Made by a program: the position numbers and the translations under genes. From assembly GCA_963714695.1 (NCBI GenBank), contig CAVQPQ010000003.1:616866-680865 (forward strand): a stretch of DNA of 64,000 nucleotides. Direction: 5' to 3'. A model generated the notes under the pieces. That model saw only the letters and a list, made by a program, of their open reading frames with translations. It was not told where the DNA came from and searched no databases. This document shows, one piece after another, positions 1 through 64,000 of this stretch. Position 1 is the stretch's first letter; the number at the start of each line of letters is the position of its first letter. The DNA is from an uncultured Verrucomicrobiae bacterium (GTDB lineage Bacteria > Verrucomicrobiota > Verrucomicrobiia > Limisphaerales > UBA11358).

Positions 1-107
1 TTCCGGTTCGATTTGGGTTCGGCGGCGGCGGTTGTGCGGCCGACTGCGGGCTGCGGAGGATTTGTAATTCTACCATGACCGGAGGAAAGCACGAAAAATC
101 GATGGGT

Positions 108-128
108 GCTATGGGGTGTTACCCTACC
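108..128 (-). promoter_or_regulatory. Upstream motif copy 1 (GGTAGGGTAACACCCCATAGC on the minus strand)
   Basis: The plus strand reads gctatggggtgttaccctacc. It points leftward toward a possible edge-truncated minus-strand ORF with an ATG at 76. Confidence 0.5.
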
Positions 129-365
129 AGTGAACTTTACGAATCAATCCCGGCGTGGCGGCGACGCCCGTACCCGACCGGGAAATCAGTTGGAGTTCAC
201 ACTTCAGCGTGTCGGGCCGACGCGGAGGGAAACAAACTGAAGCTTGAACTCCAACCTACCCGGCTTGCGTTTCCAAACTGAAACCAAGGGTTTTCCCAGT
301 GGCGGCAAGGAACCCCCTAGTCGCGGCCAAACCTTACGCAGGGTAACAGTAATTATGAACATTAA
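108..365. repeat. 258-bp intergenic module, copy A (paralog of 4689-4946)
   Basis: It aligns colinearly with 4689-4946 at a constant offset of 4581, and most positions are identical. It contains a long hairpin (189-207 pairs with 237-255) and ends at an ATGAACATTA start. Confidence 0.85.
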
Positions 366-501
366 CCGGACACGAGGCAAAACCCTGGTTGGAGGCCGGA
401 GCGTAATTGCTCGCGGAACACAATCTCTCCCGGATTCACAGTTTTCATAACCGGACCTAAAACTCATTTTATCGTCAACCGCCGGAGAAATAATCAACAC
501 T

Positions 502-1590
502 TTGAATACTCCCAATCTTTTCTCTCCCGTTCGTCTGGGCGCGCTGGAAGCGCCCAATCGCATCGTGATGGCTCCGCTCACGCGGATGCGCGCGGGTCCG
601 GGCCGCGTGCCGACGCCGTTGATGGCGGAGTATTATGCCCAGCGGGCGACGGCGGGTTTGATCATCACAGAAGCCACGGCAATTTCCCAGCAAGGCACGG
701 GCTGCCCCAACTCGCCCGGAATCTACACCTACGAACAGATCGCCGGCTGGCAGCGGGTCACCGAGGCGGTGCATTGTGCCGGCGGCCGCATTTTTCTTCA
801 GCTCTGGCACATGGGCCGGATCTCTCATCCGAGCTTCCAACCGGACGGTGGATTGCCGGTCGCGCCCAGCGCCATTGCCCCGCGATCCGGCCAGGCGCTC
901 ACGGAGGACGGAAGGCAGCCTTATGTTACGCCGCGCGCTCTGAAGAAAGAAGAGTTGCCCGGGATTGTGGCGCAGTATGCCGCCGGGGCCAAACACGCCA
1001 AAATCGCCGGCTTCGACGGCGTGGAAATTCACAATGCCGACGGTTATCTGCTGGATCAGTTCCTCTGCGATGGCACGAACCATCGCACCGATTATTACGG
1101 CGGCCTCGTGCGGAACCGCGCCCGGCTCACACTGGAAGTAACCGTAGCCGTTGCCAAGGTATGGGGTGCCGACCGCGTGGGCCTCTGCTTCTCGCCGGGA
1201 GGTGTTTTCAACGACATGTACGATTCGAATCCGCTGGCGACGTTCAGTCATATGTTGCACGAGTTAAATCGCTTCAAACTTGCCTACGCGCACTTGATCA
1301 TGTCCACGGAAGGTGATTTTCGGCATGGCGCGGCGCCGATGTCGCTGGTGGCACTGCGGCACGAGTTTCAAGGGCCGTTGATTGTCGCCAGCGGCTTCAC
1401 TTGCGCGACGGCGACGCAGTGCTTGGAGGAGGGCTTGGCCGATGCCACAGCTTTTGGGCAATTGTTCATTGCGAATCCCGACTTGCCCGAACGTTTCCGG
1501 TTGAAGTCGCCGTTGAACCCGCCGGACGAAACGCCTTTTTATGGCGGAGTGGAAACGGGTTGTCCCGATTATCCGGCGACAGGAAGATGA
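502..1590 (+). CDS. Old Yellow Enzyme family NADH:flavin oxidoreductase (alkene / N-ethylmaleimide reductase-like)
   Basis: 362-aa ORF. The segments LFSPVRLGALEAPNRIVMAPLTRMRA, QLWHMGR and GFDGVEIHNADGYLLDQFL are typical of OYE TIM-barrel flavoenzymes. Confidence 0.9.
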   Translation: MNTPNLFSPVRLGALEAPNRIVMAPLTRMRAGPGRVPTPLMAEYYAQRATAGLIITEATAISQQGTGCPNSPGIYTYEQIAGWQRVTEAVHCAGGRIFLQLWHMGRISHPSFQPDGGLPVAPSAIAPRSGQALTEDGRQPYVTPRALKKEELPGIVAQYAAGAKHAKIAGFDGVEIHNADGYLLDQFLCDGTNHRTDYYGGLVRNRARLTLEVTVAVAKVWGADRVGLCFSPGGVFNDMYDSNPLATFSHMLHELNRFKLAYAHLIMSTEGDFRHGAAPMSLVALRHEFQGPLIVASGFTCATATQCLEEGLADATAFGQLFIANPDLPERFRLKSPLNPPDETPFYGGVETGCPDYPATGR

Positions 1591-1699
1591 AACCGGCTTC
1601 CATTACAAGGTGGCAGAAACCCATCCCTTTCTCATTCGAACCGACCGGTTCGAAATGCGGCCGCCGCGCGAAAGTTTTTTGATGCGTGGCGGAGACCAT

Positions 1700-1940
1700 G
1701 CAGATGTTGGATTTTGATTCGGGTGGACAGTCGTTTATCAACGGGTGGCTACTCTTTCCCCCCTGATCAGCGGCTGTCGCCCGAATCATAGCCAACGTAA
1801 TTTCTTCCCCGTGAACCCGGTCGAGGCGGCAAAGAGGTCGTCCAGAATCAGGAGTTGCGGCGACTGCAAGGAGTGTGCGGATGCGGGCGCCTTGCGTTGT
1901 TCGCCGTTGGACAGGGTGGCCAGCCGGCGGCGGTTGAAAA
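1700..1940 (-). pseudogene. ABC-transporter ATP-binding domain remnant (signature motif plus Walker B, frameshifted)
   Basis: Minus-strand translation gives LSNGEQRK...SPQLLILDD. It then continues in another frame as LDRVHGEEITLAMIRATAADQGGKSSHPL. There is no N-terminal Walker A region and no intact ORF. Confidence 0.35.
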
Positions 1941-2095
1941 CGGAAAGGAAAATGATGAAACTCAAAGCACCGTTTGGCCGGGAAACCCGCTTTGACCAGC
2001 CGATGTGAATTATAACCCGGACCCGGGGACAGCGGTCTCCGGTATCCGGAGCGGTTCGCCCAGCAGGCGTTGGGGCGCAATTCCAAAGCGGTGCA

Positions 2096-2524
2096 TCATG
2101 CCTGCTCGAAACACGCCGAAGTCACCGTGCCATCGCTGGATGATTGGGAGACTCCCGTTGACAATCTTGGCAATTCGTCGGCACATTTTTGTGACTCGAC
2201 CACAGGCAAATCATCCGCAGATAAATTGAAATTGAGCGAAGCAAACCAATGTTTTATCGGGTGTTCTTTGGCATAAACAATTCCGCATGGCGGGATCGGA
2301 AGTCCAATGAAGCGCCCAAGTTCAGCACAAATAAATTCGTTGGAAATGCAGTATTTTGACTTTTCATTATTTTTGGCCTTTGCCTTCAAAAGGCCATTAT
2401 AAGAGAGATGGTCGCCGTCATTGGCGTCTCTTGATTCAGCAATGGACACTATAGAAAAAAGTCCAGCCATAATGATTGACAGAGCTTTTATCATCGGAAA
2501 TGAAGCGTCAATCATGTTTTTCAT
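2096..2524 (-). CDS. Hypothetical protein in a locally AT-richer patch
   Basis: Internal ATG of the 2096-2665 ORF (MKNMIDASFPMIKAL...). Composition clearly differs from the flanks. No confident family assignment. Confidence 0.3.
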   Translation of the reverse strand: MKNMIDASFPMIKALSIIMAGLFSIVSIAESRDANDGDHLSYNGLLKAKAKNNEKSKYCISNEFICAELGRFIGLPIPPCGIVYAKEHPIKHWFASLNFNLSADDLPVVESQKCADELPRLSTGVSQSSSDGTVTSACFEQA

Positions 2525-2741
2525 GGAAAAACGGCATTTTCGGCCAGCGCGTTGCCAAGCCCTACCAAACCACAAAAAAGCGCAATCTGGCGCACCATGA
2601 CCTTTTATTGGCACTGCGGCACATAAGCTGCTATAGTATGGTTGAGTTGTGGTTGCAACAGGCAATCAGCGAACGATATGTAATCATAATAACCCGCCTG
2701 TTGCTTCGTTCACGCCGCAGCGAAAGAAAGAAGAGCAATAA

Positions 2742-3116
2742 ATGAAAAATACAAAAATCACCCGCAAGGCGGGCTTCACCTTGGTGGAAATCATGATTGT
2801 CGTGGCCATTATCGGCCTGTTGGCGGCAATCGCCATTCCCAACTTCGTGAAGGCTCGTGCCTCCTCGCAGGCCAATGCCTGCATCAACAACCTGCGTCAG
2901 ATTGACGGCGCCGCCCAGCAATGGGCGCTGGAAAGAGGCCAGTCCACCGGAGCTGCCATCAACTATCCCAACGACCTGACGCCTTACATCAAGCTGAACT
3001 CGGCCAGCAGCATTCCTCCGTGTCCGGCCGGCGGCACTTATACTGACCCCACCGTCGGTGGTACGCCGCAGTGCTCATTGGGCACCGGGATTACTCCGCA
3101 ACACGTATTGCCGTAA
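2742..3116 (+). CDS. Prepilin-type N-terminal cleavage/methylation domain protein (type IV pilin / pseudopilin-like)
   Basis: The N-terminus KAGFTLVEIMIVVAIIGLLAAIAIPNF matches the G-F-T-L-x-E class III signal followed by a hydrophobic helix. Confidence 0.85.
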   Translation: MKNTKITRKAGFTLVEIMIVVAIIGLLAAIAIPNFVKARASSQANACINNLRQIDGAAQQWALERGQSTGAAINYPNDLTPYIKLNSASSIPPCPAGGTYTDPTVGGTPQCSLGTGITPQHVLP

Positions 3117-3149
3117 TCAACAGCCGAGTTGGTTCATAGGCTCGAGGCG

Positions 3150-3168
3150 AAGGCTTCGGGCCTTTTTT
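3150..3168 (+). terminator. Possible rho-independent terminator after the pilin-like gene
   Basis: AAGGC-ttcgg-GCCTT stem-loop followed by a T run, 34 nt after the stop codon. The stem is short. Confidence 0.4.
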
Positions 3169-3504
3169 GCTCTCAGGCGTGCAATCTCGAAACTGATTAC
3201 CTATGTCACCGCGTCAATCAGTCTGTCGGTGGTGCGCCAGCCTGTTTGCGACGAGAACGGCGCCGGGTTCGGAGCCCCAACAGCGGAGAATCCAACGGCG
3301 CTTTGGTCGCACCATATAATTCTGCGGAGTGACGAAACTTGGCTGCCGAAATGGAGCGGCAAGCTGGGTGGAGTGGAGCGGTGTGCCGTTCGGTCGCGCG
3401 GGAGATGTCCTGGGGCAATCCGGGTTTTATCGCGCGCGCTGGCAATGGTCGGACAGACGAAGCCAATCAAGCCTGTTTGACCAGTGGAATCTTTCCGGAA
3501 GACT

Positions 3505-4083
3505 CTAGCCCGCAGCCAGTTTCCCCTGCGGAAGCAATCCGGCCTGCATGGCAAAACGCACCAGGCCCGGAACATCATGAATGTTCAGGCAGTTCATCAA
3601 CTTCATGCGATGGTATTCGACGGTCTTGGGGCTGACTTTCAGAATCACGCCGATCTGTTTGGTGTTCTGGCCTTCGGCGATGAGTTGGAGAATCTCGCGC
3701 TGACGCCCCGAAAGCTCATCGAGCGGGCTTTTCCGGTCAGCAATCGCTTGCAGGGGAATTTTTTTGAGGAACCGGGTGGAAATTTCCGGGTTCAGGTGAA
3801 TTTCTTTGTTGACCACACGTTGCAGGATCGTCTCGACCTGCTCCGTCCGCGTCTCGGCCTGCTCGGTTCGGATTTCGGCTTGTTCCGTCCGCGTCTTGGC
3901 CAATTCGGTCCGGGTTTCGGCCTGCTCCGTGCGTGTCTCCGCCGATTCTGCCCGGGTCTTGGCCTGCTCCGTGCGTGTTTCGGCCTGCTCCGTCCGGGCT
4001 TCGGCCTGCTCCGTCCGGGCCTCCGCCCGCTTGATTCGCGTCTGATCGCCGGTCACACCCGCATGTTGATCGTTTTTCCCCAT
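3505..4083 (-). CDS. LuxR/FixJ-type HTH regulator with an N-terminal TEQAE(A/T)R heptad-repeat region in place of a receiver domain
   Basis: The C-terminus LSGRQREILQLIAEGQNTKQIGVILKVSPKTVEYHRMKLMNCL is a LuxR-type HTH. Residues ~20-89 are ~10 consecutive 7-aa repeats. Confidence 0.8.
   Translation of the reverse strand: MGKNDQHAGVTGDQTRIKRAEARTEQAEARTEQAETRTEQAKTRAESAETRTEQAETRTELAKTRTEQAEIRTEQAETRTEQVETILQRVVNKEIHLNPEISTRFLKKIPLQAIADRKSPLDELSGRQREILQLIAEGQNTKQIGVILKVSPKTVEYHRMKLMNCLNIHDVPGLVRFAMQAGLLPQGKLAAG
3817..4030. repeat. 21-bp tandem repeat (~10 units) encoding the heptad array
   Basis: Plus-strand units resemble gtccgggcttcggcctgctcc and follow one another back to back. Confidence 0.85.
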
Positions 4084-4421
4084 TTTGCTGCATTACAAAT
4101 CGCGGTTTAAAGAAATGATTGTCTTGTCCTGCAAGCCGCCCGCCGGCGACTTGCCGGATGACAGCTTATGGAGAATGGCTTCGAATACTTTTAACTTCAC
4201 GGTTGATGTCAGTCCAAAGTTCGCCCAATCCGCAACCAACGCTCCGAAAGCGGGTTTGTTTCAGAGTTGGAAGGTTCATCGCCATTGACCACGAGAATGC
4301 GCTGGAACGGATTCGCCCGGTTTCGGGTTGACCTGATCGCTGTTTGTCGTTCCCAGTTTCAAAAGAAGTATTCACAACTTCGAGCGGGCATCAGGCGGTT
4401 AATGCGTTTGACGGTGACTGG

Positions 4422-4619
4422 CTACCCGATCCGCGGGACGCGGATGTCGCCCGAGTGATTGAGAATGCCAAAGGCAAACAACAGCCACACGATGACGCAA
4501 ATCACCACGACGGCGTTGAGAATTTTTTTAATCTTTCCGTCCATCGGGATATAGGTGTTGACCAGCCAGAGCAGCACGCCAATGACGATCAGAGTGACAG
4601 CGAGGGAAATCAGTGACAT
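4422..4619 (-). CDS. Small two-TM membrane protein (Thivi_2564-like family)
   Basis: 65 aa: MSLISLAVTLIVIGVLLWLVNTYIPMDGKIKKILNAVVVICVIVWLL. A GGAGG lies 7 nt upstream, and motif copy 2 lies 70 nt upstream. Confidence 0.7.
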   Translation of the reverse strand: MSLISLAVTLIVIGVLLWLVNTYIPMDGKIKKILNAVVVICVIVWLLFAFGILNHSGDIRVPRIG

Positions 4620-4688
4620 AGATTGCCTCCAATTTGGGTGAGTGTTTTATTATTCATGCTGAAAGCCTAAGCCGAAGAATGGGCGGGC

Positions 4689-4709
4689 GCTATGGGGTGT
4701 TACCCTACC
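4689..4709 (-). promoter_or_regulatory. Upstream motif copy 2
   Basis: gctatggggtgttaccctacc on the plus strand, 70 nt upstream of the minus-strand start at 4619. Confidence 0.6.
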
Positions 4710-4946
4710 AGTGGATTTTGCGAATTCAATCCCGGCGTGACCGCGACGCCCGCGTGCAACCGGAAAATCAGTTGGAGTTCACGCTTCAGCGTGCCGGCCG
4801 GCGAAAAGGGAAACAAGCTGAAGCTTGATCTCCAACCTCTCCGGCTCACGCTGCCAAACTGAGACCAAGGGTTTTCCCAGTGGCGGCAAGGAACACCCTA
4901 GTCGCAGCCAGACCTCGCAGAGGGTAACGGTAATTATGAACATTAT
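4689..4946. repeat. 258-bp intergenic module, copy B
   Basis: See copy A. The hairpin arms lie at 4770-4788 and 4818-4836. The module ends at the ATG (4936) of the FN3 gene. Confidence 0.85.
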
Positions 4947-5517
4947 TCACGAACGCGGAGCGCAACGCGCAAACAATATTTTGCGCCGGCTTTTCAAAAT
5001 TACCGGACTGACAAAACTTCTGGGAAGTTTCTTGATCCTCGCTGCTTTCAGCCCAACCGTTCAGGCCGGGCCAAGCGTCACTTTGGCCTGGAACCGAAGC
5101 ACGAACGCAATCGTTGCGGGTTACAACGTTTATTATGGTGGAGCCAGCGGCGACTATACCAATGAGATTTCCGCCGGCAATGCGACGAAGGCAACCATTT
5201 CCGGTCTGATTCCGGGAACCACCTACTATTTCGCGGCGACAGCGTACGCGTCTTCGGGTTTGGAAAGCGCTTTTTCAGGCGAAGTGTCGTACACCGTGCC
5301 AATCCTTCCCGGAGTGCAGCTCCGCATTACACCCACCCGGCAGTTCATTCTGACCGTGACCGGCCCGGTCGGCCACACGTATGACATCCAGGCGACGCAG
5401 GATTTCATCACCTGGACAGTCATCGGCACTGTGACGGTGGGAACCAACGGTACGTTGAATTTCACCGACACGAACGCGGCGGGTTTTTCAAAGCGCTTCT
5501 ATCGCACACAAGGATGA
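4936..5517 (+). CDS. Secreted fibronectin type III domain protein
   Basis: An internal ATG sits where the repeat module ends. The signal-like segment is LLGSFLILAAFSPTVQA. The FN3 signature is LAWNRSTNAIVAGYNVYYG...GTTYYFAATAY. Confidence 0.75.
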   Translation: MNIIHERGAQRANNILRRLFKITGLTKLLGSFLILAAFSPTVQAGPSVTLAWNRSTNAIVAGYNVYYGGASGDYTNEISAGNATKATISGLIPGTTYYFAATAYASSGLESAFSGEVSYTVPILPGVQLRITPTRQFILTVTGPVGHTYDIQATQDFITWTVIGTVTVGTNGTLNFTDTNAAGFSKRFYRTQG

Positions 5518-6102
5518 CACTGAAATGACCTCCGAGGCAGGGAACTATTGCTGCGATAGTGTGGCAAGATCGCGAAACCGCTCCGCCGTCTCTGGTCAAG
5601 AATTAACGGAAGTTAAAAATATGTCACTCTATCTCAGCCAAAGATGTTGGGGCCGATCATGCCTGCATCTGGCGTCGGCGGTGCGCGCCGGCCACTGGCG
5701 CTGGCATTTCGCCGGCATCGGACGGGAGATTCATTTCACGAGGATAACCCTGAACGGACCCACCACGGCGGGCGGCTGATTATAAAAACGCCGCCCGCCG
5801 GCGGTGGTATAAACAAAAACGAAAATGATGAAACTCAAAGTACAGTTTGGCCGGGAAAGCCGCTTTAATCAACCGATCCGGTGCATCATCCGACCCCGGG
5901 CGCAGTATTCGCCAGGCATCCGGGTTTTGTCACACGCGCTGGCAAACTGCACCCGAAGCGGGCGCCTTCCCTGTTTATTTCGGTTTTCGGGTTCAACATT
6001 GACCACCCAGCGTCCAGGATCGGCCAGCTTCGCCGTCAACCGGTGTTTGATATTGGCTGCCCAAAACCGGGCTGCCGTGTCGGGGCTGGATTCAGCAAGT
6101 CC

Positions 6103-6129
6103 GGCGTGGGGGAAACGCCACCCGGCGCC
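6103..6129 (+). promoter_or_regulatory. Upstream motif copy 3 (degenerate)
   Basis: ggcgtgggggaaacgccacccggcgcc. The surrounding ~90 nt (6040-6130) align with the reverse complement of 8331-8420 upstream of the other orphan receiver operon. Confidence 0.45.
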
Positions 6130-6163
6130 CGCAAGTTTTGCCGGTTTATTATTTATCTTTCTA

Positions 6164-6594
6164 TGAAAGACAACCCCATCTTGCAAGCGGCAGAGTCGGC
6201 CTGCGTGCCAACTCCGCCCCGCCGCATTCTCCTGGTTGATGACGACATTGACCTCCGCCAGCTTTACACCAATGTGCTGGTCCGTTCCGGTTACCGCGTT
6301 GACACCGCCGAAGATGGCGCATCCGGCTGGAAGGCGCTTAATGCCGGTTGCTACGACCTCCTTATCACCGACAACACCATGCCAAGGGTCACGGGCCTGG
6401 ATCTGATCAAAAAATTGCGTTCCGAAGACATGACGCTGTCGGTCATCCTGGCGTCGGGAACGGCGCCGACGGAAGAGCTGAACCGGTGCCCGTGGCTGAA
6501 ACTTGACGCTGTGCTGCCGAAGCCTTTCTCCATCGGCGAGTTGTTGGAAACGGTGAGAGCAGTCCTGCGCGCCACCGACAGTGCCGCCGGGTAA
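6164..6594 (+). CDS. Single-domain response regulator (CheY-like receiver)
   Basis: RILLVDDDIDLRQ...YDLLITDNTMPRVTGLDLIKKLR...LPKPFS. The start is taken at MKDNPIL, and the longer ORF extension overlaps repeat sequence. Confidence 0.85.
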
Positions 6595-6638
6595 TTCGAT
6601 CCACTGCCAGCCACTGGCTGCTGGTTTTACAGCTTTGT

Positions 6639-7280
6639 TCAGGTCGGCGGCGCCGCAATCAAGTCCACCCGGAACGCCTTGATGGCATTGAGCATGAATT
6701 GAATGGCGACGGCCGCCAGCAACAGTCCCATGATGCGGATGGCGATGCTCATCATGATCGGACTCAACCAGCGCGCGCCCCGGGCGGAGATTCTCAAAAT
6801 CAGGTAACTCATCAGCGAAACCGCCACGATGCAGCCGTAAAGCGCGATGTGCTGGGGAATGTCCTTCGCTTCATTCTGGAGCAGAATTGTCGTGGAAATC
6901 GCGCCCGGCCCGGCGAGCATCGGAATGGCCAGCGGCGTCACGGCAACGTCCGTCTTTTCGGTCCCGGCCTTTCTTTCTTCATGGGTTTCCTGGACGCGCG
7001 AACGTTGGGCGCGCACCATGTCCAGCGCCACCATCAGCAGCAGGATGCTGGCGGCGATCTGAAACGCCGGCATGGTGATGCCCATGACCTTGAAGACCAG
7101 TTGTCCGGCCACGGAAAACAACAGGAGAACCCCCGCCGTCACGCAACAAGCCAGCCGCGCCGTGCGGATGCGTTGTTCTGCCGTGTCGTTCGGCGTCATG
7201 GCCAGAAATGCCGGCACGACGGCCAGCGGATCCACAATCACGAAAAGCGAGCTGGCCGCCAGCAAAATGTATTCAAACAA
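6639..7280 (-). CDS. MarC family (UPF0056) integral membrane protein
   Basis: 213 aa with ~6 TM segments. The N-terminus SSLFVIVDPLAVVPAFLAMT is typical of MarC/NAAT family proteins. Confidence 0.85.
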   Translation of the reverse strand: MFEYILLAASSLFVIVDPLAVVPAFLAMTPNDTAEQRIRTARLACCVTAGVLLLFSVAGQLVFKVMGITMPAFQIAASILLLMVALDMVRAQRSRVQETHEERKAGTEKTDVAVTPLAIPMLAGPGAISTTILLQNEAKDIPQHIALYGCIVAVSLMSYLILRISARGARWLSPIMMSIAIRIMGLLLAAVAIQFMLNAIKAFRVDLIAAPPT

Positions 7281-7461
7281 TTTGATGGAACCGAATTAGA
7301 CGCGGATTCCCGTGAAAGTCAATTGATAGAATGACCAGCCGGTGCAGAATCACCTCTCGCATTGGAACAGGTTTGGAATTCTCATCACAGGTGGCAAGGG
7401 ATTTATATTGGGCACGACCCGAAATTATAAACTGAAACATTTTTCGGGTGCTATCCGGCGT

Positions 7462-7590
7462 TCACTCCATTTTCCGACAATCGGAGGCCGGACCAGGCGG
7501 GGCGGAGGCCGCGATGGCGCAGGCGCAGAGGATGAATGCGGCGCAGCCAAAGGAGACGGCCATAAACGAGAAGATGAGGAAAAGCATCAT
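7462..7590 (-). CDS. Possible 42-aa membrane peptide downstream of the receiver gene
   Basis: MMLFLIFSFMAVSFGCAAFILCACAIAA... with a GGAG 8 nt upstream. It starts 22 nt after the upstream stop codon. It is short and unsupported by homology. Confidence 0.25.
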   Translation of the reverse strand: MMLFLIFSFMAVSFGCAAFILCACAIAASAPPGPASDCRKME

Positions 7591-7612
7591 TTTCGGGCTC
7601 CGGATTTCTTTA

Positions 7613-8116
7613 TCACAGCCGCAAACCACCGGCTGATGGCTGGCTCCGCCCGTTTGGCAACGGCGCGATTTGCTCGCGGACGCCATCGGGCACATGCAAG
7701 ACCGCTTGCACCGTTTGCAGTAATTGTTCCGGGGAGACGGGTTTTAGCAGCACGCCGGAAAGCTGAAGCCACGGACTCCGGTTTAACTCCTGTGGCGTCA
7801 TTATTCCCGAGGCCAGAATGACCGGCAACGCCAGACGCGCGGCACGCAGCTTCTTCACCAGCTTCAAGCCGGACAATCTCGGCATATCGAGGTCGGTGAT
7901 CAGAAGATCATAGGTGTGAGCCTGGAGAGCTTTCCAGCCGGCGGTGCTGTCTGCAGCGGCGTCCACCCGATAGCCGTGGCGAATCAACACTTCCGCTCCG
8001 ATTTTGCGGATGCCCGTATCATCATCCACCACGAGGATGCGATGGAACCGATGGGTTGTGCCTGGAGTTGATGCGGTGGCGGCCTTGGCGCCGCGGGTTT
8101 TGAGGAGTTTTTTCAT
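7613..8116 (-). CDS. Single-domain response regulator (CheY-like receiver), paralog of 6164-6594
   Basis: RILVVDDDTGIRK...YDLLITDLDMPRLSGLKLVKKLR...LLKPVS. Confidence 0.85.
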   Translation of the reverse strand: MKKLLKTRGAKAATASTPGTTHRFHRILVVDDDTGIRKIGAEVLIRHGYRVDAAADSTAGWKALQAHTYDLLITDLDMPRLSGLKLVKKLRAARLALPVILASGIMTPQELNRSPWLQLSGVLLKPVSPEQLLQTVQAVLHVPDGVREQIAPLPNGRSQPSAGGLRL

Positions 8117-8304
8117 AGGACTGAAAATAAATTGTCGAGACCCGGCTCAAGAATCACAAAGTGATCGTGTCCGCGAAACTTAAGCAGGCGCCCATTGACG
8201 GCGAGCCGCACAATTCCTTCGGCTTTTTGTCTGCCGCAGGCGTCGTAAACAGCCATGATGACTTCACCAAACGTCAGGTATCGTTTCCTGCAATTGGTTT
8301 TCAT
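8113..8304 (-). CDS. Small hypothetical protein translationally coupled to the receiver gene
   Basis: 63 aa starting at MKTNCRKRYLTFGEV. Its stop overlaps the downstream start as ATGA (8113-8116). Motif copy 4 lies 32 nt upstream. Confidence 0.45.
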   Translation of the reverse strand: MKTNCRKRYLTFGEVIMAVYDACGRQKAEGIVRLAVNGRLLKFRGHDHFVILEPGLDNLFSVL

Positions 8305-8335
8305 GGTATAATTGTAAACGGGAAGCCGCGCGGGC

Positions 8336-8358
8336 GCTATGGGGTGTTTACCCCATAT
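8336..8358 (-). promoter_or_regulatory. Upstream motif copy 4 (palindromic form)
   Basis: gctatggggtgtttaccccatat contains the inverted repeat TATGGGGT-gttt-ACCCCATA. Confidence 0.6.
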
Positions 8359-8885
8359 GCCAGACTTGATGAATCCTGCCCCGACACGGCGGGGCGGCTT
8401 TGGGCGACCAACATTGAACATTGGCTGACGGCAACCGAAAATATTCAACACTCAAGACCCAAATCCGCTATCGCGCGAGCAGGCATCCAACATCCAAGTG
8501 ACCGGCGCAAGAATACTTGGAGGTTCGGTGTTGAATGTTGAACCCGAATTCCGAAGCCGGCGAGGACGGGGGACGAGGCCGGGGCGGAGATGACATGAGT
8601 AGTCGGCGGGCGGGCGCAGCAACTGCCTTCTTTCAAGACACAGAACATTTCCCAACCGCTCGTCCATCCCACTTGGCTGCGGCCGGGACGGCCGCACTCC
8701 GCCAAAGCAGAAACAATCAAATGTCCAACGCGCCTTTCACAAAGGAGTTTGGGACCAAGCAGTATAAATTCAACTGTCCCCAATCCCTCTGTCGCATCCG
8801 TTTGTGTCCATATTCAGGACCAGCCCATGTTCAACTCCTTCGGATAATATATATGGTAATAAAGTGAACGCTGTCTCTCATTCCG

Positions 8886-9089
8886 GTGTATGTTCACGAC
8901 ATGACTATGAATGAGAATACACCGGATCCGACGAAGAAAAACTACGGCACCCGGCCGGCCGTGGGCATACCGGTGCAGGTCCAATGCAACGGTTACAAAT
9001 GCATGGCCTTCCTCGACGGTGAGGGCCGATGGGTGGACCTTTTCAGCCGCCAATTTGTGGACCGGGTCCTGGGCGTGGTTCCCGCTTGA
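8886..9089 (+). CDS. Small hypothetical protein
   Basis: 67-aa ORF preceded by an AT-rich stretch (tatatatggtaataaa). No recognisable family. Confidence 0.3.
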   Translation: MYVHDMTMNENTPDPTKKNYGTRPAVGIPVQVQCNGYKCMAFLDGEGRWVDLFSRQFVDRVLGVVPA

Positions 9090-9217
9090 TGGAACTGACA
9101 GATTCCTGGTTCAACCCTGTGGCGCAAGGCGTGTCGGTTTTTGTCTTGCGGCGCACCGGACGGATTTGACGTCAAGCCATCAAAGCGCAAGCGGAAGCGC
9201 GACGGTTTTTGACATGA

Positions 9218-10846
9218 TCAGTTTCCGGGGGTCTTCGCCCCGTCTGGGATTTTCGTGAAGCCAAAGGTTTTCTGCGCAGGTTCCGGTTTCGGAGCGCCCG
9301 GTTGATCCAGCACTTCCCGCACTTTGCGGGCGAGAGTCGCCGGCGTATAAGGTTTGGACAGGAACTCGGCTCCGGTCTCCAGCATTCCGTGATGCGCAAT
9401 GGTGGCGTCCGTGTATCCTGAAGTGAAGATGACTTTGATGCCGGGGTAGGTTGTTTTCAGCCACTCCGCCATCACTTTGCCGCCCATCAGCGGCATGATG
9501 ACATCGGTGACCACCAGACGAATCGGCGCTCCCTTGTGTTCCCGCGCAACGCGCAACGCATCCTGGCCGTTCGAGGCCGGCAGCACTTCATAACCCTGTG
9601 CGTTCAATGCCCGGCAAGTCAGATGCCTCAAGGGTGGCTCGTCTTCCACGACCAACAGCGTTTCGGTTCCGCGCGGAACCGGCCCGGCTTTGACAGGCTG
9701 CGCCGCGGCATCCAGCGGCTGCTCGACCCGCGGAAAATAAATCTTGAAGGTCGTGCCTCGGCCAATCTCGCTGTAAATGCCGATATGACCGCCGGATTGT
9801 TGGACGATGGTCTGGCAGGTCACCAGACCCAAACCGGTGCCCTTGCCCAATGGCTTCGTCGTGAAAAACGCCTGAAACAAGTGCGCTTTGACTCCCTCAG
9901 TCAAGCCGGTTCCCGTGTCACTGACACTGAGCATCACGTGGTCGCCGGGCATGGCGCCGGGGTGGGTGCGCGTGTAGTTTTCATCAAGCGTGACCTGGTT
10001 GGTGGCAATGGTGAGCTTGCCGCCGTTGGGCATGGCATCGCGGGCATTGACGACCAGATTCATCAGCACCTGCCCCACGTGCCCGGAGTCGGCCTTGATC
10101 CGTCCGGTTTGTTTGCCGGGAACAATCGTCATTTCGATGTTCTCGCCAATGAGCCGCCGCAGCATTTTGTCCAGGCCTTTCACCACGTTATTGAGGTCGA
10201 GCACGACGGGTTGCACCGTTTGTTTGCGGCCGAAGATAAGCAGTTGCTGCGTCAACCCGGCGGCACGCTCCGTGGCGTGCCGGATCTCCTCGGTATGTTC
10301 CCGCAGCGGGCTGTCCGGCCCAAGCCCGGACATGATCAAGCCGTTGTTCCCCATGATGACCCCGAGGATGTTGTTAAAGTCATGAGCCACGCCGGCGGCG
10401 AGCTGGCCGATCACTTCCATTTTTTGCGCGCTGATAAACTGCCCCTCCAGCCGTTTGTATTCGGCGCGCGTTTCGACTTCCAGCATGGCGCGGCGCACCG
10501 CCGGAGCGAGCCGGGCGAGGCATTCCTTCAGGACATAATCCGTCGCCCCGCTCTTGAGCGAATCAACGGCCCGTTCCTCGCCCAGCGTCCCGGACACCAT
10601 GATGACCGGCAGGTCCGGCCACCGGGCGCGCGCGATTTTCAACGCGGACAACCCGTCAAACGCGGGGAGCGTGAAATCCGAAAGGATCAGGTCCATGCCG
10701 CCGCGTTCGAGCGCCGCCACAAAACCATCGCGGCTTTGCACGCAGGTGGTCGCGCAAGTGATGCCATCGGCTTCCAGGGTGGCTTGAACGAGCGCGGCAT
10801 CGTTGGGATCGTCCTCCAGGTGCAGGATGTGGAGCGGGGATTTCAT
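9218..10846 (-). CDS. Hybrid histidine kinase (REC-HisKA-HATPase_c-REC)
   Basis: N-terminal receiver ILHLEDDPND...LILSDFTLPAFDG. H-box GVAHDFNNIL. ATPase segments DTGTGL and GLGL. C-terminal receiver LLVVEDEPP...VVTDVIMP. Confidence 0.9.
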   Translation of the reverse strand: MKSPLHILHLEDDPNDAALVQATLEADGITCATTCVQSRDGFVAALERGGMDLILSDFTLPAFDGLSALKIARARWPDLPVIMVSGTLGEERAVDSLKSGATDYVLKECLARLAPAVRRAMLEVETRAEYKRLEGQFISAQKMEVIGQLAAGVAHDFNNILGVIMGNNGLIMSGLGPDSPLREHTEEIRHATERAAGLTQQLLIFGRKQTVQPVVLDLNNVVKGLDKMLRRLIGENIEMTIVPGKQTGRIKADSGHVGQVLMNLVVNARDAMPNGGKLTIATNQVTLDENYTRTHPGAMPGDHVMLSVSDTGTGLTEGVKAHLFQAFFTTKPLGKGTGLGLVTCQTIVQQSGGHIGIYSEIGRGTTFKIYFPRVEQPLDAAAQPVKAGPVPRGTETLLVVEDEPPLRHLTCRALNAQGYEVLPASNGQDALRVAREHKGAPIRLVVTDVIMPLMGGKVMAEWLKTTYPGIKVIFTSGYTDATIAHHGMLETGAEFLSKPYTPATLARKVREVLDQPGAPKPEPAQKTFGFTKIPDGAKTPGN

Positions 10847-13254
10847 ATTTTAACCCCTTCCTTCGTTGCTTTGCCGCTTTGAACTCCGGGTTCCTCTCTC
10901 CAGGCGGGGGGCGGCGGTTCATCCAGCAATTCCCGCAATTTGCGCGCCAGCGCGGACGGCGTGAACGGCTTTTGCAGCAGCTTCACGCCCTGGTTCAACA
11001 CGCCTTGATGGACGATGGCATTCTCGGTGTAGGCGGAGGTGAAAAGAATCCGGATTTGCGGATATAACGCCCGCGCGCGGTCGGCCAGTTCCTTGCCGCT
11101 CATGTGCGGCATGACGACGTCGGTGAACAACAAATCAATGTGTCCGTTGTCGCGCTGTTGTTTCAGGCTCAAGGCTTCAATGCCATCGGCCGCCGCCAAA
11201 ACCGTGTAACCCAGCCGTCTTAACATGGTCGCCGCCATCTCACGCAAGGCGGGATCGTCCTCGACCAGCAGAATGGTTTCCGTCCCGCGCTGCAAATCAG
11301 GCGAGTCCAGACGCTGGAGGGGAATCTTCGGCGGCGGTTCAACCTGCGGCAGATAAATTTTGAAGGCGGTCCCCCGGCCAAACTCGCTATAGATGGTGAT
11401 GTGCCCGCCGCTTTGCTTGACGATGCCGTAACAGGTGGACAATCCCAAACCCGCGCCCTGGCCAACGCCCTTGGTGGAAAAAAACGGCTCGAACACGTGC
11501 GCTTTCACTTCCGCGCTCATCCCCGTGCCGGTGTCGGTGATCGCCAGCATCACGTAGTCGCCCGGTTTCAATTCCGGAGAACGGCCCACACTGTCCTGGC
11601 CGAACGAGACGTTCGCGGTTTCCAACGTGAGTTTGCCGCCGCCGGGCATGGCATCGCGCGCGTTGATGGCCAGGTTCATGATGACCTGTTCAATCTGTCC
11701 GGCATCCGCCCGCACCGCTTGCAGGCCGGGGGCCGGGACGATCCGCGTATCCACGTCCTCGCCCATGAGATGTTGAAACACGCCTTCCATGTCCGTGATG
11801 ACCTGGTTGAGATTGAGGGTTTCCGGTTGTAGAAATTGCTTGCGGCCATAGGCCAGGAGTTGCCGGGTGAGCATGGCGGCCCGGCCGGCGGCTTTGCTGA
11901 TTTCGGTCGCGTTATTGGCCAGCGGACTCTCTGCGGGAAGATCGTTGAGCAGAAATTCAGCGTGGCCGATGATGGTTGTCAGGATGCTGTTGAACTCGTG
12001 CGCGATGCCGCCCGCCAGTTTGCCGACGGTTTCCATTTTCTGGGATTGAAGCAACTGGGCTTCGATCCGTTTGCGCCCGGTGATGTCGCGGACGACCGCC
12101 TGGAGCACCGGCTGGCCATCCAGTTCCATGGCACTGAGCAGCACGTCGGCGGGGAAGGTCACGCCAGTGTCGGCCCGTTGGTGCATCCACTCGAAGTGGG
12201 CGCTGCCCTTTTCCAGCGCCGTGGCGATCCTCTGGATGGCCAGCGTTTGGGAATCCGTGCCGTCCGGCTGCGACGGCGGCGACACATCGGCGGGGTGCTT
12301 CGTGCAGAACTCCTCCCGGGTCGCGCAGCCGAACATCGCCAGGGTCGCCCGGTTGCAATCGAAAAAGCCCCTCTCATTCAGCAGCATCACCGCATCGCTG
12401 TTCGAATTGTAGAGCGTGCGGAACTTCGTCTCCGAGCGGCGCAGTTCTTCCTCGGTGCGTTTGCGCCCGGTTATTTCCGCTTGCAAGGCCTGGTTGGTTT
12501 TTTCCAGTTCCGCGGTGCGCTGCTGGATCCGTTGTTCCAACTGGTCATAGGACTGGCGCAGGGCTTCTTCCGCCCGCTCGCGCTCGGCAATTTCCCGGGT
12601 CACTCGAAAGATGACGTAACCGGCGATGGCGACCGCGATCAGCATGGCCAGGATTACCAGGCACAGCAGACGCCGTTGAGCCGCCGCCAAGTCGGCTTTG
12701 CTCTGCTTTATGCCCTGCTCGATCTTGTCAGCTTGACACTCGGCGAAGGCGTTCCAGGCGGCGTGATAAACAGCGATCCGTGGCAGAGTGACTTCCGCCA
12801 TCATTTTACGCGCCTCGTCGCGCTGGTGCTCGTCCACCAGCTTCGCCAGAGCTTGCAGATAGCTCTCGACATACGGTTTCCGGGCCGCCTCGATGGCGGC
12901 AAGCAGCCGCTTTTCCTCTTCCGTGTCGAGTCGCGGTTCGATGGCGCGAATCAACCCGGAGATGCGTTCGGTATTGGCGGCCCGCTGGACGAGCAGGCGG
13001 TTGATCTCGTCCGCATCGTCGAGCAAAAAGATCGAGAGCATAAGGCGGCTGTTCAGATTGGAGAGACGGAAGGCCTCGCGGACCATTTGTTCTTCGGACC
13101 AACGATCGAAGACGGCCTCCTGCATCTTTCGATCCAGTTGCCGCAAGTGGTGGACCCCCTGCCAGCCGACGACGAAGAGCGCCGCGGCCAGCAAACAAAA
13201 CGCCGTGACCAATCGAAGCCTGACATCGAAACGCTTCACGACTTTCCCTCCCAT
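10843..13254 (-). CDS. Membrane sensor hybrid histidine kinase (four-helix-bundle sensor, coiled coil, PAS, HisKA, HATPase_c, REC)
   Basis: 803 aa. Two TM segments flank a helical periplasmic region. PAS segment RTLYNSNSDAVMLL. H-box GIAHEFNSIL. C-terminal receiver LLVEDDPALRE...FTDVVMP. It overlaps the next gene by 4 nt. Confidence 0.9.
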   Translation of the reverse strand: MGGKVVKRFDVRLRLVTAFCLLAAALFVVGWQGVHHLRQLDRKMQEAVFDRWSEEQMVREAFRLSNLNSRLMLSIFLLDDADEINRLLVQRAANTERISGLIRAIEPRLDTEEEKRLLAAIEAARKPYVESYLQALAKLVDEHQRDEARKMMAEVTLPRIAVYHAAWNAFAECQADKIEQGIKQSKADLAAAQRRLLCLVILAMLIAVAIAGYVIFRVTREIAERERAEEALRQSYDQLEQRIQQRTAELEKTNQALQAEITGRKRTEEELRRSETKFRTLYNSNSDAVMLLNERGFFDCNRATLAMFGCATREEFCTKHPADVSPPSQPDGTDSQTLAIQRIATALEKGSAHFEWMHQRADTGVTFPADVLLSAMELDGQPVLQAVVRDITGRKRIEAQLLQSQKMETVGKLAGGIAHEFNSILTTIIGHAEFLLNDLPAESPLANNATEISKAAGRAAMLTRQLLAYGRKQFLQPETLNLNQVITDMEGVFQHLMGEDVDTRIVPAPGLQAVRADAGQIEQVIMNLAINARDAMPGGGKLTLETANVSFGQDSVGRSPELKPGDYVMLAITDTGTGMSAEVKAHVFEPFFSTKGVGQGAGLGLSTCYGIVKQSGGHITIYSEFGRGTAFKIYLPQVEPPPKIPLQRLDSPDLQRGTETILLVEDDPALREMAATMLRRLGYTVLAAADGIEALSLKQQRDNGHIDLLFTDVVMPHMSGKELADRARALYPQIRILFTSAYTENAIVHQGVLNQGVKLLQKPFTPSALARKLRELLDEPPPPAWREEPGVQSGKATKEGVKI

Positions 13255-13330
13255 TCGACGGAATCAGCCCGCCCGGCGGGTTCCCGGAAAGCAGTCCTGA
13301 GAATGTGGCGGCTGATCATACCCGGTTGTT

Positions 13331-14893
13331 TCATGAAGGCGCTGTTTCCGGCGTGGCATCCAGCATCTCGCGCACTTTGCGGGCCAGCGTTGCGGGCGCA
13401 TACGGCTTGGGCAGAAACGCAACTTCTGTTTCAAGCTTGCCGCGGCGGGTCATGGCGTCTTCCGTGTACCCGGACGTGAACAGAATTTTGAGATCGGGAT
13501 AAGTTGTTTTCAGCCATTCCGCCATCACCTTGCCGCCCATCACCGGCATGATGACATCGGTGACCGCCAGACGAATCGGCGCTCCCTTGTGTTCCCGCGC
13601 CACGCGCAACGCATCCTGGCCGTTGTTCGCGCGCAGGACGTGGTAGCCTTGCGCTTCCAACACATCCGCAACCAGATGACGCACGGAAGGCTCGTCTTCC
13701 ACGACCAGCAGCGTTTCCGTCCCGCGCGGAAGCGGCCCGGCGTTGATGGCCTGCGCCGCGGCACCCAAAGGCTGCTCGACCCGCGGAAAATAAACCTTGA
13801 AGGTCGTGCCTTTGCCCACCTCGCTGTAAACGCCAATGTGGCCGCCGGATTGTTGGACGATGGTCTGGCAGGTCGCCAGGCCCAAACCGGTGCCCTTGCC
13901 ACTGGGCTTCGTGGTGAAAAAGGCTTCAAACAAACGCGCTTTGACCTCCCCGGTCATGCCGGTTCCCGTGTCACTGACCGTTAGCATCGCGTAGTCGCCG
14001 GGCTTTGCGCCCGGGTGGGTGTCGCTTTCATCGAGCGTGACCTGGTTGGTGGCAATGGTGAGCTTGCCGCCGTTGGGCATGGCATCGCGGGCATTGACGA
14101 CCAGATTCATCAGCACCTGCCCCACGTACCCGAAGTCGGCCTTGATCCGTCCGGTTTGCCTGCCAGGAACAATCGTCATTTCGATGTTATCACCAATGAG
14201 CCGCCGCAACATTTTGTCCAGGTCTTTCACCGTGTCATTGAGGTCGAGCACAACGGGCTGCACTGTTTGTTTGCGGCTGAAGATGAGCAGTTGCTGCGTC
14301 AGCCCGGCGGCACGCTTCGACGCGTGCCGGATCTCCTCGGTATATTCCCGCAGCGGACCGTCCGGCCCAAGCCTGGACATGATCATGTCGCTGTAACCCA
14401 TGATGACCCCGAGGATGTTGTTGAAGTCATGGGCCACGCCGCTGGCGAGCTGGCCGACCACTTCCATTTTTTGCGCGCTGATAAACTGCCCCTCCAGCCG
14501 CCTGTGTTCGGCGCGCGTCTCGACTTCCTGCATGGCGCGGCGCACCGCGGGGACGAGACGTGAGAGATGTGTTTTCAGGACATAATCCGTCGCGCCGGTC
14601 TTGAGCGAATCAACGGCCCGCTCCTCGCCCAGCGTCCCGGACACCATGATGACCGGCAGGTCCGGCCACCCGGCATGGGCGATTTTCAACGCGGACAACC
14701 CGTCAAACGCGGGCAGCGTGAAATCCGAAAGAATCAGGTCAATGCCGCCGTGTTCGAGCGCCGCCACAAAATCATCGCGGCTTTGCACGCAGGTAATCGC
14801 GCAAGGGATGCCATCGGCTGCCAGGGTGGATTGAACGAGCGCGGCATCGTTGGGATCGTCCTCCAGGTGCAGGATGTGGAGTGGGAATTTCAT
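13331..14893 (-). CDS. Hybrid histidine kinase (REC-HisKA-HATPase_c-REC), close paralog of 9218-10846
   Basis: Colinear with 9218-10846 and identical at most residues by eye (MKFPLHILHLEDDPNDAALVQ...). Confidence 0.9.
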   Translation of the reverse strand: MKFPLHILHLEDDPNDAALVQSTLAADGIPCAITCVQSRDDFVAALEHGGIDLILSDFTLPAFDGLSALKIAHAGWPDLPVIMVSGTLGEERAVDSLKTGATDYVLKTHLSRLVPAVRRAMQEVETRAEHRRLEGQFISAQKMEVVGQLASGVAHDFNNILGVIMGYSDMIMSRLGPDGPLREYTEEIRHASKRAAGLTQQLLIFSRKQTVQPVVLDLNDTVKDLDKMLRRLIGDNIEMTIVPGRQTGRIKADFGYVGQVLMNLVVNARDAMPNGGKLTIATNQVTLDESDTHPGAKPGDYAMLTVSDTGTGMTGEVKARLFEAFFTTKPSGKGTGLGLATCQTIVQQSGGHIGVYSEVGKGTTFKVYFPRVEQPLGAAAQAINAGPLPRGTETLLVVEDEPSVRHLVADVLEAQGYHVLRANNGQDALRVAREHKGAPIRLAVTDVIMPVMGGKVMAEWLKTTYPDLKILFTSGYTEDAMTRRGKLETEVAFLPKPYAPATLARKVREMLDATPETAPS

Positions 14894-14939
14894 TTTTTCT
14901 CCTTGATGTTTTCAATGGGTGATGTGATGTGAAACAGGA

Positions 14940-15375
14940 CGCTTCGGGTGCACCCTGAAATCAGGGATGACGTCCGCCTTCACCATGAACCTCCTGGGAG
15001 CGCCGGCGTCCCGCCGGCCAGTCGGGAGCCGAAAACCGGAATTCGCCGGCGAGACGCCGGCGCTCCCAGGAACTGCGCCCTGAACCGGCGCTGGCACGTA
15101 GCGCCGACTTCCAAGTCTGCTGGATCGCGGGTTTCCAAACCCGCTGCTGGTGCAACGTCTGGTGCCTGCCGACTTGGAAGTCGGCGACCAGCCCCGAAAG
15201 TTTTCGGGGTACACAGGTTTGGAAACCCGCGCTACAAGAGGTTCATGGTGAGGGCGGGCGTAAACACCAACTCCACTGATCCGGAACCATGCAGTCGAGG
15301 CGGCCGAACAACACGCATGGGACAGGCGTCGCGCCTGTCCTGCTGCATCATTCCGGCTGATAGCGTCGAGGAAGC
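14940..15375. repeat. Cluster of REP-like palindromic elements of at least two families
   Basis: Hairpin 14993-15071: cctgggagcgccggcgtc...gacgccggcgctcccagg. A second family (gccgacttccaagtc / gacttggaagtcggc and gggtttccaaaccc / ggtttggaaaccc) follows at 15100-15235. Confidence 0.75.
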
Positions 15376-15882
15376 TCATTTTTCAACCTCTTCCTTCGTT
15401 GCTTTGCCGCTTTGAACTTCGGTTTCTTCTTCCAAGGCGATGGGCGGTTCATTGATGGCCGCCCAAAAAATGCCGAGCAGTTTGACCGCTTTCATGAACT
15501 CGGCGAAATCCACGGGCTTCACCACGTAGGCGTTGACCCCGTGCCGGTAACACTCGGCCACGTCCGGCGTTTCGCGCGAGGATGAAAGCACGACCACGGG
15601 CAGGATCTTCAATTGCTTGTCGGCCTTGATAATCTTCAATACTTCCAGCCCGCTGACCTTGGGCAGCTTGAGATCCAGCAGCACCAGGACGGGAAGGCTG
15701 GCCGCGCGGGTTTTGAATTTCCTCCGGCAATAAAGATAATCCAGCGCCTCCGCGCCGTCGTGGACAACCGCGACCGTGTTGGCCAGATTATGCTCCGCCA
15801 GCGCGGCCAGCGTCAGTTCCACGTCCTGTGGATCGTCTTCGACCAGCAGGATTTTTTTGATGCACAATATTTCAGTGTTCAT
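15376..15882 (-). CDS. Single-domain response regulator (Rcp1-like receiver)
   Basis: KILLVEDDPQDVELT...VLLDLKLPKVSGLEVLK...NAYVVKPVDF. Confidence 0.85.
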   Translation of the reverse strand: MNTEILCIKKILLVEDDPQDVELTLAALAEHNLANTVAVVHDGAEALDYLYCRRKFKTRAASLPVLVLLDLKLPKVSGLEVLKIIKADKQLKILPVVVLSSSRETPDVAECYRHGVNAYVVKPVDFAEFMKAVKLLGIFWAAINEPPIALEEETEVQSGKATKEEVEK

Positions 15883-15933
15883 TCAGACCTCCGTTTTTGA
15901 GTCGGGCGCAAATTGAGGACACTACCGCCATTT

Positions 15934-16050
15934 TCCACCCTCTCCGCCAACGAAGTTGGGGGAGAGGGACGGGGAGAGGTGGTGCGTTTAAATTCAAATC
16001 CCCTCACCCCGACCCTCTCCCCGCTCGGGCGGGGAGAGGGAGTTGGGAGT
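15934..16050. repeat. GGGGAGAGGG / CCCTCTCCCC hairpin repeat element
   Basis: caccctctccgcc...ggggagaggg...accctctccccgctcgggcggggagaggg. It belongs to the same family as 63150-63362. Confidence 0.6.
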
Positions 16051-16181
16051 GTCAAGCTGCGCCGCTTCAATGCTGACAACTCAGTTGATTTCAGGACCGA
16101 TTTGGCATTGGCACGGTGAAGCGGTCCCGCAGGGCGGGACCGCGCTCCGCCGTCATTGGTGAAATGGATTTCAATATTCAT

Positions 16182-17822
16182 TCATGCCTCGATGGGTTGT
16201 TTGGGGATGGAAAAGTAAAACGTCGCGCCGCCGTCCACCACGCCTTCCGCCCAGGTCCGGCCGCCGTGCCGGTGAATGATGCGCTGGACGTTCGCCAGGC
16301 CGATGCCCGTGCCCTCAAACTGGTCCTGGCTGTGCAGGCGTTGGAACACGCCGAACAGTTTCCCGGCATATTGCGGATCGAAACCCACGCCGTTGTCGCG
16401 GATGAAGAAAACCGGGGTGTTGGAGTCCTGGAGTTTTGGCGTATTGGAATTTTGGGTTGAAGCCACCGCTCCAGTACTGCACTTCTCCATTGCTCCAATC
16501 TCAATCTTTGCCCCGGCGCGGGCGCCCTCCGGGGCGTAGGCCTCTCCTGGCCGGAGGCCGGTGAACTTCACCGCATTGGAAATCAGATTGACCAGCGCCA
16601 TTCGCAGCAGGGCGCGGTCGGCCCGCACCGCCGGCAGCGGATGGATATTCCACGTGATATTCCGCCCTTTTGTCTCCGCCTTGAAATCGCCCAGGGTCTC
16701 CCGGACCAGTTCGTCGAGATGAATTTCCGTCTTGTGCAATGCCGCCCGCCCGACGCGCGAGAAATCCAGCAGGTCGTCAATCAAATCCCCCATCCGTTTG
16801 GCCGACTGGGAAATAATTGTCAGGTGCCGGAGACTTTCTTCTGAAAGCGCCGGCCCGGCGTCTTTTTGCAGCAGGTCCACGAAGCCCATGACATGGCGCA
16901 GCGGCGCGCGCAAATCGTGGGAGACGGAATAACTGAACGCCTCCAATTCCTCATTGGCGGCTTGCAGTTGCGCCGTGCGTTCGACAACCCGCCGCTCCAG
17001 TTCCGCATTAAGAACGCGGACTTGTCCCTCCGCCTGTTTGCGCTCCGTGATGTCACGCGCCACTTTCGATGCGCCGATGACTTTGCCGCTGGCATCCTTG
17101 ATCGGTGATGCCGTGACCGAGACATCAATCAGCCGTCCGTCCTTGGTTTGCCGCCGCGTCTCAAAGTGCTCCACACTTTCGCCGCGCTTGATCTTCTCCA
17201 GAATTTGATTTTCCTCATCGTGCCGGTCGGCGGGAATCAGCCGCAGGATGGAAGCCCCCAGCATCTCGCTGGCGGCATGGCCAAAAATCTTTTCCGCGCC
17301 TTTATTCCAACTGTTGATGATGCCTTTCAGGTCTTTGCCGATGATGGCGTCGTCCGAAAACTCGACGATGGCCGCCATCCGGATTGAAACGGTTTCCGCC
17401 AGCTTGCGCACCGTGATGTCACGAATGTTGCATTGAATTACTTTTTTGTTGCCGGCTTGATAGACGTTGCTGACAAACTCCACGGCAATCTTGCGGCCAT
17501 CCTTCGTTTCCAGCGGCAGGTCTTCATAGCGCACATACCTGTCCCGTTGGAGCCGCTCCAGCATGGCTTGATTGGACACAATGTCCTTGAACGGACTCAG
17601 CTCGCCGACGGTTTTGCCAACCATTTCACCGCGGGAAAATCCCAATAGCTTGACCAGGAAAGGGTTCACGTCGTTGATGCGCCCCGTGTCAACGTCCAAA
17701 ATCAGGATGCCATCCCTCGCCGCTTCAAACAGCCGGCGATAACTGAGTTCGGAGGCGCGGAGCGCCCGCTCCATTCGCGCCTCGTTACCGATTATGTTCT
17801 CGTTATGATGATCCTCCTTCAC
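16182..17822 (-). CDS. PAS/PAC sensor histidine kinase (2 PAS domains, HisKA, HATPase_c carrying an insertion)
   Basis: GTG start. PAS segments SYRRLFEAARDGILILD and AIVEFSDDAIIGKD. H-box SVSHDLRAPL. ATPase GTGIGLANV. Confidence 0.9.
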   Translation of the reverse strand: MKEDHHNENIIGNEARMERALRASELSYRRLFEAARDGILILDVDTGRINDVNPFLVKLLGFSRGEMVGKTVGELSPFKDIVSNQAMLERLQRDRYVRYEDLPLETKDGRKIAVEFVSNVYQAGNKKVIQCNIRDITVRKLAETVSIRMAAIVEFSDDAIIGKDLKGIINSWNKGAEKIFGHAASEMLGASILRLIPADRHDEENQILEKIKRGESVEHFETRRQTKDGRLIDVSVTASPIKDASGKVIGASKVARDITERKQAEGQVRVLNAELERRVVERTAQLQAANEELEAFSYSVSHDLRAPLRHVMGFVDLLQKDAGPALSEESLRHLTIISQSAKRMGDLIDDLLDFSRVGRAALHKTEIHLDELVRETLGDFKAETKGRNITWNIHPLPAVRADRALLRMALVNLISNAVKFTGLRPGEAYAPEGARAGAKIEIGAMEKCSTGAVASTQNSNTPKLQDSNTPVFFIRDNGVGFDPQYAGKLFGVFQRLHSQDQFEGTGIGLANVQRIIHRHGGRTWAEGVVDGGATFYFSIPKQPIEA

Positions 17823-17902
17823 AGTCCCGCTCCATCATGAGTTTTGGCTTACAAACTTTTTCGTGAGTTTCGGCCAGGATAATACGCCGGGAAGCTGGCG
17901 GG

Positions 17903-17927
17903 CGATATGGGGTGTTTACCCCATGCC
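17903..17927 (-). promoter_or_regulatory. Upstream motif copy 5 (palindromic form)
   Basis: cgatatggggtgtttaccccatgcc, 81 nt upstream of the start at 17822. Confidence 0.6.
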
Positions 17928-18094
17928 CAATTTGACGAATCCAGCCCCGGGTTCGATTACGAGAACGAGGACGACGACGAGGACGAAGACCCTGGACCGA
18001 TGCTCAACTGGACGCTCCCACCGTAGCGGCGCCCGGTGGGTTCTGGAAAACTCATGGTGTGGCTTGGTTGTATTTTGTTTTGTCAGGCCCGAAG

Positions 18095-18652
18095 TCATTC
18101 CGGCGGATGGTTTCCCGGCGCGCGTGCCCAGGCCGGTTGTTTCGCAAATGGGGCAATCAAGTTCCGGATGGAGTCAATGGGGTCATCAAGTTTCGGATAG
18201 AGCTTGTGGAAGCACTCGGGACAAATGCCGTGGGAGAAGGTGGCCTCGGAATGGCTCGCAATGTACGCCTCGACTTGCTTCCAATAACCCCGGTCATCCC
18301 GGATTTTTTTGCAGTTGGCACAAATCGGCAACAGGCCGCTCAACTGTTTCACCCGGGCCAGGGCCATTTGCAGTTCCGAGATCAAACGCTCCAGCTCGAT
18401 CTGATGGACTTCCAATTCGTGGACGTGCCGCGCCGTGTCGGCTGCGGATTGCGGAGTTTGTTGTTGCGCTTGGAGCCAATCTTCGGCGTGGCGGCGCAGT
18501 TCCCGCCCCGGGTTTATCGAAGGGTCGGCGTTGTTCGCGGGCCGGTCCGGTTTCTTTTTCATGGCTTGGCTTGTTTTTGTGGCGGCGGCCATCCTTGGCT
18601 GCCGTATCATCCGGCTTCCAGCCGGGTGTTTATGCAAGAGGCATTCTTTCAT
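18095..18652 (-). CDS. Coiled-coil protein with a C-terminal Cys-rich CxxC...H...CxxC module
   Basis: LLPICANCKKIRDDRGYWKQVEAYIASHSEATFSHGICPECFHKLY. An ATG at 18652 overlaps the kinase stop codon as ATGA. Alternative starts lie at 18658, 18610 and 18562. Confidence 0.6.
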   Translation of the reverse strand: MKECLLHKHPAGSRMIRQPRMAAATKTSQAMKKKPDRPANNADPSINPGRELRRHAEDWLQAQQQTPQSAADTARHVHELEVHQIELERLISELQMALARVKQLSGLLPICANCKKIRDDRGYWKQVEAYIASHSEATFSHGICPECFHKLYPKLDDPIDSIRNLIAPFAKQPAWARAPGNHPPE

Positions 18653-20598
18653 GCGCACCTCGTCTCTTCGTTTGCTGGTGTCCCGGGCGGCAGGATGCCG
18701 CCGGATACGGCAGGCAAGATGCCCGCCGCTACCGCCGCAGGCAAAGTGAACAGGAACTTCGCGCCCTGCCCGGGACCGTCGGATTCCACCCAGATTCGTC
18801 CCTCGTACAACTCCACGATGCGTTTGATCAGCGCCAGCCCCATGCCCATGCCTTCCGTCTTGGGGTTGAGCTTTTCAAACAAGCCGAACACCTTGTCATG
18901 GTAGCGCGGATCTATGCCCGCGCCGTTGTCGCGCACAAAAAACACCGTCTCCGCTCCACGCGGCTCGACGCCAATCTCGACGCGCGGCTTGGGCTGGTCC
19001 CCCACGAACTTGCAGGCGTTCTCCACCAGGTTCTGCCAGATTTCCACCAGACGCGGCCGGTCGCCTTCCAAAACCACGGCGGCATCAGCCACCTGCACCT
19101 CCGCGCTGCTGATGATGATGCGTCCGGCCACCAGCCCGACGGCCTCCCGCGCCAGTTCTTGGAAGGTGACCCGCGCGGGCGGATTGGACTGGCGGCCCAC
19201 GCGCACCAGATTCAGCAGTTCATCGAGCAACTGGCCCATTTTGTCCGCCGCGTTGTGCATGAAGATTAAATCCTGCTTGACCCGTTCCGTGTCCGGCCCG
19301 GCCATATCCTCCTCCAGATAGCCGAGAAAGGTCTTTATCGTCACCAACGGAATTTTCAGGTCATGGGATACGGTGTAGGTGAAGCGTTCCAGCTCGGTGT
19401 TCTTCTCCATCAACCCCCTTTCCTGGCGTTTGCGCTCCGTGATGTCGCGAAAAGTCCAGATCCTTCCGAAATCCTTTCCGGCCTTGTCCCGGACGGGCGA
19501 CGAGTAACGGTCCAGGACCGTTTCATCAATCAAATCAATTTCATCCCGGCTGACTTCGTCGGGATGGGAATAAAGATAGGCGATTTTCCCGGCAAACTCC
19601 CCGGGATTTTTCGCCCGGCTCGTGACAAATCGAACCTGCGCGGCATCATCCTGGTTCCCGGCAAGATGCGGGGGAATTTTCCACAGTTCGTCCAGGCGCT
19701 GGTTCCGGAGGATTTGCTTTCCCTGATTGTCCACCACCAAAATCCCGTCCAGCGCCGAGTCCACTTGCGCTTCCAGCAAAGCGGTTTTCCAGCGTAATTC
19801 TTCCTCCGCCCGTTTGCGCTCCGTGATGTCACGCGCCACTTTCGATACGCCGATGACTTTGCCGCTGGCATCCTTGATCGGTGATACCGTGACCGAGACA
19901 TCAATCAGCCGTCCGTCCTTGGTCTGCCGCACCGTCTCAAAGTGCTCCACATTTTCGCCGCGCCTGATCTTCTCCAGAATTTGATTTTCCTCATCGTGCC
20001 GGTCGGCGGGAATCAGCCGCAGGATGGAAGCCCCCACCATCTCGCTGGCGGCATGGCCGAAAATCTTTTCCGCGCCTTTATTCCAACTGTTGATGATGCC
20101 GTTCAGGTCTTTGCCGATGATGGCGTCGTCTGAAGATTCGATGATCTCAGCCAGCCGGATCGTCGTTTGCTCTGCCTCTTTGCGCACCGTGATGTCGCGG
20201 ATGTTGCATTGAATTACTTTTTTGTTGCCGGCTTGATAGACGTTGCTGACAAACTCCACGGCAATCTTGCGGCCATCCTTCGTTTCCAGCGGCAGGTCTT
20301 CATAGCGCACATACCTGTCCCGTTGGAGCCGCTCCAGCATGGCTTGATTGGACACAATGTCCTTGAACGGACTCAGCTCGCCGACGGTTTTGCCAACCAT
20401 TTCACCGCGGGAAAATCCCAATAGCTTGACCAGGAAAGGGTTCACGTCGTTGATGCGCCCCGTGTCAACGTCCAAAATCAGGATGCCATCCCTCGCCGCT
20501 TCAAACAGCCGGCGATAACTAAGTTCGGAGGCGCGGAGCGCCTGCTCCGTTCGCGCCTCGTTACCGATTATGTTCTCGTTATGATGATCCTCCTTCAC
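18649..20598 (-). CDS. PAS/PAC sensor histidine kinase (3 PAS domains, HisKA, HATPase_c)
   Basis: 649 aa. The first ~270 aa are nearly identical to those of 16182-17822. H-box TVSHDLKIPL. ATPase MGMGLALIK. Confidence 0.9.
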   Translation of the reverse strand: MKEDHHNENIIGNEARTEQALRASELSYRRLFEAARDGILILDVDTGRINDVNPFLVKLLGFSRGEMVGKTVGELSPFKDIVSNQAMLERLQRDRYVRYEDLPLETKDGRKIAVEFVSNVYQAGNKKVIQCNIRDITVRKEAEQTTIRLAEIIESSDDAIIGKDLNGIINSWNKGAEKIFGHAASEMVGASILRLIPADRHDEENQILEKIRRGENVEHFETVRQTKDGRLIDVSVTVSPIKDASGKVIGVSKVARDITERKRAEEELRWKTALLEAQVDSALDGILVVDNQGKQILRNQRLDELWKIPPHLAGNQDDAAQVRFVTSRAKNPGEFAGKIAYLYSHPDEVSRDEIDLIDETVLDRYSSPVRDKAGKDFGRIWTFRDITERKRQERGLMEKNTELERFTYTVSHDLKIPLVTIKTFLGYLEEDMAGPDTERVKQDLIFMHNAADKMGQLLDELLNLVRVGRQSNPPARVTFQELAREAVGLVAGRIIISSAEVQVADAAVVLEGDRPRLVEIWQNLVENACKFVGDQPKPRVEIGVEPRGAETVFFVRDNGAGIDPRYHDKVFGLFEKLNPKTEGMGMGLALIKRIVELYEGRIWVESDGPGQGAKFLFTLPAAVAAGILPAVSGGILPPGTPANEETRCA

Positions 20599-20678
20599 AG
20601 TCCCGCTCCATCATGAGTTTTGGCTTACAAACTTTTTCGTGAATTTTGGCCAGGATAATACGCCGGGAAGCTGGCGGG

Positions 20679-20703
20679 CGATATGGGGTGTTTACCCCAT
20701 GCC
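20679..20703 (-). promoter_or_regulatory. Upstream motif copy 6 (palindromic form)
   Basis: Same sequence as copy 5, displaced by 2776 bp, 81 nt upstream of the start at 20598. Confidence 0.6.
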
Positions 20704-20754
20704 TGGATGGTTGTGAATCCAGCCGCGACCCGGCCCGGAGGTAACGGCGGCCAT

Positions 20755-20840
20755 CCTGGGAGCGCTGGCGTCTCGCCGGCGTGTTTCGTGGCAAAGCATT
20801 TCCCCATCTGCTCGCCGCCGGGACGGCGGCGCTCCCAGGA
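20755..20840. repeat. REP-like hairpin element (cctgggagcgc...gcgctcccagg family)
   Basis: cctgggagcgctggcgtctcgccggc ... gccgggacggcggcgctcccagg forms an inverted repeat. Confidence 0.7.
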
Positions 20841-20842
20841 GG

Positions 20843-21112
20843 TCAACCCGACGTTGAATGTTCGGAGTGACTGTCGTCCGGGCGCAGGAGGTTTTTTACC
20901 GCCGCCAGCAGATCGTCATTGGAAAACGGCCACTGTAGCATGGCGTCGGGTTTTAACCACGGCTTTCGGGCAATTTCATCCAGGGGCAAAGATCTTGTGG
21001 CCATGATGACCGGGATCGCCATGCGCGCGGAACGCAGCTTCTCGATCATTTCCAGGCCGGTCATTTTGGGCATTGTGTTATCAGTGATGGCGAGGTCGTA
21101 GTGGCCGCCGAG
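20843..21112 (-). pseudogene. 5'-truncated receiver-domain remnant (paralog of the orphan response regulators)
   Basis: The frame reads GGHYDLAITDNTMPKMTGLEMIEKLRSARMAIPVIMAT...KPWLKPDAMLQWPFS. The region with the N-terminal acidic pair is absent, and an in-frame stop lies just upstream. Confidence 0.6.
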
Positions 21113-21205
21113 GTAACTGTAGGAGAAGAGGTAACGAGGCTCAAATTTCCATAAAAAGATTCATTTAGTGCCTCCTCACGTCGTCTCCCGCTGTTTTAAC
21201 GGCAG

Positions 21206-21883
21206 CTAAACAATGGTCAACTGGACGCTGTTCTCAATGATTCCCTCGCTGATGGCGTAGCGGGTGAGTCCGGCGGTGTCGTGGACGTCGAGCTTGCTCA
21301 TGACCTTCTCGCGATGTTTCTCGACGGTCTTGATGCTGATGCCCAATTCCGCGGCCGTTTCCTTGTTGGCCTTGCCTTCGGCAATCAGTTGGAGCACCTC
21401 CATCTCGCGCGAGGTCAACCGGGCGGCTTTCTGGTTGAGCCGTCCCGCGCGGTCAGGCGATTTCGGGTTGAGACGATCAAGACGTTTGGCAACCATGGGG
21501 CCGTAAAACGTTTTTCCTTTTTGGACTTCCCGGATCGCATCGCACACCACGTGAGAAGAGTTTTGTTTGAGCAGAAATCCCATGGCGCCGGACTCGGTTG
21601 CGTTTTTGACATACGCGTCATCACTGTGCGCGGAAAGAATGACCACTTTGGTGGCAGGGACGGCTTTGAGCGCCTGGCGGGTGGCTTCCAAACCATTGAG
21701 CAGCGGCATGGCGATATCCATCAGCACCACGGCGGGACGAAGTTTTTTGACCAGGGCGACCGCCTGACGGCCGTCTTGCGCCTCGCCGACCACGTGAATA
21801 TCTTTTTCCAGCTCCAGCATCTTGCGAAATCCCTCGCGCACAATCGTATGGTCTTCTGCCAGCAGGACGGTGATTTTTTTCAT
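21206..21883 (-). CDS. NarL/FixJ-family response regulator (REC plus LuxR HTH)
   Basis: ITVLLAEDHTIVREG...VVLMDIAMPLLNG and LTSREMEVLQLIAEGKANKETAAELGISIKTVEKHR. Confidence 0.9.
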   Translation of the reverse strand: MKKITVLLAEDHTIVREGFRKMLELEKDIHVVGEAQDGRQAVALVKKLRPAVVLMDIAMPLLNGLEATRQALKAVPATKVVILSAHSDDAYVKNATESGAMGFLLKQNSSHVVCDAIREVQKGKTFYGPMVAKRLDRLNPKSPDRAGRLNQKAARLTSREMEVLQLIAEGKANKETAAELGISIKTVEKHREKVMSKLDVHDTAGLTRYAISEGIIENSVQLTIV

Positions 21884-22023
21884 AGAAATTCAGGGATTAA
21901 CTGAGATTAAGATTAAGCATACGATTAAGATTACAATTTGGGGGGAATACCTGCGGTTTCTTAATCTTAATCCTGCTCATAATCGTAATCCAAATCAGTT
22001 CTGTTTGGTTCCAGCTGGCTCCA

Positions 22024-23178
22024 TCAGCGGGTTTTAGCCCCCTCCGCGCGGCCATTGCCGGGCGGAATTTGCGCAAAAATGGTCGTGCCTTTGCCGGGTG
22101 CGGATTCGACAGTGAATTTGCCGCCGACCATCTCCAATCGTTCCCTCATCCCGAGCAGCCCGAGGCGTTTGCCGCCATTGGCGTGCAAGGTGCGTTCCAC
22201 GTTAAAGGATTTGCCGTCGTCTTTGATTTTCAGGCCAATGCCACCCGGCAGTTTCTGGATGGTCACTTCCACCCGGCTGGCCCGGGCATGGCGGGCCACA
22301 TTGGTGAGCGCCTCCTGGGCGACGCGAAAGAGCACCGTTCGTTTGGCCGCGTCCAATCGTTCCACCGCCGCGAAGGCCGTCAAATGAACACGCACGCCCG
22401 TCCGCGCGGTAAAGCTTTTCATGAACGAATGCAGGGCGGGAATCAACCCCAGGTCGTCCAGCACCGTCGGGCGCAGTTCCCGGGCGAACCGGTGCACGAT
22501 GTCCACCGATTTTTCCACGAGCCGCTGGGTGCTGGAGATTTTTTTCTGGAGGCCCTTGTGGTTGAGCGTGGATTCGTTTTTCAAGGAAGCCAGCCGGATA
22601 TTGATGCCTGTCAAGGTCTGGGCGATTTGATCATGCAGTTCGCGGCTGATCATCTTGCGCTCTTCCTCCTGGGCCGACAGCAGCTGGCGGGACAGCAGCC
22701 GCAATTGTTCCTGCATGTGCCGCGACTGCTCCAGCAACTGGCTGTAGTGTTGCTCGCTCTTTCGGAGGGACTCCTCCACCAATTTGCGCTGGAGAATCTC
22801 CCGTTGCAAGTGCCGGTTTGAGGCGATCAGATCCAAGCTGCGCTGGATGAGCGACTGATTTAGTTGTACCAGTTGGTCATTGTCCTCCCGGGCCGCGCGA
22901 TGCGTTTTCTCGATGGGAGTAATGGCCTCGGCAAAAAAAGTCCCCGCCCGCCGGATCATCCGTTTCCGGGTGCCGGGCGAATGGCCCGGCAATATCAGGG
23001 TGGTCAGCGCCTGCTCATGGAACCGGGCGAGATCCAGCGTCTCCAAACCCAGGTCCATGGCCCGGCGTCCCAGCCCCTGCGCCGTCCCGCGCGGCGGGTT
23101 CGCCTGTGGACCTTCTTTCAGGTGTTTGCGCAGCGCCGCGACATATCGTTGCGCCAGCCCGTTTAGTTTACGTGCCAT
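22024..23178 (-). CDS. Sensor histidine kinase, HisKA_3 (NarX/DegS-like) plus HATPase_c
   Basis: H-box ISRELHDQIAQTL. ATPase KDDGKSF...GLLGMRERLEMVGG. The start at 23178 is chosen by alignment with the upstream paralog. A GTG at 23220 is an alternative. Confidence 0.85.
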   Translation of the reverse strand: MARKLNGLAQRYVAALRKHLKEGPQANPPRGTAQGLGRRAMDLGLETLDLARFHEQALTTLILPGHSPGTRKRMIRRAGTFFAEAITPIEKTHRAAREDNDQLVQLNQSLIQRSLDLIASNRHLQREILQRKLVEESLRKSEQHYSQLLEQSRHMQEQLRLLSRQLLSAQEEERKMISRELHDQIAQTLTGINIRLASLKNESTLNHKGLQKKISSTQRLVEKSVDIVHRFARELRPTVLDDLGLIPALHSFMKSFTARTGVRVHLTAFAAVERLDAAKRTVLFRVAQEALTNVARHARASRVEVTIQKLPGGIGLKIKDDGKSFNVERTLHANGGKRLGLLGMRERLEMVGGKFTVESAPGKGTTIFAQIPPGNGRAEGAKTR

Positions 23179-23191
23179 TTTAGGTGCTGCT

Positions 23192-23905
23192 TTACGTCCT
23201 ATTGTGAATTCCGAATTCACGAGCGAACCGTTTTATGCTTTTTACTGATTTATCCACCAGTCGCTGCGTGCTGACAATCTCTTTCTTGAGGCCGCTGGCG
23301 TTGATCGCGGCCTCCTTTTTCAACGTCAACAGGCGGACATTGATGCCCAGCAACGTCTGGGCAATCTCATCATGCAGGTCGCGGCTGATTTTCTTTCGTT
23401 TGTCCTCCTGCGCCGACAGAATCTGGTGCGTCAGGCGCTGCAAATGTTTTTGCAGGTGAAGTGATTCTTTCAACAGTTTCCGGGAGTGTTCCCCGCTTTT
23501 CTTGAGGGCCTGCTCCACGGACTTGCGCTGAGCGACGTCCTGCTTCAGGGAACGATGGGAGGCCACCAGGTCCGCCGTGCGCCGGCCCAGCGTCCGGTTC
23601 AGCCGGCTCAAGCGAACGTTGGCCTCGAGTGCGGCGCAATGCGTTTCTTCAATCGGAGTGATTGCCTCGGTAAAAAAAATCTCCGCCCGCCTGATGATCC
23701 CATCTTTGCTGCGGGAGGCTTCCAGCGTGGCGAGCGCGTCCTCGTGAATCCTGGCCACGTCCAATGTTTCCAGATTGAGATCCGCGGCCTGGCGTCCCAG
23801 CGCCAGCGCCGTCCCGCACGGCGGTTTCGCCCGCGAACCTTGCTTCAGGTGTTTTCGCAAGGCTGTCGCATATCGTTGCGACAACGCGGTCAACTTTCGT
23901 TTCAT
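23192..23905 (-). CDS. Kinase paralog retaining the N-terminal domain and HisKA_3 H-box but lacking HATPase_c
   Basis: Colinear with 22024-23178 up to ...VKSIKRFARE, including ISRDLHDEIAQTL. It then diverges (FGIHNRT) and stops 13 nt before the next start codon. Confidence 0.6.
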   Translation of the reverse strand: MKRKLTALSQRYATALRKHLKQGSRAKPPCGTALALGRQAADLNLETLDVARIHEDALATLEASRSKDGIIRRAEIFFTEAITPIEETHCAALEANVRLSRLNRTLGRRTADLVASHRSLKQDVAQRKSVEQALKKSGEHSRKLLKESLHLQKHLQRLTHQILSAQEDKRKKISRDLHDEIAQTLLGINVRLLTLKKEAAINASGLKKEIVSTQRLVDKSVKSIKRFAREFGIHNRT

Positions 23906-24004
23906 GTTGTATGCCGGATTCAAGCGCGGCATCACCGGGATGCATTGATCCCTCAACGGCGCGCCGCCAATCCAACACCACTATCAGGCACCGGCTTCAA
24001 TCTG

Positions 24005-24028
24005 TATATGGGGTGAACACCCCATAGC
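24005..24028 (+). promoter_or_regulatory. Upstream motif copy 7 (most symmetric: TATGGGGTG-aa-CACCCCATA)
   Basis: Lies in a divergent intergenic region, 84 nt upstream of the plus-strand start at 24112 and 100 nt upstream of the minus-strand start at 23905. Confidence 0.6.
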
Positions 24029-24111
24029 AAATGGCCGGGCTGGCGCGTAACCTGCCCTGCCAACAAATGGAAAACCGGAATGCCGACACGTAGCGCAATG
24101 CCTCAACCAGG

Positions 24112-24579
24112 ATGAGCGAACATCAAAAACATACGGAGTTTCTGCGGCATTGCCTTCGCTACGGCGACAGCGCCGAGCACCAGGAGCTGGAGAAAGAGAT
24201 CACGCGGATTCAGCGCGACGAGCACTGTGTGCAACGCGCGGTGTGGCTCATGGCCATCTTGACTGCGCTCGCGGTGGCCGGCCTGGGCTATCCAGCGATC
24301 CTGGTGGAGAATTTTCCTTACAGCGCCCCGCAATTCATCGTAAACCTCGTTTGTGTGCTCGGTCTGGCATCGCTGCTTTGTCTGCTGGTTTTTATGGGCC
24401 TCGGGATGGTTTATCGCAGAATGCTGGACCAGCGGCGGGAGAAATCTCGTCAGTTGGTCACGAAGCTGCTGGCGTCCCGCCTGGGCAAGCAGGCTGCCAC
24501 ACCCTTGCAAGACAATCGTGCCGGCGCGGGAGATGGCAAAATCGTCCGGGTCGCCAATGAGTCAATGGTTCTCCAGTAA
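24112..24579 (+). CDS. Hypothetical membrane protein
   Basis: 155 aa with two clear hydrophobic helices (AVWLMAILTALAVAGLG, IVNLVCVLGLASLLCLLVFMGLG). It directly precedes the ATPase gene. Confidence 0.55.
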   Translation: MSEHQKHTEFLRHCLRYGDSAEHQELEKEITRIQRDEHCVQRAVWLMAILTALAVAGLGYPAILVENFPYSAPQFIVNLVCVLGLASLLCLLVFMGLGMVYRRMLDQRREKSRQLVTKLLASRLGKQAATPLQDNRAGAGDGKIVRVANESMVLQ

Positions 24580-24650
24580 AGATTGAATCGGTCGCATGTC
24601 CGGCTCATGGCCGGCGAACAGGTCCGAAAGAAACAAGAAACTATCCGCAC

Positions 24651-27021
24651 ATGGTCATGCCGCTTGCTCCACCCCTTGCTGCGCCTGCCGCGGTTGCTGC
24701 GGCCAGCGATTCGCCTGACGGTCTCACGAGCGATGAGGCCCGCCGCCGGTTGGACCAGTTCGGTCCCAACTCCATGCCCGATACGTCCTCGCATCCGGCG
24801 CGAAGGGCGATTGAAAAACTGTGGGCGCCCATCCCCTGGATGTTGGAAGCGGCGATCGTGCTGGAGTTGGTGCTCGGCAAGTGCGTTGAAGCCGGGATTA
24901 TCGCGGTGCTTTTGTTGTTCAACGCCGCGCTTGGATTTTTTCAGGAGGGGCATGCCCAAGCAACGCTCGCCGCCCTGAAAAAACGGCTGGCGATGACCGC
25001 CTCGGTCCGTCGCGACGGCGCGTGGAAGAATCTCCCGGCCGCCGGCCTGGCGCCGGGGGACATCGTGAAGCTGTCACTCGGTGGCGTCGTCGCTGCGGAC
25101 GTGAAGCTGATCGAGGGAAACGTCCTGCTCGATCAATCCATGCTCACCGGTGAATCAATCGGCGCCGAAGCGGGCCCGGAGTTCCAAACTTTTGCCGGGG
25201 CATTGGTGCGCCGAGGCGAGGCGGTCGCCAGAGTTACGGCGACGGGAATCCACACGAAGTTCGGTCGCACGGCCGAGTTGGTCCGCACGGCCCATGTCGT
25301 CAGTTCGCAGCAAAAGGCCGTGTTGCGCGTGGTGCGCAATCTCGCGGTGTTCAACGGCTTCCTGATAATCATTCTCGTGGCGTATGCCCTGGGCCATGCG
25401 ATGCCGGGGCGCGAGATCATCCCTTTGGTTTTAACGGCGATTCTGGCATCCATTCCCGTTGCGCTGCCGGCCACGTTCACGCTGGCAGGCGCGCTGGGGG
25501 CGCGTGCATTGGCGCGTCAGGGCGTCTTGCCCACACGCCTCTCGGCCGTGGACGAAGCGGCGTCAATTGATGTGCTATGCGCCGACAAGACCGGGACGCT
25601 CACTCGCAATCAGCTTTCAGTAACCTTGGTTCGCCCGATGCCGGGCTTTGACGAGTCGCACGTTTTGACGATGGCGGCGCTCGCCAGCTCCGACGGTGGA
25701 CAGGATCCCGTAGATGGTGCCATTCGTTCCGCCGCCGCGCGGAAAGTCGCTGTCAATCCGCCCAAACTCCTTCACTTCGTGCCGTTCGATCCCGCGACGA
25801 AAATGTCCGAGGCGACGGCGACTGATCCAAGCCTTGGAACCGTGCGCATCATCAAGGGTGCCTTCACCGCCGTCGGCCCGCTCGCGGCTCCTTCACCCAT
25901 CGCGACGGCGGCAGCGAACGAACTGGAAACAAAAGGTTTTCGCGTGCTGGCGGTCGTGGCGGGACCGCCTGCGGCGATGCAGTTGCTGGGATTGATCGCG
26001 CTTGGCGACCCGGCCCGCGAAGATTCCGCCGCCCTGGTCACGGAACTGAAATCACTCGGCATCCGCACGGTGATGGTGACCGGCGATGCTCCAGCAACGG
26101 CGGCAATTGTAGCTCATGCCGTCGGTCTGGATGGCGCGGTGTGTCCACCCGGACCGTTACCAGAACAAAGTCCGTCCTGAAGATTTCGTCGTGTTTGCCG
26201 GCGTCCTGCCCGAAGACAAATTCAAACTGGTGAAAGCGTTTCAACAAACGGGCAACATCGTCGGCATGTGCGGCGACGGCGCCAACGACGCGCCCGCGCT
26301 GCGCCAGGCGCAAATGGGAATCGCGGTTTCGACGGCAACCGATGTCGCCAAGTCCGCCGCCGGCATGGTGCTCATCAATCCCGGACTTGCCGGCATTGTT
26401 TCCGCCGTCAAGGAAGGACGCATCACGTTCCAGCGCATTCTGACGTACACGCTGAATTCCGTGACCAAGAAGATAGTGCAGGTGCTGTTCCTGGGCGTCG
26501 GCCTCATTATGACCGGGCACGCGATTCTCACTCCCATGCTGATGATCATCGTGATGATGGCGGGTGATTTGCTCGGCATGTCGTTGACCACCGACAATGT
26601 CCGGCCTTCCTTGCTGCCAAATAATTGGCGCATCGGCGCCCTGACCATCGCGGGCATTTTCATGGGTGTTTCCGAACTCGCGTTCTGCGGCGGCGCGCTC
26701 GCCTTCGGACATTTCCGCATGGGCCTGGGCATCGCCACTTTGCAGACGCTGGCGTTCTTCGTCCTGGTTTGCGGAAACCAGGCAACCATGTATGCGGTGC
26801 GCGCCCGCGGGCGAATTTGGTCATCGCCCCGTCCCAGCCGCTGGCTCGTCTTGTCTTCCGTCACCGATCTGGGGATCGCCTTGACACTGGCCGGCTGCGG
26901 CTGGCTCATGCTGCCGCTGCCGTTCTGGGTGTTGGGCAGCGTGTTAGTCGGGGCTTTTGCCTTCGCCTTCGTCTTGGATTTGGCGAAGGTTTCAGTATTT
27001 AGTCGCTTAAAGATCACATAA
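24651..27021 (+). pseudogene. P-type ATPase (type III H+-ATPase-like) split by a +1 frame change near 26140-26175
   Basis: First frame: TGES, CADKTGTLT, MVTGD. Second frame: FAGVLPEDKF, GMCGDGANDAPAL and the C-terminal TM helices. The two ORFs overlap at 26116-26180. Confidence 0.8.
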
Positions 27022-27183
27022 AGCTGAATCAACTTGCGGGCGGGCGCCTTCGATGATGCCCGGTAGCAGCCCGTTAAAAAAGTAGGAGCCGACGTGAGGA
27101 GGCTTTGAACCAACGCCCATGGCCGGAGGAATTTGAGCCTCGTTACCTCGGCTCCTGCAAGATAACGAATTTTTGAACGGGCC

Positions 27184-27204
27184 GGTAGGGTTACACCCCA
27201 TAGC
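27184..27204 (+). promoter_or_regulatory. Upstream motif copy 8
   Basis: ggtagggttacaccccatagc followed by gcccgcaag, as in copy 3. Confidence 0.6.
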
Positions 27205-27224
27205 GCCCGCAAGATGGTCAGGCA

Positions 27225-27407
27225 ATGCTCTGGGCCGTGGAAAATAAAACCTGGCTCACCGAAGTGGAAGTTGCGGCTTGCATTATGGCGGTGGCAATGA
27301 CCGCGTTCACTTTAATGGTTGCTCATGCCCTGTGGAAGAGCCTAGCCGGCGACAACGATAAGAACACTTTTGCCGTCAGGTTGGCGGCGAACCAAAACAA
27401 AAAATAA
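27225..27407 (+). CDS. Possible small membrane protein
   Basis: 60-aa ORF with one hydrophobic helix, 21 nt downstream of motif copy 8 and upstream of the CsbD-family gene. No homology support. Confidence 0.3.
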   Translation: MLWAVENKTWLTEVEVAACIMAVAMTAFTLMVAHALWKSLAGDNDKNTFAVRLAANQNKK

Positions 27408-27428
27408 CAAATCACGAACTATTATATT

Positions 27429-27635
27429 ATGACCACACTCGAAATCAAAGGCGACTGGAACATCACCAAGGGCAAGCTGAAACAAAAATGGGCCAAGCTT
27501 ACTGATAATGATCTCCGTTACACCGAAGGCCGGCAGGAAGAACTGGTTGGCCGGATTCAAAAGCTCACCGGCGAAACCCGTGAAGTGGTCGAAAACGCGA
27601 TCAAGGAATCTTGCTCCCCCTGTTGCTGCAAATAG
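27429..27635 (+). CDS. CsbD family general stress protein
   Basis: EIKGDWNITKGKLKQKWAKLTDNDLRYTEGRQEELVGRIQKLTGETRE matches the CsbD pattern. Confidence 0.85.
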   Translation: MTTLEIKGDWNITKGKLKQKWAKLTDNDLRYTEGRQEELVGRIQKLTGETREVVENAIKESCSPCCCK

Positions 27636-28070
27636 GCTGTCAATGCGCGGGCGGCAGGCAGGGCGGCGCCGCCGCGCCGGCGGGCATGATGGCGCCTGCG
27701 AACCACGCTTTGAAATCCAGCCGCTCATTGACTCCGGGCGGCTGGCGCATTTTTCGGGGAAAATTCTCATGCGTCGGAGCGCCAGTCGCCTCGTTTCTCC
27801 GGCCAACAACACGGCCTTCGCGCGGGCGTTCCGACCGGTGAAAATAAAACCAGGCTTTGATTTCCGGACAGCATCCGCTATAATTGTTTCATCGCTGGCA
27901 TTTGAAGTGGGGCAGCAGACACACCCGGATGATGGGCTGCCAGCGTCTCCAAGTTGCCCGTCGTCCCCTTCTGAGCGCCGCGGTGGCCGGCGTTTTGTCT
28001 GTCGCCACCTTCTTTTCCAAAACCATTCCCGTGCTTGTCGGCGATGCCGGCTTGGTGCTAACGTCTCGCC

Positions 28071-28259
28071 ATGCCGACGCTGGAACTCAAGCCAACGCAC
28101 AAAGTTGTCACCGCCTATTACGACAACTTGGCGAAATTCGCCAAACTCGGCATCAAGCACAAAACCGCCGTCCGCTCCGCGTTTCAGGAATTGCTGGAAC
28201 ACTGCGCCCGCCAGTTCGATTGGAAACTCGTTCCCGAATACGCCATCAAACGCAAAGGC
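28071..28259 (+). pseudogene. N-terminal remnant resembling the start of large restriction-modification methylase/helicase fusion proteins
   Basis: MPTLELKPTHKVVTAYYDNLAKFAKLGIKHKTAVRSAFQELLEHCARQFDWKLVPEY is recalled by eye from such enzymes. After ~63 aa the ORF runs into simple repeats. Confidence 0.35.
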
Positions 28260-28314
28260 CTGCAGGAATCGCCGACGCTGCGAGCAGCCCGGTCACCAGC
28301 CAGGAAACCGCCCA

Positions 28315-28374
28315 AATCAAACCGGATCAAACTGAATCAAACCAAATCAAACCAAATCAAACCGAATGAAAACA
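28315..28374. repeat. Six tandem 10-bp units (AATCAAACCN)
   Basis: aatcaaaccg gatcaaactg aatcaaacca aatcaaacca aatcaaaccg aatgaaaaca, with an exact 10-nt period. Confidence 0.9.
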
Positions 28375-28437
28375 CCGCCAGCCAGCCAGCGGGAAGGACA
28401 TGTGATCAGTCCCCGGCTGAACCGGGCCTCGAACCGT

Positions 28438-28459
28438 GGTAGGGTTACACCCCATAAGC
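28438..28459 (+). promoter_or_regulatory. Upstream motif copy 9
   Basis: ggtagggttacaccccataagc, 87 nt upstream of the dodecin start. Confidence 0.6.
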
Positions 28460-28545
28460 AAAGGATCGGCCCGGCCCGTAATTTGTGAACTGAAAAATTG
28501 AATGGCGGAATCCGTTAACGGCAACCAAACACAAAAAAACCGAAT

Positions 28546-28755
28546 ATGAAAGACCCGGTCTATAAACTCATCGAACTCACCGGCACCTCCACCACTTCCA
28601 TTGAAGATGCGGTGGACAAGGCCATCAAACGCGCGCACAAAACCATAAAGAACCTGCGGTGGTTCCAAGTGATCGAAACGCGCGGCAGCATCGAAAAAGG
28701 GAAGGTTCATCACTGGCAGGTGACCATCAAAATCGGCTTCACCGTGAATGAATGA
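28546..28755 (+). CDS. Dodecin family protein
   Basis: VYKLIELTGTSTTSIEDAVDKAIKRAHKTIKNLRWFQVIETRGSIEKGKVHHWQVTIKIGF parallels bacterial dodecins. Confidence 0.85.
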   Translation: MKDPVYKLIELTGTSTTSIEDAVDKAIKRAHKTIKNLRWFQVIETRGSIEKGKVHHWQVTIKIGFTVNE

Positions 28756-28792
28756 TCGGGCAGAAATGCGCGAAACCAAGTGAAGAACAATC

Positions 28793-28990
28793 ATGCCTCA
28801 AGGCGATAAATCCAGCTACACCGACAAACAGAAACGGCAGGCGGCACACATCGAAGCCGGCTACGGGAAAAAAGGTGTCAGCGTGAAAACCGCAGAAGCT
28901 CGCGCTTGGGCCACCGTGAACCAACTCACCGGCGGCGGAAAAAAGAGCGGCTCTGGCAGGAAGAATCACAAGATGATGCCAGTAGTATGA
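28793..28990 (+). CDS. Small basic conserved protein (stress-associated, unnamed family)
   Basis: MPQGDKSSYTDKQKRQAAHIEAGYGKKGVSVKTAEARAWATVNQ. Its stop overlaps the grpE start as ATGA. Confidence 0.55.
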   Translation: MPQGDKSSYTDKQKRQAAHIEAGYGKKGVSVKTAEARAWATVNQLTGGGKKSGSGRKNHKMMPVV

Positions 28991-29535
28991 ACCCTGAATT
29001 TCCCAATCCTCCGGCCACTGAACTGGAGCCAAACGCCACTCTGGTCGAGACCACGGCCACGGAGTCGGATGCGCTCCTGAAGGATCTCGCCGAACAAAAA
29101 GATTTGCATTTGCGCCTGGCCGCCGACTTTGAGAATTTCAAGCGGCGCAGCCGGCGGGAAAGCGAGACCCGCGCGGCCGCGCAAAAGGAATCTTTCATCG
29201 TTGAACTGTTGCCGGTCATTGACAACCTCGAACGGGCTTTGGCCTCCGGCGCATCGCGGGACTCCGCGCTGTTTCATCAAGGGGTGGATATGACGTTGCA
29301 ACAATTGCAACAATTGCTCCGCCAGCACGGCGTCGAGAGTGAGGAAATCGTTGGCCAGCCGTTCGACCCGCACCGGCATGAAGCGCTTTCGCGAGGCCAT
29401 GATCCGGCTCAACCCGACCACGCCATTCTCTCGGTGCTCCAGCGCGGCTATCATCGGGGTGAGAAGATGGTTCGACCGGCCAAAGTGGTGGTGAACGACC
29501 TGACGCCTTCCAAGCCCGCCCGCCATGCCCGTTGA
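28987..29535 (+). CDS. grpE: Nucleotide exchange factor GrpE
   Basis: [17 protein letters not shown]...[12 protein letters not shown]...FDPHRHEAL...[16 protein letters not shown]. Confidence 0.9.
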
Positions 29536-30043
29536 ATTTAAAGACTATTACCGGGTCCTCGGAGTGTCTCCGAAGGCATCGGACGAGGAAATCAAGAAGG
29601 CTTTCCGGACGCTTGCCCGGAAGTATCATCCCGATGTCGCCAAAGACAAAAAGATGGCGGAGGAAAAATTCAAGGAAGTCAACGAGGCCAATGAAGTCTT
29701 GAGCCATCCGGAGAGTCGCAGAAAATATGACCAGTTGGGCGCGAATTGGAAAACCGGCGCGGAATCGCGTCCCCAGCCGGACTGGGCTGGAGGCCGGTCC
29801 GCCGGTTGGGGAGGGCGGGTTCAAGAAGACGAATTCCAATTCGAGGGCACGGGTTTCAGTGATTTTTTTGAACAGTTTTTTGGCGGTCGCGCCGGCCGGT
29901 CTCGCGGCGGTTCGCCGTTTGAACACTTTGGCGCTGCGAACGGCAGCGATGAACCCGAGGCGGCGCTCCGAGGCCGGGATATTCAAGGGGACATTCTTAT
30001 CACTCTCGATGAAGTGGTTAAGCCCTCTAAACAGAGTGTGTGA
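29525..30043 (+). CDS. J-domain protein (CbpA/DnaJ-like) lacking the C-terminal substrate-binding domains
   Basis: [32 protein letters not shown] plus a G/F-rich region. It ends shortly after [16 protein letters not shown], where CTD I normally begins. Confidence 0.8.
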
Positions 30044-30143
30044 GGGCCGGAACAGTAAAGCTTCCTCGTTCGCCTGCGCCTTTTCGTTCCACAATTTAGC
30101 GCCAGCCGGATCAGTTTTTCCGGGAGCGTCTCCAATGAAGCAC

Positions 30144-30164
30144 GGTAGGGTTACACCCCATAGC
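30144..30164 (+). promoter_or_regulatory. Upstream motif copy 10
   Basis: ggtagggttacaccccatagc, 79 nt upstream of the start at 30243. Confidence 0.6.
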
Positions 30165-30242
30165 AAAAAACCGCCCGCCAGCGTAGTTTCGCCAAATTGG
30201 CAGGCACAACCGCAAACCAAACACGCAACGAAAATCATAATT

Positions 30243-30689
30243 ATGAATAATAAAACATGGGTCATCACCTTCCTTTCCATCGCCGCTTTTGCGGTCGGGT
30301 GCGACAAACAGCAAACCACTTCCCAGCAGATCGAGACGGTCAAAACCGAAACCAAACAAGCCGCGCAGGACATAAAGGATTACACCTTCGCGCAAAAGGA
30401 CGAATTTGTTAAAACCATGCAGGGTCAGTTGGACGCTCTTAACAAGGACTTGGACCAGATCTCCGCCAAAATCGAAAGCTCCAGCGACGCGGTCAAGGCT
30501 GAGGCCAAACCCAAACTCCAGGCATTGCGCGACCAAGCGGCCCAATTGAACAAACAACTGGCCGATGCCCAGAACGCCACCGAGTCCACTTGGGACAGCG
30601 TCAAAGCCGGCTGCTCGAAGGCTTACGATGCGACGAAGGACGGTTTCAACCAGGCCCGCCAGTGGGTGAGTGATAAAATCGCGCCTTGA
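30243..30689 (+). CDS. Helical lipoprotein (apolipoprotein / LEA-like composition)
   Basis: Lipobox FLSIAAFAVGC. The remainder is K/Q/A/D-rich and predicted helical. Confidence 0.65.
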   Translation: MNNKTWVITFLSIAAFAVGCDKQQTTSQQIETVKTETKQAAQDIKDYTFAQKDEFVKTMQGQLDALNKDLDQISAKIESSSDAVKAEAKPKLQALRDQAAQLNKQLADAQNATESTWDSVKAGCSKAYDATKDGFNQARQWVSDKIAP

Positions 30690-30760
30690 GGTGAGAGGGG
30701 AAACGTTGTGAATAAAACAGCAAGCCAAAAAACATAAACATCAAAAATGAAAGAAACGAT

Positions 30761-31111
30761 ATGAAAAAAACATCTGTAAACACGGGCCAACCCCTCAAGG
30801 TGTTGACGTTGATCCTCTGCCTCGGCGCGATGCCAGTGCTCCTGGGCGTGACCGGCTGTACCACCGGCAGCCGCTACGAGCAAAGCTCGGGTGAACGAAT
30901 TGACGACCATAACACTTCTTCCCGCGTCCGGGCCGCGCTGGCAGACGACTCGCAATACAAGTACGACGGCGTCAACGTGGAAACGTTCAAGGGTGTGGTT
31001 CAGTTGAGCGGCTTTGTCAACACGAGGGACCAGAAAAACCGGGCCGGGGATATTGCCAGGCAAGTCAGTGGCGTGCATGATGTCGAAAACAACATCACCG
31101 TCAAAGAGTGA
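30761..31111 (+). CDS. BON domain lipoprotein (OsmY-like)
   Basis: Lipobox LLGVTGC. BON segment VNVETFKGVVQLSGFVNTRDQKNRAGDIARQVSGVHDVENNITV. Confidence 0.85.
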   Translation: MKKTSVNTGQPLKVLTLILCLGAMPVLLGVTGCTTGSRYEQSSGERIDDHNTSSRVRAALADDSQYKYDGVNVETFKGVVQLSGFVNTRDQKNRAGDIARQVSGVHDVENNITVKE

Positions 31112-31256
31112 TCGAATCGAGAAAGTTGCATTCGCAACACGCCGACAGTGGAATCCCCGCTGTCGGCGCGTTGACAGCGGGTGGAAACTAAGCCGGAATG
31201 AACTGCCCGAGGAGGTTCGCCGGTTGCTCAATTGCGAGTTGGATTATAATGGTTTC

Positions 31257-31277
31257 GGTAGGGTAACACCCCATAGC
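31257..31277 (+). promoter_or_regulatory. Upstream motif copy 11
   Basis: ggtagggtaacaccccatagc, 74 nt upstream of the start at 31351. Confidence 0.6.
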
Positions 31278-31350
31278 GCACGCGCTGCTTCTTGATTTAG
31301 TGTCAGCCGGTCAGGCAACCAACCACGCCTGCCCCAAATAAAGGAATTAC

Positions 31351-31872
31351 ATGAAAACCAAACTCATTCTGCTCGCCATCCGCAGTTCTCTGGCGCTGGC
31401 CGCGCCCGCATTGCTGGCGCAAGATACCAACACCAACGGCACCAACATCCTCACCCAAACCTGGAAATACCAAAAAGCGTTTGAAAACGACCGGTCGTTG
31501 GGCGAACGATCCCTTCTTCCTCCCGGGCTTAAGGAAAAGTTGAAACTCACCGACGACCAGAGAACCGATCTGAAGCCAATCGAGGCTGACTTTGCCAAAA
31601 CCTGCGAGGAATACCAGACTGCCAACCAACCCCGGATTGACGCCGCCGAGGAGGCGAACCGGCAGGCGCGCGCAGCGAAAGACACGGCACAAATAGAGGC
31701 AGCGCGCAAACAGTTGCAACAGGTCTGGGCCGGTCTCCGCCCATACCGGGTGGCCGCCGTCAATCAAATCAGGCCTCTGCTGACGCCGGATCAACTCGCG
31801 ATTTTGGACGATCCGAAGAACCGGTGGCGCGAAAATCATGGTCAGGAAGCGAATGATCCGTCTGCGAATTGA
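31351..31872 (+). CDS. Periplasmic LTXXQ-motif protein (Spy/CpxP-like)
   Basis: Signal peptide plus LKLTDDQRTDLKPI and LLTPDQLAILDD motifs. Confidence 0.65.
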   Translation: MKTKLILLAIRSSLALAAPALLAQDTNTNGTNILTQTWKYQKAFENDRSLGERSLLPPGLKEKLKLTDDQRTDLKPIEADFAKTCEEYQTANQPRIDAAEEANRQARAAKDTAQIEAARKQLQQVWAGLRPYRVAAVNQIRPLLTPDQLAILDDPKNRWRENHGQEANDPSAN

Positions 31873-31986
31873 ATCATGACGGCGATGCCGGAAAAGAAGC
31901 CCTTGAAAAGTCTTCATTTGCCGGGAGATTCTGCAAACTGAGGTCGGGCTGAATCAGTCTTCGCCGAACCATTGCCCAAAATACAC

Positions 31987-32007
31987 GGTAGGGTTACACC
32001 CCATAGC
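31987..32007 (+). promoter_or_regulatory. Upstream motif copy 12
   Basis: ggtagggttacaccccatagc, 79 nt upstream of the start at 32086. Confidence 0.6.
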
Positions 32008-32085
32008 GAAGGACCAGCCCGCAACGTACCGTGCTGCTCGTACAAAAACATCAATTAACGCAACAACAACCGAAAGTAAAAGCAA

Positions 32086-32868
32086 ATGAAAATGAAATCA
32101 ACTTACACACTCGCGCTCCTGGCAGCCACGAGCGCCCTGTTAGTCACCAGCCCATCCGTGCGCGCCTCCGATACGGACAGCCGCATCGAGTCATCCGCCG
32201 CAAAGTCGTATGTTTTCAAAACCTACCTCAAGGATGATTCCATCAAGACTGTATCCAAAGACGGTGCCGTCACCCTGAGCGGAACGGTGACCAAAGCGTC
32301 CGACAAGTCCCTGGCCCAGGACACCGTGGCGAGCCTGCCCGGCGTCATTAGCGTGGACAATCAACTGCTGGTCAGCGGCGAACAACCCGCTGAACATTCA
32401 GACACGTGGATCGGCCTGAAAGTGAAATCCGCACTCCTGTTCCATCGCAATGTGAGCGCCACCGGCACCACCGTGGAGGTGAAAGACGGCGTCGTCATCT
32501 TAACCGGTGAAGCCAGCAATCTGGCGCAAAAGGAACTCACCACCGAATACGCCAAGGATATTGACAATGTCAAAGCGGTCGTGAATGACATGACGATTGC
32601 CAAGACTCCGGCAACGCCAGACGCAACCACCGGCGACAAGATTGATGACGCCTCCATCACCGCCCAGGTCAAATCGTCGTTGCTGTCGCACCACTCGACC
32701 AGCGCCCTGAAAACGTCGGTTTCAACGACGGATGGCGTGGTGACGTTAGGCGGCATTGCCAAAAACGCCGCCGAAAAGAGCCTGGTCACCAAACTTGTCA
32801 CCGACATCAACGGTGTGAACAGTGTGATCAACAACATGACCATCGCCGTGCCGGTGGCCAGCAACTAA
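32086..32868 (+). CDS. Periplasmic protein with three BON domains (OsmY-like)
   Basis: Signal peptide. Three repeats of the pattern (V/T)...DG(A/V)V(T/I)L(S/T/G)G...(A/L)...(V/I)xx(V/I)(D/N)N. Confidence 0.85.
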   Translation: MKMKSTYTLALLAATSALLVTSPSVRASDTDSRIESSAAKSYVFKTYLKDDSIKTVSKDGAVTLSGTVTKASDKSLAQDTVASLPGVISVDNQLLVSGEQPAEHSDTWIGLKVKSALLFHRNVSATGTTVEVKDGVVILTGEASNLAQKELTTEYAKDIDNVKAVVNDMTIAKTPATPDATTGDKIDDASITAQVKSSLLSHHSTSALKTSVSTTDGVVTLGGIAKNAAEKSLVTKLVTDINGVNSVINNMTIAVPVASN

Positions 32869-32943
32869 ATTGACAGATTGCTGTTGGCTGGTGCGAAAGC
32901 GCGCCAGCCCGCAGTGACCAAAGCAAGCTAATAGGAAAATCTT

Positions 32944-33096
32944 ATGTTATACACAATTGCGGTAGTATTGCTCGCTCTGTGGCTACTTGGCCTGGTGACC
33001 AGTTACACAATGGGCGGGTTTATTCACATCCTGCTGGTCGTTGCCATTGTCATGGTGCTCGTCAACCTCATCTCCGGGCGCAAGCGGCTGAATTAA
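32944..33096 (+). CDS. lmo0937-family small membrane protein (not in the supplied ORF track because it is under 60 aa)
   Basis: MLYTIAVVLLALWLLGLVTSYTMGGFIHILLVVAIVMVLVNLISGRKRLN, read directly from the sequence. Confidence 0.7.
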   Translation: MLYTIAVVLLALWLLGLVTSYTMGGFIHILLVVAIVMVLVNLISGRKRLN

Positions 33097-33136
33097 AAAA
33101 AGCTGCCAACCGAAGAAAAGAAACTACAGATTCAAT

Positions 33137-33352
33137 ATGAATGCAAAAAACATTGTCGCAGTCGTCCTGGTCACTCTGGGCATCGTGGTGCTCGCTTATT
33201 CCGGCATCACCTTCACGACCCCTGGAAAACCTGTCGAGTTCCTCGGAATGCACTTTGCAACCACAGACAGCCACTTTATCCCGCCCGTCGTCGGGGCGCT
33301 TGCGCTCGTCGGCGGAATCGTGTTGTTGGTTGTGAATCCCAAGCGGGTCTGA
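33137..33352 (+). CDS. Small two-TM membrane protein
   Basis: 71 aa with N- and C-terminal hydrophobic helices. Confidence 0.5.
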   Translation: MNAKNIVAVVLVTLGIVVLAYSGITFTTPGKPVEFLGMHFATTDSHFIPPVVGALALVGGIVLLVVNPKRV

Positions 33353-33636
33353 TGAGTGGAGTCGAAGCGGTTACCGGCATGAAAGTAAAAATATTCGAAG
33401 TCGTTCTTCATAAGCTGCCCTCCGGCAAGTCGCCGGCGACAGCTTTGGAAGAGCAGATCAACGAGTTCCTCTCACAACACCCGGACCTGCGGTTGGTAAC
33501 CACGCACATGAGCACCCTGGTCACGCCCGCCGAGCCGAATGCCATGCCCAAAACCGAGGAATCCTCCATCATCATTTTCTGCACCCTGTTCTATACCGAC
33601 CACGGAACGAGTGATGCCGCTTTATGCAGACCCTGA
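33352..33636 (+). CDS. Hypothetical protein
   Basis: ORF abutting the previous stop codon. An alternative start (MKVKIFEV) lies at 33379. No family recognised. Confidence 0.3.
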   Translation: MSGVEAVTGMKVKIFEVVLHKLPSGKSPATALEEQINEFLSQHPDLRLVTTHMSTLVTPAEPNAMPKTEESSIIIFCTLFYTDHGTSDAALCRP

Positions 33637-33800
33637 AGCTCATTTGCCTGACCATCCTCCAACTGGTCAAACAGGTCTGGTTCCTTCCCCAATCGTTTGC
33701 GAATGCCGTCAAGCAAAGACGGGCGCGGTCTGTCTGGAACGAACACGAAGTCGAACGGCTCGACCGGATACGCAACCCGTCAAAGTATCTGGGAAAGTGA
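33624..33800 (+). CDS. Possible 58-aa protein (not in the ORF track)
   Basis: MQTLKLICLTILQLVKQVWFLPQSF...NEHEVERLDRIRNPSKYLGK. It overlaps the previous ORF end by 13 nt. Confidence 0.3.
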   Translation: MQTLKLICLTILQLVKQVWFLPQSFANAVKQRRARSVWNEHEVERLDRIRNPSKYLGK

Positions 33801-33984
33801 TTACAAATTCATTGTTTACATGGACTTTAGCGTTCATGAGAGTTGATTTTAAAACCGGCTCTTTTCCCGTTTACTCGGATCCAAGTCGCGGTTACGACGG
33901 AAAAGAATTTGGCGGAACTTTTTTCCCATTAGTGCCGGGGACATTCCCCGTACGATTTTCAACCATCGGGTCACCGTTTCATAC

Positions 33985-35511
33985 TCACGCCCACAACTGG
34001 CGATCCAGCGAGCGATATTGAATCGCTTCCGATATGTGGTCGCTCAGGATTTTTTCCGAGCCGGCCAGGTCGGCGATCGTACGCGCCACCTTCAAAATCC
34101 GGTCGTAGGCCCGGGCGCTCAAATTCAAATCGGCCATCGCGTGCTTGAGCAGTTCCTTGGTCGCCTCGTCCAACGCGCAGAATTCCTTGAGTTCCTTCGG
34201 ACCCATGATCGCGTTGCAGGTGATTTTCCGCTTGTGCGCAAATCGCGTCTGCTGCCGTTTCCGCGCTTGGACGACGCGCTCGCGGATTTGCGCCGAGGTC
34301 TCGCCCGTGCGGTCGCCGGCGATCTCCCGGAATTTCACCTGCGGCACTTCCACATGCAAATCAATCCGATCCAGCAACGGCCCCGAAATCCGGCCCAGAT
34401 AATTTTGGATTTCGCGCGGCGAACTTTTTGATTCGCCGGGCATTTTGCCGTCCGGTGTCGGGTTCATCGCCGCGACGAGCATGAATTGTGACGGAAAGGT
34501 CATCGTGCCCGCCGCGCGCGAAATCGTCACGCGGCCTTCTTCCAGCGGCTGGCGCATCGTCTCCAGCACGCTGCGTTTGAACTCCGGCAGTTCGTCCAGA
34601 AACAACACGCCGTTGTGCGCCAGCGAAATTTCGCCGGGCGTCGGATTGATGTTGCCGCCGAGCAAACCGGCGTCGCTCGCCGTGTGATGCGGCGTGCGAA
34701 ATGGCCGGCGCGTTACCAGCGCCTGGCCCGGCCCCAGCAAACCAACGATGCTGTGAATCTTCGTGGTTTCGAGCGCTTCGTCCAAAGTCAGCGGCGGCAG
34801 AATCGTCGGCAGCCGCTTGGCGAGCATGGATTTGCCGGTGCCGGGCGGACCGATGAGCAGCGCGTTGTGTCCGCCGGCGGCGGCAATTTCCAGGGCGCGC
34901 TTCACATTCTCCTGGCCTTTGACCTCGGCGAAATCCAAGTCGTCGTCATGCGTTTGATCGAAAATTTTGGCAATGTCCACCTTGGTCGGCGCGATTTTGA
35001 TTTCGCCTTCCAGAAAGCCGGCGGCCTCGCGCAAATTCTGCACCGGGATGACTTGCAAGCCCTCAACGACCGCGGCCTCGGCGGCGTTTTCCGCCGGCAC
35101 GAGCACGCCGATCTTGCCTTCGGCTTTGGCGCGCAGGGCGACGGGCAAAACGCCCTTGCACGGGCGCACCGCGCCGGTCAGCGCGAGTTCGCCCACGATG
35201 ACAAAATTGTCGAGCTGGTCGGTTTCGACTTGTTCGCTGGCGGCCAGCATGCCGACGGCGATGGGCAGATCAAAGCTCGGCCCCTCCTTTTTCACGTCGG
35301 CGGGCGCGAGATTGATGGTGGTGCGCCCCATCGGAAATTTGAAACCGGAATTCGTGAGCGCGGTCGAGACCCGGTCGCGCGATTCCTTCACCGCGGCGTC
35401 CGGCAGGCCGACGATGACGACGATGCTGTCACCAAAACCGCAGTTGACCTCGACTTCAACCGCGTAGGCGTCAATGCCGTTCAAGGCGGCGGAGCAAACC
35501 CTGGTAAGCAT
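33985..35511 (-). CDS. comM: YifB/ComM family Mg-chelatase-like AAA+ ATPase
   Basis: MLTRVCSAALNGIDAYAVEVEV...LLIGPPGTGKSMLA...GVLFLDELPEF. The 106-aa N-terminal extension in the ORF track overlaps the neighbour's conserved leader and is rejected. Confidence 0.9.
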   Translation of the reverse strand: MLTRVCSAALNGIDAYAVEVEVNCGFGDSIVVIVGLPDAAVKESRDRVSTALTNSGFKFPMGRTTINLAPADVKKEGPSFDLPIAVGMLAASEQVETDQLDNFVIVGELALTGAVRPCKGVLPVALRAKAEGKIGVLVPAENAAEAAVVEGLQVIPVQNLREAAGFLEGEIKIAPTKVDIAKIFDQTHDDDLDFAEVKGQENVKRALEIAAAGGHNALLIGPPGTGKSMLAKRLPTILPPLTLDEALETTKIHSIVGLLGPGQALVTRRPFRTPHHTASDAGLLGGNINPTPGEISLAHNGVLFLDELPEFKRSVLETMRQPLEEGRVTISRAAGTMTFPSQFMLVAAMNPTPDGKMPGESKSSPREIQNYLGRISGPLLDRIDLHVEVPQVKFREIAGDRTGETSAQIRERVVQARKRQQTRFAHKRKITCNAIMGPKELKEFCALDEATKELLKHAMADLNLSARAYDRILKVARTIADLAGSEKILSDHISEAIQYRSLDRQLWA

Positions 35512-35827
35512 GGGGAATGGTTGCGCCAGCCAGTGGGAAATGCAACCGGGATTTTTGGCAACGCGAAAGACCCTGATCCGACCGGCTCGAAAAGGGTGTC
35601 TGATACAAGCATGAATCATCGCGCCGGACTGTGGCTGATGGTGTGCCAAGTGAAAAGGGTTGGGAAGGGGGGTGAAATGATGGTTGCAAAAGGGTTGCAA
35701 AGGATGTGCAAACGAGATGCGGAAGAATTGCTGGCGGCAAGTGGGTTGCGCCTTCTGCTCGTCCGTCCCCGGCCCGGGGTTTTTGAAGCTTGTTTCGGTC
35801 GGGCATGACGTGTAGAGGGTAGGCCGC

Positions 35828-38050
35828 ATGAATCAATTCACGCGCCGGGTTTTGTTTCTCCTGTTTTTTTTATCCGGGTTTTGCAGCCTCGCGTATCAGG
35901 TAGTCTGGACACGCATGGCTTTTGCGTCTTTCGGGATCATTACTCCGGTGCTCTCCGTGGTGCTTTCGGTGTTCATGCTGGGACTGGGGGTGGGTTCATG
36001 GGCGGGTGGGTGCTGGATCTCCGGCTTGGTCCGGAGAACGGGCCGGTCAGCCATCATCTTTTACGCCTTTGCCGAACTGTTGATCGGGGTGGGCGCGTTT
36101 GCGGTTCCGAAGTTGTTCGCCTTGGGCGAGCACACTTTGCTGGCAACCGGTCAGACGGATTCATTCCGTTATCTGTCGCTTTCGGCCCTGGTCCTGACGG
36201 CCGCCATTCTGCCCTGGTGTGTGTGCATGGGCACAACCTTCCCCTTCATGATGGCCTACATCCGGGAGCAGTACCGTGACGACACGCAAAGTTTCAGTTT
36301 TCTTTACCTCGCGAATGTGCTTGGCGCCATGAGCGGGACATTACTGACGGCGGTCGTCTGGGTGGAAATCCTGGGATTCCGCCACACCCTTTGGCTGGCG
36401 GCCGCCAGTAACTTCACCATTGCCACCATCGGCGTCGCTCTGGGCTGGCGGCGGCATCCGGCGGTCGTCCCGCAGGAAAAGGCCGGGCACCCGGCCCCTG
36501 ACACCGGATCGCCACGTTCTCCGATGCTTCCGGGATGGATGATCAAGGTGATTTTGTTTGCAACCGGTTTTGTCGCCATGGCCATGGAGGTGGTTTGGAC
36601 CCGTGCATTCACACCGGTCTTGAAAACCCAGGTGTATTCCTTCGCTCTGATTGTTTTCACCTATTTGGGGGCCACTTTTCTTGGCTCGTTGATGTATCGC
36701 CGGGATCTGCGAAGGCATTGTCCCCGTTCGATTGGGAAATTGATTTCCGCGCTGGCGATCACGGTTTTTCTGCCGGTACTGGCCAACGATTCGCGGCTGG
36801 TGACGGCACATTTCTGGACCAGTTCCATGGATGCAGTCAGCGCGATGATTGTACTGGCCAGCCTTTGCCCTTTTTGCGCTTTGTTGGGTTATTTGACCCC
36901 GGGCCTGATTGATGAGTATGGAGCCGGTCGGCCGAAAAACGCCGGACAGGCCTACGCCATCAATGTCCTGGGCTGCATCCTGGGTCCGCTCTTCGCCTGC
37001 TATGTATTACTTCCCCGCTGTAGCGAGCGTCATGCCTTGATTCTACTCAGCCTGCCGTTTCTGGCGCTGGGCTTCTTTCTTTACCAACCCCGTTTCCAGT
37101 GGCAACGCTGGGGGATGGGATTCGCCACCGGAGCGGTGCTCGTCTGGGCCGCGTTCTTCTCCGAAGATTTTGAAGGGATGCTGTCAAAAAGCGCCAAGCA
37201 CACCGTTATCCGGCGGGATTACACCGCGTCGGTTATTTCCTTCGGCGAAGGCTCGGAGCGGTTTCTGCTGGTCAATGGCATTGGCATGACCCGGTTGACG
37301 CCCATTACCAAGTTCATGGCCCATTTGCCACTGGCTTTTCACAATGGCCGCCCGGAATCGGCTCTGATCATCTGTTTCGGCATGGGCACAACCTATCGCT
37401 CGGCCTTGAGTTGGAAGCTCCAGACCACCGCCGTGGAACTGGTGCCTAGCGTGATGAATGCTTTTGGATTTTATCATCCGGATGCGGCGCGCTTTGTCAA
37501 CGACCCCAACGGACGAATTGTCATTGATGATGGCCGGCGTTATCTCAACCGTATCACCAATAAATTCGACGTCATCGTGGTTGACCCGCCGCCACCGGTT
37601 GAAGCGGCCGGTTCCAGTCTGCTCTTTTCCCGGGAGTTCTGCGTTCTGGCCCGACAACATTTGAAGCCCGGCGGTATTCTTCAATTATGGTATCCCGGTG
37701 GGAACGACAACACCACGGCCGAAGCCGTCGTCCGCGCGGTCCGTGAGTCGTTTCCCTGCATGCGCTGCTTCCCATCAATGGAAGGCGGAGGCCTGCATCT
37801 GCTCGCCTCCTCGGAACCCATCGAGATGCAGACCGCTGCAGCCTTGGCGGCGAACATGCCCGCCGCCGCAAAAACCGATTTGTTAGAGTGGAGCCCTTCC
37901 CCCAATTTGCCAGGTTATTTAAACTTGGTTGTCGCGCACGAAATTCCCATCAAAAATCTCTTAAATTCCAACCCTAAAGTTCAAATCACCGATGACCACC
38001 CCTTCAACGAGTATTATCTGTTACGGCAGTTGGGCCTGGGTTGGCGCTGA
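35828..38050 (+). CDS. Polytopic membrane protein fused to a spermidine-synthase-fold (class I SAM-dependent transferase) domain, tandem copy 1
   Basis: 740 aa. N-terminus FFLSGFCSLAYQVVWTRMAF plus ~12 hydrophobic segments. C-terminal domain ICFGMGTTYRS...FDVIVVDPPPPVEAAGSSLLFSREF...LKPGGILQLW. Confidence 0.85.
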   Translation: MNQFTRRVLFLLFFLSGFCSLAYQVVWTRMAFASFGIITPVLSVVLSVFMLGLGVGSWAGGCWISGLVRRTGRSAIIFYAFAELLIGVGAFAVPKLFALGEHTLLATGQTDSFRYLSLSALVLTAAILPWCVCMGTTFPFMMAYIREQYRDDTQSFSFLYLANVLGAMSGTLLTAVVWVEILGFRHTLWLAAASNFTIATIGVALGWRRHPAVVPQEKAGHPAPDTGSPRSPMLPGWMIKVILFATGFVAMAMEVVWTRAFTPVLKTQVYSFALIVFTYLGATFLGSLMYRRDLRRHCPRSIGKLISALAITVFLPVLANDSRLVTAHFWTSSMDAVSAMIVLASLCPFCALLGYLTPGLIDEYGAGRPKNAGQAYAINVLGCILGPLFACYVLLPRCSERHALILLSLPFLALGFFLYQPRFQWQRWGMGFATGAVLVWAAFFSEDFEGMLSKSAKHTVIRRDYTASVISFGEGSERFLLVNGIGMTRLTPITKFMAHLPLAFHNGRPESALIICFGMGTTYRSALSWKLQTTAVELVPSVMNAFGFYHPDAARFVNDPNGRIVIDDGRRYLNRITNKFDVIVVDPPPPVEAAGSSLLFSREFCVLARQHLKPGGILQLWYPGGNDNTTAEAVVRAVRESFPCMRCFPSMEGGGLHLLASSEPIEMQTAAALAANMPAAAKTDLLEWSPSPNLPGYLNLVVAHEIPIKNLLNSNPKVQITDDHPFNEYYLLRQLGLGWR

Positions 38051-38306
38051 TTCGCTCTTAACCTGAGCCGACAAAACTTAGTTCCGACAGGGATTTGAAT
38101 TGGATGACTCGCCCGCCAGTTCGCCAGGCGCAACTGCGGCACGACTTCACCGAAGCCGATTATGATGTAGCAGCGTTCAGCAGACCGCCGCATCTCTTTT
38201 CCATGTTTTTTCAGATGGCGGCGCTCTGCCGAAAGCCGCTGCATTCCCCGGCCCAAGGTTTTTGAAGCTTGTCCCGGGCGGGCATGACGTGTAGAGGGTA
38301 GGCCGC

Positions 38307-40525
38307 ATGAATCAATTCACGCGCCGGGTTTTGTTTCTCCTGTTTTTTTTATCCGGGTTTTGCAGTCTCGCTTATCAGGTGGTATGGACGCGCATGGCCT
38401 TTGCCTCGTTCGGCATCATCACTCCGGTGCTTTCCGTGGTGTTGTCGGTCTTCATGCTGGGACTGGCCGCCGGTTCCTGGGCGGGCGGGCGATGCATTGT
38501 TTCACTGGTTGAGAAAACCGGGCTTTCGGCGGTCGTCTTTTACGCGGGCGCGGAATTTTTGATCGGACTGGGCGCGTTCGCGGTTCCCAAATTATTTGCC
38601 ATGGGCGAGCACATTTTGCTGGCCGCGGGTCAAACCAATTCCATCGGCTACCTTTCCTTGTCGGCCCTGGTTCTGGCGTTTTCCATTCTGCCCTGGTGCC
38701 TGTTCATGGGGACAACCTTTCCCCTGATGATGGCTTACATCCGGGAGCGGGACTGTAAAAACACGGAAAGTTTCAGCTTTCTCTATCTGGCCAACGTGTT
38801 GGGGGCGATGAGCGGCACGCTTTTGACCGCCGTGGTTCTGGTCGAACTGTTGGGATTCCGCCACACGCTTTGGGTGGCGGCCGCCGGCAATTTCACCATC
38901 ACCTTCATCGGAGGTTGTCTGGGCTGGAAACAACGAGATTTTGCGGCCAGGGGCTTGACGGAGGCGGATAATTCAGCCGGGCCGGGCAACCCGCCCTCCG
39001 CTGGCCCTTCCCGCAGCCGGCTGATCAAATGGATTTTGTTTTCGACGGGTTTTGGCGCAATGGCCATGGAAGTGGTTTGGACGCGCGCGTTCACGCCGGT
39101 TTTGAAAACACAGGTGTATTCCTTTGCCCTGGTCGTCTTTACCTATCTGGGCGCAACGTTTGCCGGCTCGTGGTGGTATCGCCATCATCTCAGAAATAAG
39201 TCACCTTGGCCGGTGGCAACACTGATGGCGCTGCTCGTGATCGCCGTTTTTCTTCCCGTGGCAGTCAACGACCCCAGAATTGTGAACATGGACTGGATGT
39301 TTACCGTCTATGTCGGCAGCGCGATGATGGTGCTGGCGAGCATCGTACCGCTTTGTGCCATCCTGGGGTATTTGACGCCGAGTTTGATTGACGGATATGC
39401 CGGCGGCCAGCCCGGCCTTGCCGGCGAGGCTTATGCCATCAATGTTCTCGGTTGCATTTTGGGGCCGTTGTTCGCCTGCTATGTTCTGTTGCCTTGGATG
39501 GGCGAGTCCTGCGCGCTGATGATTCTCAGCCTGCCTTTTTTGGCGTTTTATTTTCTTGGTTGGAAATCGCTACCCATGGGACAACGCCTGTTTTCGAGTC
39601 TGGCCGCTGGCGCGCTCGCGAGCTATTCATTGTTTTTCCCACACAACTATCAAGATTATGTGTCGAGGCAATCCAGCCGGATGGAAGTGCGGCGGGACTA
39701 TGCCGCCTCGGTCATTTCCGCCCAGGTGGTGGGCGGCAAGGTGCTTTTGGTTAATGGCATCGGCATGACCAAACTGACGCCGATCACCAAATTCATGGTT
39801 CATTTGCCGCTGGCTTTTCATCTAGGAAAACCTGAATCGGCGCTGATCATCTGCTTCGGCATGGGCACCAGCTACCGGTCGGCATTGAGCTGGGACATTG
39901 ATACCACAGCGGTGGAATTGGTGCCCAGCGTGACGAAGGCGTTCGGATTTTACCACACCAACGCGGCGCAAATTCTGGCCAATCCCAAAGGACACGTCGT
40001 GATTGACGACGGGCGGCGTTTTCTTCGACGCACCCGGGAAAAATTTGACGTGATTGTGATTGACCCGCCGCCACCGGTGGAAACTGCCGGGTCCAGCCTC
40101 CTTTTTTCCGCGGAATTTTACGCCCTGGCCAAACAGCATTTGAACCCGCACGGAATTCTCCAGGCTTGGTTCCCCGGGGAGATCGGGTGACCACGCAAGC
40201 CGCCTTGCGCTCCATTCACGACGCGTTCCCCCACGTGCGTTGTTTTCATTCCGTGGAAGGCTGGGGCATGCACATGCTGGCGTCAATGGATCCCGTCGAA
40301 GTGCCGACCCCCGAACAACTCCTGGTGCGCATGCCCGCCAGTGCAAGCAACGACTTGTTGGAATGGTCCGACGCCCGTGATTTGCCTGCGTATGTGGGAC
40401 AGGTGGTTTTGCGCGAGGTCCCCGTTGAAAAAAGCCTCAACCCGGATTCCGCAATTCAAATCACCGATGACCATCCCCTCAACGAATACTTCCTGTTGCG
40501 ACAGAAGGGCCTGTTTGAATACTGA
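38307..40525 (+). pseudogene. Tandem copy 2 of the same family, interrupted by a 1-nt frame change in a C4G4 run (40172-40179)
   Basis: ORF 38307-40190 ends ...ILQAWFPGEIG*. ORF 40166-40525 continues the homology (DRVTTQAALRSIHDAFPHVRCF...) in another frame. Confidence 0.8.
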
Positions 40526-40691
40526 CGTCCCTTCGCTGCCGGCACATCCGGCGCCGGACCTGGCGAGCCGGTGGACAGACTGCAACTCGACGCAAAGCCG
40601 TTCGCGCAGGCATTGTTTGCTGAAAACGACCTGAGTTATTGGAAGGATTGAAGCTTGTATGAACCGATCAACGCGTGTAGTTGTAAACTCC

Positions 40692-42896
40692 ATGAATCAA
40701 TTCACGCGCCGGGTTTTGTTTCTCCTGTTTTTTTTATCCGGGTTTTGCAGTCTCGCTTATCAGGTGGTATGGACGCGCATGGCCTTTGCCTCGTTCGGCA
40801 TCATCACTCCGGTGCTTTCCGTGGTGTTGTCGGTCTTCATGCTGGGACTGGCCGCCGGTTCCTGGGCGGGCGGGCGATGCATTGTTTCACTGGTTGAGAA
40901 AACCGGGCTTTCGGCGGTCGTCTTTTACGCGGGCGCGGAATTTTTGATCGGACTGGGCGCGTTCGCGGTTCCCAAATTATTTGCCATGGGCGAGCACATT
41001 TTGCTGGCCGCGGGTCAAACCAATTCCATCGGCTACCTTTCCTTGTCGGCCCTGGTTCTGGCGTTTTCCATTCTGCCCTGGTGCCTGTTCATGGGGACAA
41101 CCTTTCCCCTGATGATGGCTTACATCCGGGAGCGGGACTGTAAAAACACGGAAAGTTTCAGCTTTCTCTATCTGGCCAACGTGTTGGGGGCGATGAGCGG
41201 CACGCTTTTGACCGCCGTGGTTCTGGTCGAACTGTTGGGATTCCGCCACACGCTTTGGGTGGCGGCCGCCGGCAATTTCACCATCACCTTCATCGGAGGT
41301 TGTCTGGGCTGGAAACAACGAGATTTTGCGGCCAGGGGCTTGACGGAGGCGGATAATTCAGCCGGGCCGGGCAACCCGCCCTCCGCTGGCCCTTCCCGCA
41401 GCCGGCTGATCAAATGGATTTTGTTTTCGACGGGTTTTGGCGCAATGGCCATGGAAGTGGTTTGGACGCGCGCGTTCACGCCGGTTTTGAAAACACAGGT
41501 GTATTCCTTTGCCCTGGTCGTCTTTACCTATCTGGGCGCAACGTTTGCCGGCTCGTGGTGGTATCGCCATCATCTCAGAAATAATCGTCGGCACTCGCTG
41601 GCGGAACTGATTGGCTGGCTGACGGTGGCGGCCTTCCTCCCCGTCCTGGTCAATGATCCCCGATTCGTGAAGGCGAACTGGCTCTATAGCGCCGATCTCA
41701 TCAGTACGGTTATTGTGCTGGCCAGCATTTGCCCGCTCTGCGCGATCCTGGGTTATCTGACTCCGAGCCTGATTGATGAATACTCGGCTGGCCGGCCGGC
41801 TGATGCCGGCGAAGCTTATGCGATCAATGTCCTCGGTTGCATCTTGGGACCGTTGTTCGCATCCTATATTTTGCTGCCTTGGATCAGCGAGCGATATGCG
41901 TTGATCGTCCTCGGCCTGCCTCTGGCGGTGTTTTACATCCTCAGTTGCAAATCACTGTCTTGGCCGAAACGCCTGGGATGGGGGCTTGGCACCCTGGTGG
42001 CACCGGTCCTGGCGCTGTTTTTTTCACGGGATTTTGAAGGCTTGCTGCTGAGTCAGAACAATAACATGGTTGTCCGGCGTGATTACGCCGCTTCCGTCAT
42101 TTCCTTTGGCAAAGGATTGGACAAAAAACTGCTGGTTAACGGCATGGGCATGACCTCCCTGACGCCGATCACCAAATTCATGGTTCATTTGCCGCTGGCT
42201 TTTCATCCAGGAAAACCTGAATCGGCGCTGATCATCTGCTTCGGCATGGGCACCAGCTACCGGTCGGCATTGAGCTGGGACATTGATACCACAGCGGTGG
42301 AATTGGTGCCCAGCGTGACGAAGGCGTTCGGATTTTACCACACCAACGCGGCGCAAATTCTGGCCAATCCCAAAGGACACGTCGTGATTGACGACGGGCG
42401 GCGTTTTCTTCGACGCACCCGGGAAAAATTTGACGTGATTGTGATTGACCCGCCGCCACCAGTTCAGGCTGCGGGTTCCAGCCTGCTCTATTCCAGGGAA
42501 TTTTATGCGTTGGCCAGAGAACATCTCAAGCCCGGCGGCATCCTCCAGATGTGGTTCCCGGTGGGAGAGAACGTGACGGAACAGGCCATCGTTCGTTCCA
42601 TCCACGAGTCGTTCCCTTACGTGCGTTACTTTCCATCCGTAGAAGGCTGGGGCCTTCATATGCTGGCTTCTGGGGAACCCATCGAAACGCTTGACGCAAA
42701 CCAATTGGCAGCGCGAATGCCGGAAGGGGCAAAAACAGACATGATGGAATGGACTTCCGCCCGGGATGTGCCCTATTACATCGGGTTGGTGATATCCCAC
42801 GAAATCCCCCCCCAAAAAATCCTCAACCCCGACCCCGCAATCCACATTACCGACGACCAACCCTTTAACGAATATTATTTGCTTCGAGAGTTGTAA
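40692..42896 (+). CDS. Tandem copy 3 of the same family
   Basis: The start is taken at the conserved MNQFTRRVLF. An upstream ATG at 40659 is an alternative. The first 296 aa are identical to copy 2. Confidence 0.85.
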   Translation: MNQFTRRVLFLLFFLSGFCSLAYQVVWTRMAFASFGIITPVLSVVLSVFMLGLAAGSWAGGRCIVSLVEKTGLSAVVFYAGAEFLIGLGAFAVPKLFAMGEHILLAAGQTNSIGYLSLSALVLAFSILPWCLFMGTTFPLMMAYIRERDCKNTESFSFLYLANVLGAMSGTLLTAVVLVELLGFRHTLWVAAAGNFTITFIGGCLGWKQRDFAARGLTEADNSAGPGNPPSAGPSRSRLIKWILFSTGFGAMAMEVVWTRAFTPVLKTQVYSFALVVFTYLGATFAGSWWYRHHLRNNRRHSLAELIGWLTVAAFLPVLVNDPRFVKANWLYSADLISTVIVLASICPLCAILGYLTPSLIDEYSAGRPADAGEAYAINVLGCILGPLFASYILLPWISERYALIVLGLPLAVFYILSCKSLSWPKRLGWGLGTLVAPVLALFFSRDFEGLLLSQNNNMVVRRDYAASVISFGKGLDKKLLVNGMGMTSLTPITKFMVHLPLAFHPGKPESALIICFGMGTSYRSALSWDIDTTAVELVPSVTKAFGFYHTNAAQILANPKGHVVIDDGRRFLRRTREKFDVIVIDPPPPVQAAGSSLLYSREFYALAREHLKPGGILQMWFPVGENVTEQAIVRSIHESFPYVRYFPSVEGWGLHMLASGEPIETLDANQLAARMPEGAKTDMMEWTSARDVPYYIGLVISHEIPPQKILNPDPAIHITDDQPFNEYYLLREL

Positions 42897-43065
42897 CCGC
42901 TCAAATTCCCCAGGCTGACAACAACGAGGAGGCCGGCCAGAGGGCGCAGGGTTTGCCGCCATTCGCACCGAGTACGGGGTTGGGTGATCTGCATGACAGA
43001 TTGATTCCGGCCCTAGGTTTTTGAAGCTTGTCCCGGGCAGGCATGACGTGTAGAGGGTAAGCCGC

Positions 43066-45285
43066 ATGAACCAATTCATACGACGGGTTTTGTTTTCCCT
43101 GTTTTTTTTGTCCGGTTTTTGCAGCCTCGTCTATCAGGTCGTTTGGACGCGCATGGCCTTTGCCTCGTTCGGGATCATTACTCCGGTTCTGTCCGTGGTG
43201 CTCTCGGTCTTCATGCTGGGACTGGCGGTGGGCTCCTGGGGCGGAGGCCGGTTCATCGCCGTACTGGTGCAAAAGACCGGGATGTCGGCAGCCATCTTTT
43301 ACGCCCTGGCGGAAACGGTGATTGGGGTGGGGGCCTTTGCAGTTCCAAGGCTGTTTACGGCGGGGGAGCATTTTCTGCTGGCGACTGGCCAGACCAATTC
43401 GGTGAGTTATCTGGCCTTTTCAGCACTGGTATTGGCGGCGTCAATATTGCCGTGGTGCGTGTGCATGGGGGCGACGTTTCCGTTGATGATGGCGTACGTG
43501 CGGGAACGGGAGCGCGGGAGCACGGAAAGTTTCAGTTTTTTGTATCTGGCCAATGTGCTGGGGGCGATGAGCGGGACAATAATTACAGCCGTGGTGTTGG
43601 TGGAGTTGTTGGGATTTCGGCACACGTTGTGGCTGGCGGCGGCGGGGAACTTCAGCATTGCGATGATCAGTGGGTGGCTGGGGTGGCGGCTGCGTGGTTC
43701 CATCGCCAGTCTCCCACGGGAGGCGAAAGGTCCTCCGGCGGGAGCGGCTGACCAACGGCGGCCCGGTTTGTCCAGCCGGTGGATCAAATGGATATTGTTT
43801 ACAACGGGATTTGGCGCGATGGCGATGGAGGTGGTTTGGACGCGGGCGTTCACCCCGGTGTTGAAGACGGAGGTGTATTCGTTTGCGATGATCGTGTTCA
43901 CGTATTTGGGGGCGACTTTCTTAGGTTCATGGCGGTATCGGCGCGATCTCAAAAAAAAATCATTGTGGCCGGCGGCCAAGTTGATTGCGCTTTTGACCAT
44001 TGCGGTTTTCCTGCCCATCCTGGCCAGCGACCCCACGTTCGTGAGGATGGACTTGACGGAATCAAAATATGTCACCAGCGCGATCATTGTCCTGGCCAGC
44101 ATCTGTCCGTTTTGTGCCGTTCTGGGTTATCTGACCCCCAGCCTGATTGACGCATACGCCACCGGCTCTCCGGCAGTGGCGGGCCGGGCCTATGCGCTCA
44201 ACGTTCTCGGTTGCATTTTGGGGCCGCTCTTCGCGTCCTATGTTTTGCTGCCGTGGGTGGGCGAGCGATCCGCCATCATTGTGCTCAGCCTGCCCTTTCT
44301 TGGGTTTTATTTACTTTGCGGGAAATCCCTGACTCATCGGTGGCGCTGGGGATTCGGACTGGCGGCCGGCACGACTCTGGCCTGGTCCTGGTTTTGCTCG
44401 GGAGACTTTCAAAGTTTTGTATCGAGCAACGGGAAAGAAACCGTGGTGCGAAGAGACTATGCCGCAGAGGTCATTTCCTGTTATGAAGGGGACGGCAAAC
44501 GTCTTTTGGTCAATGGCATTGGCATGACCGTCTTGACTCCCATCACCAAATTCATGGTTCATTTGCCGCTGGCTTTTCATCAGGGAAAACCGGAATCGGC
44601 CCTGGTTATTTGTTTCGGCATGGGCACTACTTATCGTTCCGCTTTGAGCTGGGATATTGACACCACGGCGGTGGAACTGGTGCCGGGTGTGACGAAGGCT
44701 TTTGGATTTTATCACGCGGATGCGGCACAGGTGCTCAACAATTCCAAGGGCCGCATTGTTGTGGATGACGGGCGGCGCTTTCTGATGCGGACCCGGCAAA
44801 AGTTTGACGTGATTGTCATTGACCCGCCGCCACCGCCGGAAGCGGCGGGTTCCAGCCTGCTCTATTCCAAAGAATTTTATGAGCTCGCCCGGCAACACAT
44901 GAAACCCCACGGGATTCTCCAGGCGTGGTTTCCGCGTGGGGAGGCGGTGACCGTTCAGGCCGTCGTCCGGTCCCTCCAGGATTCATTTCCGTATGTCCGT
45001 TGTTTTCTTTCCGCGGAAAAATGGGGTGTTCATTTGCTGGCTTCCGCGGAGCCAATCGAAATGCTCGAGGCGCAGCAGCTTGCGGCGCGGATGCCCGCCA
45101 AGGCAAAGCAGGATTTGTTGGAATGGGATCCTTCCCAGGAGGTGTCTGCTTACATCGAACGGGTCGTTACCAACGAATATTCCGTCCCCACCATCCTCAA
45201 CCCCAACCTCAAAGTCCAAATTACCGATGACCACCCATTCAATGAATATTTCCTGCTGCGGCGGTCGGGTCTGTATGGGCATTGA
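43066..45285 (+). CDS. Tandem copy 4 of the same family
   Basis: 739 aa: MNQFIRRVLFSLFFLSGFCSLVYQVVWTRMAF...VIVIDPPPPPEAAGSSLLYSKEF. Confidence 0.85.
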   Translation: MNQFIRRVLFSLFFLSGFCSLVYQVVWTRMAFASFGIITPVLSVVLSVFMLGLAVGSWGGGRFIAVLVQKTGMSAAIFYALAETVIGVGAFAVPRLFTAGEHFLLATGQTNSVSYLAFSALVLAASILPWCVCMGATFPLMMAYVRERERGSTESFSFLYLANVLGAMSGTIITAVVLVELLGFRHTLWLAAAGNFSIAMISGWLGWRLRGSIASLPREAKGPPAGAADQRRPGLSSRWIKWILFTTGFGAMAMEVVWTRAFTPVLKTEVYSFAMIVFTYLGATFLGSWRYRRDLKKKSLWPAAKLIALLTIAVFLPILASDPTFVRMDLTESKYVTSAIIVLASICPFCAVLGYLTPSLIDAYATGSPAVAGRAYALNVLGCILGPLFASYVLLPWVGERSAIIVLSLPFLGFYLLCGKSLTHRWRWGFGLAAGTTLAWSWFCSGDFQSFVSSNGKETVVRRDYAAEVISCYEGDGKRLLVNGIGMTVLTPITKFMVHLPLAFHQGKPESALVICFGMGTTYRSALSWDIDTTAVELVPGVTKAFGFYHADAAQVLNNSKGRIVVDDGRRFLMRTRQKFDVIVIDPPPPPEAAGSSLLYSKEFYELARQHMKPHGILQAWFPRGEAVTVQAVVRSLQDSFPYVRCFLSAEKWGVHLLASAEPIEMLEAQQLAARMPAKAKQDLLEWDPSQEVSAYIERVVTNEYSVPTILNPNLKVQITDDHPFNEYFLLRRSGLYGH

Positions 45286-45297
45286 TTCGCATTTGAA

Positions 45298-46548
45298 ATG
45301 GACACGCGCCGAAAATTTCCTTCACCCTTGGACCTGAATCATCTGCGAGCAGCCCTTCGTCTGGCGCAGCGCGGTTATGGCACGACGTCGCCGAATCCGA
45401 TGGTAGGCGCGGTGCTGGTGAGGAACGGCCGAATCATCGGGCGCGGCTGGCACCGGCGCGCAGGCTTGCCGCACGCGGAAATCGAGGCGCTCCGCGACGC
45501 GCAAAAACGCGGCCATCCGGCAAAGGGCGCGACGCTTTACGTGACGCTCGAACCGTGTTGCACGCACGGACGCACGCCGCCTTGCACGGAAGCCCTCGTC
45601 GCGGCAGGAATCAAACGCGTGGTTGTCGGCACAACGGATCCGAATCCAACACATGCCGGCCGGGCTTTCAAAATTTTGCGCCGGGCAGGAATTGAAGTCA
45701 CGCCGCCTGGAAGCGCTGGTGTCCCGCCAGCCAGTCCCTCGATTCGCAACCCGGCAACTCGCCGGCAAGACGCCGGCACCCCCAGGGGGGACACTCTTGC
45801 AGCCGAATGCGAGCGATTGAACGAGGCTTTTAACCATTGGATTGTTCATCGTACACCGTTCGTCACCGTCAAAGCAGCCATGACGCTGGATGGCAAAATC
45901 GCCACGGCCACCGGCGAGTCGAAATGGATTACGGGCGAAAAAGCGCGGGCGCACGGCATGAAATTGCGTCGGGGCAGCGATGCGGTTCTCGTCGGGATCA
46001 ACACGATTTTGGCGGACAACCCGAGCCTTACGGCAAGGACGAAGATGGAAGGTGACAGATGGAAGATGGGCAAACAACTTCGGCGCATCGTTCTGGATTC
46101 GATGGCGCGGACACCGTTGACGGCGAAAGTGGTAAGCGACCAGCACGCGGCGCTGACAACCATCGTCGTGAGTAAATCAGCCCCGAAGAATCACGTTGCC
46201 GCCTTGTCGAAACGCGTAAATGTTGTCATCGCGCCATTGAAACAATCCGCAATCCGCAAATCGCAATCGCAAATTGACTTGCGCTGGCTGCTAAAAAAAT
46301 TGGGCGCGGAAAACGTGACGAGCCTGCTGGTAGAAGGCGGCGGGGAGGTGAACGCTTCGTTTTTGCTCGGCGGTTTCGCGCAGCGTGTGGCGTTTTTCTA
46401 CGCGCCGAAAATTCTGGGCGGACGTGATTCGCGCAAAGCCGTCGCAGGCGAAGGCGCCCGGAGCCTGGCGGAGACGATTCAGCTTCGAGATGTCGAGTGG
46501 AAGCGGCTTGGATCGGATTTGTTGCTCAAGGCGCGGGTCATTCCGTAG
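45298..46548 (+). CDS. ribD: Bifunctional riboflavin biosynthesis protein RibD (deaminase/reductase) carrying a repeat-derived insertion
   Basis: HAEIEAL...TLEPCCTHGRTPPC deaminase motif. TVKAAMTLDGKIA and SLLVEGGGEV reductase motifs. Extra segment PPGSAGVPPASPSIRNPATRRQDAGTPRGD between the domains. Confidence 0.9.
   Translation: MDTRRKFPSPLDLNHLRAALRLAQRGYGTTSPNPMVGAVLVRNGRIIGRGWHRRAGLPHAEIEALRDAQKRGHPAKGATLYVTLEPCCTHGRTPPCTEALVAAGIKRVVVGTTDPNPTHAGRAFKILRRAGIEVTPPGSAGVPPASPSIRNPATRRQDAGTPRGDTLAAECERLNEAFNHWIVHRTPFVTVKAAMTLDGKIATATGESKWITGEKARAHGMKLRRGSDAVLVGINTILADNPSLTARTKMEGDRWKMGKQLRRIVLDSMARTPLTAKVVSDQHAALTTIVVSKSAPKNHVAALSKRVNVVIAPLKQSAIRKSQSQIDLRWLLKKLGAENVTSLLVEGGGEVNASFLLGGFAQRVAFFYAPKILGGRDSRKAVAGEGARSLAETIQLRDVEWKRLGSDLLLKARVIP
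45706..45789. repeat. REP-like hairpin element inside ribD (same family as 14993-15071 and 20755-20840)
   Basis: cctggaagcgctggtgtcccgccagc ... gccggcaagacgccggcacccccagg forms an imperfect inverted repeat. Confidence 0.75.
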
Positions 46549-46615
46549 CGGCACCCCGGCAGAGTGCCGCCATTTTTAAATCAAATTTGCGGCGCCCTTC
46601 CGAGACGCCGCTACG
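46546..46615. repeat. REP-like inverted repeat between ribD and ribE
   Basis: gtagcggcaccccggcagagtgccgcc ... gcggcgcccttccgagacgccgctac. Confidence 0.55.
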
Positions 46616-46663
46616 AAGCAAAGGCGGCTCGACAGGGTCTTGCTTCACCGCTAATTTCCCAAA

Positions 46664-47281
46664 ATGTTCACAGGCATTGTTGAAGAAGCAGGAACCGTTG
46701 AGCGCATCAAGCCCACGGCCAAATCCATTGAACTGACCGTGCGCGCCAACGTCACCGGACGCGGGCTGAAGCTGGGCGGCAGTCTGGCGGTGAATGGCTG
46801 TTGTCTGACGGCGGTAAAAGTTTCTCCACGCGGAAAATTCAAGCTCGCACGATTTGATCTGCTCCAGGAAACGTGGCGGCGCACCAACCTGCAATTCGCC
46901 CAGCCCGGCGCACTCGTGAATCTGGAACGTCCGCTGCGCGCGAATGGTGAGTTCGGAGGGCATTTTGTGACCGGCCATATTGACGGCGTCGGCAAAATCA
47001 TCCGTTGGGAACGCGCCGGCCAGGATCACGTGCTCGACATCGCCGCGTCGCCGGACGTGATGCGTTACATCGTTTTCAAAGGCTCGATCGCGGTGGACGG
47101 CATCAGCCTGACCGTCGCGGGCGCGCAGAAAAATAGCTTTCGCATCTGGATTATCCCGCACACCTACGAAATCACGGCGCTGCGCGAACGAAAAGTCGGC
47201 GACGCGGTGAATTTGGAAGCCGACCTCCTCGGCAAATACACGGAAAAGTTCATCGCGGCGCGCGGCAATGGGCGGCCTTGA
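46664..47281 (+). CDS. ribE: Riboflavin synthase alpha chain
   Basis: MFTGIVEEAGTVERI...LGGSLAVNGCCLTAV...GSIAVDGISLTV duplicated barrel pattern. Confidence 0.9.
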   Translation: MFTGIVEEAGTVERIKPTAKSIELTVRANVTGRGLKLGGSLAVNGCCLTAVKVSPRGKFKLARFDLLQETWRRTNLQFAQPGALVNLERPLRANGEFGGHFVTGHIDGVGKIIRWERAGQDHVLDIAASPDVMRYIVFKGSIAVDGISLTVAGAQKNSFRIWIIPHTYEITALRERKVGDAVNLEADLLGKYTEKFIAARGNGRP

Positions 47282-47913
47282 CGGTAGCGGAGCTTGGTTC
47301 CTGGTTGGAAAAGTTTGTGATACCGGCCGCTTTTGGTAAAGACAGTGCCCAGACGTTTGCGGCGTAGCGGATGTGGCAGCGTGCCGAAGATGACCTCACG
47401 GCTTAAGGCCTGCATCCGCTGCAAGATGTCCTGAGTCTCTTTCCAGTTCACGATGGCCGCCCGCAGTGCTTGATATTGCTTGATATTGCTCTTGGTCGTG
47501 ATTGCCGTTATCGCTATTCTCGCCGCCTTGTTGTTAGGGCACCACTACTCCAGCCTTTCAAATTTGACCGCCTCCACCTGCCCGCACCATCCGCTCGGCG
47601 CCAACAAAGGCCATCACGAGCCAGCCTTGTAAAATGCCATGATACGAACCACAGATTTTCGTGTGCTTCGTACTGCTATCTGTGAAAATTTTGTTTTCTT
47701 GCGCAATTTTTCCAACGCAGAGGCGCGGAGAACGCGGAGTTTCGCAGAGTTTAATTTCCTCCGCGGTTCTCGGCGACCTCCGCATCTCTGCGTTAATGCT
47801 TCCAAGCGTTTGGTTGCGGCCATTGCCGCGCTAAGTATTTCGTAGTTCGTCTCAACCCAATCACCTGCCCAAGTTCAGCTTGGTTTTTCCACGAATTGAG
47901 CTAGATTGACGAT

Positions 47914-48237
47914 ATGAAAACGTTCTTCCTGATTTTGGTCGCGGTCGGATTGCTTGTGGCCGGTTGCGACAAAAGCAAATACGGTTCGGTTCAAGACAAC
48001 AAAAAGGCGTTGGATTACGGGAACACCCTGGTCAACGCAAAAAAAACGGCGGACAAGACGATTGACGTTGCGGCTCTCAACCAGGAAGTGCAACTGTTCT
48101 ATGTGCAGGAAGGACGTTACCCGAAAACGCTCGAGGAATTGACGCCCGGTTACATCTCCAAAATTCCGCCCGCACCCCTCGGTTACAAAATTGATTATGA
48201 CGCGACCAAGGGCGAGGTGAAAGTGGTGAAGCAGTAA
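47914..48237 (+). CDS. Small lipoprotein, hypothetical
   Basis: Lipobox GLLVAGC. 107 aa. Confidence 0.55.
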   Translation: MKTFFLILVAVGLLVAGCDKSKYGSVQDNKKALDYGNTLVNAKKTADKTIDVAALNQEVQLFYVQEGRYPKTLEELTPGYISKIPPAPLGYKIDYDATKGEVKVVKQ

Positions 48238-48242
48238 AAATT

Positions 48243-50561
48243 TTAGAGTGACAGGTAGGTCAGCACCTGCACTTCTTTTTTGAAGACCAGCTCGATGGAG
48301 TTATCCTGGAACCGAAAGTAAACGGGCGCGCGGTCTTGATAATGATCCCACATGATGCGTCCATTTTTCGGATTGATGCGCGCGATGTGGAGGCAGGGTG
48401 GTTTTTGCAATCCTTCCAGCGTGTCGCTCAAGACTTCCGCGTCGGTGGGGTTGGGGTCATACGACTGGACGGTGTAAATATACTTGCCCGACAGGTAGCA
48501 AATATAACCGCCGGGTTTAACGCTCCACAAGATCTTGCCGGTCCGGGGATCAACTTTGAGGAGAACCGCTTCTGTGGATTTTGTTATGTCAATCTGGCGG
48601 GCATATTTGATGTCATCCGGGTTGCCGGTGGTGGTGTTGACATACACCATTCCCTGATCGTCGAAAAACAAGCCCACGACGCCGATGGACGGCAACCGCC
48701 AGCGCGCGTTGCCGGTGGCCAGGTCGTAGGCGCTCAAAACCGCCTGATCAAAAACGTAAAGCAGGTTGCCGTGCTCGACGCACGGGCCGGCGCCGAATTG
48801 CGGTTCGGCTTCGCCAAATCCACGTTGGCCGGCGGAGATGGGGTAAGTGAGTGAGGCTTCCCAAAGTTTTTTGTTCGCCTTGTCGAAGACGATGACGCTT
48901 CTGCCCGCAGCGAGAACATTTACGGTTTTCAACGTGAACAACTGGGGCGGTCCAATCACTTCGCCGGTCCAGTCGGGGGTGCCCGTTGAATCCGGCCGGT
49001 GGAGAGTAACCTGATAACGGCTTTGGTCTTCCGAAACATTGCCGCCGCCGTTGTTGCGTTGCATTTCGTTCAGCATTTCATTGGCGGCCTCCGTTGAATT
49101 GGCAACCGACAGATCGCCGTTGAGCGCGGATTTTTTCGGCGGCGCTTTCATCGCCTCGCGCGTGACGATGTGTTCCTCAAGCAAACGCACCGCGATCTGC
49201 AAATAACCATTTTGGTCGGGAACGAGCGTGAAAGGGGCGTCTGCTCTTCGAGGTTTCCTGGCGTTGGCCGGCCGGGGGCGGCCCGGGTTGTTGTCCTTGA
49301 GTTCGGCCATGATTTGTTGTTCGTGAATCTCGTTGGCAAGCAGCGCCGGCAACGCAATCCGTCCGGGCAAATTCAAATTCTGGGCCTGTTCCGCAAACTT
49401 TTGCGCGTCGGGCGGTTGGCCGGCGGCGGCGCCCGGGGTGGAATTTCCTGAACTTCCGCCGGTGTTTTGCGTGGAAGTAACGGTAACCGCACCCGGATCG
49501 TGAAATTCCTCCGTGTGTTCCGCGCCGTTCGCGAGGCTGATGTGCGTGATGGACGGCGCACCCGCCCCGGTTCCCGGCACCAGCAACTCATCCGGGCGCG
49601 AAACCAGTTCGCCGTGGAATTGCGGCAGCGGGATATCCTGCAAAATCCTGCCGGTGTCCCAATCGTAATGCATGAGCTTGTCCGGCCTGACCACCCAAAT
49701 GTTCTGGCCGGAAACGTGCAGCGACAGCCCGTGTTGAAGCGCGATTTTTGCCCCCCGCTCCTGCGACCCCGGCGGCGGAGCCGGGAAGCCTTCGCCCGAT
49801 TGGTTTTCACGCGCACGCAAATCATTTTCCCATTTGATGACTTCGGCGATCTGGTCCTTGGTGATCAGTTCCAGCGACCAGACGGGCTTTTTCGTTTTCA
49901 GGTCGTAACGCGCCAGGGTGCCGCCGTGCAAAAAAACAATCTGGTCTTTGCCAACCAATTGCGTAGCGCCCGAATACGCGCGGTCGGTATCGTCAAAACG
50001 CGCGGAAAAATGCGGATGCGGCACCGAACCGAACCAAGCATACCAAGTCCAGAAGCCAAGGACCAAAGCCAGGACGGCGCCCAGCGAACTCAAAATCAAT
50101 CCGGCCTTCCGCCAGAACCGCGCTTGCACCCGGAATTTTTGCCCGGCATAAACCGGCGCGGCGACGCCCTGCAATTCAGCCTTGCTCTTGCAAAGCGGCG
50201 AACAAAAGAAGCCGAACAGTTCCAGGCACTGCGGACAGATTGGTTTCCCGCAGATGGCGCATTTTTCCGTCACCCGCGTGTTGCGATGCCTCGAGCAATA
50301 CCCGGAAACGGGCGCGGCTTGCGGCGGTTCCGGCGTTTTCTCCTCACGCGAAATTCTCAGTTGCGAGGCCACTGGCGCGGCGGGTGGCGGCGGCGAAGCG
50401 GTGTTGGGAAATTGTTTCGCGATTTCGTCACGGACCAGCTCGTTGATATAATCCGATGAATCCAGACCGCAGTTCTGGCAGACGAAGCGCATCGGATTCT
50501 GCGCCATTTCCGGAGTGACCTCAAAACTATACTTTGCGCCGCAGGAACATTGGATTTTCAT
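48243..50561 (-). CDS. Zinc-ribbon / single-TM / PQQ-like beta-propeller protein
   Basis: N-terminal MKIQCSCGAKYSF...FVCQNCG and CAICGKPICPQC. TM segment AGLILSSLGAVLALVLGFWTWYAWF. The C-terminal region has repeated ...G.ll(a/v)(y/l)D..TGk..W motifs. Confidence 0.7.
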   Translation of the reverse strand: MKIQCSCGAKYSFEVTPEMAQNPMRFVCQNCGLDSSDYINELVRDEIAKQFPNTASPPPPAAPVASQLRISREEKTPEPPQAAPVSGYCSRHRNTRVTEKCAICGKPICPQCLELFGFFCSPLCKSKAELQGVAAPVYAGQKFRVQARFWRKAGLILSSLGAVLALVLGFWTWYAWFGSVPHPHFSARFDDTDRAYSGATQLVGKDQIVFLHGGTLARYDLKTKKPVWSLELITKDQIAEVIKWENDLRARENQSGEGFPAPPPGSQERGAKIALQHGLSLHVSGQNIWVVRPDKLMHYDWDTGRILQDIPLPQFHGELVSRPDELLVPGTGAGAPSITHISLANGAEHTEEFHDPGAVTVTSTQNTGGSSGNSTPGAAAGQPPDAQKFAEQAQNLNLPGRIALPALLANEIHEQQIMAELKDNNPGRPRPANARKPRRADAPFTLVPDQNGYLQIAVRLLEEHIVTREAMKAPPKKSALNGDLSVANSTEAANEMLNEMQRNNGGGNVSEDQSRYQVTLHRPDSTGTPDWTGEVIGPPQLFTLKTVNVLAAGRSVIVFDKANKKLWEASLTYPISAGQRGFGEAEPQFGAGPCVEHGNLLYVFDQAVLSAYDLATGNARWRLPSIGVVGLFFDDQGMVYVNTTTGNPDDIKYARQIDITKSTEAVLLKVDPRTGKILWSVKPGGYICYLSGKYIYTVQSYDPNPTDAEVLSDTLEGLQKPPCLHIARINPKNGRIMWDHYQDRAPVYFRFQDNSIELVFKKEVQVLTYLSL

Positions 50562-50567
50562 GCGCGT

Positions 50568-51179
50568 CTAGGGTTTGGGGTTAAGCAGCACGACCCCGGG
50601 TGCGGCGGGGAGCGAAAACGTCAGTTGCGCCGGGCTGGGCTGCACGCTGCCGTCGCAAAGAAGAAAATTGCCGCCGTATTTGTGGTGGTTGTTGCCCGGC
50701 GGTTTTCCGTTTGTGGAAAAAGCAAATTCACCCGCGGCTTTGGGCTGCGTGTCCACCTGCCGGTCGGACATCAGGACGCTTTGCGGCGTGTCGAGCCGTC
50801 GGCTCATGTAGTAGGCGTAGCTGATCTTGTGTTTGGCGAGCGGTTCGCCGGACGGAATCTGCGGGTCCCGGCCGCCGGGGCAGATGAAAATAGAGGTGTC
50901 CGCCGTGTAGCGCGGCACGAGTTCATCCAGCACCGCCTCGGAAGTCGCCGCATTGGTGTTTTGCGGCAGCCGGCCGCCGAAGTCATTCGCGTAAATCTGC
51001 ATCGCCAGATAAATTTTCTGCAGATTGTCCGCGCAAAGTTTTTTTTGCGAACGCTGGCGGCTGGCCGAACCGAATCCATAAAGCATTACCGACATGACAA
51101 TCATCAGCGCCAGGACGATGAGGAGTTCAAGCAACGAGAAACCGGCGGCCGGGCAGCCATGACGTGGGACGGGTTTCAT
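50568..51179 (-). CDS. Prepilin-type N-terminal methylation domain protein with an H-X9-DG motif (DUF1559-like)
   Basis: AGFSLLELLIVLALMIVM at the N-terminus and HHKYGGNFLLCDGS near the C-terminus. Confidence 0.85.
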   Translation of the reverse strand: MKPVPRHGCPAAGFSLLELLIVLALMIVMSVMLYGFGSASRQRSQKKLCADNLQKIYLAMQIYANDFGGRLPQNTNAATSEAVLDELVPRYTADTSIFICPGGRDPQIPSGEPLAKHKISYAYYMSRRLDTPQSVLMSDRQVDTQPKAAGEFAFSTNGKPPGNNHHKYGGNFLLCDGSVQPSPAQLTFSLPAAPGVVLLNPKP

Positions 51180-51352
51180 ACCGGCTTTTTAGCGGAATCC
51201 GGCGCGCATGACAATGGAAACCCGCCACCCGCGCAACTTCCCGGCAGCGCATCCGCGAAGGCTACGTATTTCCGTCAATCTGCGCCACGACCCTCCGGCG
51301 GTGGCGCGGTCAAAGTGGCGAAGCAATGATTTTAAAGGGACGGAAGCCGGCA

Positions 51353-53074
51353 TCATTTTGGAATTTGCGCGGAACGCGGAGCCGGTGATTTCAAGGCATA
51401 GACGGAAACCGTTTCCGGCGGCACAGGGCCAAAGGCGAATGGCAGCGGCCCCTCGGCTGCCGCAAAAAAACCGGCGCCCGCTGGTCTGCTCCACGTCGTC
51501 AGCCAGCGCGGGCCGGAAACGGCAATCGTCCCCTTCAATGCTGATGTCCCTGAATTCACCGGGAACAGGCTGGTGTTGTTCTCCGGCACAACGAGAGTAT
51601 CGCCGGGTTTCAACGCGGAATGTCTTATGTCCAGCGGCAACGCGCCCAGCGCGTCCATGTAAAACTGGAATCCCCAGTGTCCCTGGAACCACAAGACTCC
51701 CGGTTCACGCCCATATCCATATTTGACGCCAGCCTGTTGCGCGCTCTGTCGGACAGCCAAAGCGAGACAAAAATCCGCGCGCGTCACCAGCAGCGCCAGC
51801 ACGGCCCCGGTCGCAAGGCAGATGGCCGCGCTGGGCGGCCGGGTTTTCCACCCTGTCAAAACTTTTTGATCCCAACGCCGCGCGAGCAAAATCCCCACCG
51901 CCGGCACCATGGGCAGCAGGGACCGCCCGTTGACGGTCCAGTTGAAAAACGCCGCGAACAAAAAAGTTCCCCACACCCACAAAGCCAGCAACCAGGAACG
52001 CGCATCACGCCGGCCCAGGACATCTGCCACCGCCATTGCCAGCACGCCCAGGCCAACGACCGCCCAGAAGATGATTTGAAATTCCACGGAAATTGGCGGG
52101 ATATTCTGAATCGCACCGTTTTTCAACAGTGATCCGACCAAATAATTTGCCGCCGCCAGCAGAACCGATCCGCCGGCGAACAGGGCCAGCACTCGCATCC
52201 GCCACAGCCGGGGCGCGAAGAATATCACAACGGCCAGACAGCCGCCGGTGAAAGTCAACGCGGTCAAACCCGAGGCGATTTTTGGCCCCCCAAGAAACCC
52301 TTTCGCAAATTTGGCGTAATCGGTCGCTTCGGACAGGAGCGCATGACCGTAAAGCGCCCGGGTGACCCATTGATAGGCACACAACGCTGCCAGCGGGATC
52401 AGCAGACACGCAATCCACCGTCCCGACCGGCGCTTTTCAATCAGCCCGCAAGCGGCCAGCAATGGAATGAGGCAGGCGCCGAAGTATTTCGTCAGCGCCG
52501 CCAGCGCAATCAACAGGCTGGCGCCGCACAACCGCCAAATGTCATCGCGCTCCAGTCCTTCCAGCCACAAAACGACGGCCCAAATCCAAAACGCCAGCAT
52601 CGTCACGTCGCACATCACCGTCGTGGCCGAAACCAAAAAAACCGGCGTGAATAAAGTGGCGAGCGCCGCCAGCATTGGTGAATGGCAAAAGCGGCACGCC
52701 AGCCGGTGCGTTCCCAAAATCGCCGCGACCGCCGGCAGTAAAAAGGCGAAATGTAGCGCGAACTCACTCCAGCCAACTATTTCCGCCGCTAGCGCGAGGT
52801 AATAACCGGCCAAGGGCGGATTTTGCGTCACCCACCACATCGGCTCCGCGGTTCCATACCAATTGACCTTGAAACCATACGGATCCGCCGGATGCGCGTG
52901 AATTTGCTGCGCCGTCCAGATGAAAAGCGGATCGTCAATATTGAACGGTTTGGCCAGAAATGGCGCCAGCGCAGCGAACACCACCAGCAACAGCGTCCAA
53001 TTCGGGTGCCGCGCCAGCCAGCGGCCTGTTTGGTTCAACCACTCTTTGCCTGAAGGCGGTGTTGGAGCTACCAT
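51353..53074 (-). CDS. GT-C fold membrane glycosyltransferase (ArnT / family 39-like)
   Basis: Start taken at MVAPTPPSGKEW. LAKPFNIDDPLFIW, ~12 TM segments and a soluble C-terminal domain. The upstream 118 aa of the tracked ORF are antisense to guaA and its upstream region. Confidence 0.7.
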   Translation of the reverse strand: MVAPTPPSGKEWLNQTGRWLARHPNWTLLLVVFAALAPFLAKPFNIDDPLFIWTAQQIHAHPADPYGFKVNWYGTAEPMWWVTQNPPLAGYYLALAAEIVGWSEFALHFAFLLPAVAAILGTHRLACRFCHSPMLAALATLFTPVFLVSATTVMCDVTMLAFWIWAVVLWLEGLERDDIWRLCGASLLIALAALTKYFGACLIPLLAACGLIEKRRSGRWIACLLIPLAALCAYQWVTRALYGHALLSEATDYAKFAKGFLGGPKIASGLTALTFTGGCLAVVIFFAPRLWRMRVLALFAGGSVLLAAANYLVGSLLKNGAIQNIPPISVEFQIIFWAVVGLGVLAMAVADVLGRRDARSWLLALWVWGTFLFAAFFNWTVNGRSLLPMVPAVGILLARRWDQKVLTGWKTRPPSAAICLATGAVLALLVTRADFCLALAVRQSAQQAGVKYGYGREPGVLWFQGHWGFQFYMDALGALPLDIRHSALKPGDTLVVPENNTSLFPVNSGTSALKGTIAVSGPRWLTTWSRPAGAGFFAAAEGPLPFAFGPVPPETVSVYALKSPAPRSAQIPK

Positions 53075-53173
53075 GCGCGTGTTGTTTAGCCGAGTCCGGC
53101 AGAGGTGAAAACATTTTTCGCTCGCCAAAAATGCACGGGACGGGCAAAGAATGTACCTCGGTCTTTTGATTTC

Positions 53174-54715
53174 ATGAACGAACAAATCGTTATTTTGGAT
53201 TTCGGGTCGCAATACACGCAGGTTATCGCGCGCCGCATCCGCGAGTGCAACGTGTATTCGATCATTCTGCGCTACGACACGCCGGCTGTGGAAATCGCCG
53301 CGTTGAAGCCGGGCGGAATCATTCTGTCCGGCGGCCCGTCCAGCGTTTATGCCCCGGACGCGCCGCTGCCGGACAAAAATATTTTCACGCTCGGCGTGCC
53401 CGTGCTCGGCATCTGCTACGGCGTGCAACTATTCGCCCAATTTCTCGGCGGCCAGGTCGAGAAAGGGCGAAAGCGTGAATACGGCAAAGGCACGCTCACG
53501 GTAAAGGACGCAGCGTGCGCGCTGTTCGGCCAGCTGCCGAAAACAATGCAGGTCTGGAATTCGCACGGCGACAAGCTCACGAAACTGCCGAACGGTTTCA
53601 AGTCGGTCGCCGTCACGGAAAACTCCGAATACGCAGCCATCGAAAATCGCGCCCGGAAATTTTTCGGCCTGCAGTTTCATCCCGAAGTCGTCCACACGCC
53701 GCGCGGGAAGGAAATTGTCGCCAATTTTGTCCACCAGATTTGCGGCTGCGGCAAAAACTGGACGATGCGCAGCTATGTCGAGCAGGCCATCGGCGAAATC
53801 CGTGCGCAAGTCGGTGGGGAAAAGGTCATTCTCGGCCTGAGCGGCGGGGTGGATTCGAGCGTGGCCGCTGCGCTGTTGAACAAAGCCATCGGCGACCAAT
53901 TGACCTGCATCTTTGTCAACAACGGCGTGCTCCGCGCCGGGGAGGCGGAAGTAGTGCGGGAGGTTTTCGGGCGCCATTTCAAAATCAAATTGCAATACGA
54001 AGACGCCGCGAAGCTGTTTTTGAAACGGCTCCAAGGCGTGACCGAACCCGAACGCAAACGGAAAATCATCGGCAAGACATTCATCGAAGTTTTTCAGGCG
54101 GCGACGAAACGCGCCGGCCAGGCGAAGTTCCTCGCCCAAGGCACGCTCTATCCCAACGTCATCGAATCCGTGCCCATTGCCGGCAATCCAGCCGCGATGA
54201 TCAAGAGCCACCATAACGTCGGCGGCCTGCCGAAGAGCATGAAGTTTCAACTCGTCGAACCGCTGAAACGCCTGTTCAAGGACGAAGTGCGCAAGCTCGG
54301 ATTGGAACTGGGCCTGCCGCAGGAAATCGTATTACGCCAGCCGTTCCCCGGTCCCGGCCTGGCGGTGCGCATCCTGGGTGAAGTGACGCCGGCTCGACTG
54401 AAGATACTGCGCAATGCCGATGCCATCGTGGTCGGCGAAATGAAGGACAGTGGCTGGTATCACAAAATCTGGCAGAGCTTCGCGGTGTTGCTGCCCGTGC
54501 GCAGCGTGGGAGTGATGGGCGACGAGCGGACGTATGATTACACCATCGCCATCCGCGCCGTGGAATCGCAGGACGGCATGACGGCAGATTGGGTGAAACT
54601 CCCCTATGGATTGCTGGAGAAACTCGCCAGCCGCATCATCAACGAAGTGAAAGGCGTGAACCGCTGCGTCTTCGACATCACGAGCAAGCCGCCGGGGACG
54701 ATTGAGTGGGAGTGA
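53174..54715 (+). CDS. guaA: GMP synthase (glutamine-hydrolysing)
   Basis: [36 protein letters not shown] and the C-terminal KPPGTIEWE. Confidence 0.95.
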
Positions 54716-54726
54716 CCGCTGTCGCA

Positions 54727-56373
54727 ATGGCAACCATCCATTTACTTCAAAAAAAAGGCCTGCTCTGGTTTGAATGGATTTTGGCAGTTTGCGCCACCGT
54801 TGCCGCAATTTTGTTGCACGTGATTTTCCTGACGCATGCCGGCGGATTGTGGCGCGACGAGGCCGGTTTTGTCCGACTGGCCACGCTGCCATCTTTGCAC
54901 GACACGTGGGGGATGTTGACGCACGATCATTGTCCCATCCTATTGCCGTCCATCATTCGCGGGTGGTGCGCCCTGGGATGGGGAGAAACGGATTTTGGCC
55001 TGCGCATTTTGGGATTCATCATCGGGCTGCTGCTGCTGGCGGCATTTTGGTCGGCAAGCCGGATTATGCGGCGAGGAGTTCCGTTGCTCCCGCTGGCGCT
55101 GGCCGCCTTGAACGTGACGATCATTCGTTCTGGAGATTCCCTGCGCAGTTATGGTCTCGGTTGCGCGCTGAACGTCCTGACGCTGGCGTTGTTGTGGCGC
55201 GTGGCGCGAAAGCCGACATTTGCCAATGTTGTGCTGGGAGCATTGGCGGCTGTGTGCAGCGTTCAATGTCTTTACCAGAATGCATTTTTTGTGCTGGCAG
55301 CCTGCTCCGGCGGCATCGTGGTTTGTGCCAGGGGCCACCGTTGGCGTGACACGCTTTGGCTTCTGGGCCTCGGGTTGCTGGCTGCCGCATCGCTGGTTCC
55401 CTACGTCCCAAACATTCTTAAGGCTCAGGAATGGTATGTGCTCGAAAAAGCCGGCTTTGACTTTTCGATGGGCTGGAAAAATTTTTCAACCGCTGTGGGT
55501 TTCCAATTGCCAGGACTCAATTGGCTGTGGCTGGCCCTGTGTCTGTCAGCGATGGGGATGTCCTTACCGGTTGCTTCGCCACGCGCCCAGCCGGTTTCAG
55601 ACAGTGCCCACCGGGATTTGATCTTGTTTGGCGCAGTGGCGCTGGTTGTGGGAGTGGCAAGTTTCATCATTTTCCTCAAGCTGGCCGATCTTCCGACGCA
55701 ACCATGGTATTACTTGCCACTGATGGTGTTTGTTGCGATGTGCCTTGATGCCATTTTGCCGGGGTGCCACCACTGGGCGCGGCTTGCGGTGACCGCGTTG
55801 GCAACGGTTGCAACCATCGCATCCCTTCTGTTTGGAACCCCTGCGCTAGAGTGCCGCCAGACCAATGTGGATATCATCGCTTCGCGCCTGATCAAAGAGG
55901 CGGCGCCCAATGATTACATCATTGTTCATCCATGGTACTTCGGTGTCAGTTTCGAGCGCTACTACCAGGGGGCCGCGCCTTGGAACACACTGCCACCACT
56001 GGAAGACCACGGCCTGCACCGCTACAACCTGGTCAAAGCCAAAATGCAGATGGAAAATCCCATTCAGCCGGTATTGGATAAAATCGCTTTGACACTTCAA
56101 TCCGGCAATCGCGTTTGGGTCATCGGTTTTATCCCCATCTCCCACACGCCGCCGCCGGATCTAAACCCCGCGCCGAACAACCCTTGGAGCTGGTATGATG
56201 AATCATACTCACAGATATGGGGCGCCAAAGTCGGTTACTTTATTGCCAGTCACGCAAGCCAGGGCGCGGTGGTCACCATTCCTTCCGGCCGTTGTGTGAG
56301 TGCAGATGAAGATTTGCCAGTCGTGTTGATCGCCGGCTGGCAGTCCCCGTCATCGTCAATCCCCTCGCAATGA
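54727..56373 (+). CDS. Polytopic membrane protein, possibly GT-C-like
   Basis: ~11 hydrophobic segments followed by a soluble C-terminal domain. An alternative GTG start at 54706 overlaps the guaA stop. Confidence 0.55.
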   Translation: MATIHLLQKKGLLWFEWILAVCATVAAILLHVIFLTHAGGLWRDEAGFVRLATLPSLHDTWGMLTHDHCPILLPSIIRGWCALGWGETDFGLRILGFIIGLLLLAAFWSASRIMRRGVPLLPLALAALNVTIIRSGDSLRSYGLGCALNVLTLALLWRVARKPTFANVVLGALAAVCSVQCLYQNAFFVLAACSGGIVVCARGHRWRDTLWLLGLGLLAAASLVPYVPNILKAQEWYVLEKAGFDFSMGWKNFSTAVGFQLPGLNWLWLALCLSAMGMSLPVASPRAQPVSDSAHRDLILFGAVALVVGVASFIIFLKLADLPTQPWYYLPLMVFVAMCLDAILPGCHHWARLAVTALATVATIASLLFGTPALECRQTNVDIIASRLIKEAAPNDYIIVHPWYFGVSFERYYQGAAPWNTLPPLEDHGLHRYNLVKAKMQMENPIQPVLDKIALTLQSGNRVWVIGFIPISHTPPPDLNPAPNNPWSWYDESYSQIWGAKVGYFIASHASQGAVVTIPSGRCVSADEDLPVVLIAGWQSPSSSIPSQ

Positions 56374-56525
56374 AACCGCCTCCAGCACACGCTTCGTCGA
56401 GTTGTGCCCCGCCTCACCCGCCAGCCGACGGGAATGATTAAGCGGGAATAACCGGGCGCGATTTTTTTCTGGTTTGCCGGGCGGCGTGGGTTTAATCTGG
56501 GCACACAGTCAACCTATGCCGGCTT

Positions 56526-57038
56526 ATGGATATTGTTTTTAATTGCCCCCATTGCGAACAGGAACTGGCCGTGGACAACTCCGGCGCGGGCTCGGAAATC
56601 CAGTGCCCGTCGTGCGGAGAGAAAATCATGATTCCGGCGGAACCCGCGCCGCCCGCTCTGGAATCCGCTCCGCAGGCACACGCCGGCATGGGCCATCAGG
56701 CCGGCCACAGCATAGCCTCCTCCGCCGCCGCCAAAATCGAGATGCATCTCAAGGTGCCTGTGCGCGACAAGCCGGGTGAAGTGCTTATTGCCAAACCGAA
56801 ACCGCCGTTGGAGGCGGTGGTCAGGGGCGCCGGTAAAAAAATCCGGGTTCGGACGATTCGCCATTCCCAATGCATCGAAGCGGGCCACGACAAGTTTGAC
56901 GAGAAAGTCACGGAATTTTTGAATGAAATCGGCGAGACCAATCTCATTGTCGCCCACACCATCAGTTACACGCACTTCAACGTCGGCACACAAAAGATCC
57001 TGACGGATTATGGCCTGATGATATTGTATCGGGGATGA
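56526..57038 (+). CDS. Zinc-ribbon protein, hypothetical
   Basis: FNCPHCEQELAV...IQCPSCGEKIMIP. Confidence 0.5.
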   Translation: MDIVFNCPHCEQELAVDNSGAGSEIQCPSCGEKIMIPAEPAPPALESAPQAHAGMGHQAGHSIASSAAAKIEMHLKVPVRDKPGEVLIAKPKPPLEAVVRGAGKKIRVRTIRHSQCIEAGHDKFDEKVTEFLNEIGETNLIVAHTISYTHFNVGTQKILTDYGLMILYRG

Positions 57039-57089
57039 TTCTGCCGGCACCGCCTTGACTTGCCGATTGGGGGTCGTTACTGTCGCTGC

Positions 57090-58079
57090 ATGAACCGCCG
57101 GTTTGGTTTGTTGCTTGTAGGCATTGCGTGCATGGTGCTGTTTCCGTTTCGCGCGCCCGCGCCGTTGTTATACGTCCCGGGTGAAGGCTGGTATTACGAG
57201 CCGTATGGCCAGAATGTCAAATGGCAGCGCGCCCGCGCCAAGGACCAATTGGACGTTGCGGAACAGGCCTTCAACAAGAAAGACTACGCCACCGCGCTCC
57301 ATGCCGCGCACCGCGTTTTGCGCGTGTGGCCGTTGTCGGACTACGCGCCGGACGCGGAATATTTCATCGGCCGTTGCCTGGAGGCGAAGGGCAACGATGA
57401 GGCCGCGTTCAAGGCCTACCAAAACATCATTGAAAAATATCCGCGCAGCAGCCGCTATGAAGACGTGATCTGGCGGCAGTATGAAATCGCCAACCGTTTC
57501 CTCGGCGGCGAATGGTTCAGAATCTGGGGCACCATTCCGCTTTACTCCTCGATGGATCAAACCGCCGAAATGTTCGGCAAAATCGTCAACAACGGCCCTT
57601 ACAGCGACGTCGCCCCGCACGCGCAATTGCGCGCCGGTGCCGCGCGCGAAAAGCAGAAAAATTATCCCGACGCGGTAAAGGCTTACGAAACCGCCGCCGA
57701 CCGTTACCACGACCAGCCGGCCATCGCCGCCGACGCATTGTTCCGTGAAGGCGTTTCGTATGCGCGACAGGCGGCAACGGCTGAATACGATCAAAACACC
57801 GCCGCGCAGGCGATTGCGTCGTTCACCGATTTCATGACGCTTTTTCCCGGCGACCAGCGCGTGCCGGAGGCGCAAAAATCCATTGCCGTGCTTAAGGCCG
57901 AACAGGTGCACGGCAACTTTCAAATTGCGCAATTCTACGAAAAGAGCAAAAAATGGAATGGCGCGCTGGTTTATTACAACGAAGTGTTGCAACTGGATCC
58001 GAATTCGCCCTACGCCGCGTCCGCGCGCCAGCGCATTGAATCCCTAAAACCCCACATTCAAGCGGCAACCGCCAACTGA
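57090..58079 (+). CDS. TPR lipoprotein resembling outer membrane assembly factor BamD
   Basis: Signal-like N-terminus. AEQAFNKKDYATALHAAHRVLRVWPLSDYAPDAEYFIGRCLEAKG and further TPR-like repeats. Confidence 0.65.
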   Translation: MNRRFGLLLVGIACMVLFPFRAPAPLLYVPGEGWYYEPYGQNVKWQRARAKDQLDVAEQAFNKKDYATALHAAHRVLRVWPLSDYAPDAEYFIGRCLEAKGNDEAAFKAYQNIIEKYPRSSRYEDVIWRQYEIANRFLGGEWFRIWGTIPLYSSMDQTAEMFGKIVNNGPYSDVAPHAQLRAGAAREKQKNYPDAVKAYETAADRYHDQPAIAADALFREGVSYARQAATAEYDQNTAAQAIASFTDFMTLFPGDQRVPEAQKSIAVLKAEQVHGNFQIAQFYEKSKKWNGALVYYNEVLQLDPNSPYAASARQRIESLKPHIQAATAN

Positions 58080-58082
58080 TCT

Positions 58083-58595
58083 ATGCGCCTGCCGGGAATG
58101 ATTGCCATTGGCGCGGCGGCGGGGTTGCTCGCCGGATGCGCCGGTTATCACCTCGGTCCGGTTAATGGCGCCATCGCCGGCGAAAAGTCGATTGAAGTTT
58201 TGCCGTTCAACAACCAGACCCTGCAACCGCGGCTCGGCGACGCGGTGACGCAGGCGCTGCGCGAACAGCTCCAGACCGACGGCACCTACCACCTCGCCAC
58301 GCACAGCGGCGGCAACATTGTCGTCAGCGGCGTGATTACGCACTACAATCGTGAAGGGTTGGGCTATTTGAGCAACAACGTCGCAACGACGGAGGATTAC
58401 CGGATTGGCATCGTAGCCCACGTCACTGCGCACGAACTCGCCACGGGTAAAGTGGTGTTCGAGAAAGACGTGAAAGGTTACACCCTGGTTCAGGTGGGCA
58501 CGGATTTGGCGGACGCGGAACGCCAATCAGTGCCGCTGCTGGCGGAGGACTTGGCGCGCAACATCACGGAATTGCTGGCCGAAGGCGCGTGGTGA
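58083..58595 (+). CDS. LptE-like lipoprotein
   Basis: Lipobox LLAGCAGYHLG followed by a small alpha/beta domain pattern. It starts 3 nt after the upstream stop. Confidence 0.55.
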   Translation: MRLPGMIAIGAAAGLLAGCAGYHLGPVNGAIAGEKSIEVLPFNNQTLQPRLGDAVTQALREQLQTDGTYHLATHSGGNIVVSGVITHYNREGLGYLSNNVATTEDYRIGIVAHVTAHELATGKVVFEKDVKGYTLVQVGTDLADAERQSVPLLAEDLARNITELLAEGAW

Positions 58596-58676
58596 AAACA
58601 GTTGAATCGGTTGAAATTGATTCTTATGCTGTTTTGTCTTTTGTAACGAACAACCGAAAATAAATCATCAACCATT

Positions 58677-59063
58677 ATGACCAAGAACATCTCCAAATTC
58701 ACAGTCCTGGGCCTGCTTGCCGCGGCTCTTGTCGCAATGCCAGTGTTGTCCCGCGCGGACGGCACAAACGCGCCGGCGGCGTCCGACCAATCCACACCGG
58801 CCAAGCCCAAGAAAGCCAGCCTGCCCTTCCATGGCAACCTGAACGCGGTGGACACGAACGCGAAGACGCTTTCCGTGGGTACGCTGATGTTGCAAATCAC
58901 ATCCGTCACCAAGATCACCCTGGACGGGCAGCCGGCCACCCTGTCGGATGGCGTGGTGGGAGAACCGGTCAGTGGCACTTACATCAAGCTTGACAATGGC
59001 AAGCTCAACGCGCTCTCCGTGCGTTTCGAAGGCAAAGTCAAAAAGACAACCAACAACTCGTAA
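58677..59063 (+). CDS. Secreted hypothetical protein
   Basis: Signal peptide LLAAALVAMPVLSRA. 128 aa. Confidence 0.5.
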   Translation: MTKNISKFTVLGLLAAALVAMPVLSRADGTNAPAASDQSTPAKPKKASLPFHGNLNAVDTNAKTLSVGTLMLQITSVTKITLDGQPATLSDGVVGEPVSGTYIKLDNGKLNALSVRFEGKVKKTTNNS

Positions 59064-59086
59064 TCAGCAGGATTTTTTGAAGCTTG

Positions 59087-59113
59087 AAGGCGGGCGGCAA
59101 CGTCCGCCTTTTT
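59087..59113 (+). terminator. Rho-independent terminator
   Basis: AAGGCGG-gcggcaacgt-CCGCCTT followed by TTT. Confidence 0.65.
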
Positions 59114-59210
59114 CATTGCCAGACATCCGCTAAAAACACTAAAAACAGCAATAGAATCAATTCTTTAGTGAGTTTTAAGACTTCCAGAAAAGCGCCAGTG
59201 CTAAAGCCTA

Positions 59211-60210
59211 GAGCAGATTAAATAAAACTGTAGCCATAATGCCTGGGGTGTGGCAGACTGGGGGCATGAAAACCATCTCCTTGGATTTGCGGGAACGGAT
59301 TCTGGCCACTTACGATGCCGATGAGGGCACCCGTGAGGAGGAGGCCCGCCGTTACCGGGTTTCGTTGGGCCTGGTCAAGAAGCTCCTCCAACAGCGCCGC
59401 CGCCTTGGCGACATCCGCCCCCAACATCACCGCTCTGGCTGCAAACCCCGCATTGTCGCCAGCCATCAACACCAGTTGCGGACGCTGTTGGCTAAACAGC
59501 CCGACCTGACCCTCAAGGAACTGCGTGCCGCCACGGGTCTGGCCTGCACCCTGCCGGCCATCCACTACGTCCTGATCCGGCTGGGACTGACATATAAAAA
59601 AAGACGCTCCGGGCTTGTGAGCAAGACCGTCCCGACATCCAGCGAGCACGGCGGTCTTGGCGGCGGCAGCAAGCCAGCTTCGCTCCGGCGCGGCTGGTCT
59701 TCCTCGACGAATCGGGCGCGAAAACCAACATGACCCGTCGCTGTGGCCGTGCCCAACGCGGCGAGCGGGTCCACGCCAGCCAGCCCTACGGCCATTGGCA
59801 AACCACCACGATGCTCTCTTCCATCCGGCTGGATGGTTCCACCGCCTGTATGACGATTGAAGGGGCCACGGACACGGAAGTGTTCCAGAGCTATGTGCGG
59901 GAGCTGTTGTGCCCAACGCTACATCCGGGCAACGTGGTCGTGATGGACAACCTTTCGCCCCACAAGCACGCCCCCACCTTGCGATTGATCGAACAGACCG
60001 GGGCGGCGGTCCGGTTCCTGCCGGCCTATTCGCCGGATTTGAACCCGGTTGAGAAAATGTGGAGCAAGGTGAAGCAGTTCTTGCGAAGTGCGCAGGCGCG
60101 CACTGGGAAGGAACTCCAGACGGCCATCGCCGCCGTCTTGGCCTGCGTCACCGCCCAAGACGCCATGAACTGGTTCGCTTCGTGTGGCTACAGTTTCATT
60201 TAATCTGCTC
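59211..60210 (+). mobile_element. IS630-family insertion sequence, apparently intact
   Basis: Terminal inverted repeats: gagcagattaaataaaactgtagcca (left) and tggctacagtttcatttaatctgctc (right), with one mismatch. TA flanks both ends (59209-59210 and 60211-60212). Confidence 0.9.
59266..60203 (+). CDS. IS630-family DDE transposase, two frames joined by a putative -1 frameshift at A7 (59596-59602)
   Basis: Frame 1: MKTISLDLRERI...LTYKK. Frame 0 continues KKTLRACEQDRPDIQRARRSW...LVFLDESGAKTNM...VVVMDNLSPH...PDLNPVEKMW. There are 34 residues between the second D and the E. Confidence 0.8.
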
Positions 60211-60296
60211 TAGTGCTAAAAAGTCCACGCATTTCAGAGACGTTTAAGGGTAATTATATACTTGACTCACCATAGGCTTTGTGCGATATTTGGGGT

Positions 60297-61271
60297 ATGA
60301 AAAACGACAACAAGTTCCCCGAAACACTGACAGGCGCAATCAAATACTTTGCGGACGCTGACAGGGCGTTGCAGTTCATGGTTTCGATTCGCTGGCCCGA
60401 CGGCAACGCAACCTGCCCTTGCTGCAATTCCACCAAGGCGACTTTCCTTGCCACGCGCAAAGTTTGGAAGTGCCGCGATTGCGGCAAACAGTTTTCCGTC
60501 AAGGCCGGAACGATTTTTGAGGACAGCGCCCTTGGCTTTGATAAATGGCTTCCCGCTTTCTGGATGATTGTGAACGCCAAAAACGGAATCAGTTCGTGCG
60601 AGCTTGCCCGCGCTTTGGGCGTCACCCAAAAGACCGCTTGGTTCATGCTTCACCGCATCCGGCTGGCCATGCAAAACGGCGGCATTGAAAAACTTTCGGG
60701 CGAAGTTGAAGCTGACGAAACTTATATCGGCGGCAAAGTTCGCAGCATGAACAACCAGCAGAAATGCAAACGCGGTCGCGGCACTGGTGGCTCTGGCAAA
60801 GAGATTGTCATGGGACTTTTGGAGCGCGGCGGCAAAATCAAATTGAAGCACGTTGCGAATGCCAAACGCTACACCGTTCAAGCCGAAGTCCGTCAGAATG
60901 TCGAAGCCGGTTCGCAAGTGTTCACCGATGCGTTGCGCTCTTACAACGGATTGAATCAGGATTACGTTCATCAAGCCATTGACCATGCGCGGGAATATGT
61001 TCGCGGCAACGTCCACACCAACGGGCTTGAAAACTTTTGGAGCCTGCTCAAGCGCGGGATTCGCGGGACATATATCAGCGTTGAACCTTTTCATTTGTTT
61101 CGTTATCTGGATGAGCAAGCGTTCCGTTTTAATGAGCGCGAAAACACTGACTCTGGCAGATTCCTAAAGGGCATCATCGGCATCATCGGAAAGCGGTTGC
61201 AATATGCGAAACTCATAGGCGCACAAGGCAGTAATGGTTTTACGACGCCAGAATCGTGGCAAGCGGCGTAA
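60297..61271 (+). CDS. IS1595-family (ISXO2-like) transposase
   Basis: N-terminal zinc ribbon CPCCNSTK...WKCRDCGKQFS. GEVEADETYIGGK...VFTDALRSYNGL...TNGLENFWSLLKRGIRGTY. The element ends were not identified. Confidence 0.85.
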   Translation: MKNDNKFPETLTGAIKYFADADRALQFMVSIRWPDGNATCPCCNSTKATFLATRKVWKCRDCGKQFSVKAGTIFEDSALGFDKWLPAFWMIVNAKNGISSCELARALGVTQKTAWFMLHRIRLAMQNGGIEKLSGEVEADETYIGGKVRSMNNQQKCKRGRGTGGSGKEIVMGLLERGGKIKLKHVANAKRYTVQAEVRQNVEAGSQVFTDALRSYNGLNQDYVHQAIDHAREYVRGNVHTNGLENFWSLLKRGIRGTYISVEPFHLFRYLDEQAFRFNERENTDSGRFLKGIIGIIGKRLQYAKLIGAQGSNGFTTPESWQAA

Positions 61272-61272
61272 A

Positions 61273-61419
61273 TCATAGGCTTTTCCGCTTCTCTTTTCTG
61301 ACCTTTTTGTATGCCTGTTCGCGCCGATCAATCTCTGCTTTCGGCACGGAGACGATTTTCTTTGTGAACTGCCGGAATTTCTCAAACGGTGTTTCGGATG
61401 CTGGATGTTTTTCGGCCAT
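61273..61419 (-). CDS. Possible 48-aa basic protein (not in the ORF track)
   Basis: MAEKHPASETPFEKFRQFTKKIVSVPKAEIDRREQAYKKVRKEKRKSL. No homology claim. Confidence 0.25.
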   Translation of the reverse strand: MAEKHPASETPFEKFRQFTKKIVSVPKAEIDRREQAYKKVRKEKRKSL

Positions 61420-61508
61420 ATTATTTTTTTGCTATTTTAGGGAAACTGGCCGCCAATGCCAACCACATGCTTTTCCCCGCCTTTTTGTTTTTCCCTTGTG
61501 GCTTTGAA

Positions 61509-61643
61509 ATGCCAACCGCCAATCGCTGCATAAAGTCGCGCACACGATTGAAAAGTCCAATCATCCCCGTCTCAAAAGGTGGCAGCAACACCGCTCGCAA
61601 CATCGAACTTCTTTGTGAAACCTGCAGTCGTTCAAAAAGTGCT
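61509..61643 (+). pseudogene. HNH endonuclease remnant
   Basis: SPIIPVSKGGSNTARNIELLCETCSRSK resembles DHIIPxSKGG...N.xLLCxxCNxxK. The catalytic DH is missing, and there is no full-length ORF. Confidence 0.4.
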
Positions 61644-62136
61644 TCATCCCAGTTGGGCTGTTGCGTTCGCCAAAGCCTCCGGGCGGTTTTAATGTCAGGC
61701 CGATCTTGCTCGGCGGCGCGCGTCGTTTTTTTTATAGCTCAGACCGAGTTGTTCCAGACGGTGCCACAAAGCGGTGATGCCAATGGAAACTTTCAGGTCC
61801 TCCAGACACCGTTTTTGGAGTTCGCTCAAGGTCAGATCCGCCTGCGCCCCAATCCAACGGCGTAGGGTTCGGTCATGCTTTTCCAGGCGGGAGTGCCGGT
61901 AACCGCCGATCTGTTTGGGCCGGCACTCGCCGGTCAGACGGTGCTGCTTCCAAAAACGCTCCACGCTTTTGCGGCTGACGCCAAAACGCCGGCAAACGTC
62001 GCCGGTGCCTGCCCCGCGCTCCCGCGCGGCGATAATCCGCTGTCGCAAATCCTGACTCAAAGGACGCATAATTCCCTTTTCATAAAAAGAGAATAGCAGG
62101 AGATACCGAATACGTCTATTTAAATAGAAAATGCTC
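61620..62136 (-). mobile_element. Truncated IS630-family element (HTH part only)
   Basis: ORF 61695-62069 (MRPLSQDLRQRIIAARERG...LSYKKN) ends at an A8 run. The -1 frame continues KKTTRAAEQDRPDIKTARRLW, then homology is lost. The terminal IR gagcattttctatttaaatagac follows a TA at 62137-62138. Confidence 0.7.
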
Positions 62137-62346
62137 TAGCAACTTTCAAACTGAACAAGCCGCCGCCGTCCTCGTCCTCGTTTATTGATGTAGCGTCGGC
62201 GCTGTGCGCCGATTCGTTCGAGCCACAGGCTCGACACTACAACTTCTACAGCTGTTCTCGTCCTGGTTTATTGAATATGGAAACCAGGAATGCAGGAGTG
62301 AAGCCGGTTCATGGCTTCATGGATTCCTTATTGAACCCAAAGCGGC

Positions 62347-63114
62347 TTATTCAAAGCTCGTGGCCGCGCCGCTCTTGGATTTGATCCATTTGTCGAAGTC
62401 CGCCTGGCTTTCGACGGTGAGGTAGCCGCCGGACATGGCGGAATGGCCGTTGCCGCACAATTGCGCGCAGTTGATCTGGTATTTGCCGATGGTCGTGGGC
62501 GTGAACCAGACCGGAACGCGCAGGCCGGGTATCGCGTCCTGACAAACCCGCATGGCGATGATTTTCAGCGAATGCACCACGTCCTTGGAGCCGAGGTAAA
62601 TGATGACCGGCTTGTTGACGGGCACGTGAATTTCATTGAGCAACTGGATGTTGTCCTTGCTGGCCGGGTCGGCCGGGTCCATGCCGAATACGTTGTCCAG
62701 CGTGACGAACTTCATGTCCTGTTTGCCGAACACGCCGTCCGGACCGGGGTAACGGACATTCCATGCGAATTGTTGCGCAACAACTTGGATGACGGTGGAT
62801 TCGCTTGGCGACGGGAAATGAGCCACCTGACGCGCCCAAAGCGGCCCGGCCACAAATATCAACAGCACGGCCTCGACGCCGGCCACGGCGAGTTCGAGAT
62901 AATTCGAGGCATGACTGCGGACGCCCACGTAATCGGCCTTGGGATTGCGCGAACTGCGAAAACGACGGAGCACGTAGAAGAAATAAATGATCCAGCCGAT
63001 AAACAGCGCCAGCATCAGGCAATGAACGTAAATGATGAGGTCATCAACGCCCTGGCCGTTGGTCGAGGCCAGCGGCGGCAAACCCAGGAATTTTTCACCA
63101 AACCATTGCTTCAT
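62347..63114 (-). CDS. coxB: Cytochrome c oxidase subunit II
   Basis: Two N-terminal TM helices plus a cupredoxin domain with DVVHSLKI and CAQLCGNGHSAM (CuA ligand pattern). Confidence 0.85.
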   Translation of the reverse strand: MKQWFGEKFLGLPPLASTNGQGVDDLIIYVHCLMLALFIGWIIYFFYVLRRFRSSRNPKADYVGVRSHASNYLELAVAGVEAVLLIFVAGPLWARQVAHFPSPSESTVIQVVAQQFAWNVRYPGPDGVFGKQDMKFVTLDNVFGMDPADPASKDNIQLLNEIHVPVNKPVIIYLGSKDVVHSLKIIAMRVCQDAIPGLRVPVWFTPTTIGKYQINCAQLCGNGHSAMSGGYLTVESQADFDKWIKSKSGAATSFE

Positions 63115-63149
63115 AAAATCGGTTTCCCGACATTTTCAGCGGAGTCAAA

Positions 63150-63362
63150 GTTCACGTCCGCCCTCACCCCGGCCCTCTCCCCCGGGGAGAGGGGGCGCCA
63201 AGTTGCGTCGCTGGATAATTCCATCGTTTTTTCGTGCCTTCTCCGTGTCTGTATCCATTGGCAAATGGACATACGATAATACGACGTGATGGCATGTCCA
63301 AAATTCGGCGAACGATTCTCCCTCTCCTGGGGGAGAGGGCCGGGGTGAGGGCGGATGTGGTC
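63150..63362. repeat. Pair of inverted GGGGAGAGGG-type hairpin elements
   Basis: cacgtccgccctcaccccggccctctcccccggggagaggg and the reverse complement of ccctctcctgggggagagggccggggtgagggcggatgtgg are near-identical. Confidence 0.7.
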
Positions 63363-63439
63363 ACTGATTTCATGATCACATCTGAAGAAACCTGTTTCAT
63401 ATCCTGTCAACCATTGAGAATGTTGAGAAACCATAAAAA

Positions 63440-63703
63440 TTACTCGACTGGCTTGGATGGCGTCGCCTCACCGTCATCCGGCGGAGTCCGGCGCGCGACG
63501 TGAACGAAGAAAACGACGACGCAGATCAACACGGAGAGAACGAAACCGAGCAAGGTGACGATGCCCCAGTTCATGCCCACCGCCAGCGGCGAATCAGTTC
63601 TGCCGGTGCAGGCCGCGCAGGCCAGCAACGATGACGGCACGATGGCGATTGCGCCAGCGAAGGCGGCGAGAGTGGCCTTCAAAAGTTTGCGAAACGATTT
63701 CAT
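63440..63703 (-). CDS. Small membrane protein (two TM segments)
   Basis: Start at MKSFRKLLKATLAAFAGAIAIV, overlapping the upstream stop as ATGA. Confidence 0.45.
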   Translation of the reverse strand: MKSFRKLLKATLAAFAGAIAIVPSSLLACAACTGRTDSPLAVGMNWGIVTLLGFVLSVLICVVVFFVHVARRTPPDDGEATPSKPVE

Positions 63704-63909
63704 AAGTAGCTCACGTTTTTGAGTTTTTTCAGAAAATACCGGCCATAAAAAATCAGCGCGACCGCCCCAATCAGCGAACTGACGCCGAAGAACACGTCCT
63801 TTTTCATCCCGCCGGCGGAAAGGCTGCTGACCAGCAGCCACACGCCGCACCCCAGTGCCAGTCCGCTGGAAAGGGTGATGAAAACGATATGGAAGGCTTT
63901 AAGGGACAT
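63700..63909 (-). CDS. Small membrane protein (two TM segments)
   Basis: MSLKAFHIVFITLSSGLALGCGVWLLV...IGAVALIFYGRYFL. It overlaps the upstream gene end. Confidence 0.5.
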   Translation of the reverse strand: MSLKAFHIVFITLSSGLALGCGVWLLVSSLSAGGMKKDVFFGVSSLIGAVALIFYGRYFLKKLKNVSYL

Positions 63910-64000
63910 GTTGAATATGGACCAGGCTGTTCGGCGACAGGGACCAGATGGTCAGGCCCATCAGGCCCGCGAAGAAAATCGCGGTGAAACCCAGGACCAG
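63899..64000 (-). CDS. 3' end of a membrane protein gene running off the window
   Basis: Open frame LVLGFTAIFFAGLMGLTIWSLSPNSLVHIQHVP* on the minus strand. Confidence 0.3.
   Translation of the reverse strand: MVLGFTAIFFAGLMGLTIWSLSPNSLVHIQHVP

Follow-up and report, generated by a model that had tools for sequence, protein, structure and literature searches.

The first 32 kb of the window (the whole stretch of DNA analysed here, 64 000 nucleotides from an uncultured Verrucomicrobiae bacterium) carry stress and signalling genes preceded by a short motif that occurs in two forms and 12 copies. The remaining half of the window, with housekeeping genes, has no copy. The copies, the promoter features next to them and two candidate regulator loci are as follows.

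108-128, minus strand: form 1 box (GGTAGGGTAACACCCCATAGC) within the duplicated segment 92-364/4673-4945; weak -10-like TTTCCT at 88-83; probable leaderless ORF from an ATG at 76, cut off by the window start
3505-4083, minus strand: second candidate regulator, with a GerE-type HTH, downstream of the box at 4689
4689-4709, minus strand: form 1 box; -10 TAGGCT at 4669-4664; predicted transcription start site (TSS) at 4657, the A of a 15-codon ORF; then a THIVI_2564 membrane peptide (4619-4422) and the GerE-only regulator (4083-3505)
6106-6124, plus strand: decayed form 2 box (GTGGGGGAAACGCCACCCG); -10 TATTAT at 6147-6152; orphan receiver starting at 6163
7450-7471, minus strand: weak candidate box (AATGGAGTGAACGCCGGATAGC), an uncertain member of the motif set; TATAAT 22 nt downstream (7429-7424); before a MarC gene
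8336-8357, minus strand: form 2 box (TATGGGGTAAACACCCCATAGC); -10 TACAAT at 8316-8311; ATG at 8304, the predicted TSS (leaderless), opens a 63-aa protein; then a receiver gene (8116-7613)
17904-17925, minus strand: form 2 box; -10 TATTAT at 17884-17879; predicted TSS at about 17872; PAS histidine kinase (17822-16182)
20680-20701, minus strand: form 2 box, a duplicate of that at 17904; -10 TATTAT at 20660-20655; predicted TSS at about 20648; PAS histidine kinase (20598-18649)
21206-23905, minus strand: candidate regulator operon, with HisKA_3 kinases and a NarL/FixJ-type response regulator
24005-24028, no single strand: perfect 8-4-8 palindrome (TATGGGGTGAACACCCCATA) between divergent operons; on the plus side, -10 TAACCT at 24048-24053 before a 155-aa membrane protein and a P-type ATPase; on the minus side, GATAGT at 23985-23980 before the HisKA_3 kinase/response regulator operon
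27184-27204, plus strand: form 1 box; -10-like AATGCT at 27224-27229; GTG at 27237, at the predicted TSS, opens a 56-aa protein (called by NCBI in locus L006); then CsbD (27429-27635)
28438-28458, plus strand: form 1 box ending in ATAAG; -10 TAATTT at 28479-28484; predicted TSS at about 28491; dodecin/65-aa protein/GrpE/DnaJ operon from 28546
30144-30164, plus strand: form 1 box; -10 TAGTTT at 30184-30189; predicted TSS at about 30196; helical lipoprotein (30243), then a BON protein
31257-31277, plus strand: form 1 box; -10 TAGTGT at 31298-31303; predicted TSS at about 31310; LTXXQ protein (31351)
31987-32007, plus strand: form 1 box; -10 TACCGT at 32027-32032; predicted TSS at about 32039; BON protein (32086), DUF5670 and small proteins

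Copies and orientation of the motif

Form 1, GGTAGGGTWACACCCCATAGC, occurs seven times (at 108 and 4689 on the minus strand and at 27184, 28438, 30144, 31257 and 31987 on the plus strand; the copy at 28438 has two mismatches), compared with no matches in 100 dinucleotide-preserving shuffles. The palindromic form 2, which reads (C/T)ATGGGGT(A/G)AACACCCCATA(G/T)C in gene orientation, occurs four times, starting at 8338, 17906, 20682 and 24007, and the last copy, near 6103, is a form 2 box that has decayed; the orthologous receiver genes on related contigs have an intact one. The copies reported in the initial annotation are thus real, with the start coordinates that it gave for form 2 being 2-3 nt off. 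The segment 92-364 is a recent copy of 4673-4945 and the two PAS kinase genes are likewise a recent duplication, so that the number of independent copies is about ten.

Every copy points towards the start of the adjacent gene, as first noted. In eight of 11 cases the motif ends about 69-87 nt before the start codon, again in agreement with the earlier description, and in the remaining three the start codon lies some 30-40 nt downstream. Two copies overlap automatically annotated ORFs (8113-8421 and 4691-4861) that look over-extended or spurious; sites fall inside long stop-free frames in 26% of cases versus 72% for random positions.

A short GC-rich inverted repeat in many copies, of which form 2 could form an 8-bp hairpin, could be a REP- or MITE-like dispersed repeat or, in 5' leaders, a structured RNA hairpin. 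We give this reading almost no credence. Only about 21 bp are common to the copies, the flanks being unrelated outside the two recent segmental duplications; coding sequence is avoided; the copies keep a fixed orientation and a fixed distance to -10 hexamers and start codons; and a search of Rfam with the element returned no match even at E <= 1. Further, form 1, the commonest form, is only an imperfect dyad in which a conserved A/C mismatch breaks the 'stem', so that sequence rather than pairing appears to be kept, and the element lies upstream of the inferred start site.

Position of the motif relative to the promoter

A TAnnnT hexamer is found 21 (+/-1) nt downstream of the CCCCATA in the motif. 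Among 69 sites from the PVC phyla the hexamer is exactly at +21 in 31 and at 20-23 nt in 46; at offsets of 20-22 nt it is present in 41, compared with three of 55 chance matches in other phyla. The window copies behave similarly (+21 in 7/11, +21 or +22 in 9/11), and the peak is likewise at +21/+22 in an independent set of 119 sites. In ten of 61 sites an ATG that opens an ORF of 40 aa or longer follows the hexamer at exactly 6 nt, against a background of about one per offset, and in 16 of the 61 a start codon follows it at 5-8 nt. On these sequence statistics the ATG at 6 nt is a predicted signature of leaderless mRNAs, and in four window promoters the start codon (76, 4657, 8304 and 27237) is at, or no more than 1 nt from, the predicted TSS. 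Leaderless mRNAs account for 10% of mapped starts in Akkermansia (PMC4782308).

Because the hexamer and the ATG pile-up lie downstream, the motif is placed a full -35-type distance upstream of the -10 element. With the start site taken from these statistics, the motif would occupy about -52 to -32 in promoters that have no canonical -35; in the inferred numbering, bases -35 to -30 read TAGCNN, and a scan of 27100-32200, covering five boxes, found no sigma-70-like hexamer pair coinciding with a box. The distance of 70-87 nt between motif and start codon is explained by the promoter and a leader of 40-55 nt lying between them.

The initial annotation had proposed a promoter with GGATTC or TTGAAT as the -35, TAAACA or TAACAC as the -10 and CCCCATAGC as the discriminator. 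The GGATTC/TTGAAT box is indeed present upstream of seven window copies, but its distance to CACCCC varies (26-33 nt) and other genomes have no conserved counterpart; no upstream element at a fixed distance was found in 58 form 1 and 31 form 2 sites, and the proposed promoter is not supported. The same applies to other readings in which the motif itself carries the -10, either as a sigma-32-like CCCCATNT with a TTGAA-like -35 or as a SigB/SigF-like GGGTWA. CCCCAT and GGGTA match the -10 cores of Escherichia coli sigma-32 and of SigB/SigF, respectively, GrpE and DnaJ belong to the regulon, and TTGAA- or TGAAC-like words occur upstream of some copies. The 5' ends would then be expected 5-9 nt past CCCCATAG, for example near 28465, 30171, 31284 and 32014. 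However, TTGAA, TGAAC and GGATT lie at scattered distances, the sequence upstream of the motif contains zero information across the 58 and 31 sites, and both the TAnnnT 21 nt downstream and the ATG pile-up 6 nt after it are left unexplained. A -10 or discriminator role for the motif is therefore highly improbable.

Conservation and downstream genes

The check for conservation in related genomes bore out the motif: the 21-mer is found again, at an unchanged spacing, in Verrucomicrobiota (including Akkermansia), Lentisphaerae and Planctomycetes, also in the promoters of orthologous operons. The full 21/22-mer with at most two mismatches is present in 40 of 64 PVC-labelled loci versus three of 56 others. 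The genes downstream in the PVC loci encode OsmC, BON, ferritin/Dps, DUF2934, KaiC, DnaJ, GSP26-like, YflT, dodecin and nitroreductase proteins, and the classical general-stress genes behind the motif in the related phyla are those for CsbD, BON, OsmC, Dps, dodecin and DnaJ. The predicted targets are a general-stress set (CsbD, BON/OsmY-like proteins, dodecin-GrpE-DnaJ, LTXXQ, OsmC, Dps-like and small membrane proteins) together with PAS kinases, orphan receivers and the candidate regulator's own operon. The earlier view that the motif is strand-specific, belongs to promoters and marks out a set of co-regulated stress and signalling genes is supported, and most likely this set is a so far undescribed general stress regulon across the PVC phyla. 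Like the initial annotation, which could not match it to a described promoter or operator class, we came across no report of the motif in the open literature.

In most of the phyla that have been studied, general stress regulons are under alternative sigma factors; regulons with such gene content are sigma-controlled in Firmicutes, Proteobacteria and Alphaproteobacteria. By this analogy the motif could be an extended -35 region read by an alternative sigma factor of its own, equivalent in the PVC phyla to sigma-B, sigma-S or EcfG; such a factor would recognise CCCCATAGC and perhaps also an unusual GGCG-TAGCGT-type -10. The spacing from motif to -10 is strict, and the promoter-proximal half is invariant and can outlast decay of the distal half. 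The -10 region of form 1 promoters is also non-standard, the third base of the hexamer being G in 22 of 48 sites (1/24 in form 2) and the hexamer reading TAGCGT in 11 of 48, which with the preceding GGCG contains an ECF-like CGTA. Against this, the best-conserved bases, GGGT...ACACCCC (about -48 to -37), are upstream of the sigma region 4 contacts, and the 22 bp from CCCCAT to the -10 exceed known -35/-10 spacers. The palindrome of form 2 is genuine, with its distal half under selection: this half is conserved as well as the proximal one and, at -53 to -46, is too far upstream for sigma region 4. At 24007-24026 a single perfect 8-4-8 palindrome serves two divergent promoters, with a -10-like hexamer 21 nt to either side. 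T-A-nnn-T with a start 7 nt later is the signature of a housekeeping-type sigma factor, and no sigma factor gene is present in the island or downstream of the boxes examined. We therefore regard a dedicated sigma factor as possible but unlikely.

A candidate activator of the regulon

Of the two readings offered by the initial annotation, an operator for a dimeric regulator is the better fit. The reading towards which we lean, somewhat more than evenly, is that the motif is a promoter-proximal activator box, the NarL-type regulator of operon 21206-23905 being its putative binding protein. A dimeric activator, the top candidate being the phosphorylated NarL/FixJ-family regulator (21206-21883) with its HisKA_3 kinases, would dock on the box, with the proximal half-site ACACCCCATAGC as the invariant anchor and the distal half-site, (T)GGGGT or TAGGGT, 4 or 3 bp from it. 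The bound activator would bring in RNA polymerase with a housekeeping-type sigma factor, transcription would begin some 34 nt past the final A of CCCCATA and the transcripts would be leaderless or have a leader of 40-70 nt. The box before the kinase/regulator operon would provide positive feedback.

The geometry matches that of the DevR/DosR box of Mycobacterium. DevR/DosR is a positively autoregulated NarL-subfamily regulator with a 20-bp palindromic box (half-site GGGACT), the proximal box lying 33-34 nt from the start point (PMC3177182). The dyad centre of the motif, at about -43 to -43.5 in the inferred numbering, is 1.5-2 bp farther upstream than the classical class II activator position of -41.5, and the imperfect dyad of form 1 and the lone proximal halves are unusual for a symmetric dimer; both points, like the prevalence of alternative sigma factors in other phyla, weigh against an activator.

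Conserved palindromic operators that control stress regulons are known, and the box could instead be a repressor operator that overlaps the -35 region, as in HrcA/CIRCE or DdrO/RDRM, with the regulon turned on when the repressor is released. The dyad symmetry, the overlap with the promoter and a sequence conserved across very deep lineages, as for CIRCE, would all suit an operator. However, the promoters have no -35 hexamer and often a poor -10 (TAGCGT, TACCGT), and are therefore probably weak without an activator. Operators need no single-base-precise spacing to the -10, which here is within +/-1 bp in more than two thirds of sites, and repressor-type genes (HrcA, XRE, MerR and the like) are not conserved beside the boxes. 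Repression is thus rather improbable. We infer activation by the element as well as the identity of the box-binding protein, which is assigned through guilt by association.

The favoured activator operon encodes a HisKA_3 protein without an ATPase domain (23905-23192), a HisKA_3 + HATPase kinase (23178-22024) and the 225-aa NarL/FixJ-type response regulator (21883-21206); a match to RsbU_N in the kinase N-termini was below the Pfam threshold. Across more than 120 clusters the response regulator has 76-92% identity, and boxes are very dense around its gene, with 119 distinct sites of at most three mismatches in 482 kb. The operon is preceded by a box with GATAGT at +21 in the window and at loci L119, L128 and L130, and the kinase operon is preceded by a box in L073 and L040. 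Two loci count against the assignment: in L073 the kinases are not followed by a regulator gene, and in L015 no box was found in the regulator's own upstream region. Among the metagenome loci all 22 evaluable operons are preceded by at least the proximal half-site, which is retained alone in several of their promoters.

In the second candidate (3505-4083) an N-terminal array of 7-residue repeats replaces the receiver domain, and the GerE-type HTH matches a second family of NarL-type regulators (L130, 13402-14082). Members of this family, too, are encoded behind boxes, and their recognition helix, KTVExHR, is similar. Boxes also stand before many other signalling genes, and both points weigh against the assignment to the regulator of 21206-21883.

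Two forms of the box, their genes and their distribution

The box is present in the window in two forms. Form 1 (GGTAGGGTWACACCCCATAGC) is an asymmetric 21-base sequence with a half-site gap of 3 bp, and reads GGTA-GGGT-WAC-ACCCCATAGC in the direction of the gene. Form 2 is more symmetric, has a gap of 4 bp and reads (C/T)AT-GGGGT-RAAC-ACCCCATA(G/T)C. The right-hand part is common to both forms and the spacing of the left half differs by one base: form 2 has 8-4-8 palindromic symmetry, perfect or nearly so, and the commoner form 1 is an imperfect dyad in which the distal half is shifted by 1 bp. The form 1 21-mer did not occur in 100 shuffles.

Copies of the box in the window
108, minus strand: form 1
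4689, minus strand: form 1
27184, plus strand: form 1
28438, plus strand: form 1, two mismatches
30144, plus strand: form 1
31257, plus strand: form 1
31987, plus strand: form 1
8338: form 2
17906: form 2
20682: form 2
24007: form 2
near 6103: decayed form 2
7450-7471: weak further candidate

The initial annotation had described 12 strand-specific copies in front of stress and signalling genes; all are oriented toward the adjoining gene, and the distance of 70-87 nt that it gave from motif to start codon is true of eight of the 11 copies. The first 32 kb of the window, a stress and signalling island, contains 12/12 copies. The second 32 kb has no boxes and holds GMP synthase, riboflavin genes, LptE, BamD, spermine-synthase-like paralogs and transposases. 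The paralogs are four tandem genes (35828-45285) for proteins of about 630-745 aa with a spermine/spermidine-synthase domain, which vary in copy number and length among sister assemblies. Toward the window end (59239-61271) a split DDE_3 (IS630-like) transposase gene (59239-59733 and 59730-60203) is followed by an IS1595-family transposase gene (60279-61271).

Two pairs of copies are recent duplications, leaving about ten that are independent. The near-identical flanks of the copies at 108 and 4689 are due to a segmental duplication (92-364 versus 4673-4945 and 1938-2032 versus 5811-5905; 78-86% identity), which carries the box, the promoter and the divergent upstream region. The motif is not scattered through genes: 26% of sites lie inside long stop-free frames, compared with 72% of random positions. 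A dispersed repeat of the REP or MITE type was rejected on the grounds that flanks are shared only in duplications, orientation to gene starts is fixed and coding sequence is avoided. A structured RNA or riboswitch was likewise rejected, as the box lies upstream of the inferred start and it is the sequence, not pairing, that is conserved. Rfam returned no matches on the window at the gathering threshold or at E<=1, and no tRNA genes were found.

Genes behind the box
Window: 56-aa protein and CsbD
Window: operon of dodecin, a 65-aa protein, GrpE and DnaJ
Window: helical lipoprotein and BON protein
Window: LTXXQ protein
Window: operon of BON and DUF5670 proteins
Window: small membrane peptide
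Window: two PAS kinases
Window: orphan receivers
Window: membrane protein with P-type ATPase
Window: operon of HisKA_3 kinase and response regulator
Other PVC genomes (Verrucomicrobiota, Lentisphaerae and Planctomycetes): OsmC (three cases), BON, DUF3300, DUF2934, ferritin/Dps, KaiC, DnaJ
Other PVC genomes: GSP26-like pyridoxamine oxidase, RRM, PRC-barrel, YflT, nitroreductase, dodecin

The P-type ATPase gene behind the palindromic box (24651-27021) is split into the overlapping ORFs 24651-26180 and 26116-27021. It is intact as a 789-aa ORF in two sister assemblies (L004 and L006) and also broken in two other contigs (L005 and L007); the split points to a frameshift or pseudogene, or else to a mistake in the assembly. 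In three Planctomycetes MAGs (loci L030, at 480-1955, L034, and L067, at 3770-5260) an orthologous gene for a B12-binding radical SAM protein (DUF4070) lies behind the box, a type of target not seen in Verrucomicrobiota.

Contigs of the Verrucomicrobiota MAG GCA_049686535.1, and of ENA assemblies, are identical to the window, and its nearest named relatives are Limisphaerales MAGs. The conservation in related genomes that the initial annotation had proposed to check extends across phyla, with an identical 21-mer. A scan of one genome per species (596 Gb) with the pattern GGGT-N1-2-ACACCCCATA gave at least 120 loci; the pattern specifies 14 bases only, and thousands of chance matches are expected in such a volume. 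Among the matches listed, 64/120 loci are from PVC bacteria: Verrucomicrobiota (Opitutales, Limisphaerales/Pedosphaera and Verrucomicrobiales, including at least four Akkermansia contigs), Lentisphaerae/Victivallales and Planctomycetes (Pirellulales and Sedimentisphaerales). The full 21/22-mer with no more than two mismatches is found, again among the matches listed, in 40/64 PVC loci versus 3/56 non-PVC loci, and the latter group looks like chance matches. The three exceptions listed come from one MAG labelled Acidobacteriaceae and from two contigs of one unclassified MAG. The first of these (locus L010, 5075-5095) has the exact 21-mer GGTAGGGTTACACCCCATAGC without TAnnnT at +21, and represents either a mis-binned contig or an occurrence of the motif outside the PVC group.

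Promoter geometry and predicted transcription starts

Upstream of the motif, no position is conserved at a fixed distance among 58 sites of form 1 and 31 of form 2. Downstream, with offsets counted from the last A of CCCCATA, TAnnnT is located at +21 in 31/69 PVC sites and at 20-23 nt in 46/69 (matches listed). At offsets 20-22 it is present in 41/69 PVC sites versus 3/55 non-PVC sites (matches listed), and the +21/+22 peak was replicated in a separate set of 119 sites. Of the 11 matching copies in the window, TAnnnT stands at +21/+22 in nine, and TTTCCT and AATGCT take its place in the remaining two.

These data do not sustain the -35/-10 promoter of the initial annotation, in which the motif was the discriminator, since nothing is conserved upstream and TAnnnT lies 21 nt downstream. 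The proposed GGATTC/TTGAA box does exist, as GGATTC, at seven window copies, but its distance is variable, it is not conserved elsewhere and the upstream region shows no more than a mild enrichment of AT-rich words. A -10 inside the motif (CCCCATAG), including the -10/discriminator reading, was rejected for the same lack of upstream conservation and because TAnnnT downstream and the signs of leaderless mRNA described below point elsewhere. A sigma-32 (RpoH) promoter was rejected because the CTTGAA-type -35 at 13-15 bp before CCCCATNT is absent, TTGAA/TGAAC words being rare, scattered and, upstream, unconserved. The SigB/SigF type (GTTT-N12-17-GGGTAT) was rejected because no GTTT is found at a fixed distance before GGGTWA and because it leaves TAnnnT and the pile-up of ATG codons unexplained.

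An ATG that opens an ORF of at least 40 codons is located exactly 6 nt after the hexamer in 10/61 sites, and any start codon 5-8 nt after it in 16/61, with other offsets having 0-3 each. A peak of this kind is the signature of leaderless mRNAs in which the first base is the A of ATG, and suggests that TAnnnT is the working -10. The start-codon pile-up would then place the transcription start at the seventh nucleotide after the hexamer. Leaderless transcripts account for 10% of the starts mapped by Cappable-seq in Akkermansia, in a paper that gives no such motif (PMC4782308). In the predicted numbering the hexamer spans -12 to -7, the ATA -36 to -34 and the 21-mer -52 to -32, and the form 2 palindrome spans -53 to -34 with its centre at -43.5. 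The bases at the predicted -35 to -30 are TAGCNN, and a scan of the region 27100-32200 detected no sigma-70-type or TTGACA-like -35 with a spacer of 16-18 bp at any of its five boxes.

Predicted leaderless promoters in the window, by start codon
76
4657
8304
27237

The remaining promoters in the window have predicted leaders of 40-70 nt. Their transcription starts are predicted, each to within 2 nt, at 17872, 20648, 23973, 24060, 28491, 30196, 31310 and 32039. The palindrome at 24007-24026 is flanked by divergent operons, and on either side of it a -10-like hexamer lies at a distance of 21 nt. A short N-terminal peptide, MNNKT or VENKT, recurs at or near predicted starts, in the 15-codon ORF 4657-4610 behind the box at 4689, in the 56-aa protein (27237) and in the lipoprotein (30243), which suggests that promoter-plus-N-terminus modules may have been copied. 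The lipoprotein is predicted to be leaderless in the ortholog at locus L073 and to have a 47-nt leader in the window copy at 30243.

Conservation is equally strong in the distal half of the box (-53 to -44) and in the proximal half, and in form 2 the two are exact mirror images; a dimeric transcription factor is the simplest explanation. At the predicted positions, the distal half must be contacted by a protein other than sigma region 4. Three features argue for an activator over a repressor: the lack of a -35, a -10 that is often poor (TAGCGT, TACCGT) and spacing that is exact to the base. We consider a repressor operator very unlikely. An alternative sigma factor that reads the box as an extended -35 would be in keeping with how general stress regulons are usually controlled, and also with the invariance of the proximal half and the odd -10 of form 1. 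It would, however, leave unexplained both the conserved mirror-image distal half and the 22 bp from CCCCAT to the -10, and there is no sigma gene in the island; such a factor seems unlikely. For an ECF-type promoter (..AAC-N16-17-CGT..) in particular, form 1 often has GGCG-TAGCGT, with CGTA overlapping the -10, and ATAGC-N17-CGTA can be written, but AAC is lacking, the conserved block extends over 21 bp and the predicted start position fits TAnnnT.

A candidate regulator and its relation to known systems

The activator is probably, albeit with considerable doubt, a NarL/FixJ-type response regulator that is encoded in the island behind two kinase-like genes.

Candidate regulator operon
23905-23192: HisKA_3 protein without ATPase domain
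23178-22024: HisKA_3-HATPase kinase
21883-21206: receiver and GerE regulator, 225 aa

The box, together with GATAGT at +21, precedes the kinase/regulator operon in the window and in three other loci (L119, L128 and L130), and the box is also found in two further loci (L073 and L040). A metagenome set anchored on the regulator comprised 24 loci, of which two with mis-assigned gene starts were excluded. The full core is located about 112-117 nt before the first kinase gene in 16/24 loci and the proximal half alone (..AAGGTGTTCACCCCATATA) in six more, giving 22/22 evaluable loci. Boxes are packed very densely around the regulator gene, with 119 distinct sites (no more than three mismatches) in 482 kb. 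The regulator is 76-92% identical across more than 120 clusters, and the homologs recovered by protein search and metagenome scan are close relatives only. In these relatives it follows an RsbU_N-type kinase operon in 28 loci; where this N-terminus was not found upstream (12 loci), a HisKA_3 kinase precedes the regulator in seven of the eight inspected, the eighth (L193) being ambiguous. Exceptions are L073, where no regulator gene follows the kinases, and L015, where no box lies directly upstream of the regulator. L015 is also the only distant PVC locus, among the 8-kb pieces compared, with a regulator gene near its boxes. Taken together, these data are consistent with the box being read by the 225-aa regulator, as an association and not as proof.

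A second GerE-type family is also found behind boxes, represented by a receiver-less protein (3505-4083), and the recognition helix KTVExHR is common to both families. The helix-turn-helix of this protein matches that of the L130 regulator (13402-14082), which is paired with a dCache-PAS-HisKA_3 kinase. Within the GerE-only gene, a 21-nt tandem repeat (3809-4060; at least nine copies) encodes a seven-residue AETRTEQ-like repeat, and this array occupies the place of the receiver domain of the L130 homolog. For the 225-aa regulator, the solved structures nearest to the helix-turn-helix are VraR, LiaR, EsrB and EL222, not DevR or NarL, and its binding specificity is therefore not readable from homology. 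The two kinase-like proteins (23192-23905 and 22024-23178) have a common helical N-terminal domain of about 100 aa, which matches RsbU_N below the Pfam threshold; in the sigma-B pathway of Bacillus, RsbU_N binds RsbT.

The arrangement resembles the DevR/DosR regulon of Mycobacterium tuberculosis, in which the regulator is of the NarL subfamily, like the candidate here, and the kinases DevS and DosT are of the HisKA_3 type, like the kinases here. The DevR box is a 20-bp palindrome with the consensus TTSGGGACTWWAGTCCCSAA, and the box here (TATGGGGTGAACACCCCATA) is in its form 2 likewise palindromic, with a G-run at positions 4-6 of each half. For DevR the half-site is G4G5G6A7C8T9, 33-34 nt separate the proximal box from the transcription start, and autoregulation is positive (PMC3177182). 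The proximal edge of the box here is predicted at -34, and a box precedes the regulator's own operon in the window and in relatives. The DevR regulon includes stress-survival proteins, and genes for a nitroreductase and a ferritin-like protein also adjoin boxes here. The systems differ in the half-site, GGGGT(G) here and GGGACT in DevR; in the number of boxes, single at each promoter here whereas at least two in tandem are required for DevR; and in half-site spacing, which unlike that of DevR takes two discrete values. The DNA-binding domain is also closer to those of LiaR/VraR/EsrB and EL222 than to that of DevR, the phyla differ, and binding by the regulator here is that of a candidate.

At class II promoters CRP and FNR bind at -41.5, and the NtcA arrangement is GTA-N8-TAC-N22-TAN3T. 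The dyad here similarly stands in the place of the -35 at a fixed distance from TAnnnT, and box-N21-TAnnnT approximates the NtcA layout. Here, however, the predicted centre is about 2 bp further upstream (-43.5), and the box has a greater length and is rich in GC. The island has no gene of the Crp/Fnr family. NarL 7-2-7 sites (TACYYMT-N2-AKRRGTA) belong to the same regulator family, and the half-site ACCCCAT resembles their heptamer TACCCAT/TACCCCT, but the halves are inverted (G-rich first here, C-rich first there) and the spacing is 3-4 bp rather than 2 bp.

In gene content the box targets overlap with the sigma-B (Bacillus), sigma-S (Escherichia coli) and EcfG (Alphaproteobacteria) regulons, in CsbD, BON/OsmY, OsmC, Dps/ferritin, GSP26-like, YflT and PRC-barrel proteins, small membrane proteins and PAS kinases/receivers. 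Those regulons are set by -35/-10 pairs (GTTTAA-N12-14-GGGTAT for sigma-B, an extended -10 for sigma-S and GGAAC-N16-17-CGTT for EcfG), whereas here a 21-bp dyad-like box lies upstream of a housekeeping-type -10. There is precedent for stress modules whose output is a two-component system and not a sigma factor, as in the Vibrio vulnificus stressosome (PMC9237108). The likeness here lies in the weak, sub-threshold RsbU_N matches that both HisKA_3 proteins give at their N-termini; the window showed no RsbR/S/T genes.

Two putative promoter classes and a possible stress network

In the window and the metagenome set, the sites before receivers and PAS kinases are of form 2 (18, versus none of form 1), and those before effectors (HBM lipoprotein, BON, THIVI_2564 peptide and CsbD) are of form 1 (11, versus one of form 2). 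The -10 regions also differ: GGCG-TAGCGT is the tendency in form 1 and TATnnT in form 2, and the third base of the hexamer is G in 22/48 and 1/24 sites, respectively. Orthologous promoters are non-independent and the partition of targets is not obvious in more distant genomes, so the two-class split is a lead only. It could reflect a high-affinity signalling tier with basal expression and a low-affinity, tightly off effector tier, or alternatively two paralogous regulators.

An extension of this lead, which we consider quite improbable, is a PVC-wide general stress response run by a two-component cascade, not an alternative sigma factor, that reads one 21-bp box in two 'dialects'. The signalling tier of receivers, PAS kinases and the regulator operon would depend on the palindromic form (4-bp spacing, good TATnnT), and the effector tier on the asymmetric form (3-bp spacing, poor TAGCGT-type -10). 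What separates the two forms could be the threshold of phosphorylated regulator at which each is read, or else a pair of paralogous NarL-type readers, the 225-aa regulator and the second family (the GerE protein at 3505-4083). Input could arrive from a partner-switching module through the RsbU_N-like kinase N-termini.

Mechanistically the element would be ordinary: the box of a response regulator, here a candidate, at a class II-like promoter. As an instance it appears to be undescribed. The exact motif strings are absent from a searchable literature of 8 million papers, in which 10-mer matches were to unrelated eukaryotic primers only and no paper on a general stress regulator of Verrucomicrobia/Planctomycetes (PVC) was found. 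To our knowledge, Verrucomicrobiota, Lentisphaerae and Planctomycetes have almost no characterised transcription factors. If the activator reading is correct, the box would be the first cis-regulatory code for stress genes in these three phyla, and the box with its 21-nt rule would predict a regulon and its transcription starts in any PVC genome or MAG, extending to the gut bacterium Akkermansia muciniphila, for which start-site maps and genetics exist. It would also provide a stress-inducible promoter module for engineering PVC organisms. The CsbD, BON, OsmC and Dps set, elsewhere under sigma-B, sigma-S or EcfG, would in this other deep lineage be wired to a DosR-like two-component activator. 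The box is unusually well conserved, and it gives a regulon that can be tested at once in a little-studied superphylum to which Akkermansia belongs.

Three tandem paralogous hybrid kinase/receiver genes occupy 9218-14893, and the PAS histidine kinase genes at 16182-17822 and 18649-20598 are a recent duplication that includes their boxes (95-98% identity over 300-nt blocks). Located between these kinase genes, 18095-18610 encodes a 171-aa protein with no Pfam match, the C-terminal Cys-rich motif of which (LLPICANCKKIRDD...HGICPECF) looks like a small zinc-binding module.

Follow-up and report, generated by a model that had tools for sequence, protein, structure and literature searches.

At class II activator-dependent promoters, LuxR binds the lux box at -42.5, and the sites for CRP and FNR lie at -41.5. 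Leaderless genes have a published signature, a TANNNT hexamer some 12 nt ahead of the start codon (PMC3160421), and promoters of this kind are known from Actinobacteria and Deinococcus (PMC3160421, PMC3898074, PMC4007540). Our literature search found no description of leaderless promoters in Verrucomicrobiota. Putative mobile promoters and promoter propagation have also been reported in prokaryotes (PMC3488235, PMC3575422). Here we compare these systems with two copies of a 258-bp intergenic module in a 64-kb window, the whole stretch of DNA that was analysed. Each module has three layers: an element that we call motif-1, a variable middle that holds a palindrome, and a core of about 70 bp. 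We consider it probable (about 0.6) that each copy is a pair of divergent promoters giving leaderless or near-leaderless transcripts.

The likeness to leaderless promoters holds on both sides of the module. The putative leftward promoters have TAnnnT, 6-7 nt and an ATG with no Shine-Dalgarno motif, and the rightward core has an ATG at a fixed distance, again with no Shine-Dalgarno motif. The differences are that the lineage here belongs to Verrucomicrobiota, that the starts are predicted from sequence geometry, that a long conserved element occupies -52 to -30 with no -35 hexamer, and that the rightward -10-like element is TAACGG/GTAAC, not TAnnnT. As in class II promoters, a conserved element of about 20 bp, palindromic in some copies, has its centre near -41 to -44 and either overlaps the -35 box or takes its place, and a gene of the GerE/LuxR family is often found nearby. 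Unlike class II promoters, the rightward core has no evident inverted repeat in its proximal block (Block II) and has a second block further upstream, and binding here is putative; the neighbouring protein also differs from LuxR-type activators in having a coiled-coil heptad-repeat N-terminus and no autoinducer or receiver domain.

The first-pass annotation had described two mostly identical copies without net indels, at 108-365 (copy A) and 4689-4946 (copy B). This description was borne out: the copies are 85.8% identical (224/261 columns in a strict global alignment), MAFFT placed just two single-base indels of opposite sign, which cancel, and nhmmer gave E ~1e-98 for each 258-bp copy. Identity drops to 56% in the left flank and 50% in the right flank, so the borders originally given are right. 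Within the strict global alignment, identity is 100% in motif-1, 77% in 133-188, 85% in the palindrome, 75% in 256-283, 97.6% in Blocks I-II of the core, 70% in the spacer that follows, and 95.5% in 343-364. The 30-nt box noted in the earlier reading (284-313 and 4865-4894) is exact in both copies, with 0 expected in shuffles, and the sequence given there as the module end, gtaattATGAACATTA, is found in both.

The features on the leftward side of the two copies are as follows.
108-128, minus strand: motif-1 of copy A, minus-strand reading GGTAGGGTAACACCCCATAGC, putative upstream element (about -52 to -32) of the leftward promoter
83-88, minus strand: weak -10-like hexamer of copy A, TTTCCT, read from sequence; TTACCT or TACCTC in orthologues
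74-76, minus strand: predicted leftward start ATG of copy A, 6 nt past the -10-like hexamer and 35 nt from motif-1
4689-4709, minus strand: motif-1 of copy B, the same element as in copy A
4664-4669, minus strand: putative -10 box of copy B, TAGGCT, 6 nt from the ATG and fitting TAnnnT
4655-4657, minus strand: predicted leftward start ATG of copy B
4422-4619, minus strand: Thivi_2564-family membrane protein of 65 aa (NCBIfam NF041949, E = 3.3e-21)

Each copy had been said to open with a leftward-facing motif; the orientation stands, but motif-1 is not confined to the module and occurs about 12 times within the window. Among 49 motif-1 sites, TAnnnT was found 20-25 nt downstream in 38, and 18 had both TAnnnT and an ATG 5-8 nt past it, versus 0.28 expected from shuffles. 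In the typical geometry the TAnnnT box lies 21-23 nt past motif-1 and the ATG usually 6 nt further; going by these 18 sites, the lineage demonstrably uses a leaderless layout. Motif-1 faces real genes, namely those for GrpE, an LTXXQ/Spy-like protein and a BON-domain protein, all on the strand expected if the motif reads leftward. The earlier proposal that regulatory sequence rather than a gene has been duplicated is upheld. With the minus-strand reading GGTAGGGTAACACCCCATAGCGC, motif-1 would sit at about -52 to -30 in place of a -35 box, with transcription predicted to start 6-7 nt past TAnnnT, often exactly at the ATG. Some motif-1 variants are palindromic and centred near -43.5, which suggests that a dimeric activator binds there.

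In copy A, the ATG has the same motif-1/-10/ATG geometry as these 18 sites; its TTTCCT stands where TAnnnT boxes stand, without matching TAnnnT in sequence. This ATG opens an 87-codon ORF that runs past the left end of the window, and the N-terminus of the ORF is conserved in four loci (L003, L097, L109 and L115). Leftward of copy B are a 15-codon ORF and a 38-nt leader ahead of the Thivi_2564-family gene, which is the first gene of this unit and has its own GGAGG ribosome-binding site; the same layout was found in L003, L020 and L030.

On the right side, the core of about 70 bp opens with Blocks I and II; a spacer of 18 nt, GTAAC, 7 nt and the ATG come next, in this order.
284-302, plus strand: Block I of copy A, CCAAGGGTTTTCCCAGTGG, -71 to -53 from the ATG
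306-324, plus strand: Block II of copy A, CAAGGAACCCCCTAGTCGC, -49 to -31 from the ATG
325-342, plus strand: spacer of copy A, 18 nt, fixed in length and variable in sequence
343-354, plus strand: -10-like region of copy A, GTAAC (-12 to -8) followed by AGTAATT, from the conserved core alignments
4865-4883, plus strand: Block I of copy B, from the conserved core alignments
4887-4905, plus strand: Block II of copy B, CAAGGAACACCCTAGTCGC, from the conserved core alignments
4924-4935, plus strand: -10-like region of copy B, GTAAC followed by GGTAATT, from the conserved core alignments

A search for further copies found 146 cores in Limisphaerales-type genomes and peat metagenomes. The core was present in 36 genome loci and 109 metagenome stretches, nearly all of them Verrucomicrobiota/Limisphaerales-type from peat. 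Across 104 unique cores, Blocks I and II are near-invariant, Block II even though it lies outside the second search pattern, while the 3-nt linker between them is variable and tolerates a 1-nt deletion. The spacer has low information content and shows no length change across the alignments. Invariant blocks, a variable spacer of fixed length and then GTAAC make a block structure that looks promoter-like. Block II resembles motif-1 (only 0.14% of shuffles score as well), and AACACCC at -44 to -38 from the ATG is common to the leftward and rightward promoter types; copy A has AACCCCC at this position, one mismatch from the family consensus.

The core also has the start-codon features expected of a leaderless promoter. 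The start codon lies at an identical distance from the core in 129/146 copies and is ATG in all 129 (GTG occurs there in only 3 copies), and no Shine-Dalgarno tetramer (AGGA, GGAG or GAGG) was found 4-10 nt upstream of the ATG in any of the 85 cores tested. Positions -11 to -6 read TAACGG, TAACGA or TAACAG in 79/85 cores; the element lacks the final T of TAnnnT and lies 5 nt from the ATG, versus 6-7 nt on the leftward side. To our knowledge, TAACGG/GTAACG fits no sigma-factor consensus. The rightward promoter would then comprise Block I, Block II, the spacer and this non-canonical -10-like element (-12 to -6), and the mRNA would be leaderless, its 5' end falling on the A of the ATG or beside it. 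The anatomy, the spacing, the pattern of conservation, the gene contexts and the absence of RNA covariation are observed; where transcription starts, that protein binds and which factor is involved are inferred, the starts from geometry of this kind.

The genes around the two rightward cores are listed here.
355-450, plus strand: predicted +1 ATG of copy A and its 31-codon ORF, the frame of which is unconserved in orthologous OYE loci
502-1590, plus strand: OYE-type NADH:flavin oxidoreductase (Pfam Oxidored_FMN), putatively served by copy A
3505-4083, minus strand: GerE/LuxR-type HTH protein (Pfam GerE, E = 4.8e-16) with a heptad-repeat N-terminal half
4936-5517, plus strand: secreted FN3 protein of 193 aa (Pfam fn3, E = 3.3e-8), its ATG being the predicted rightward +1

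The secreted FN3 type is the commonest gene behind the core, and these paralogues share their first ~40 codons, with a leader peptide at the N-terminus of the protein, and a common C-terminal domain. Other cores precede a 56-aa basic protein or a 98-aa protein, and in L022 the gene behind the core has a leader of 21 nt. In three loci (L011, L025 and L036), an ORF-less unit resembling a small RNA begins at the expected ATG position and consists of 10 free nt, an 8-bp hairpin, a 14-bp hairpin and a U-run; in L011 and L025 a 2-nt insertion changes GTAAC to TATAAA or TATAAT, exactly 7 nt before the unit. The core thus appears to work with any downstream unit, whether leaderless ORF, leadered gene or small-RNA-like unit. 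Homologues of the GerE-type protein lie in convergent orientation 0.5-2.5 kb downstream of 25/38 FN3-type cores, and none was found near cores of the 56-aa class; by this association only, the neighbouring protein is a candidate activator.

The genes to the right had been called unrelated, which is true of OYE and FN3 themselves but not of their 5' ends, as the 31-codon ORF shares its first codons, MNI..R.RG, with the FN3 gene. Since its frame is not kept in orthologous loci, this ORF looks like a remnant or a leader rather than a gene, and 355-450 forms part of an OYE leader of about 145 nt. The order of core, leader and OYE is kept in L003, L054, L068, L098, L115 and L131, with OYE 82-89% identical. 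Of the three earlier suggestions, the mobile promoter cassette fits best, although mobile applies only in a weak sense, the cassette having been copied with a gene family and once standing before the unrelated OYE. Regions that are 86% identical over 258 bp precede non-homologous OYE and FN3 genes in one genome, and similar cores elsewhere precede 56-aa, 98-aa and small-RNA units, much as for mobile promoters (PMC3488235). In contrast to these, most copies here spread with a paralogous gene family, the core-OYE arrangement is old and orthologous across species (six other loci) rather than a recent insertion, and no transposase or IS element, transposition machinery or target-site duplication was seen at the modules.

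Two kinds of inverted repeat lie in the variable middle.
152-168, no strand assigned: small G+C-rich inverted repeat of copy A, GGCGT...ACGCC, nested in a larger CCCGG...CCGGG repeat
4734-4750, no strand assigned: small GGCGT...ACGCC inverted repeat of copy B, read from sequence
189-255, no strand assigned: 67-bp imperfect palindrome of copy A, 17/19 arm positions pairing
4770-4836, no strand assigned: 67-bp imperfect palindrome of copy B, 17/19 arm positions pairing

The small hairpin was found where the first-pass annotation had placed it, in copy A between the two predicted start sites, and its counterpart CCCGGCGCG...CGCGCCGGG, compared across 16 other modules, showed 0 compensatory pairs. 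The long hairpin with 19-nt arms is present as an inverted repeat but not fully paired; in copy A the arms form 11 bp, an internal loop and 6 bp. Of ~146 modules, just six carry the palindrome, each at an identical position: copies A and B and those of L003, L097, L109 and L115. In three of these carriers other sequence has replaced the inner half, and three changes in the outer stem are all uncompensated. We read the palindrome as a lineage-specific insertion or expansion that is decaying. A MITE- or REP-like element was considered and rejected: there are not many dispersed copies, and the arm sequence is confined to a single site type (the six carriers and L001). Reading the borders of the palindrome revealed no target-site duplication.

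An unlikely alternative is that the core is transcribed from further upstream and acts as a 5' leader controlling the ATG that follows, as an RNA to which a protein or a small RNA binds, as a novel riboswitch-like element with little helix, or as a DNA operator past the start. Like cis-regulatory leader RNAs and riboswitches, the core is a conserved non-coding element directly before a start codon that recurs ahead of a set of genes, at a fixed distance and in many species. Some 40 nt of primary sequence hardly vary, which exceeds what is usual for protein-binding sites, although the exact-match search patterns forced part of this. A TACGCT or CACGCT hexamer lies 19-24 nt upstream of Block I in most copies and could serve as a -10 box, making the core a leader of ~78 nt; a promoter could be accommodated in the non-coding DNA upstream, which is never shorter than 140 nt, and 30/85 cores have a purine-rich, Shine-Dalgarno-like tetramer 11-16 nt upstream of the ATG. 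However, the hexamer is not kept in L011, L025, L036, L014 and L033, where similarity begins 4-15 nt before Block I, and the core is not tied to one start-codon geometry, since it also precedes ORF-less units and leadered genes.

RNA structure was not supported. We found no match to Rfam 15 at the gathering score across the whole window, nor at E <= 10 in positions 1-5400, which contain the modules. Alignments of 38, 104 (unique homologues) and 16 sequences held 0 compensatory base pairs, with many columns invariant, in part because the searches forced them to be. The best candidate hairpin in the core equalled shuffled-column controls in all measures, and its middle pair, 28-46, was unpaired in 17/100 sequences without compensation. 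Unlike in known leader RNAs, the candidate helices are either invariant or broken. Plus-strand folds were unremarkable (z = -1.7 and -1.8); on the minus strand z was -2.6 for copy A and -5.0 for copy B, the latter driven by the palindrome. The cis-regulatory leader RNA raised in the earlier reading therefore gained no support, with neither compensated structure nor a curated family behind it.

It is improbable, in our view, that the similarity is incidental, arising when an FN3 gene was duplicated with its upstream region or by gene conversion, with blocks of no specific function and a palindrome that is a decaying MITE-like insertion. Most copies do precede paralogous FN3 genes, both units are followed by two further repeats, and the lineage-specific palindrome carried by both A and B suggests recent exchange between them. 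However, conservation is block-wise within this one pair, rising from 70-77% in the surrounding sequence to 97.6% in Blocks I-II. Many genomes together supply ~100 unique copies in which the blocks stay near-invariant next to a spacer, a linker and a coding start that diverge. This invariance across genomes, together with the non-homologous units behind the core, argues for purifying selection on the blocks. It is very improbable that the module itself encodes a discrete small RNA, from one strand or the other, with the long hairpin at its centre, and the tests spoke against it: the repeat folds stably on the minus strand and a terminator-like site overlaps the copy B palindrome there, but the hairpin is missing from most family members, its structure is not conserved, no terminator was found on the plus strand within either copy, and the palindrome has no promoter-plus-terminator pair of its own, sitting instead between two outward-facing promoters.

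With divergent promoters as the preferred reading, the core would drive the secreted FN3 family, the 56-aa and 98-aa proteins, one leadered gene and the small-RNA-like unit. At copy A, the FN3 gene would have been reduced to a remnant and its promoter captured by the OYE reductase, acting through the long leader. As the copies read as back-to-back promoter regions, the modules are most likely ordinary regulatory DNA of a peat-bog lineage of Verrucomicrobia rather than structured RNA.

The two 258-bp modules and the features around them that matter here are as follows.

108-365: copy A of the module
4689-4946: copy B of the module
108-128 and 4689-4709, functional reading on the minus strand: motif-1, the opening motif of each copy
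284-354 and 4865-4935, plus strand: the core, an element of about 70 bp, in copies A and B
502-1590, plus strand: OYE reductase gene behind copy A
4936-5517, plus strand: gene for a secreted FN3 protein behind copy B
3505-4083, minus strand: gene for a GerE/LuxR-type HTH protein

The copies were 85.8% identical in a strict global alignment, and a profile made from the pair recovered each of them at E ~1e-98. Identity dropped to only 56% and 50% in the flanking 60 nt per side, which bears out the module borders drawn in the first-pass annotation. Its claim that there are no net indels holds as a net count, as MAFFT placed two single-base indels of opposite sign between 108-365 and 4689-4946. 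All of the features it listed were present: the opening motif, a small GGCGT...ACGCC hairpin, a long inverted repeat (the palindrome), a 30-nt box and gtaattATGAACATTA. The 19-nt arms of the palindrome pair at 17 of 19 positions in each copy, and the box is exact in both, with a chance expectation of none. Conservation along the pair was uneven. A coding module was rejected, since the spanning ORFs are broken by the two indels and the differences are mostly non-synonymous.

Identity between copy A and copy B by segment (copy A coordinates)
motif-1 (108-128): 100%
133-188: 77%
palindrome (189-255): 85%
256-283: 75%
Block I-II (284-324): 97.6%
spacer (325-342): 70%
343-364: 95.5%

We collected homologues of the core with two exact-pattern scans, which bias the sample to close relatives and inflate its apparent invariance. 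An exact 22-mer from the box matched 36 loci in species-representative genomes; these are nearly all Verrucomicrobiota/Limisphaerales MAGs of peat or bog origin, and each genome has 1-4 copies. A second pattern, AGGGTTTTCCCAGTGG-N39-42-GTAAC, which leaves most of the core free, matched 109 stretches in JGI metagenomes; combined, the scans yielded 146 core copies, 104 of them unique cores. Common to all copies are about 70 nt, made up of Block I (CCAAGGGTTTTCCCAGTGG), a 3-nt linker, Block II (CAAGGAACACCCTAGTCGC), an 18-nt spacer, GTAAC, 7 nt and ATG. On the 5' side of Block I, similarity ends at class-dependent points, and in one locus (L011) it begins just 4 nt before the block. The long palindrome is confined to window copies A and B and four collected loci (L003, L097, L109 and L115). 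A diverged core found by chance in L097 (4920-5010, plus strand; CCAAGGTTTTCCCAGCGGCAGTTGGGAACACCCTGGTCGC...GGGTAACAGTAATTATGAAC) shows variation in both blocks among copies beyond the reach of the patterns. Separately, a contig of assembly GCA_049686535.1 encodes a protein identical to the window's OYE. Four contigs (L003, L007, L008 and L037) are labelled Solirubrobacteraceae, "uncultured bacterium," Limnocylindrales and Bifidobacterium; yet they bear the full Verrucomicrobia-type core with FN3 or 56-aa genes, and L003 is syntenic with the window, which suggests mis-binned MAG contigs.

The module had been proposed as a possible leader RNA or small RNA gene, and both options failed on comparison with Rfam and on counts of compensatory changes. 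No Rfam family matched in the module, either at the gathering score or at E ≤ 10 (positions 1-5400). The plus-strand folds were ordinary (z = −1.7 and −1.8 for the two copies), and the stronger minus-strand values derive from the palindrome. RNAalifold on 38 and on 104 sequences returned differing small hairpins, with zero compensatory pairs in either. For the best of these, GCGGC-A-AGG...CCU-A-GUCGC, pairs were counted on the 104 sequences: no pair had changed on both sides, all measures equalled the shuffled control, and 17 of 100 sequences lacked the middle pair. With the right half of the box no longer fixed by the search, the linker was seen to vary (CGG, CAG, CGC, CGA, TGG, TAA and others, even with one base lost), while the supposed pairing partners of its variable positions were fixed. 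An unrelated small hairpin takes the place of the palindrome's inner arm in L097, L109 and L115, and none of the three substitutions seen in the outer 11-bp stem is compensated. A G+C-rich mid-module repeat likewise gave zero compensatory pairs across 16 palindrome-less modules. Many columns are invariant, some because the search patterns required them, and such columns are uninformative either way; variation, where present, ignores pairing. The top mutual-information pairs were rejected as structure, as they mirror gene-class phylogeny (they correlate with coding columns too) and cross each other.

The opening motif, GCTATGGGGTGTTACCCTACC, is present in both modules but is not specific to them, with about 12 occurrences in the 64-kb window at ≤2 mismatches in an 11-nt part of it. 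Some of these are palindromic variants (TATGGGGTG-AA-CACCCCATA), centred near −43.5. Between 27 and 33 kb, Pfam places real genes (GrpE, LTXXQ/Spy-like, BON-domain) on the plus strand and the motif-1 copies lie on the minus strand; the functional motif is therefore the reverse complement, GGTAGGGTAACACCCCATAGCGC, with its gene downstream. On this strand assignment we rejected a forward promoter (TACG-N17-TATGGG); GC3-based gene calling was ambiguous as to orientation, and Pfam was used instead. A TAnnnT hexamer lies 20-25 nt past CCCCAT in 38 of 49 motif-1 instances from the window and genome loci, and 18 of the 49 also have an ATG 5-8 nt past the hexamer (6 nt in 16 of the 18), against 0.28 in shuffles. 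The ORFs that begin at several of these ATGs have N-termini conserved from locus to locus. Leaderless genes are marked, according to published work, by TANNNT some 12 nt ahead of the start codon (PMC3160421). In a general scan for TAnnnT before first-ATG ORFs, spacing peaked at 6-7 nt, a figure confounded by in-frame stop codons and therefore left out of the evidence.

Motif-1 is thus best described as a predicted leftward promoter element, at about −52 to −30 in the position of the −35 box, and the gene strand and the TAnnnT-ATG geometry agree that the label "leftward-facing" was correct. Predicted leftward starts fall at 76 for copy A, where the hexamer is weak (TTTCCT) and an 87-codon ORF opens, and at 4657 for copy B, where TAGGCT is followed by a 38-nt leader and a GGAGG-preceded Thivi_2564 membrane-protein gene. 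Elsewhere in the window, 27188-32100 holds five motif-1 promoters in 5 kb (~27202, 28456, 30162, 31275 and 32005, minus-strand coordinates), each preceding a plus-strand gene, among them GrpE (28906-29535), LTXXQ/Spy-like (31351-31872) and BON-domain (32086-32868) genes; the cluster has the look of a motif-1-marked stress or envelope regulon. A motif-1 copy (17906 and 20682) also goes with each of two 2.8-kb paralogues at 17016-20470, and within 35769-45273 are four paralogous units in tandem, each about 2.4 kb long, with segments 66-100% identical.

The core itself reads best as a rightward promoter. Its blocks are conserved and its intervening segments are variable in sequence and constant in length; such blocks with fixed-length spacers are typical of promoters, whereas the variable segments of RNAs usually change length or covary. 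The ATG stands at a constant distance in 129 of 146 core copies, and all 129 are ATG. No Shine-Dalgarno tetramer was found 4-10 nt upstream of it in any of 85 cores, unlike nearby leadered genes, which do have GGAGG. What lies downstream varies: the leader of the L022 gene is 21 nt long, a leader of ~145 nt precedes OYE in copy A and six orthologous loci, where the 31-codon ORF does not retain its frame, and L011, L025 and L036 have no ORF behind the core. In these three the unit starts at the ATG position, where 10 free nt (GCGGUUCUCU) are followed by hairpins of 8 bp and 14 bp, the latter with a U-run, and in L011 and L025 a 2-nt insertion turns GTAAC into TATAAA or TATAAT 7 nt ahead of it. 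AACACCC occurs at −44..−38 from the ATG both in motif-1 promoters and in the consensus of the core, to within ~1 base, and the similarity of Block II to reversed motif-1 is significant (0.14% of shuffles score as well); Blocks I and II as a 21-bp direct repeat were not (27% of shuffles equal the score). Based on this architecture, the ATG distance, the downstream independence and the shared geometry, we place the predicted rightward start at or beside 355 in copy A and 4936 in copy B. The −10-like hexamer of the core is TAACGG, TAACGA or TAACAG, without the final T and one base nearer the ATG than usual. Comparison by eye with ECF (GGAAC-N16-CGT), sigma-54, sigma-28, sigma-B/F (GGGTAT) and sigma-32 (CCCCATnT) consensus motifs found none whose spacing fits.

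Most genes behind the core encode secreted proteins with three common parts: an N-terminal leader peptide (M-x-I/T-I/F-x-E/K...FKITGLTKFLGG...VQA), an FN3 domain and a C-terminal domain (...QFILTVTG..GHTY.IQATQD...RFYR). The middle of these proteins is variable, with DUF4082 as one example; the remaining downstream classes comprise a basic protein of 56 aa, another protein of 98 aa, and units that are short or non-coding. As FN3-type genes predominate, much of the spread is gene-family duplication carrying the promoter along. Copy A is the exception, with a few codons left of the FN3 gene and OYE in its stead, an arrangement that is old, given that OYE orthologues are 82-89% identical.

The ORF-less unit is a candidate small RNA of ~75-85 nt directly behind the core (L011:2233-2320, L025:4386-4473 and L036:3443-3530, minus strand), with a C/U-rich free 5' end (GCGGUUCUCUCC), a terminator-like 14-bp hairpin and wobble-compatible changes only among the three copies. 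An SRP RNA was rejected as Rfam was negative, and we keep it as a generic small-RNA-like unit; ~180 nt downstream of it in L025 is a cobalamin riboswitch (4656-4824; Rfam RF00174, 74.7 bits). A second repeat, 87% identical between 1938-2004 and 5811-5877, lies downstream of both core-driven units in the window and has 38 unique copies among the fetched loci. It opens with an A-run, a GCCGGC..GCCGGC hairpin and GGAAAGGAAAATGATGAAACTCAAAG, the last possibly a small ORF (MMKLK.QFGRE.RFDQP). A conserved element of ~180 nt adjoins the OYE gene at its 3' end (1583-1760; 22 sequences in all, no Rfam match) and also follows the core directly in the "MNIFHERRT" class (L026, L052, L083, L103, L109, L127 and others).

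A candidate regulator of the core, which we infer from gene neighborhood, is the GerE/LuxR-type protein at 3505-4083, whose N-terminal half is a heptad repeat; ~12 tandem 21-nt repeats within the gene (3809-4060, minus strand) encode a TEQAE(A/T)R array. Its homologues (70-92% identical) are convergent, 0.5-2.5 kb downstream of 25 of the 38 FN3-type cores with enough sequence, and near none of the seven 56-aa-class cores. The window gene lies downstream of the Thivi_2564 gene, which is behind the leftward promoter of copy B, and the two share a strand. In class II activation of the lux-box type, an element near −40 takes the place of the −35 box, and the shared element of core and motif-1, centred near −40, appears similar. 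Tentatively, at a probability of roughly 0.3, the core and motif-1 could be recognition sites of an undescribed Limisphaerales activator or sigma system in which a coiled-coil GerE-type protein is the reader. It would bind the shared GG.AACACCC..TAG.CGC at −47..−30 and turn on a lineage-wide regulon of leaderless genes comprising modular secreted FN3 proteins, small basic proteins, an OYE reductase and a small RNA.

Alternatively, the core may be transcribed as a leader and act as RNA or as an operator. We consider this unlikely, although the strength of its primary-sequence conservation and a possible upstream −10 hexamer (TACGCT or CACGCT) speak for it, the start positions here being predictions; an upstream promoter is possible as upstream genes always end at least 140 nt from the core. 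A new protein- or ligand-binding leader RNA, functioning through primary sequence and not helices, is less likely than an activator or sigma system. A functionless duplication is more doubtful still: conservation is block-wise over ~100 unique copies, and the units downstream are not homologous. A palindrome-centred small RNA is highly improbable, the palindrome being rare and decaying.

The nearest known systems to the promoter reading are leaderless TANNNT promoters, class II activator sites and "promoter propagation" (PMC3488235). In open-access text we found neither these motifs nor Verrucomicrobia leaderless promoters described, and no account of transcription signals in Limisphaerales. 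We regard the motifs as lineage-specific promoter and regulon motifs. The module would be a clean natural case of promoter reuse before an unrelated gene (OYE), and opens no new kind of biology. If the reading is true, there would be one false candidate fewer among structured RNAs, and Limisphaerales, an uncultured lineage abundant in peat soil, would gain two concrete promoter and regulon motifs. These would aid correct start-codon annotation of leaderless genes and the reading of peat metatranscriptomes, and would predict co-regulated sets: the FN3 secreted-protein family with the small RNA, and the stress-type GrpE, Spy-like and BON-domain genes.

Follow-up and report, generated by a model that had tools for sequence, protein, structure and literature searches.

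Among regulators with a LuxR-type helix-turn-helix (HTH), GerE consists of the HTH alone, and the N-terminal region of RcsA is of a different kind. LuxR-type regulators generally need to dimerize in order to bind DNA, and dimerization is controlled via phosphorylation, ligands, or other means (PMC6237807). Two of them, VpsT and QstR, retain an N-terminal domain with a vestigial phosphorylation site (PMC6237807). Here we describe a gene found in a 64,000-nucleotide stretch of DNA, which we refer to as the window. What is new at this locus is a receiver-less NarL/LuxR-type regulator carrying an undescribed heptad module that it shares with kinases. We believe the protein is probably a phosphorylation-independent member of the NarL/FixJ branch (LuxR-type HTH), in which a leader and a helix of nine heptads occupy the place of the receiver.

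The regulator and the other features discussed below are listed in Table 1. Its reading frame opens with the first possible start codon, an ATG, and an identical protein is held by NCBI (MGB7746879.1) under the label 'LuxR C-terminal-related transcriptional regulator [Verrucomicrobiia bacterium]'. The sole Pfam domain above threshold was the GerE/LuxR HTH (PF00196; aa 123-178; 58.6 bits, cut-off 23.5), and neither Response_reg nor an autoinducer-binding domain had a Pfam match in the 192-aa protein. NCBIfam response-regulator models aligned with the C-terminal part only (18-54 bits versus cut-offs of 162-350), and the SdiA and PA1136 models of the same collection matched the HTH only, far under cut-off. 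The two collections agree with the original prediction of a LuxR-type HTH lacking a receiver or ligand-binding domain. That prediction also placed a short linker and then the HTH after the array, and a linker of ~25 aa, predicted at low confidence, was indeed found ahead of the GerE HTH. In the PDB, the HTH matched the effector domains of EsrB (1.9e-09), FixJ (2.2e-08), EL222, and VraR by sequence.

Table 1. Coordinates of the regulator gene, its parts, and other features in the window.
Feature	Position	Strand	Details
Receiver-less LuxR regulator CDS	3505..4083	-	Complete, 192 aa
Leader	4027..4083	-	aa 1-19, MGKNDQHAGVTGDQTRIKR; kept in orthologues
Nine canonical heptads	3838..4026	-	aa 20-82; from repeat finding, profile, dN/dS, and predicted helix
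Junction	3799..3837	-	aa 83-95, VETILQRVVNKEI; prolongs the predicted helix
Linker	3724..3798	-	aa 96-120; low AlphaFold confidence
NarL/FixJ-type GerE (LuxR) four-helix HTH	3529..3723	-	aa 121-185; recognition-helix motif SPKTVEYHRMKLM
Conserved small ORF	4166..4375	-	69 aa; between the THIVI_2564 gene and the LuxR gene
THIVI_2564-family small membrane protein	4422..4619	-	65 aa; PF28077; upstream of the LuxR gene
fn3-domain protein	4825..5517	+	fn3 4.3e-08; N-terminal hydrophobic signal-like segment by eye
PAS kinase without array	16182..17822	-	Leader 'GNEARMERALRASEL…', by eye
PAS kinase without array	18649..20598	-	Leader 'GNEARTEQALRASEL…', by eye

Searching for similar proteins retrieved more than 100 full-length orthologues (64-99% identity) that retain the leader and array in frame. 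Nearly all were unnamed or labeled as 'CsgD family' regulators from Verrucomicrobiota metagenome bins, and annotation today describes these proteins merely as 'LuxR C-terminal-related' or 'CsgD family'. Scanning species-representative genomes revealed 237 loci with relatives, and the best 80 of the 237 were kept for locus comparisons; the bin labels of these 80 were Pedosphaera, Limisphaerales, subdivision 3, Luteolibacter, Akkermansiaceae, and a few implausible ones. The closest relatives come from peat and soil. When compared with three orthologues of equal length, the heptad array had a dN/dS of 0-0.08 (dS 0.23-0.41), the HTH 0.05-0.23, the leader 0.18-0.45, and the linker (here aa 83-120) about 0.8-1.2 between close orthologues. 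No other part of the protein is as constrained as the array. Its low dN/dS, together with the more than 100 orthologues sharing the frame, implies that the array is translated in frame. Variants specific to particular units, namely K at position 2 of units 4 and 7, S47, L61, and I71, kept their order across genera. The gene is real and belongs to a large uncharacterized family of Verrucomicrobiota.

The original prediction of a consecutive heptad array was borne out: nine canonical heptads (AEARTEQ AEARTEQ AETRTEQ AKTRAES AETRTEQ AETRTEL AKTRTEQ AEIRTEQ AETRTEQ) are bordered by the degenerate units DQTRIKR and VETILQR. Tandem Repeats Finder reported a 21-bp period at 3830-4031 (9.6 copies, 70% matches) as well as a 63-bp super-period, and it found no further 21-bp arrays elsewhere within the 64-kb window. 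The repeats had been described as near-perfect at the DNA level, which overstated their likeness, as the nine canonical units are 57-90% identical in pairs (mean 74%) and the repeat finder gave 70% matches. Departures from the unit consensus fell chiefly on third codon positions (12, 10, and 28 at the first, second, and third positions). The repeats are thus ancient, and selection acts on the protein they encode. The array alone had no significant match as a PDB sequence query, no Pfam or NCBIfam model covers the regulator's N-terminus, and Rfam gave no match over 2500-6000 of the window. Our literature search returned nothing relevant on the RTEQAE motif or on LuxR regulators with coiled coils in Verrucomicrobia. 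The AE(T/A)RTEQ array is an undescribed module.

The number of units per orthologue was always whole and centered on nine. Among 120 orthologues, 69 (58%) had nine units, 29 had eight, 17 had ten, three had eleven, and one each had seven and twelve. Close relatives nonetheless often differed: 109 of 218 pairs with at least 93% identity in the 100 aa following the array had different numbers of units. Within one cluster at 90% identity, proteins were 185, 192, or 199 aa long because they have one, two, or three copies of the first AEARTEQ unit. Only the first one or two units and a single site close to the 3' end were affected by changes in number, and the sole exact in-register repeat of 21 nt in the window's array lies across units 1-2. 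A 150-aa variant with three units was also observed on a 678-bp contig, and it may be an assembly collapse.

These counts bear on the suggestion that 21-bp slippage rapidly alters the regulator's length and thereby diversifies regulation within populations. Such contingency would fit the three lengths found in one cluster, the half of close pairs differing in unit number, and the exact repeat across units 1-2, but the units are far from identical on average, the changes sit at the edges, most orthologues have nine units within a range of 7-12, and interior units are positionally conserved across genera. Moreover, a 21-nt unit is a multiple of three, so the frame never shifts and on/off switching does not arise, and short-read assembly can miscount repeats. 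We consider contingency highly improbable. Unit number instead drifts slowly at the edges within a narrow range and is not a contingency switch. Of the length variation originally proposed, the gain and loss of whole units stood, whereas its expected extent did not, given that the range is narrow, the mode dominant, and the array the most conserved part of the protein. The accompanying idea of a variable-length regulator was not upheld, as interior units are kept in order across species and the frame is unshiftable.

Locus comparisons revealed what occupies the same position elsewhere. Among the best 80 of the 237 loci, 40 lacked the nine-unit array and mostly encoded NarL-type regulators of 221-263 aa composed of a receiver (REC) and GerE, the exceptions being a 139-aa protein with about three units (L045) and two truncated ORFs (L061 and L074). 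Residues 88-192 of the window's regulator were 82% identical to residues 122-226 of one REC-type protein (L038; E = 9e-62), and across REC-type relatives of 222-237 aa (e.g., L038, L035, and P0145) the linker and HTH were 65-82% identical with the motif SPKTVEYHRMKLM in common. The linker is recognizably homologous to that of REC-type response regulators, and the junction VETILQRVVNKEI aligns with the last receiver-domain helix of REC-type relatives (AELETALQQVVHGEIYL). The join lies inside this last-helix segment, where the response regulators read '…AELETALQQVVHGEIYLSREISTRL' and the query reads '…TEQVETILQRVVNKEIHLNPEISTRF'. The gene for the fn3-domain protein adjoins the regulator at 32 of 41 array-type loci and 32 of 40 REC-type loci. 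At 38 of the 40 REC-type loci, but at no array-type locus, a histidine kinase gene ends immediately ahead of the regulator, and the window's regulator has the 69-aa ORF and the THIVI_2564 gene upstream rather than a kinase. The window's regulator thus takes the position that a canonical two-component response regulator occupies elsewhere. The C-terminus with 82% identity, the same locus, and the same fn3 neighbor imply that array and receiver are interchangeable N-terminal modules.

We asked how the two types are related using a neighbor-joining tree of the C-terminal 108 aa, for which sequences were picked by their similarity to the array-type query. Monophyly of the array type relative to the REC type received 1.2% bootstrap support. 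Arrays from distant lineages fell outside a group containing the REC type and the Pedosphaera-like array type (72% support), such that the REC type is nested among the array type, although sampling was biased and this support is moderate. Since the array type was not monophyletic, N-terminal modules were exchanged at the locus at least once. No genome among the best 80 of the 237 loci, which come from incomplete bins, had both types. We rejected gene fission as the origin of the receiver-less protein because the window's stand-alone receivers (7613..8116 and 5881..6594) share just 26-27% identity with the receiver of REC-type relatives. Another NarL-type regulator in the window (21206..21883, minus strand) was rejected as a close paralogue, having 47.5% identity over a local HTH alignment of 61 aa; together with the kinase at 22024..23220 (minus strand) it forms a different pair.

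We next considered the structure that takes the receiver's place. An AlphaFold2 monomer prediction from a 38-sequence alignment placed a single unbroken helix of about 87 residues at aa 9-95 (pLDDT 72-89 over aa 11-70), in line with the helical array originally predicted. This was followed by aa 96-117 with pLDDT below 50, no helix until about residue 125/126, and a four-helix HTH at aa 126-180 (pLDDT 81-92). Profiling the heptads across orthologues gave A (100%) at the first position, E (77%) or K (22%) at the second, T (67%), A (18%), or I (11%) at the third, R (100%) at the fourth, T (88%) or A (10%) at the fifth, E (97%) at the sixth, and Q (71%), L (14%), or S (8%) at the seventh. These positions would correspond to registers d, e, f, g, a, b, and c, respectively, with T/A reaching 98% at a and E/K 99% at e. 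The Ala(d)/Thr(a) stripe is the sole consistent core, and it assigns Glu to e and Arg to g. Counting charges in a parallel in-register dimer yielded, for each chain, six g-to-e' pairs that attract and two that repel. The heptads run uninterrupted, the a/d stripe is conserved, and the e/g charges are complementary, as expected of a two-stranded parallel coiled coil.

Accordingly, the pattern of residues is best fit by a parallel two-stranded coiled coil with a putative Thr(a)/Ala(d) core and Arg(g)-Glu(e') salt bridges. Of the roles originally offered for the array, that of a dimerization rod is the best reading. A two-stranded coil would be held weakly by a Thr/Ala core, and the Lys found at e in every third unit repels the Arg at g. 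Coiled-coil models in Pfam all scored below threshold, with Tropomyosin (PF00261) at 19.4 versus 38.6 bits and Alanine_zipper (PF11839) at 18.0 versus 23.1 bits. The near-invariant outward positions b, c, and f, along with the Lys at e, exceed what a plain homodimer needs, a hint that a partner or some larger assembly may be involved.

The same prediction and charges speak to a different proposal, in which the array is a single alpha-helix acting as a spacer or molecular ruler, that is, a stiff monomeric rod that sets the distance between leader and HTH. The monomer prediction does show one long helix, and 27 of the 63 array residues are charged (E, R, or K). However, the 63-aa array has only four attractive i+3/i+4 charge pairs within the helix versus 13 repulsive ones, compared to 104 versus 15 for an ideal E4K4 single alpha-helix of equal length, which disfavors the single alpha-helix put forward originally. 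A ruler would also tolerate substitutions, contrary to the dN/dS of the array and its invariant Ala/Thr on one stripe, and the leader it would have to position is short and moderately conserved. We therefore regard the molecular ruler, another of the original options, as very unlikely.

Given a coiled-coil-like rod in the receiver's place, the most economical mechanism would be permanent tethering, with no need for phosphotransfer. The coil-like rod would dimerize the regulator constitutively and tether two HTH domains via flexible linkers. Such a dimer could bind an inverted-repeat operator, taking over from the phosphorylation-driven receiver dimerization of the REC-type counterparts. Control might then be exerted through expression level, or through the stability or partners of a marginally packed coil, while the number of units would drift by whole units at the 5' edge and be held near nine. 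On balance, we favor a phosphorylation-independent regulator dimerized by a coiled coil as the best reading, and we hold it to be somewhat more probable than all else combined.

A marginal coil could alternatively be a sensor in its own right. TlpA of Salmonella, a coiled-coil thermosensor repressor, offers a parallel for a coil near its folding midpoint, in which temperature, pH, or ionic strength would set the balance of monomer and dimer and hence DNA binding. The small polar core (Thr at a, Ala at d) and the reliance on Arg-Glu salt bridges are compatible with this possibility, and a tuned stability would be expected to hold unit number tightly near nine and to impose purifying selection at every position. 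Yet the case for a sensing coil is purely inferential and the arrays of kinases, described below, span 0-16 units, which argues against one tuned stability. We judge a sensing coil to be improbable.

The fn3 gene is the most conserved neighbor of the regulator family and is usually convergent and just downstream; homology between the window's fn3 protein and its orthologues starts near 4936. The THIVI_2564 gene is a recurrent neighbor, detected by tblastn in 16 of 41 array-type and 13 of 40 REC-type loci. The 69-aa ORF had no Pfam match, is intact at four other loci (L005, L009, L010, and L002), and has 8, 7, and 22 variable columns at the first, second, and third codon positions, a pattern suggesting that it is probably a real unannotated gene.

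A palindromic box, GGGGT-N4-ACCCC, had 52 occurrences across 792 kb of related loci, where 0.76 were expected. It precedes the LuxR gene in 9 of 40 loci, mostly 40-57 bp upstream of the array-LuxR start, and it lies upstream of fn3 in 8 of 64 loci and upstream of array-bearing kinases at L003 and L085. Sites in the window (8341, 17909, 20685, and 24010) precede a receiver gene, both PAS kinases, and the HisKA_3 operon, and lie about 22 nt ahead of a TATTAT. Neither the LuxR gene nor the fn3 gene of the window has a box ahead of it. Assigning the box ATGGGGTAAACACCCCAT to this regulator as its operator was rejected, given that it precedes so few LuxR and fn3 genes and is missing from the window's own promoters. 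The fn3 neighbor and the palindromic box are best treated as a candidate target and a candidate operator only.

An exhaustive profile-free search revealed that the same array also heads PAS-HisKA-HATPase kinases. Among 120 relatives of one array-bearing kinase, 68 had 2-16 units, placed immediately ahead of the PAS N-terminal segment (…TEQAIRASELSYRRLF; '…TEQAIRASELSYRRLFEAAKDGI') and the other 52 had none; the 68 mostly included kinase domains, although some were PAS-only or partial. Histidine kinases are parallel dimers, and the N-terminal helices of kinases pair in parallel. The location of the array before the PAS N-terminal segment therefore supports a parallel coiled coil. The regulator's leader MGKNDQHAGVTGDQTRIKR resembles by eye the leaders of PAS kinases, including those in the window (VKEDHHNENIIGNEAR...), while BLASTP among the window's proteins returned no significant leader match. 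At one locus (L003, on the same contig as L017), an array-LuxR gene adjoins an array-PAS kinase gene, and the first 104 aa of their products are 80% identical, non-repetitive leader included. The two genes have in common a promoter-leader-array DNA cassette of roughly 370 bp at about 85% identity, which begins exactly at the palindromic box ATGGGGTAAACACCCCATA and has no similarity upstream of it.

These kinases raise the possibility that the regulator's array binds the near-identical arrays of PAS kinases, or other arrays, and that the kinase sequesters, releases, or recruits the regulator without phosphotransfer. Both the adjacency with its common cassette and the retention of outward b, c, and f positions and ordered unit variants in the two protein classes would fit a specific pairing surface. 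Nevertheless, adjacency as a general arrangement was rejected: it was seen at L003/L017 only, that is, in one genome, whereas three loci with array kinases (L084-L086) had no array-LuxR nearby, and no second array ORF occurred within about 5 kb of the regulator at other array loci. The window's two PAS kinases of this family lack the array, and the many related kinases with 0-3 units mean that pairing cannot be obligatory. We view partner pairing as unlikely. It is also doubtful, and in our estimation distinctly unlikely, that the array is a transferable handle for pairing, carried as a 5' cassette that includes its promoter box, by which regulator and PAS kinases recognize each other through a hetero-coiled-coil. 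If true, signals would pass from sensor to regulator in these bacteria without His-Asp phosphotransfer, and partner specificity would be set by the number of units and their variants.

These observations have broader implications. One conserved locus encodes, in some Verrucomicrobiota, a kinase plus a REC-HTH protein and, in others, a heptad-array-HTH protein with a nearly identical DNA-binding domain, which amounts to a natural module swap. This swap offers a direct way to test whether receivers act mainly as switchable dimerizers. A rod common to regulators and sensor kinases also shows the swapping of input modules in signaling proteins. For repeat evolution, the family demonstrates that slow drift in copy number at one edge is compatible with a frozen interior in a protein tandem repeat.

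When placed in the context of known systems, the array resembles the OprI alanine zipper (PF11839) and tropomyosin (PF00261) in its heptad period, small core residues, and charged surface, with weak matches over aa 14-92, but it is not homologous to them, has a Thr/Ala core, and scores under the curated cut-offs. GerE, RcsA, VpsT, QstR, and BrpT share the LuxR-type HTH and dimerization-dependent action without phosphotransfer (PMC6237807 for QstR and VpsT), although none of them is known to have a tandem heptad array like that of the window's regulator. Likeness to the NarL/FixJ regulators with REC and GerE domains extends to a homologous linker and HTH, the same fn3 neighbor, and presumably DNA binding as dimers. 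Unlike these regulators, the window's protein is without a receiver, a phospho-acceptor Asp, or a kinase directly upstream, and its N-terminal 82 residues are instead a leader and a heptad array. Related PAS histidine kinases of Verrucomicrobiota have the same AE(T/A)RTEQ array and a homologous leader before their PAS N-terminal segment, but there the array, whose length varies far more widely (0-16 units), is attached to PAS-HisKA-HATPase, whereas in the window it is attached to a DNA-binding domain.

The heptad array of the LuxR protein has a higher-order periodicity. A three-heptad (63-bp) period was found at window positions 3830-4019, with a TRF score of 205 versus 180 for the 21-bp period. 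This longer period reflects the recurrence of Lys as the second heptad residue at three-unit intervals (in units 4 and 7), and the same pattern was found in the arrays of PAS kinases from related Verrucomicrobiota. Arrays were much more dynamic in these PAS kinases than in LuxR proteins (related proteins P0302, P0301, P0321, P0343, and P0219). Some kinases had at least nine identical AEARTEQ units in succession and others had up to ~16-18 units, while many had zero. These unit counts and identical runs suggest recent amplification in the kinases. Very short variants, with about three heptads each, were encoded by L045 (a relative's locus, 4959-5378; 139 aa) and represented by the related protein P0402 (150 aa). 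The short array of P0402 may reflect assembly collapse of the repeat, since its source contig is only 678 bp.

In several bins, a clearly Verrucomicrobiota-type locus (e.g., L018, L026, L033, L004, L040, and L075) appeared under a record title naming Bifidobacteriaceae, Solirubrobacteraceae, Sulfotelmatobacter, Acidoferrum, or Limnocylindrales. These records are probably mislabelled or mis-binned. Six giant predicted proteins (P0130, P0137, P0153, P0164, P0187, and P0199) were 2,854-7,240 aa in length. Each matched the LuxR query in 6-11 separate stretches, the best of which fell in the query's linker-HTH part. These may be multi-HTH proteins, or artefacts of gene calling or assembly.

The spacer upstream of the LuxR gene contains an unannotated small open reading frame (ORF), which was intact with an unchanged stop in four loci of relatives (L005, L009, L010, and L002). 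Variable columns numbered 8, 7, and 22 at the first, second, and third codon positions, and this third-position bias implies the ORF probably encodes a real small protein. No match to it was found in Pfam or Rfam.

Elsewhere in the window, a 14-bp-period repeat was present before or at the start of each of four Spermine_synth paralogues. It reads CCGGGTTTTGTTTAT at 35845, 38324, and 40709, with a related version at 43086.

We also observed a dense signalling island at window positions 7600-24000, which includes two PAS kinases. These paralogues match almost exactly through the promoter and 5' leader and over the first ~100 residues of the protein, and the second has one extra PAS domain. Both lack the heptad array, even though their family bears it elsewhere.

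Coordinates of features in the window and in two loci of relatives (L003 and L007)
Feature	Position	Strand	Remark
69-aa ORF	4166-4375	-	within 338-bp THIVI_2564 gene/LuxR gene spacer
Stand-alone receivers	7613-8116, 15376-15882		signalling island
Hybrid kinases	9218-10846, 10843-13254, 13331-14893		signalling island
Tandem PAS histidine-kinase paralogues	16182-17822, 18649-20598	-	signalling island
HisKA_3 kinase and NarL-type regulator	21206-23956		kinase split or duplicated
Four tandem paralogous genes	35828-45285	+	~630-745 aa each; Spermine_synth domain in each
GGGGT-N4-ACCCC box, window	8341-8354, 17909-17922, 20685-20698, 24010-24023		
GGGGT-N4-ACCCC box, L003	5961-5974, 6830-6843		
GGGGT-N4-ACCCC box, L007	4944-4957		

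The GGGGT-N4-ACCCC box, an inverted repeat of 14 bp that frequently extends to ATGGGGTAAACACCCCAT, occurred in the promoter regions of signalling genes, namely a receiver gene, the two PAS kinases, and the HisKA_3 operon. Across 792 kb of related loci, this box was observed 52 times versus 0.76 expected. A TATTAT follows ~22 nt after the box. The box looks like a candidate activator site for some HTH dimer, overlapping the -35 region.
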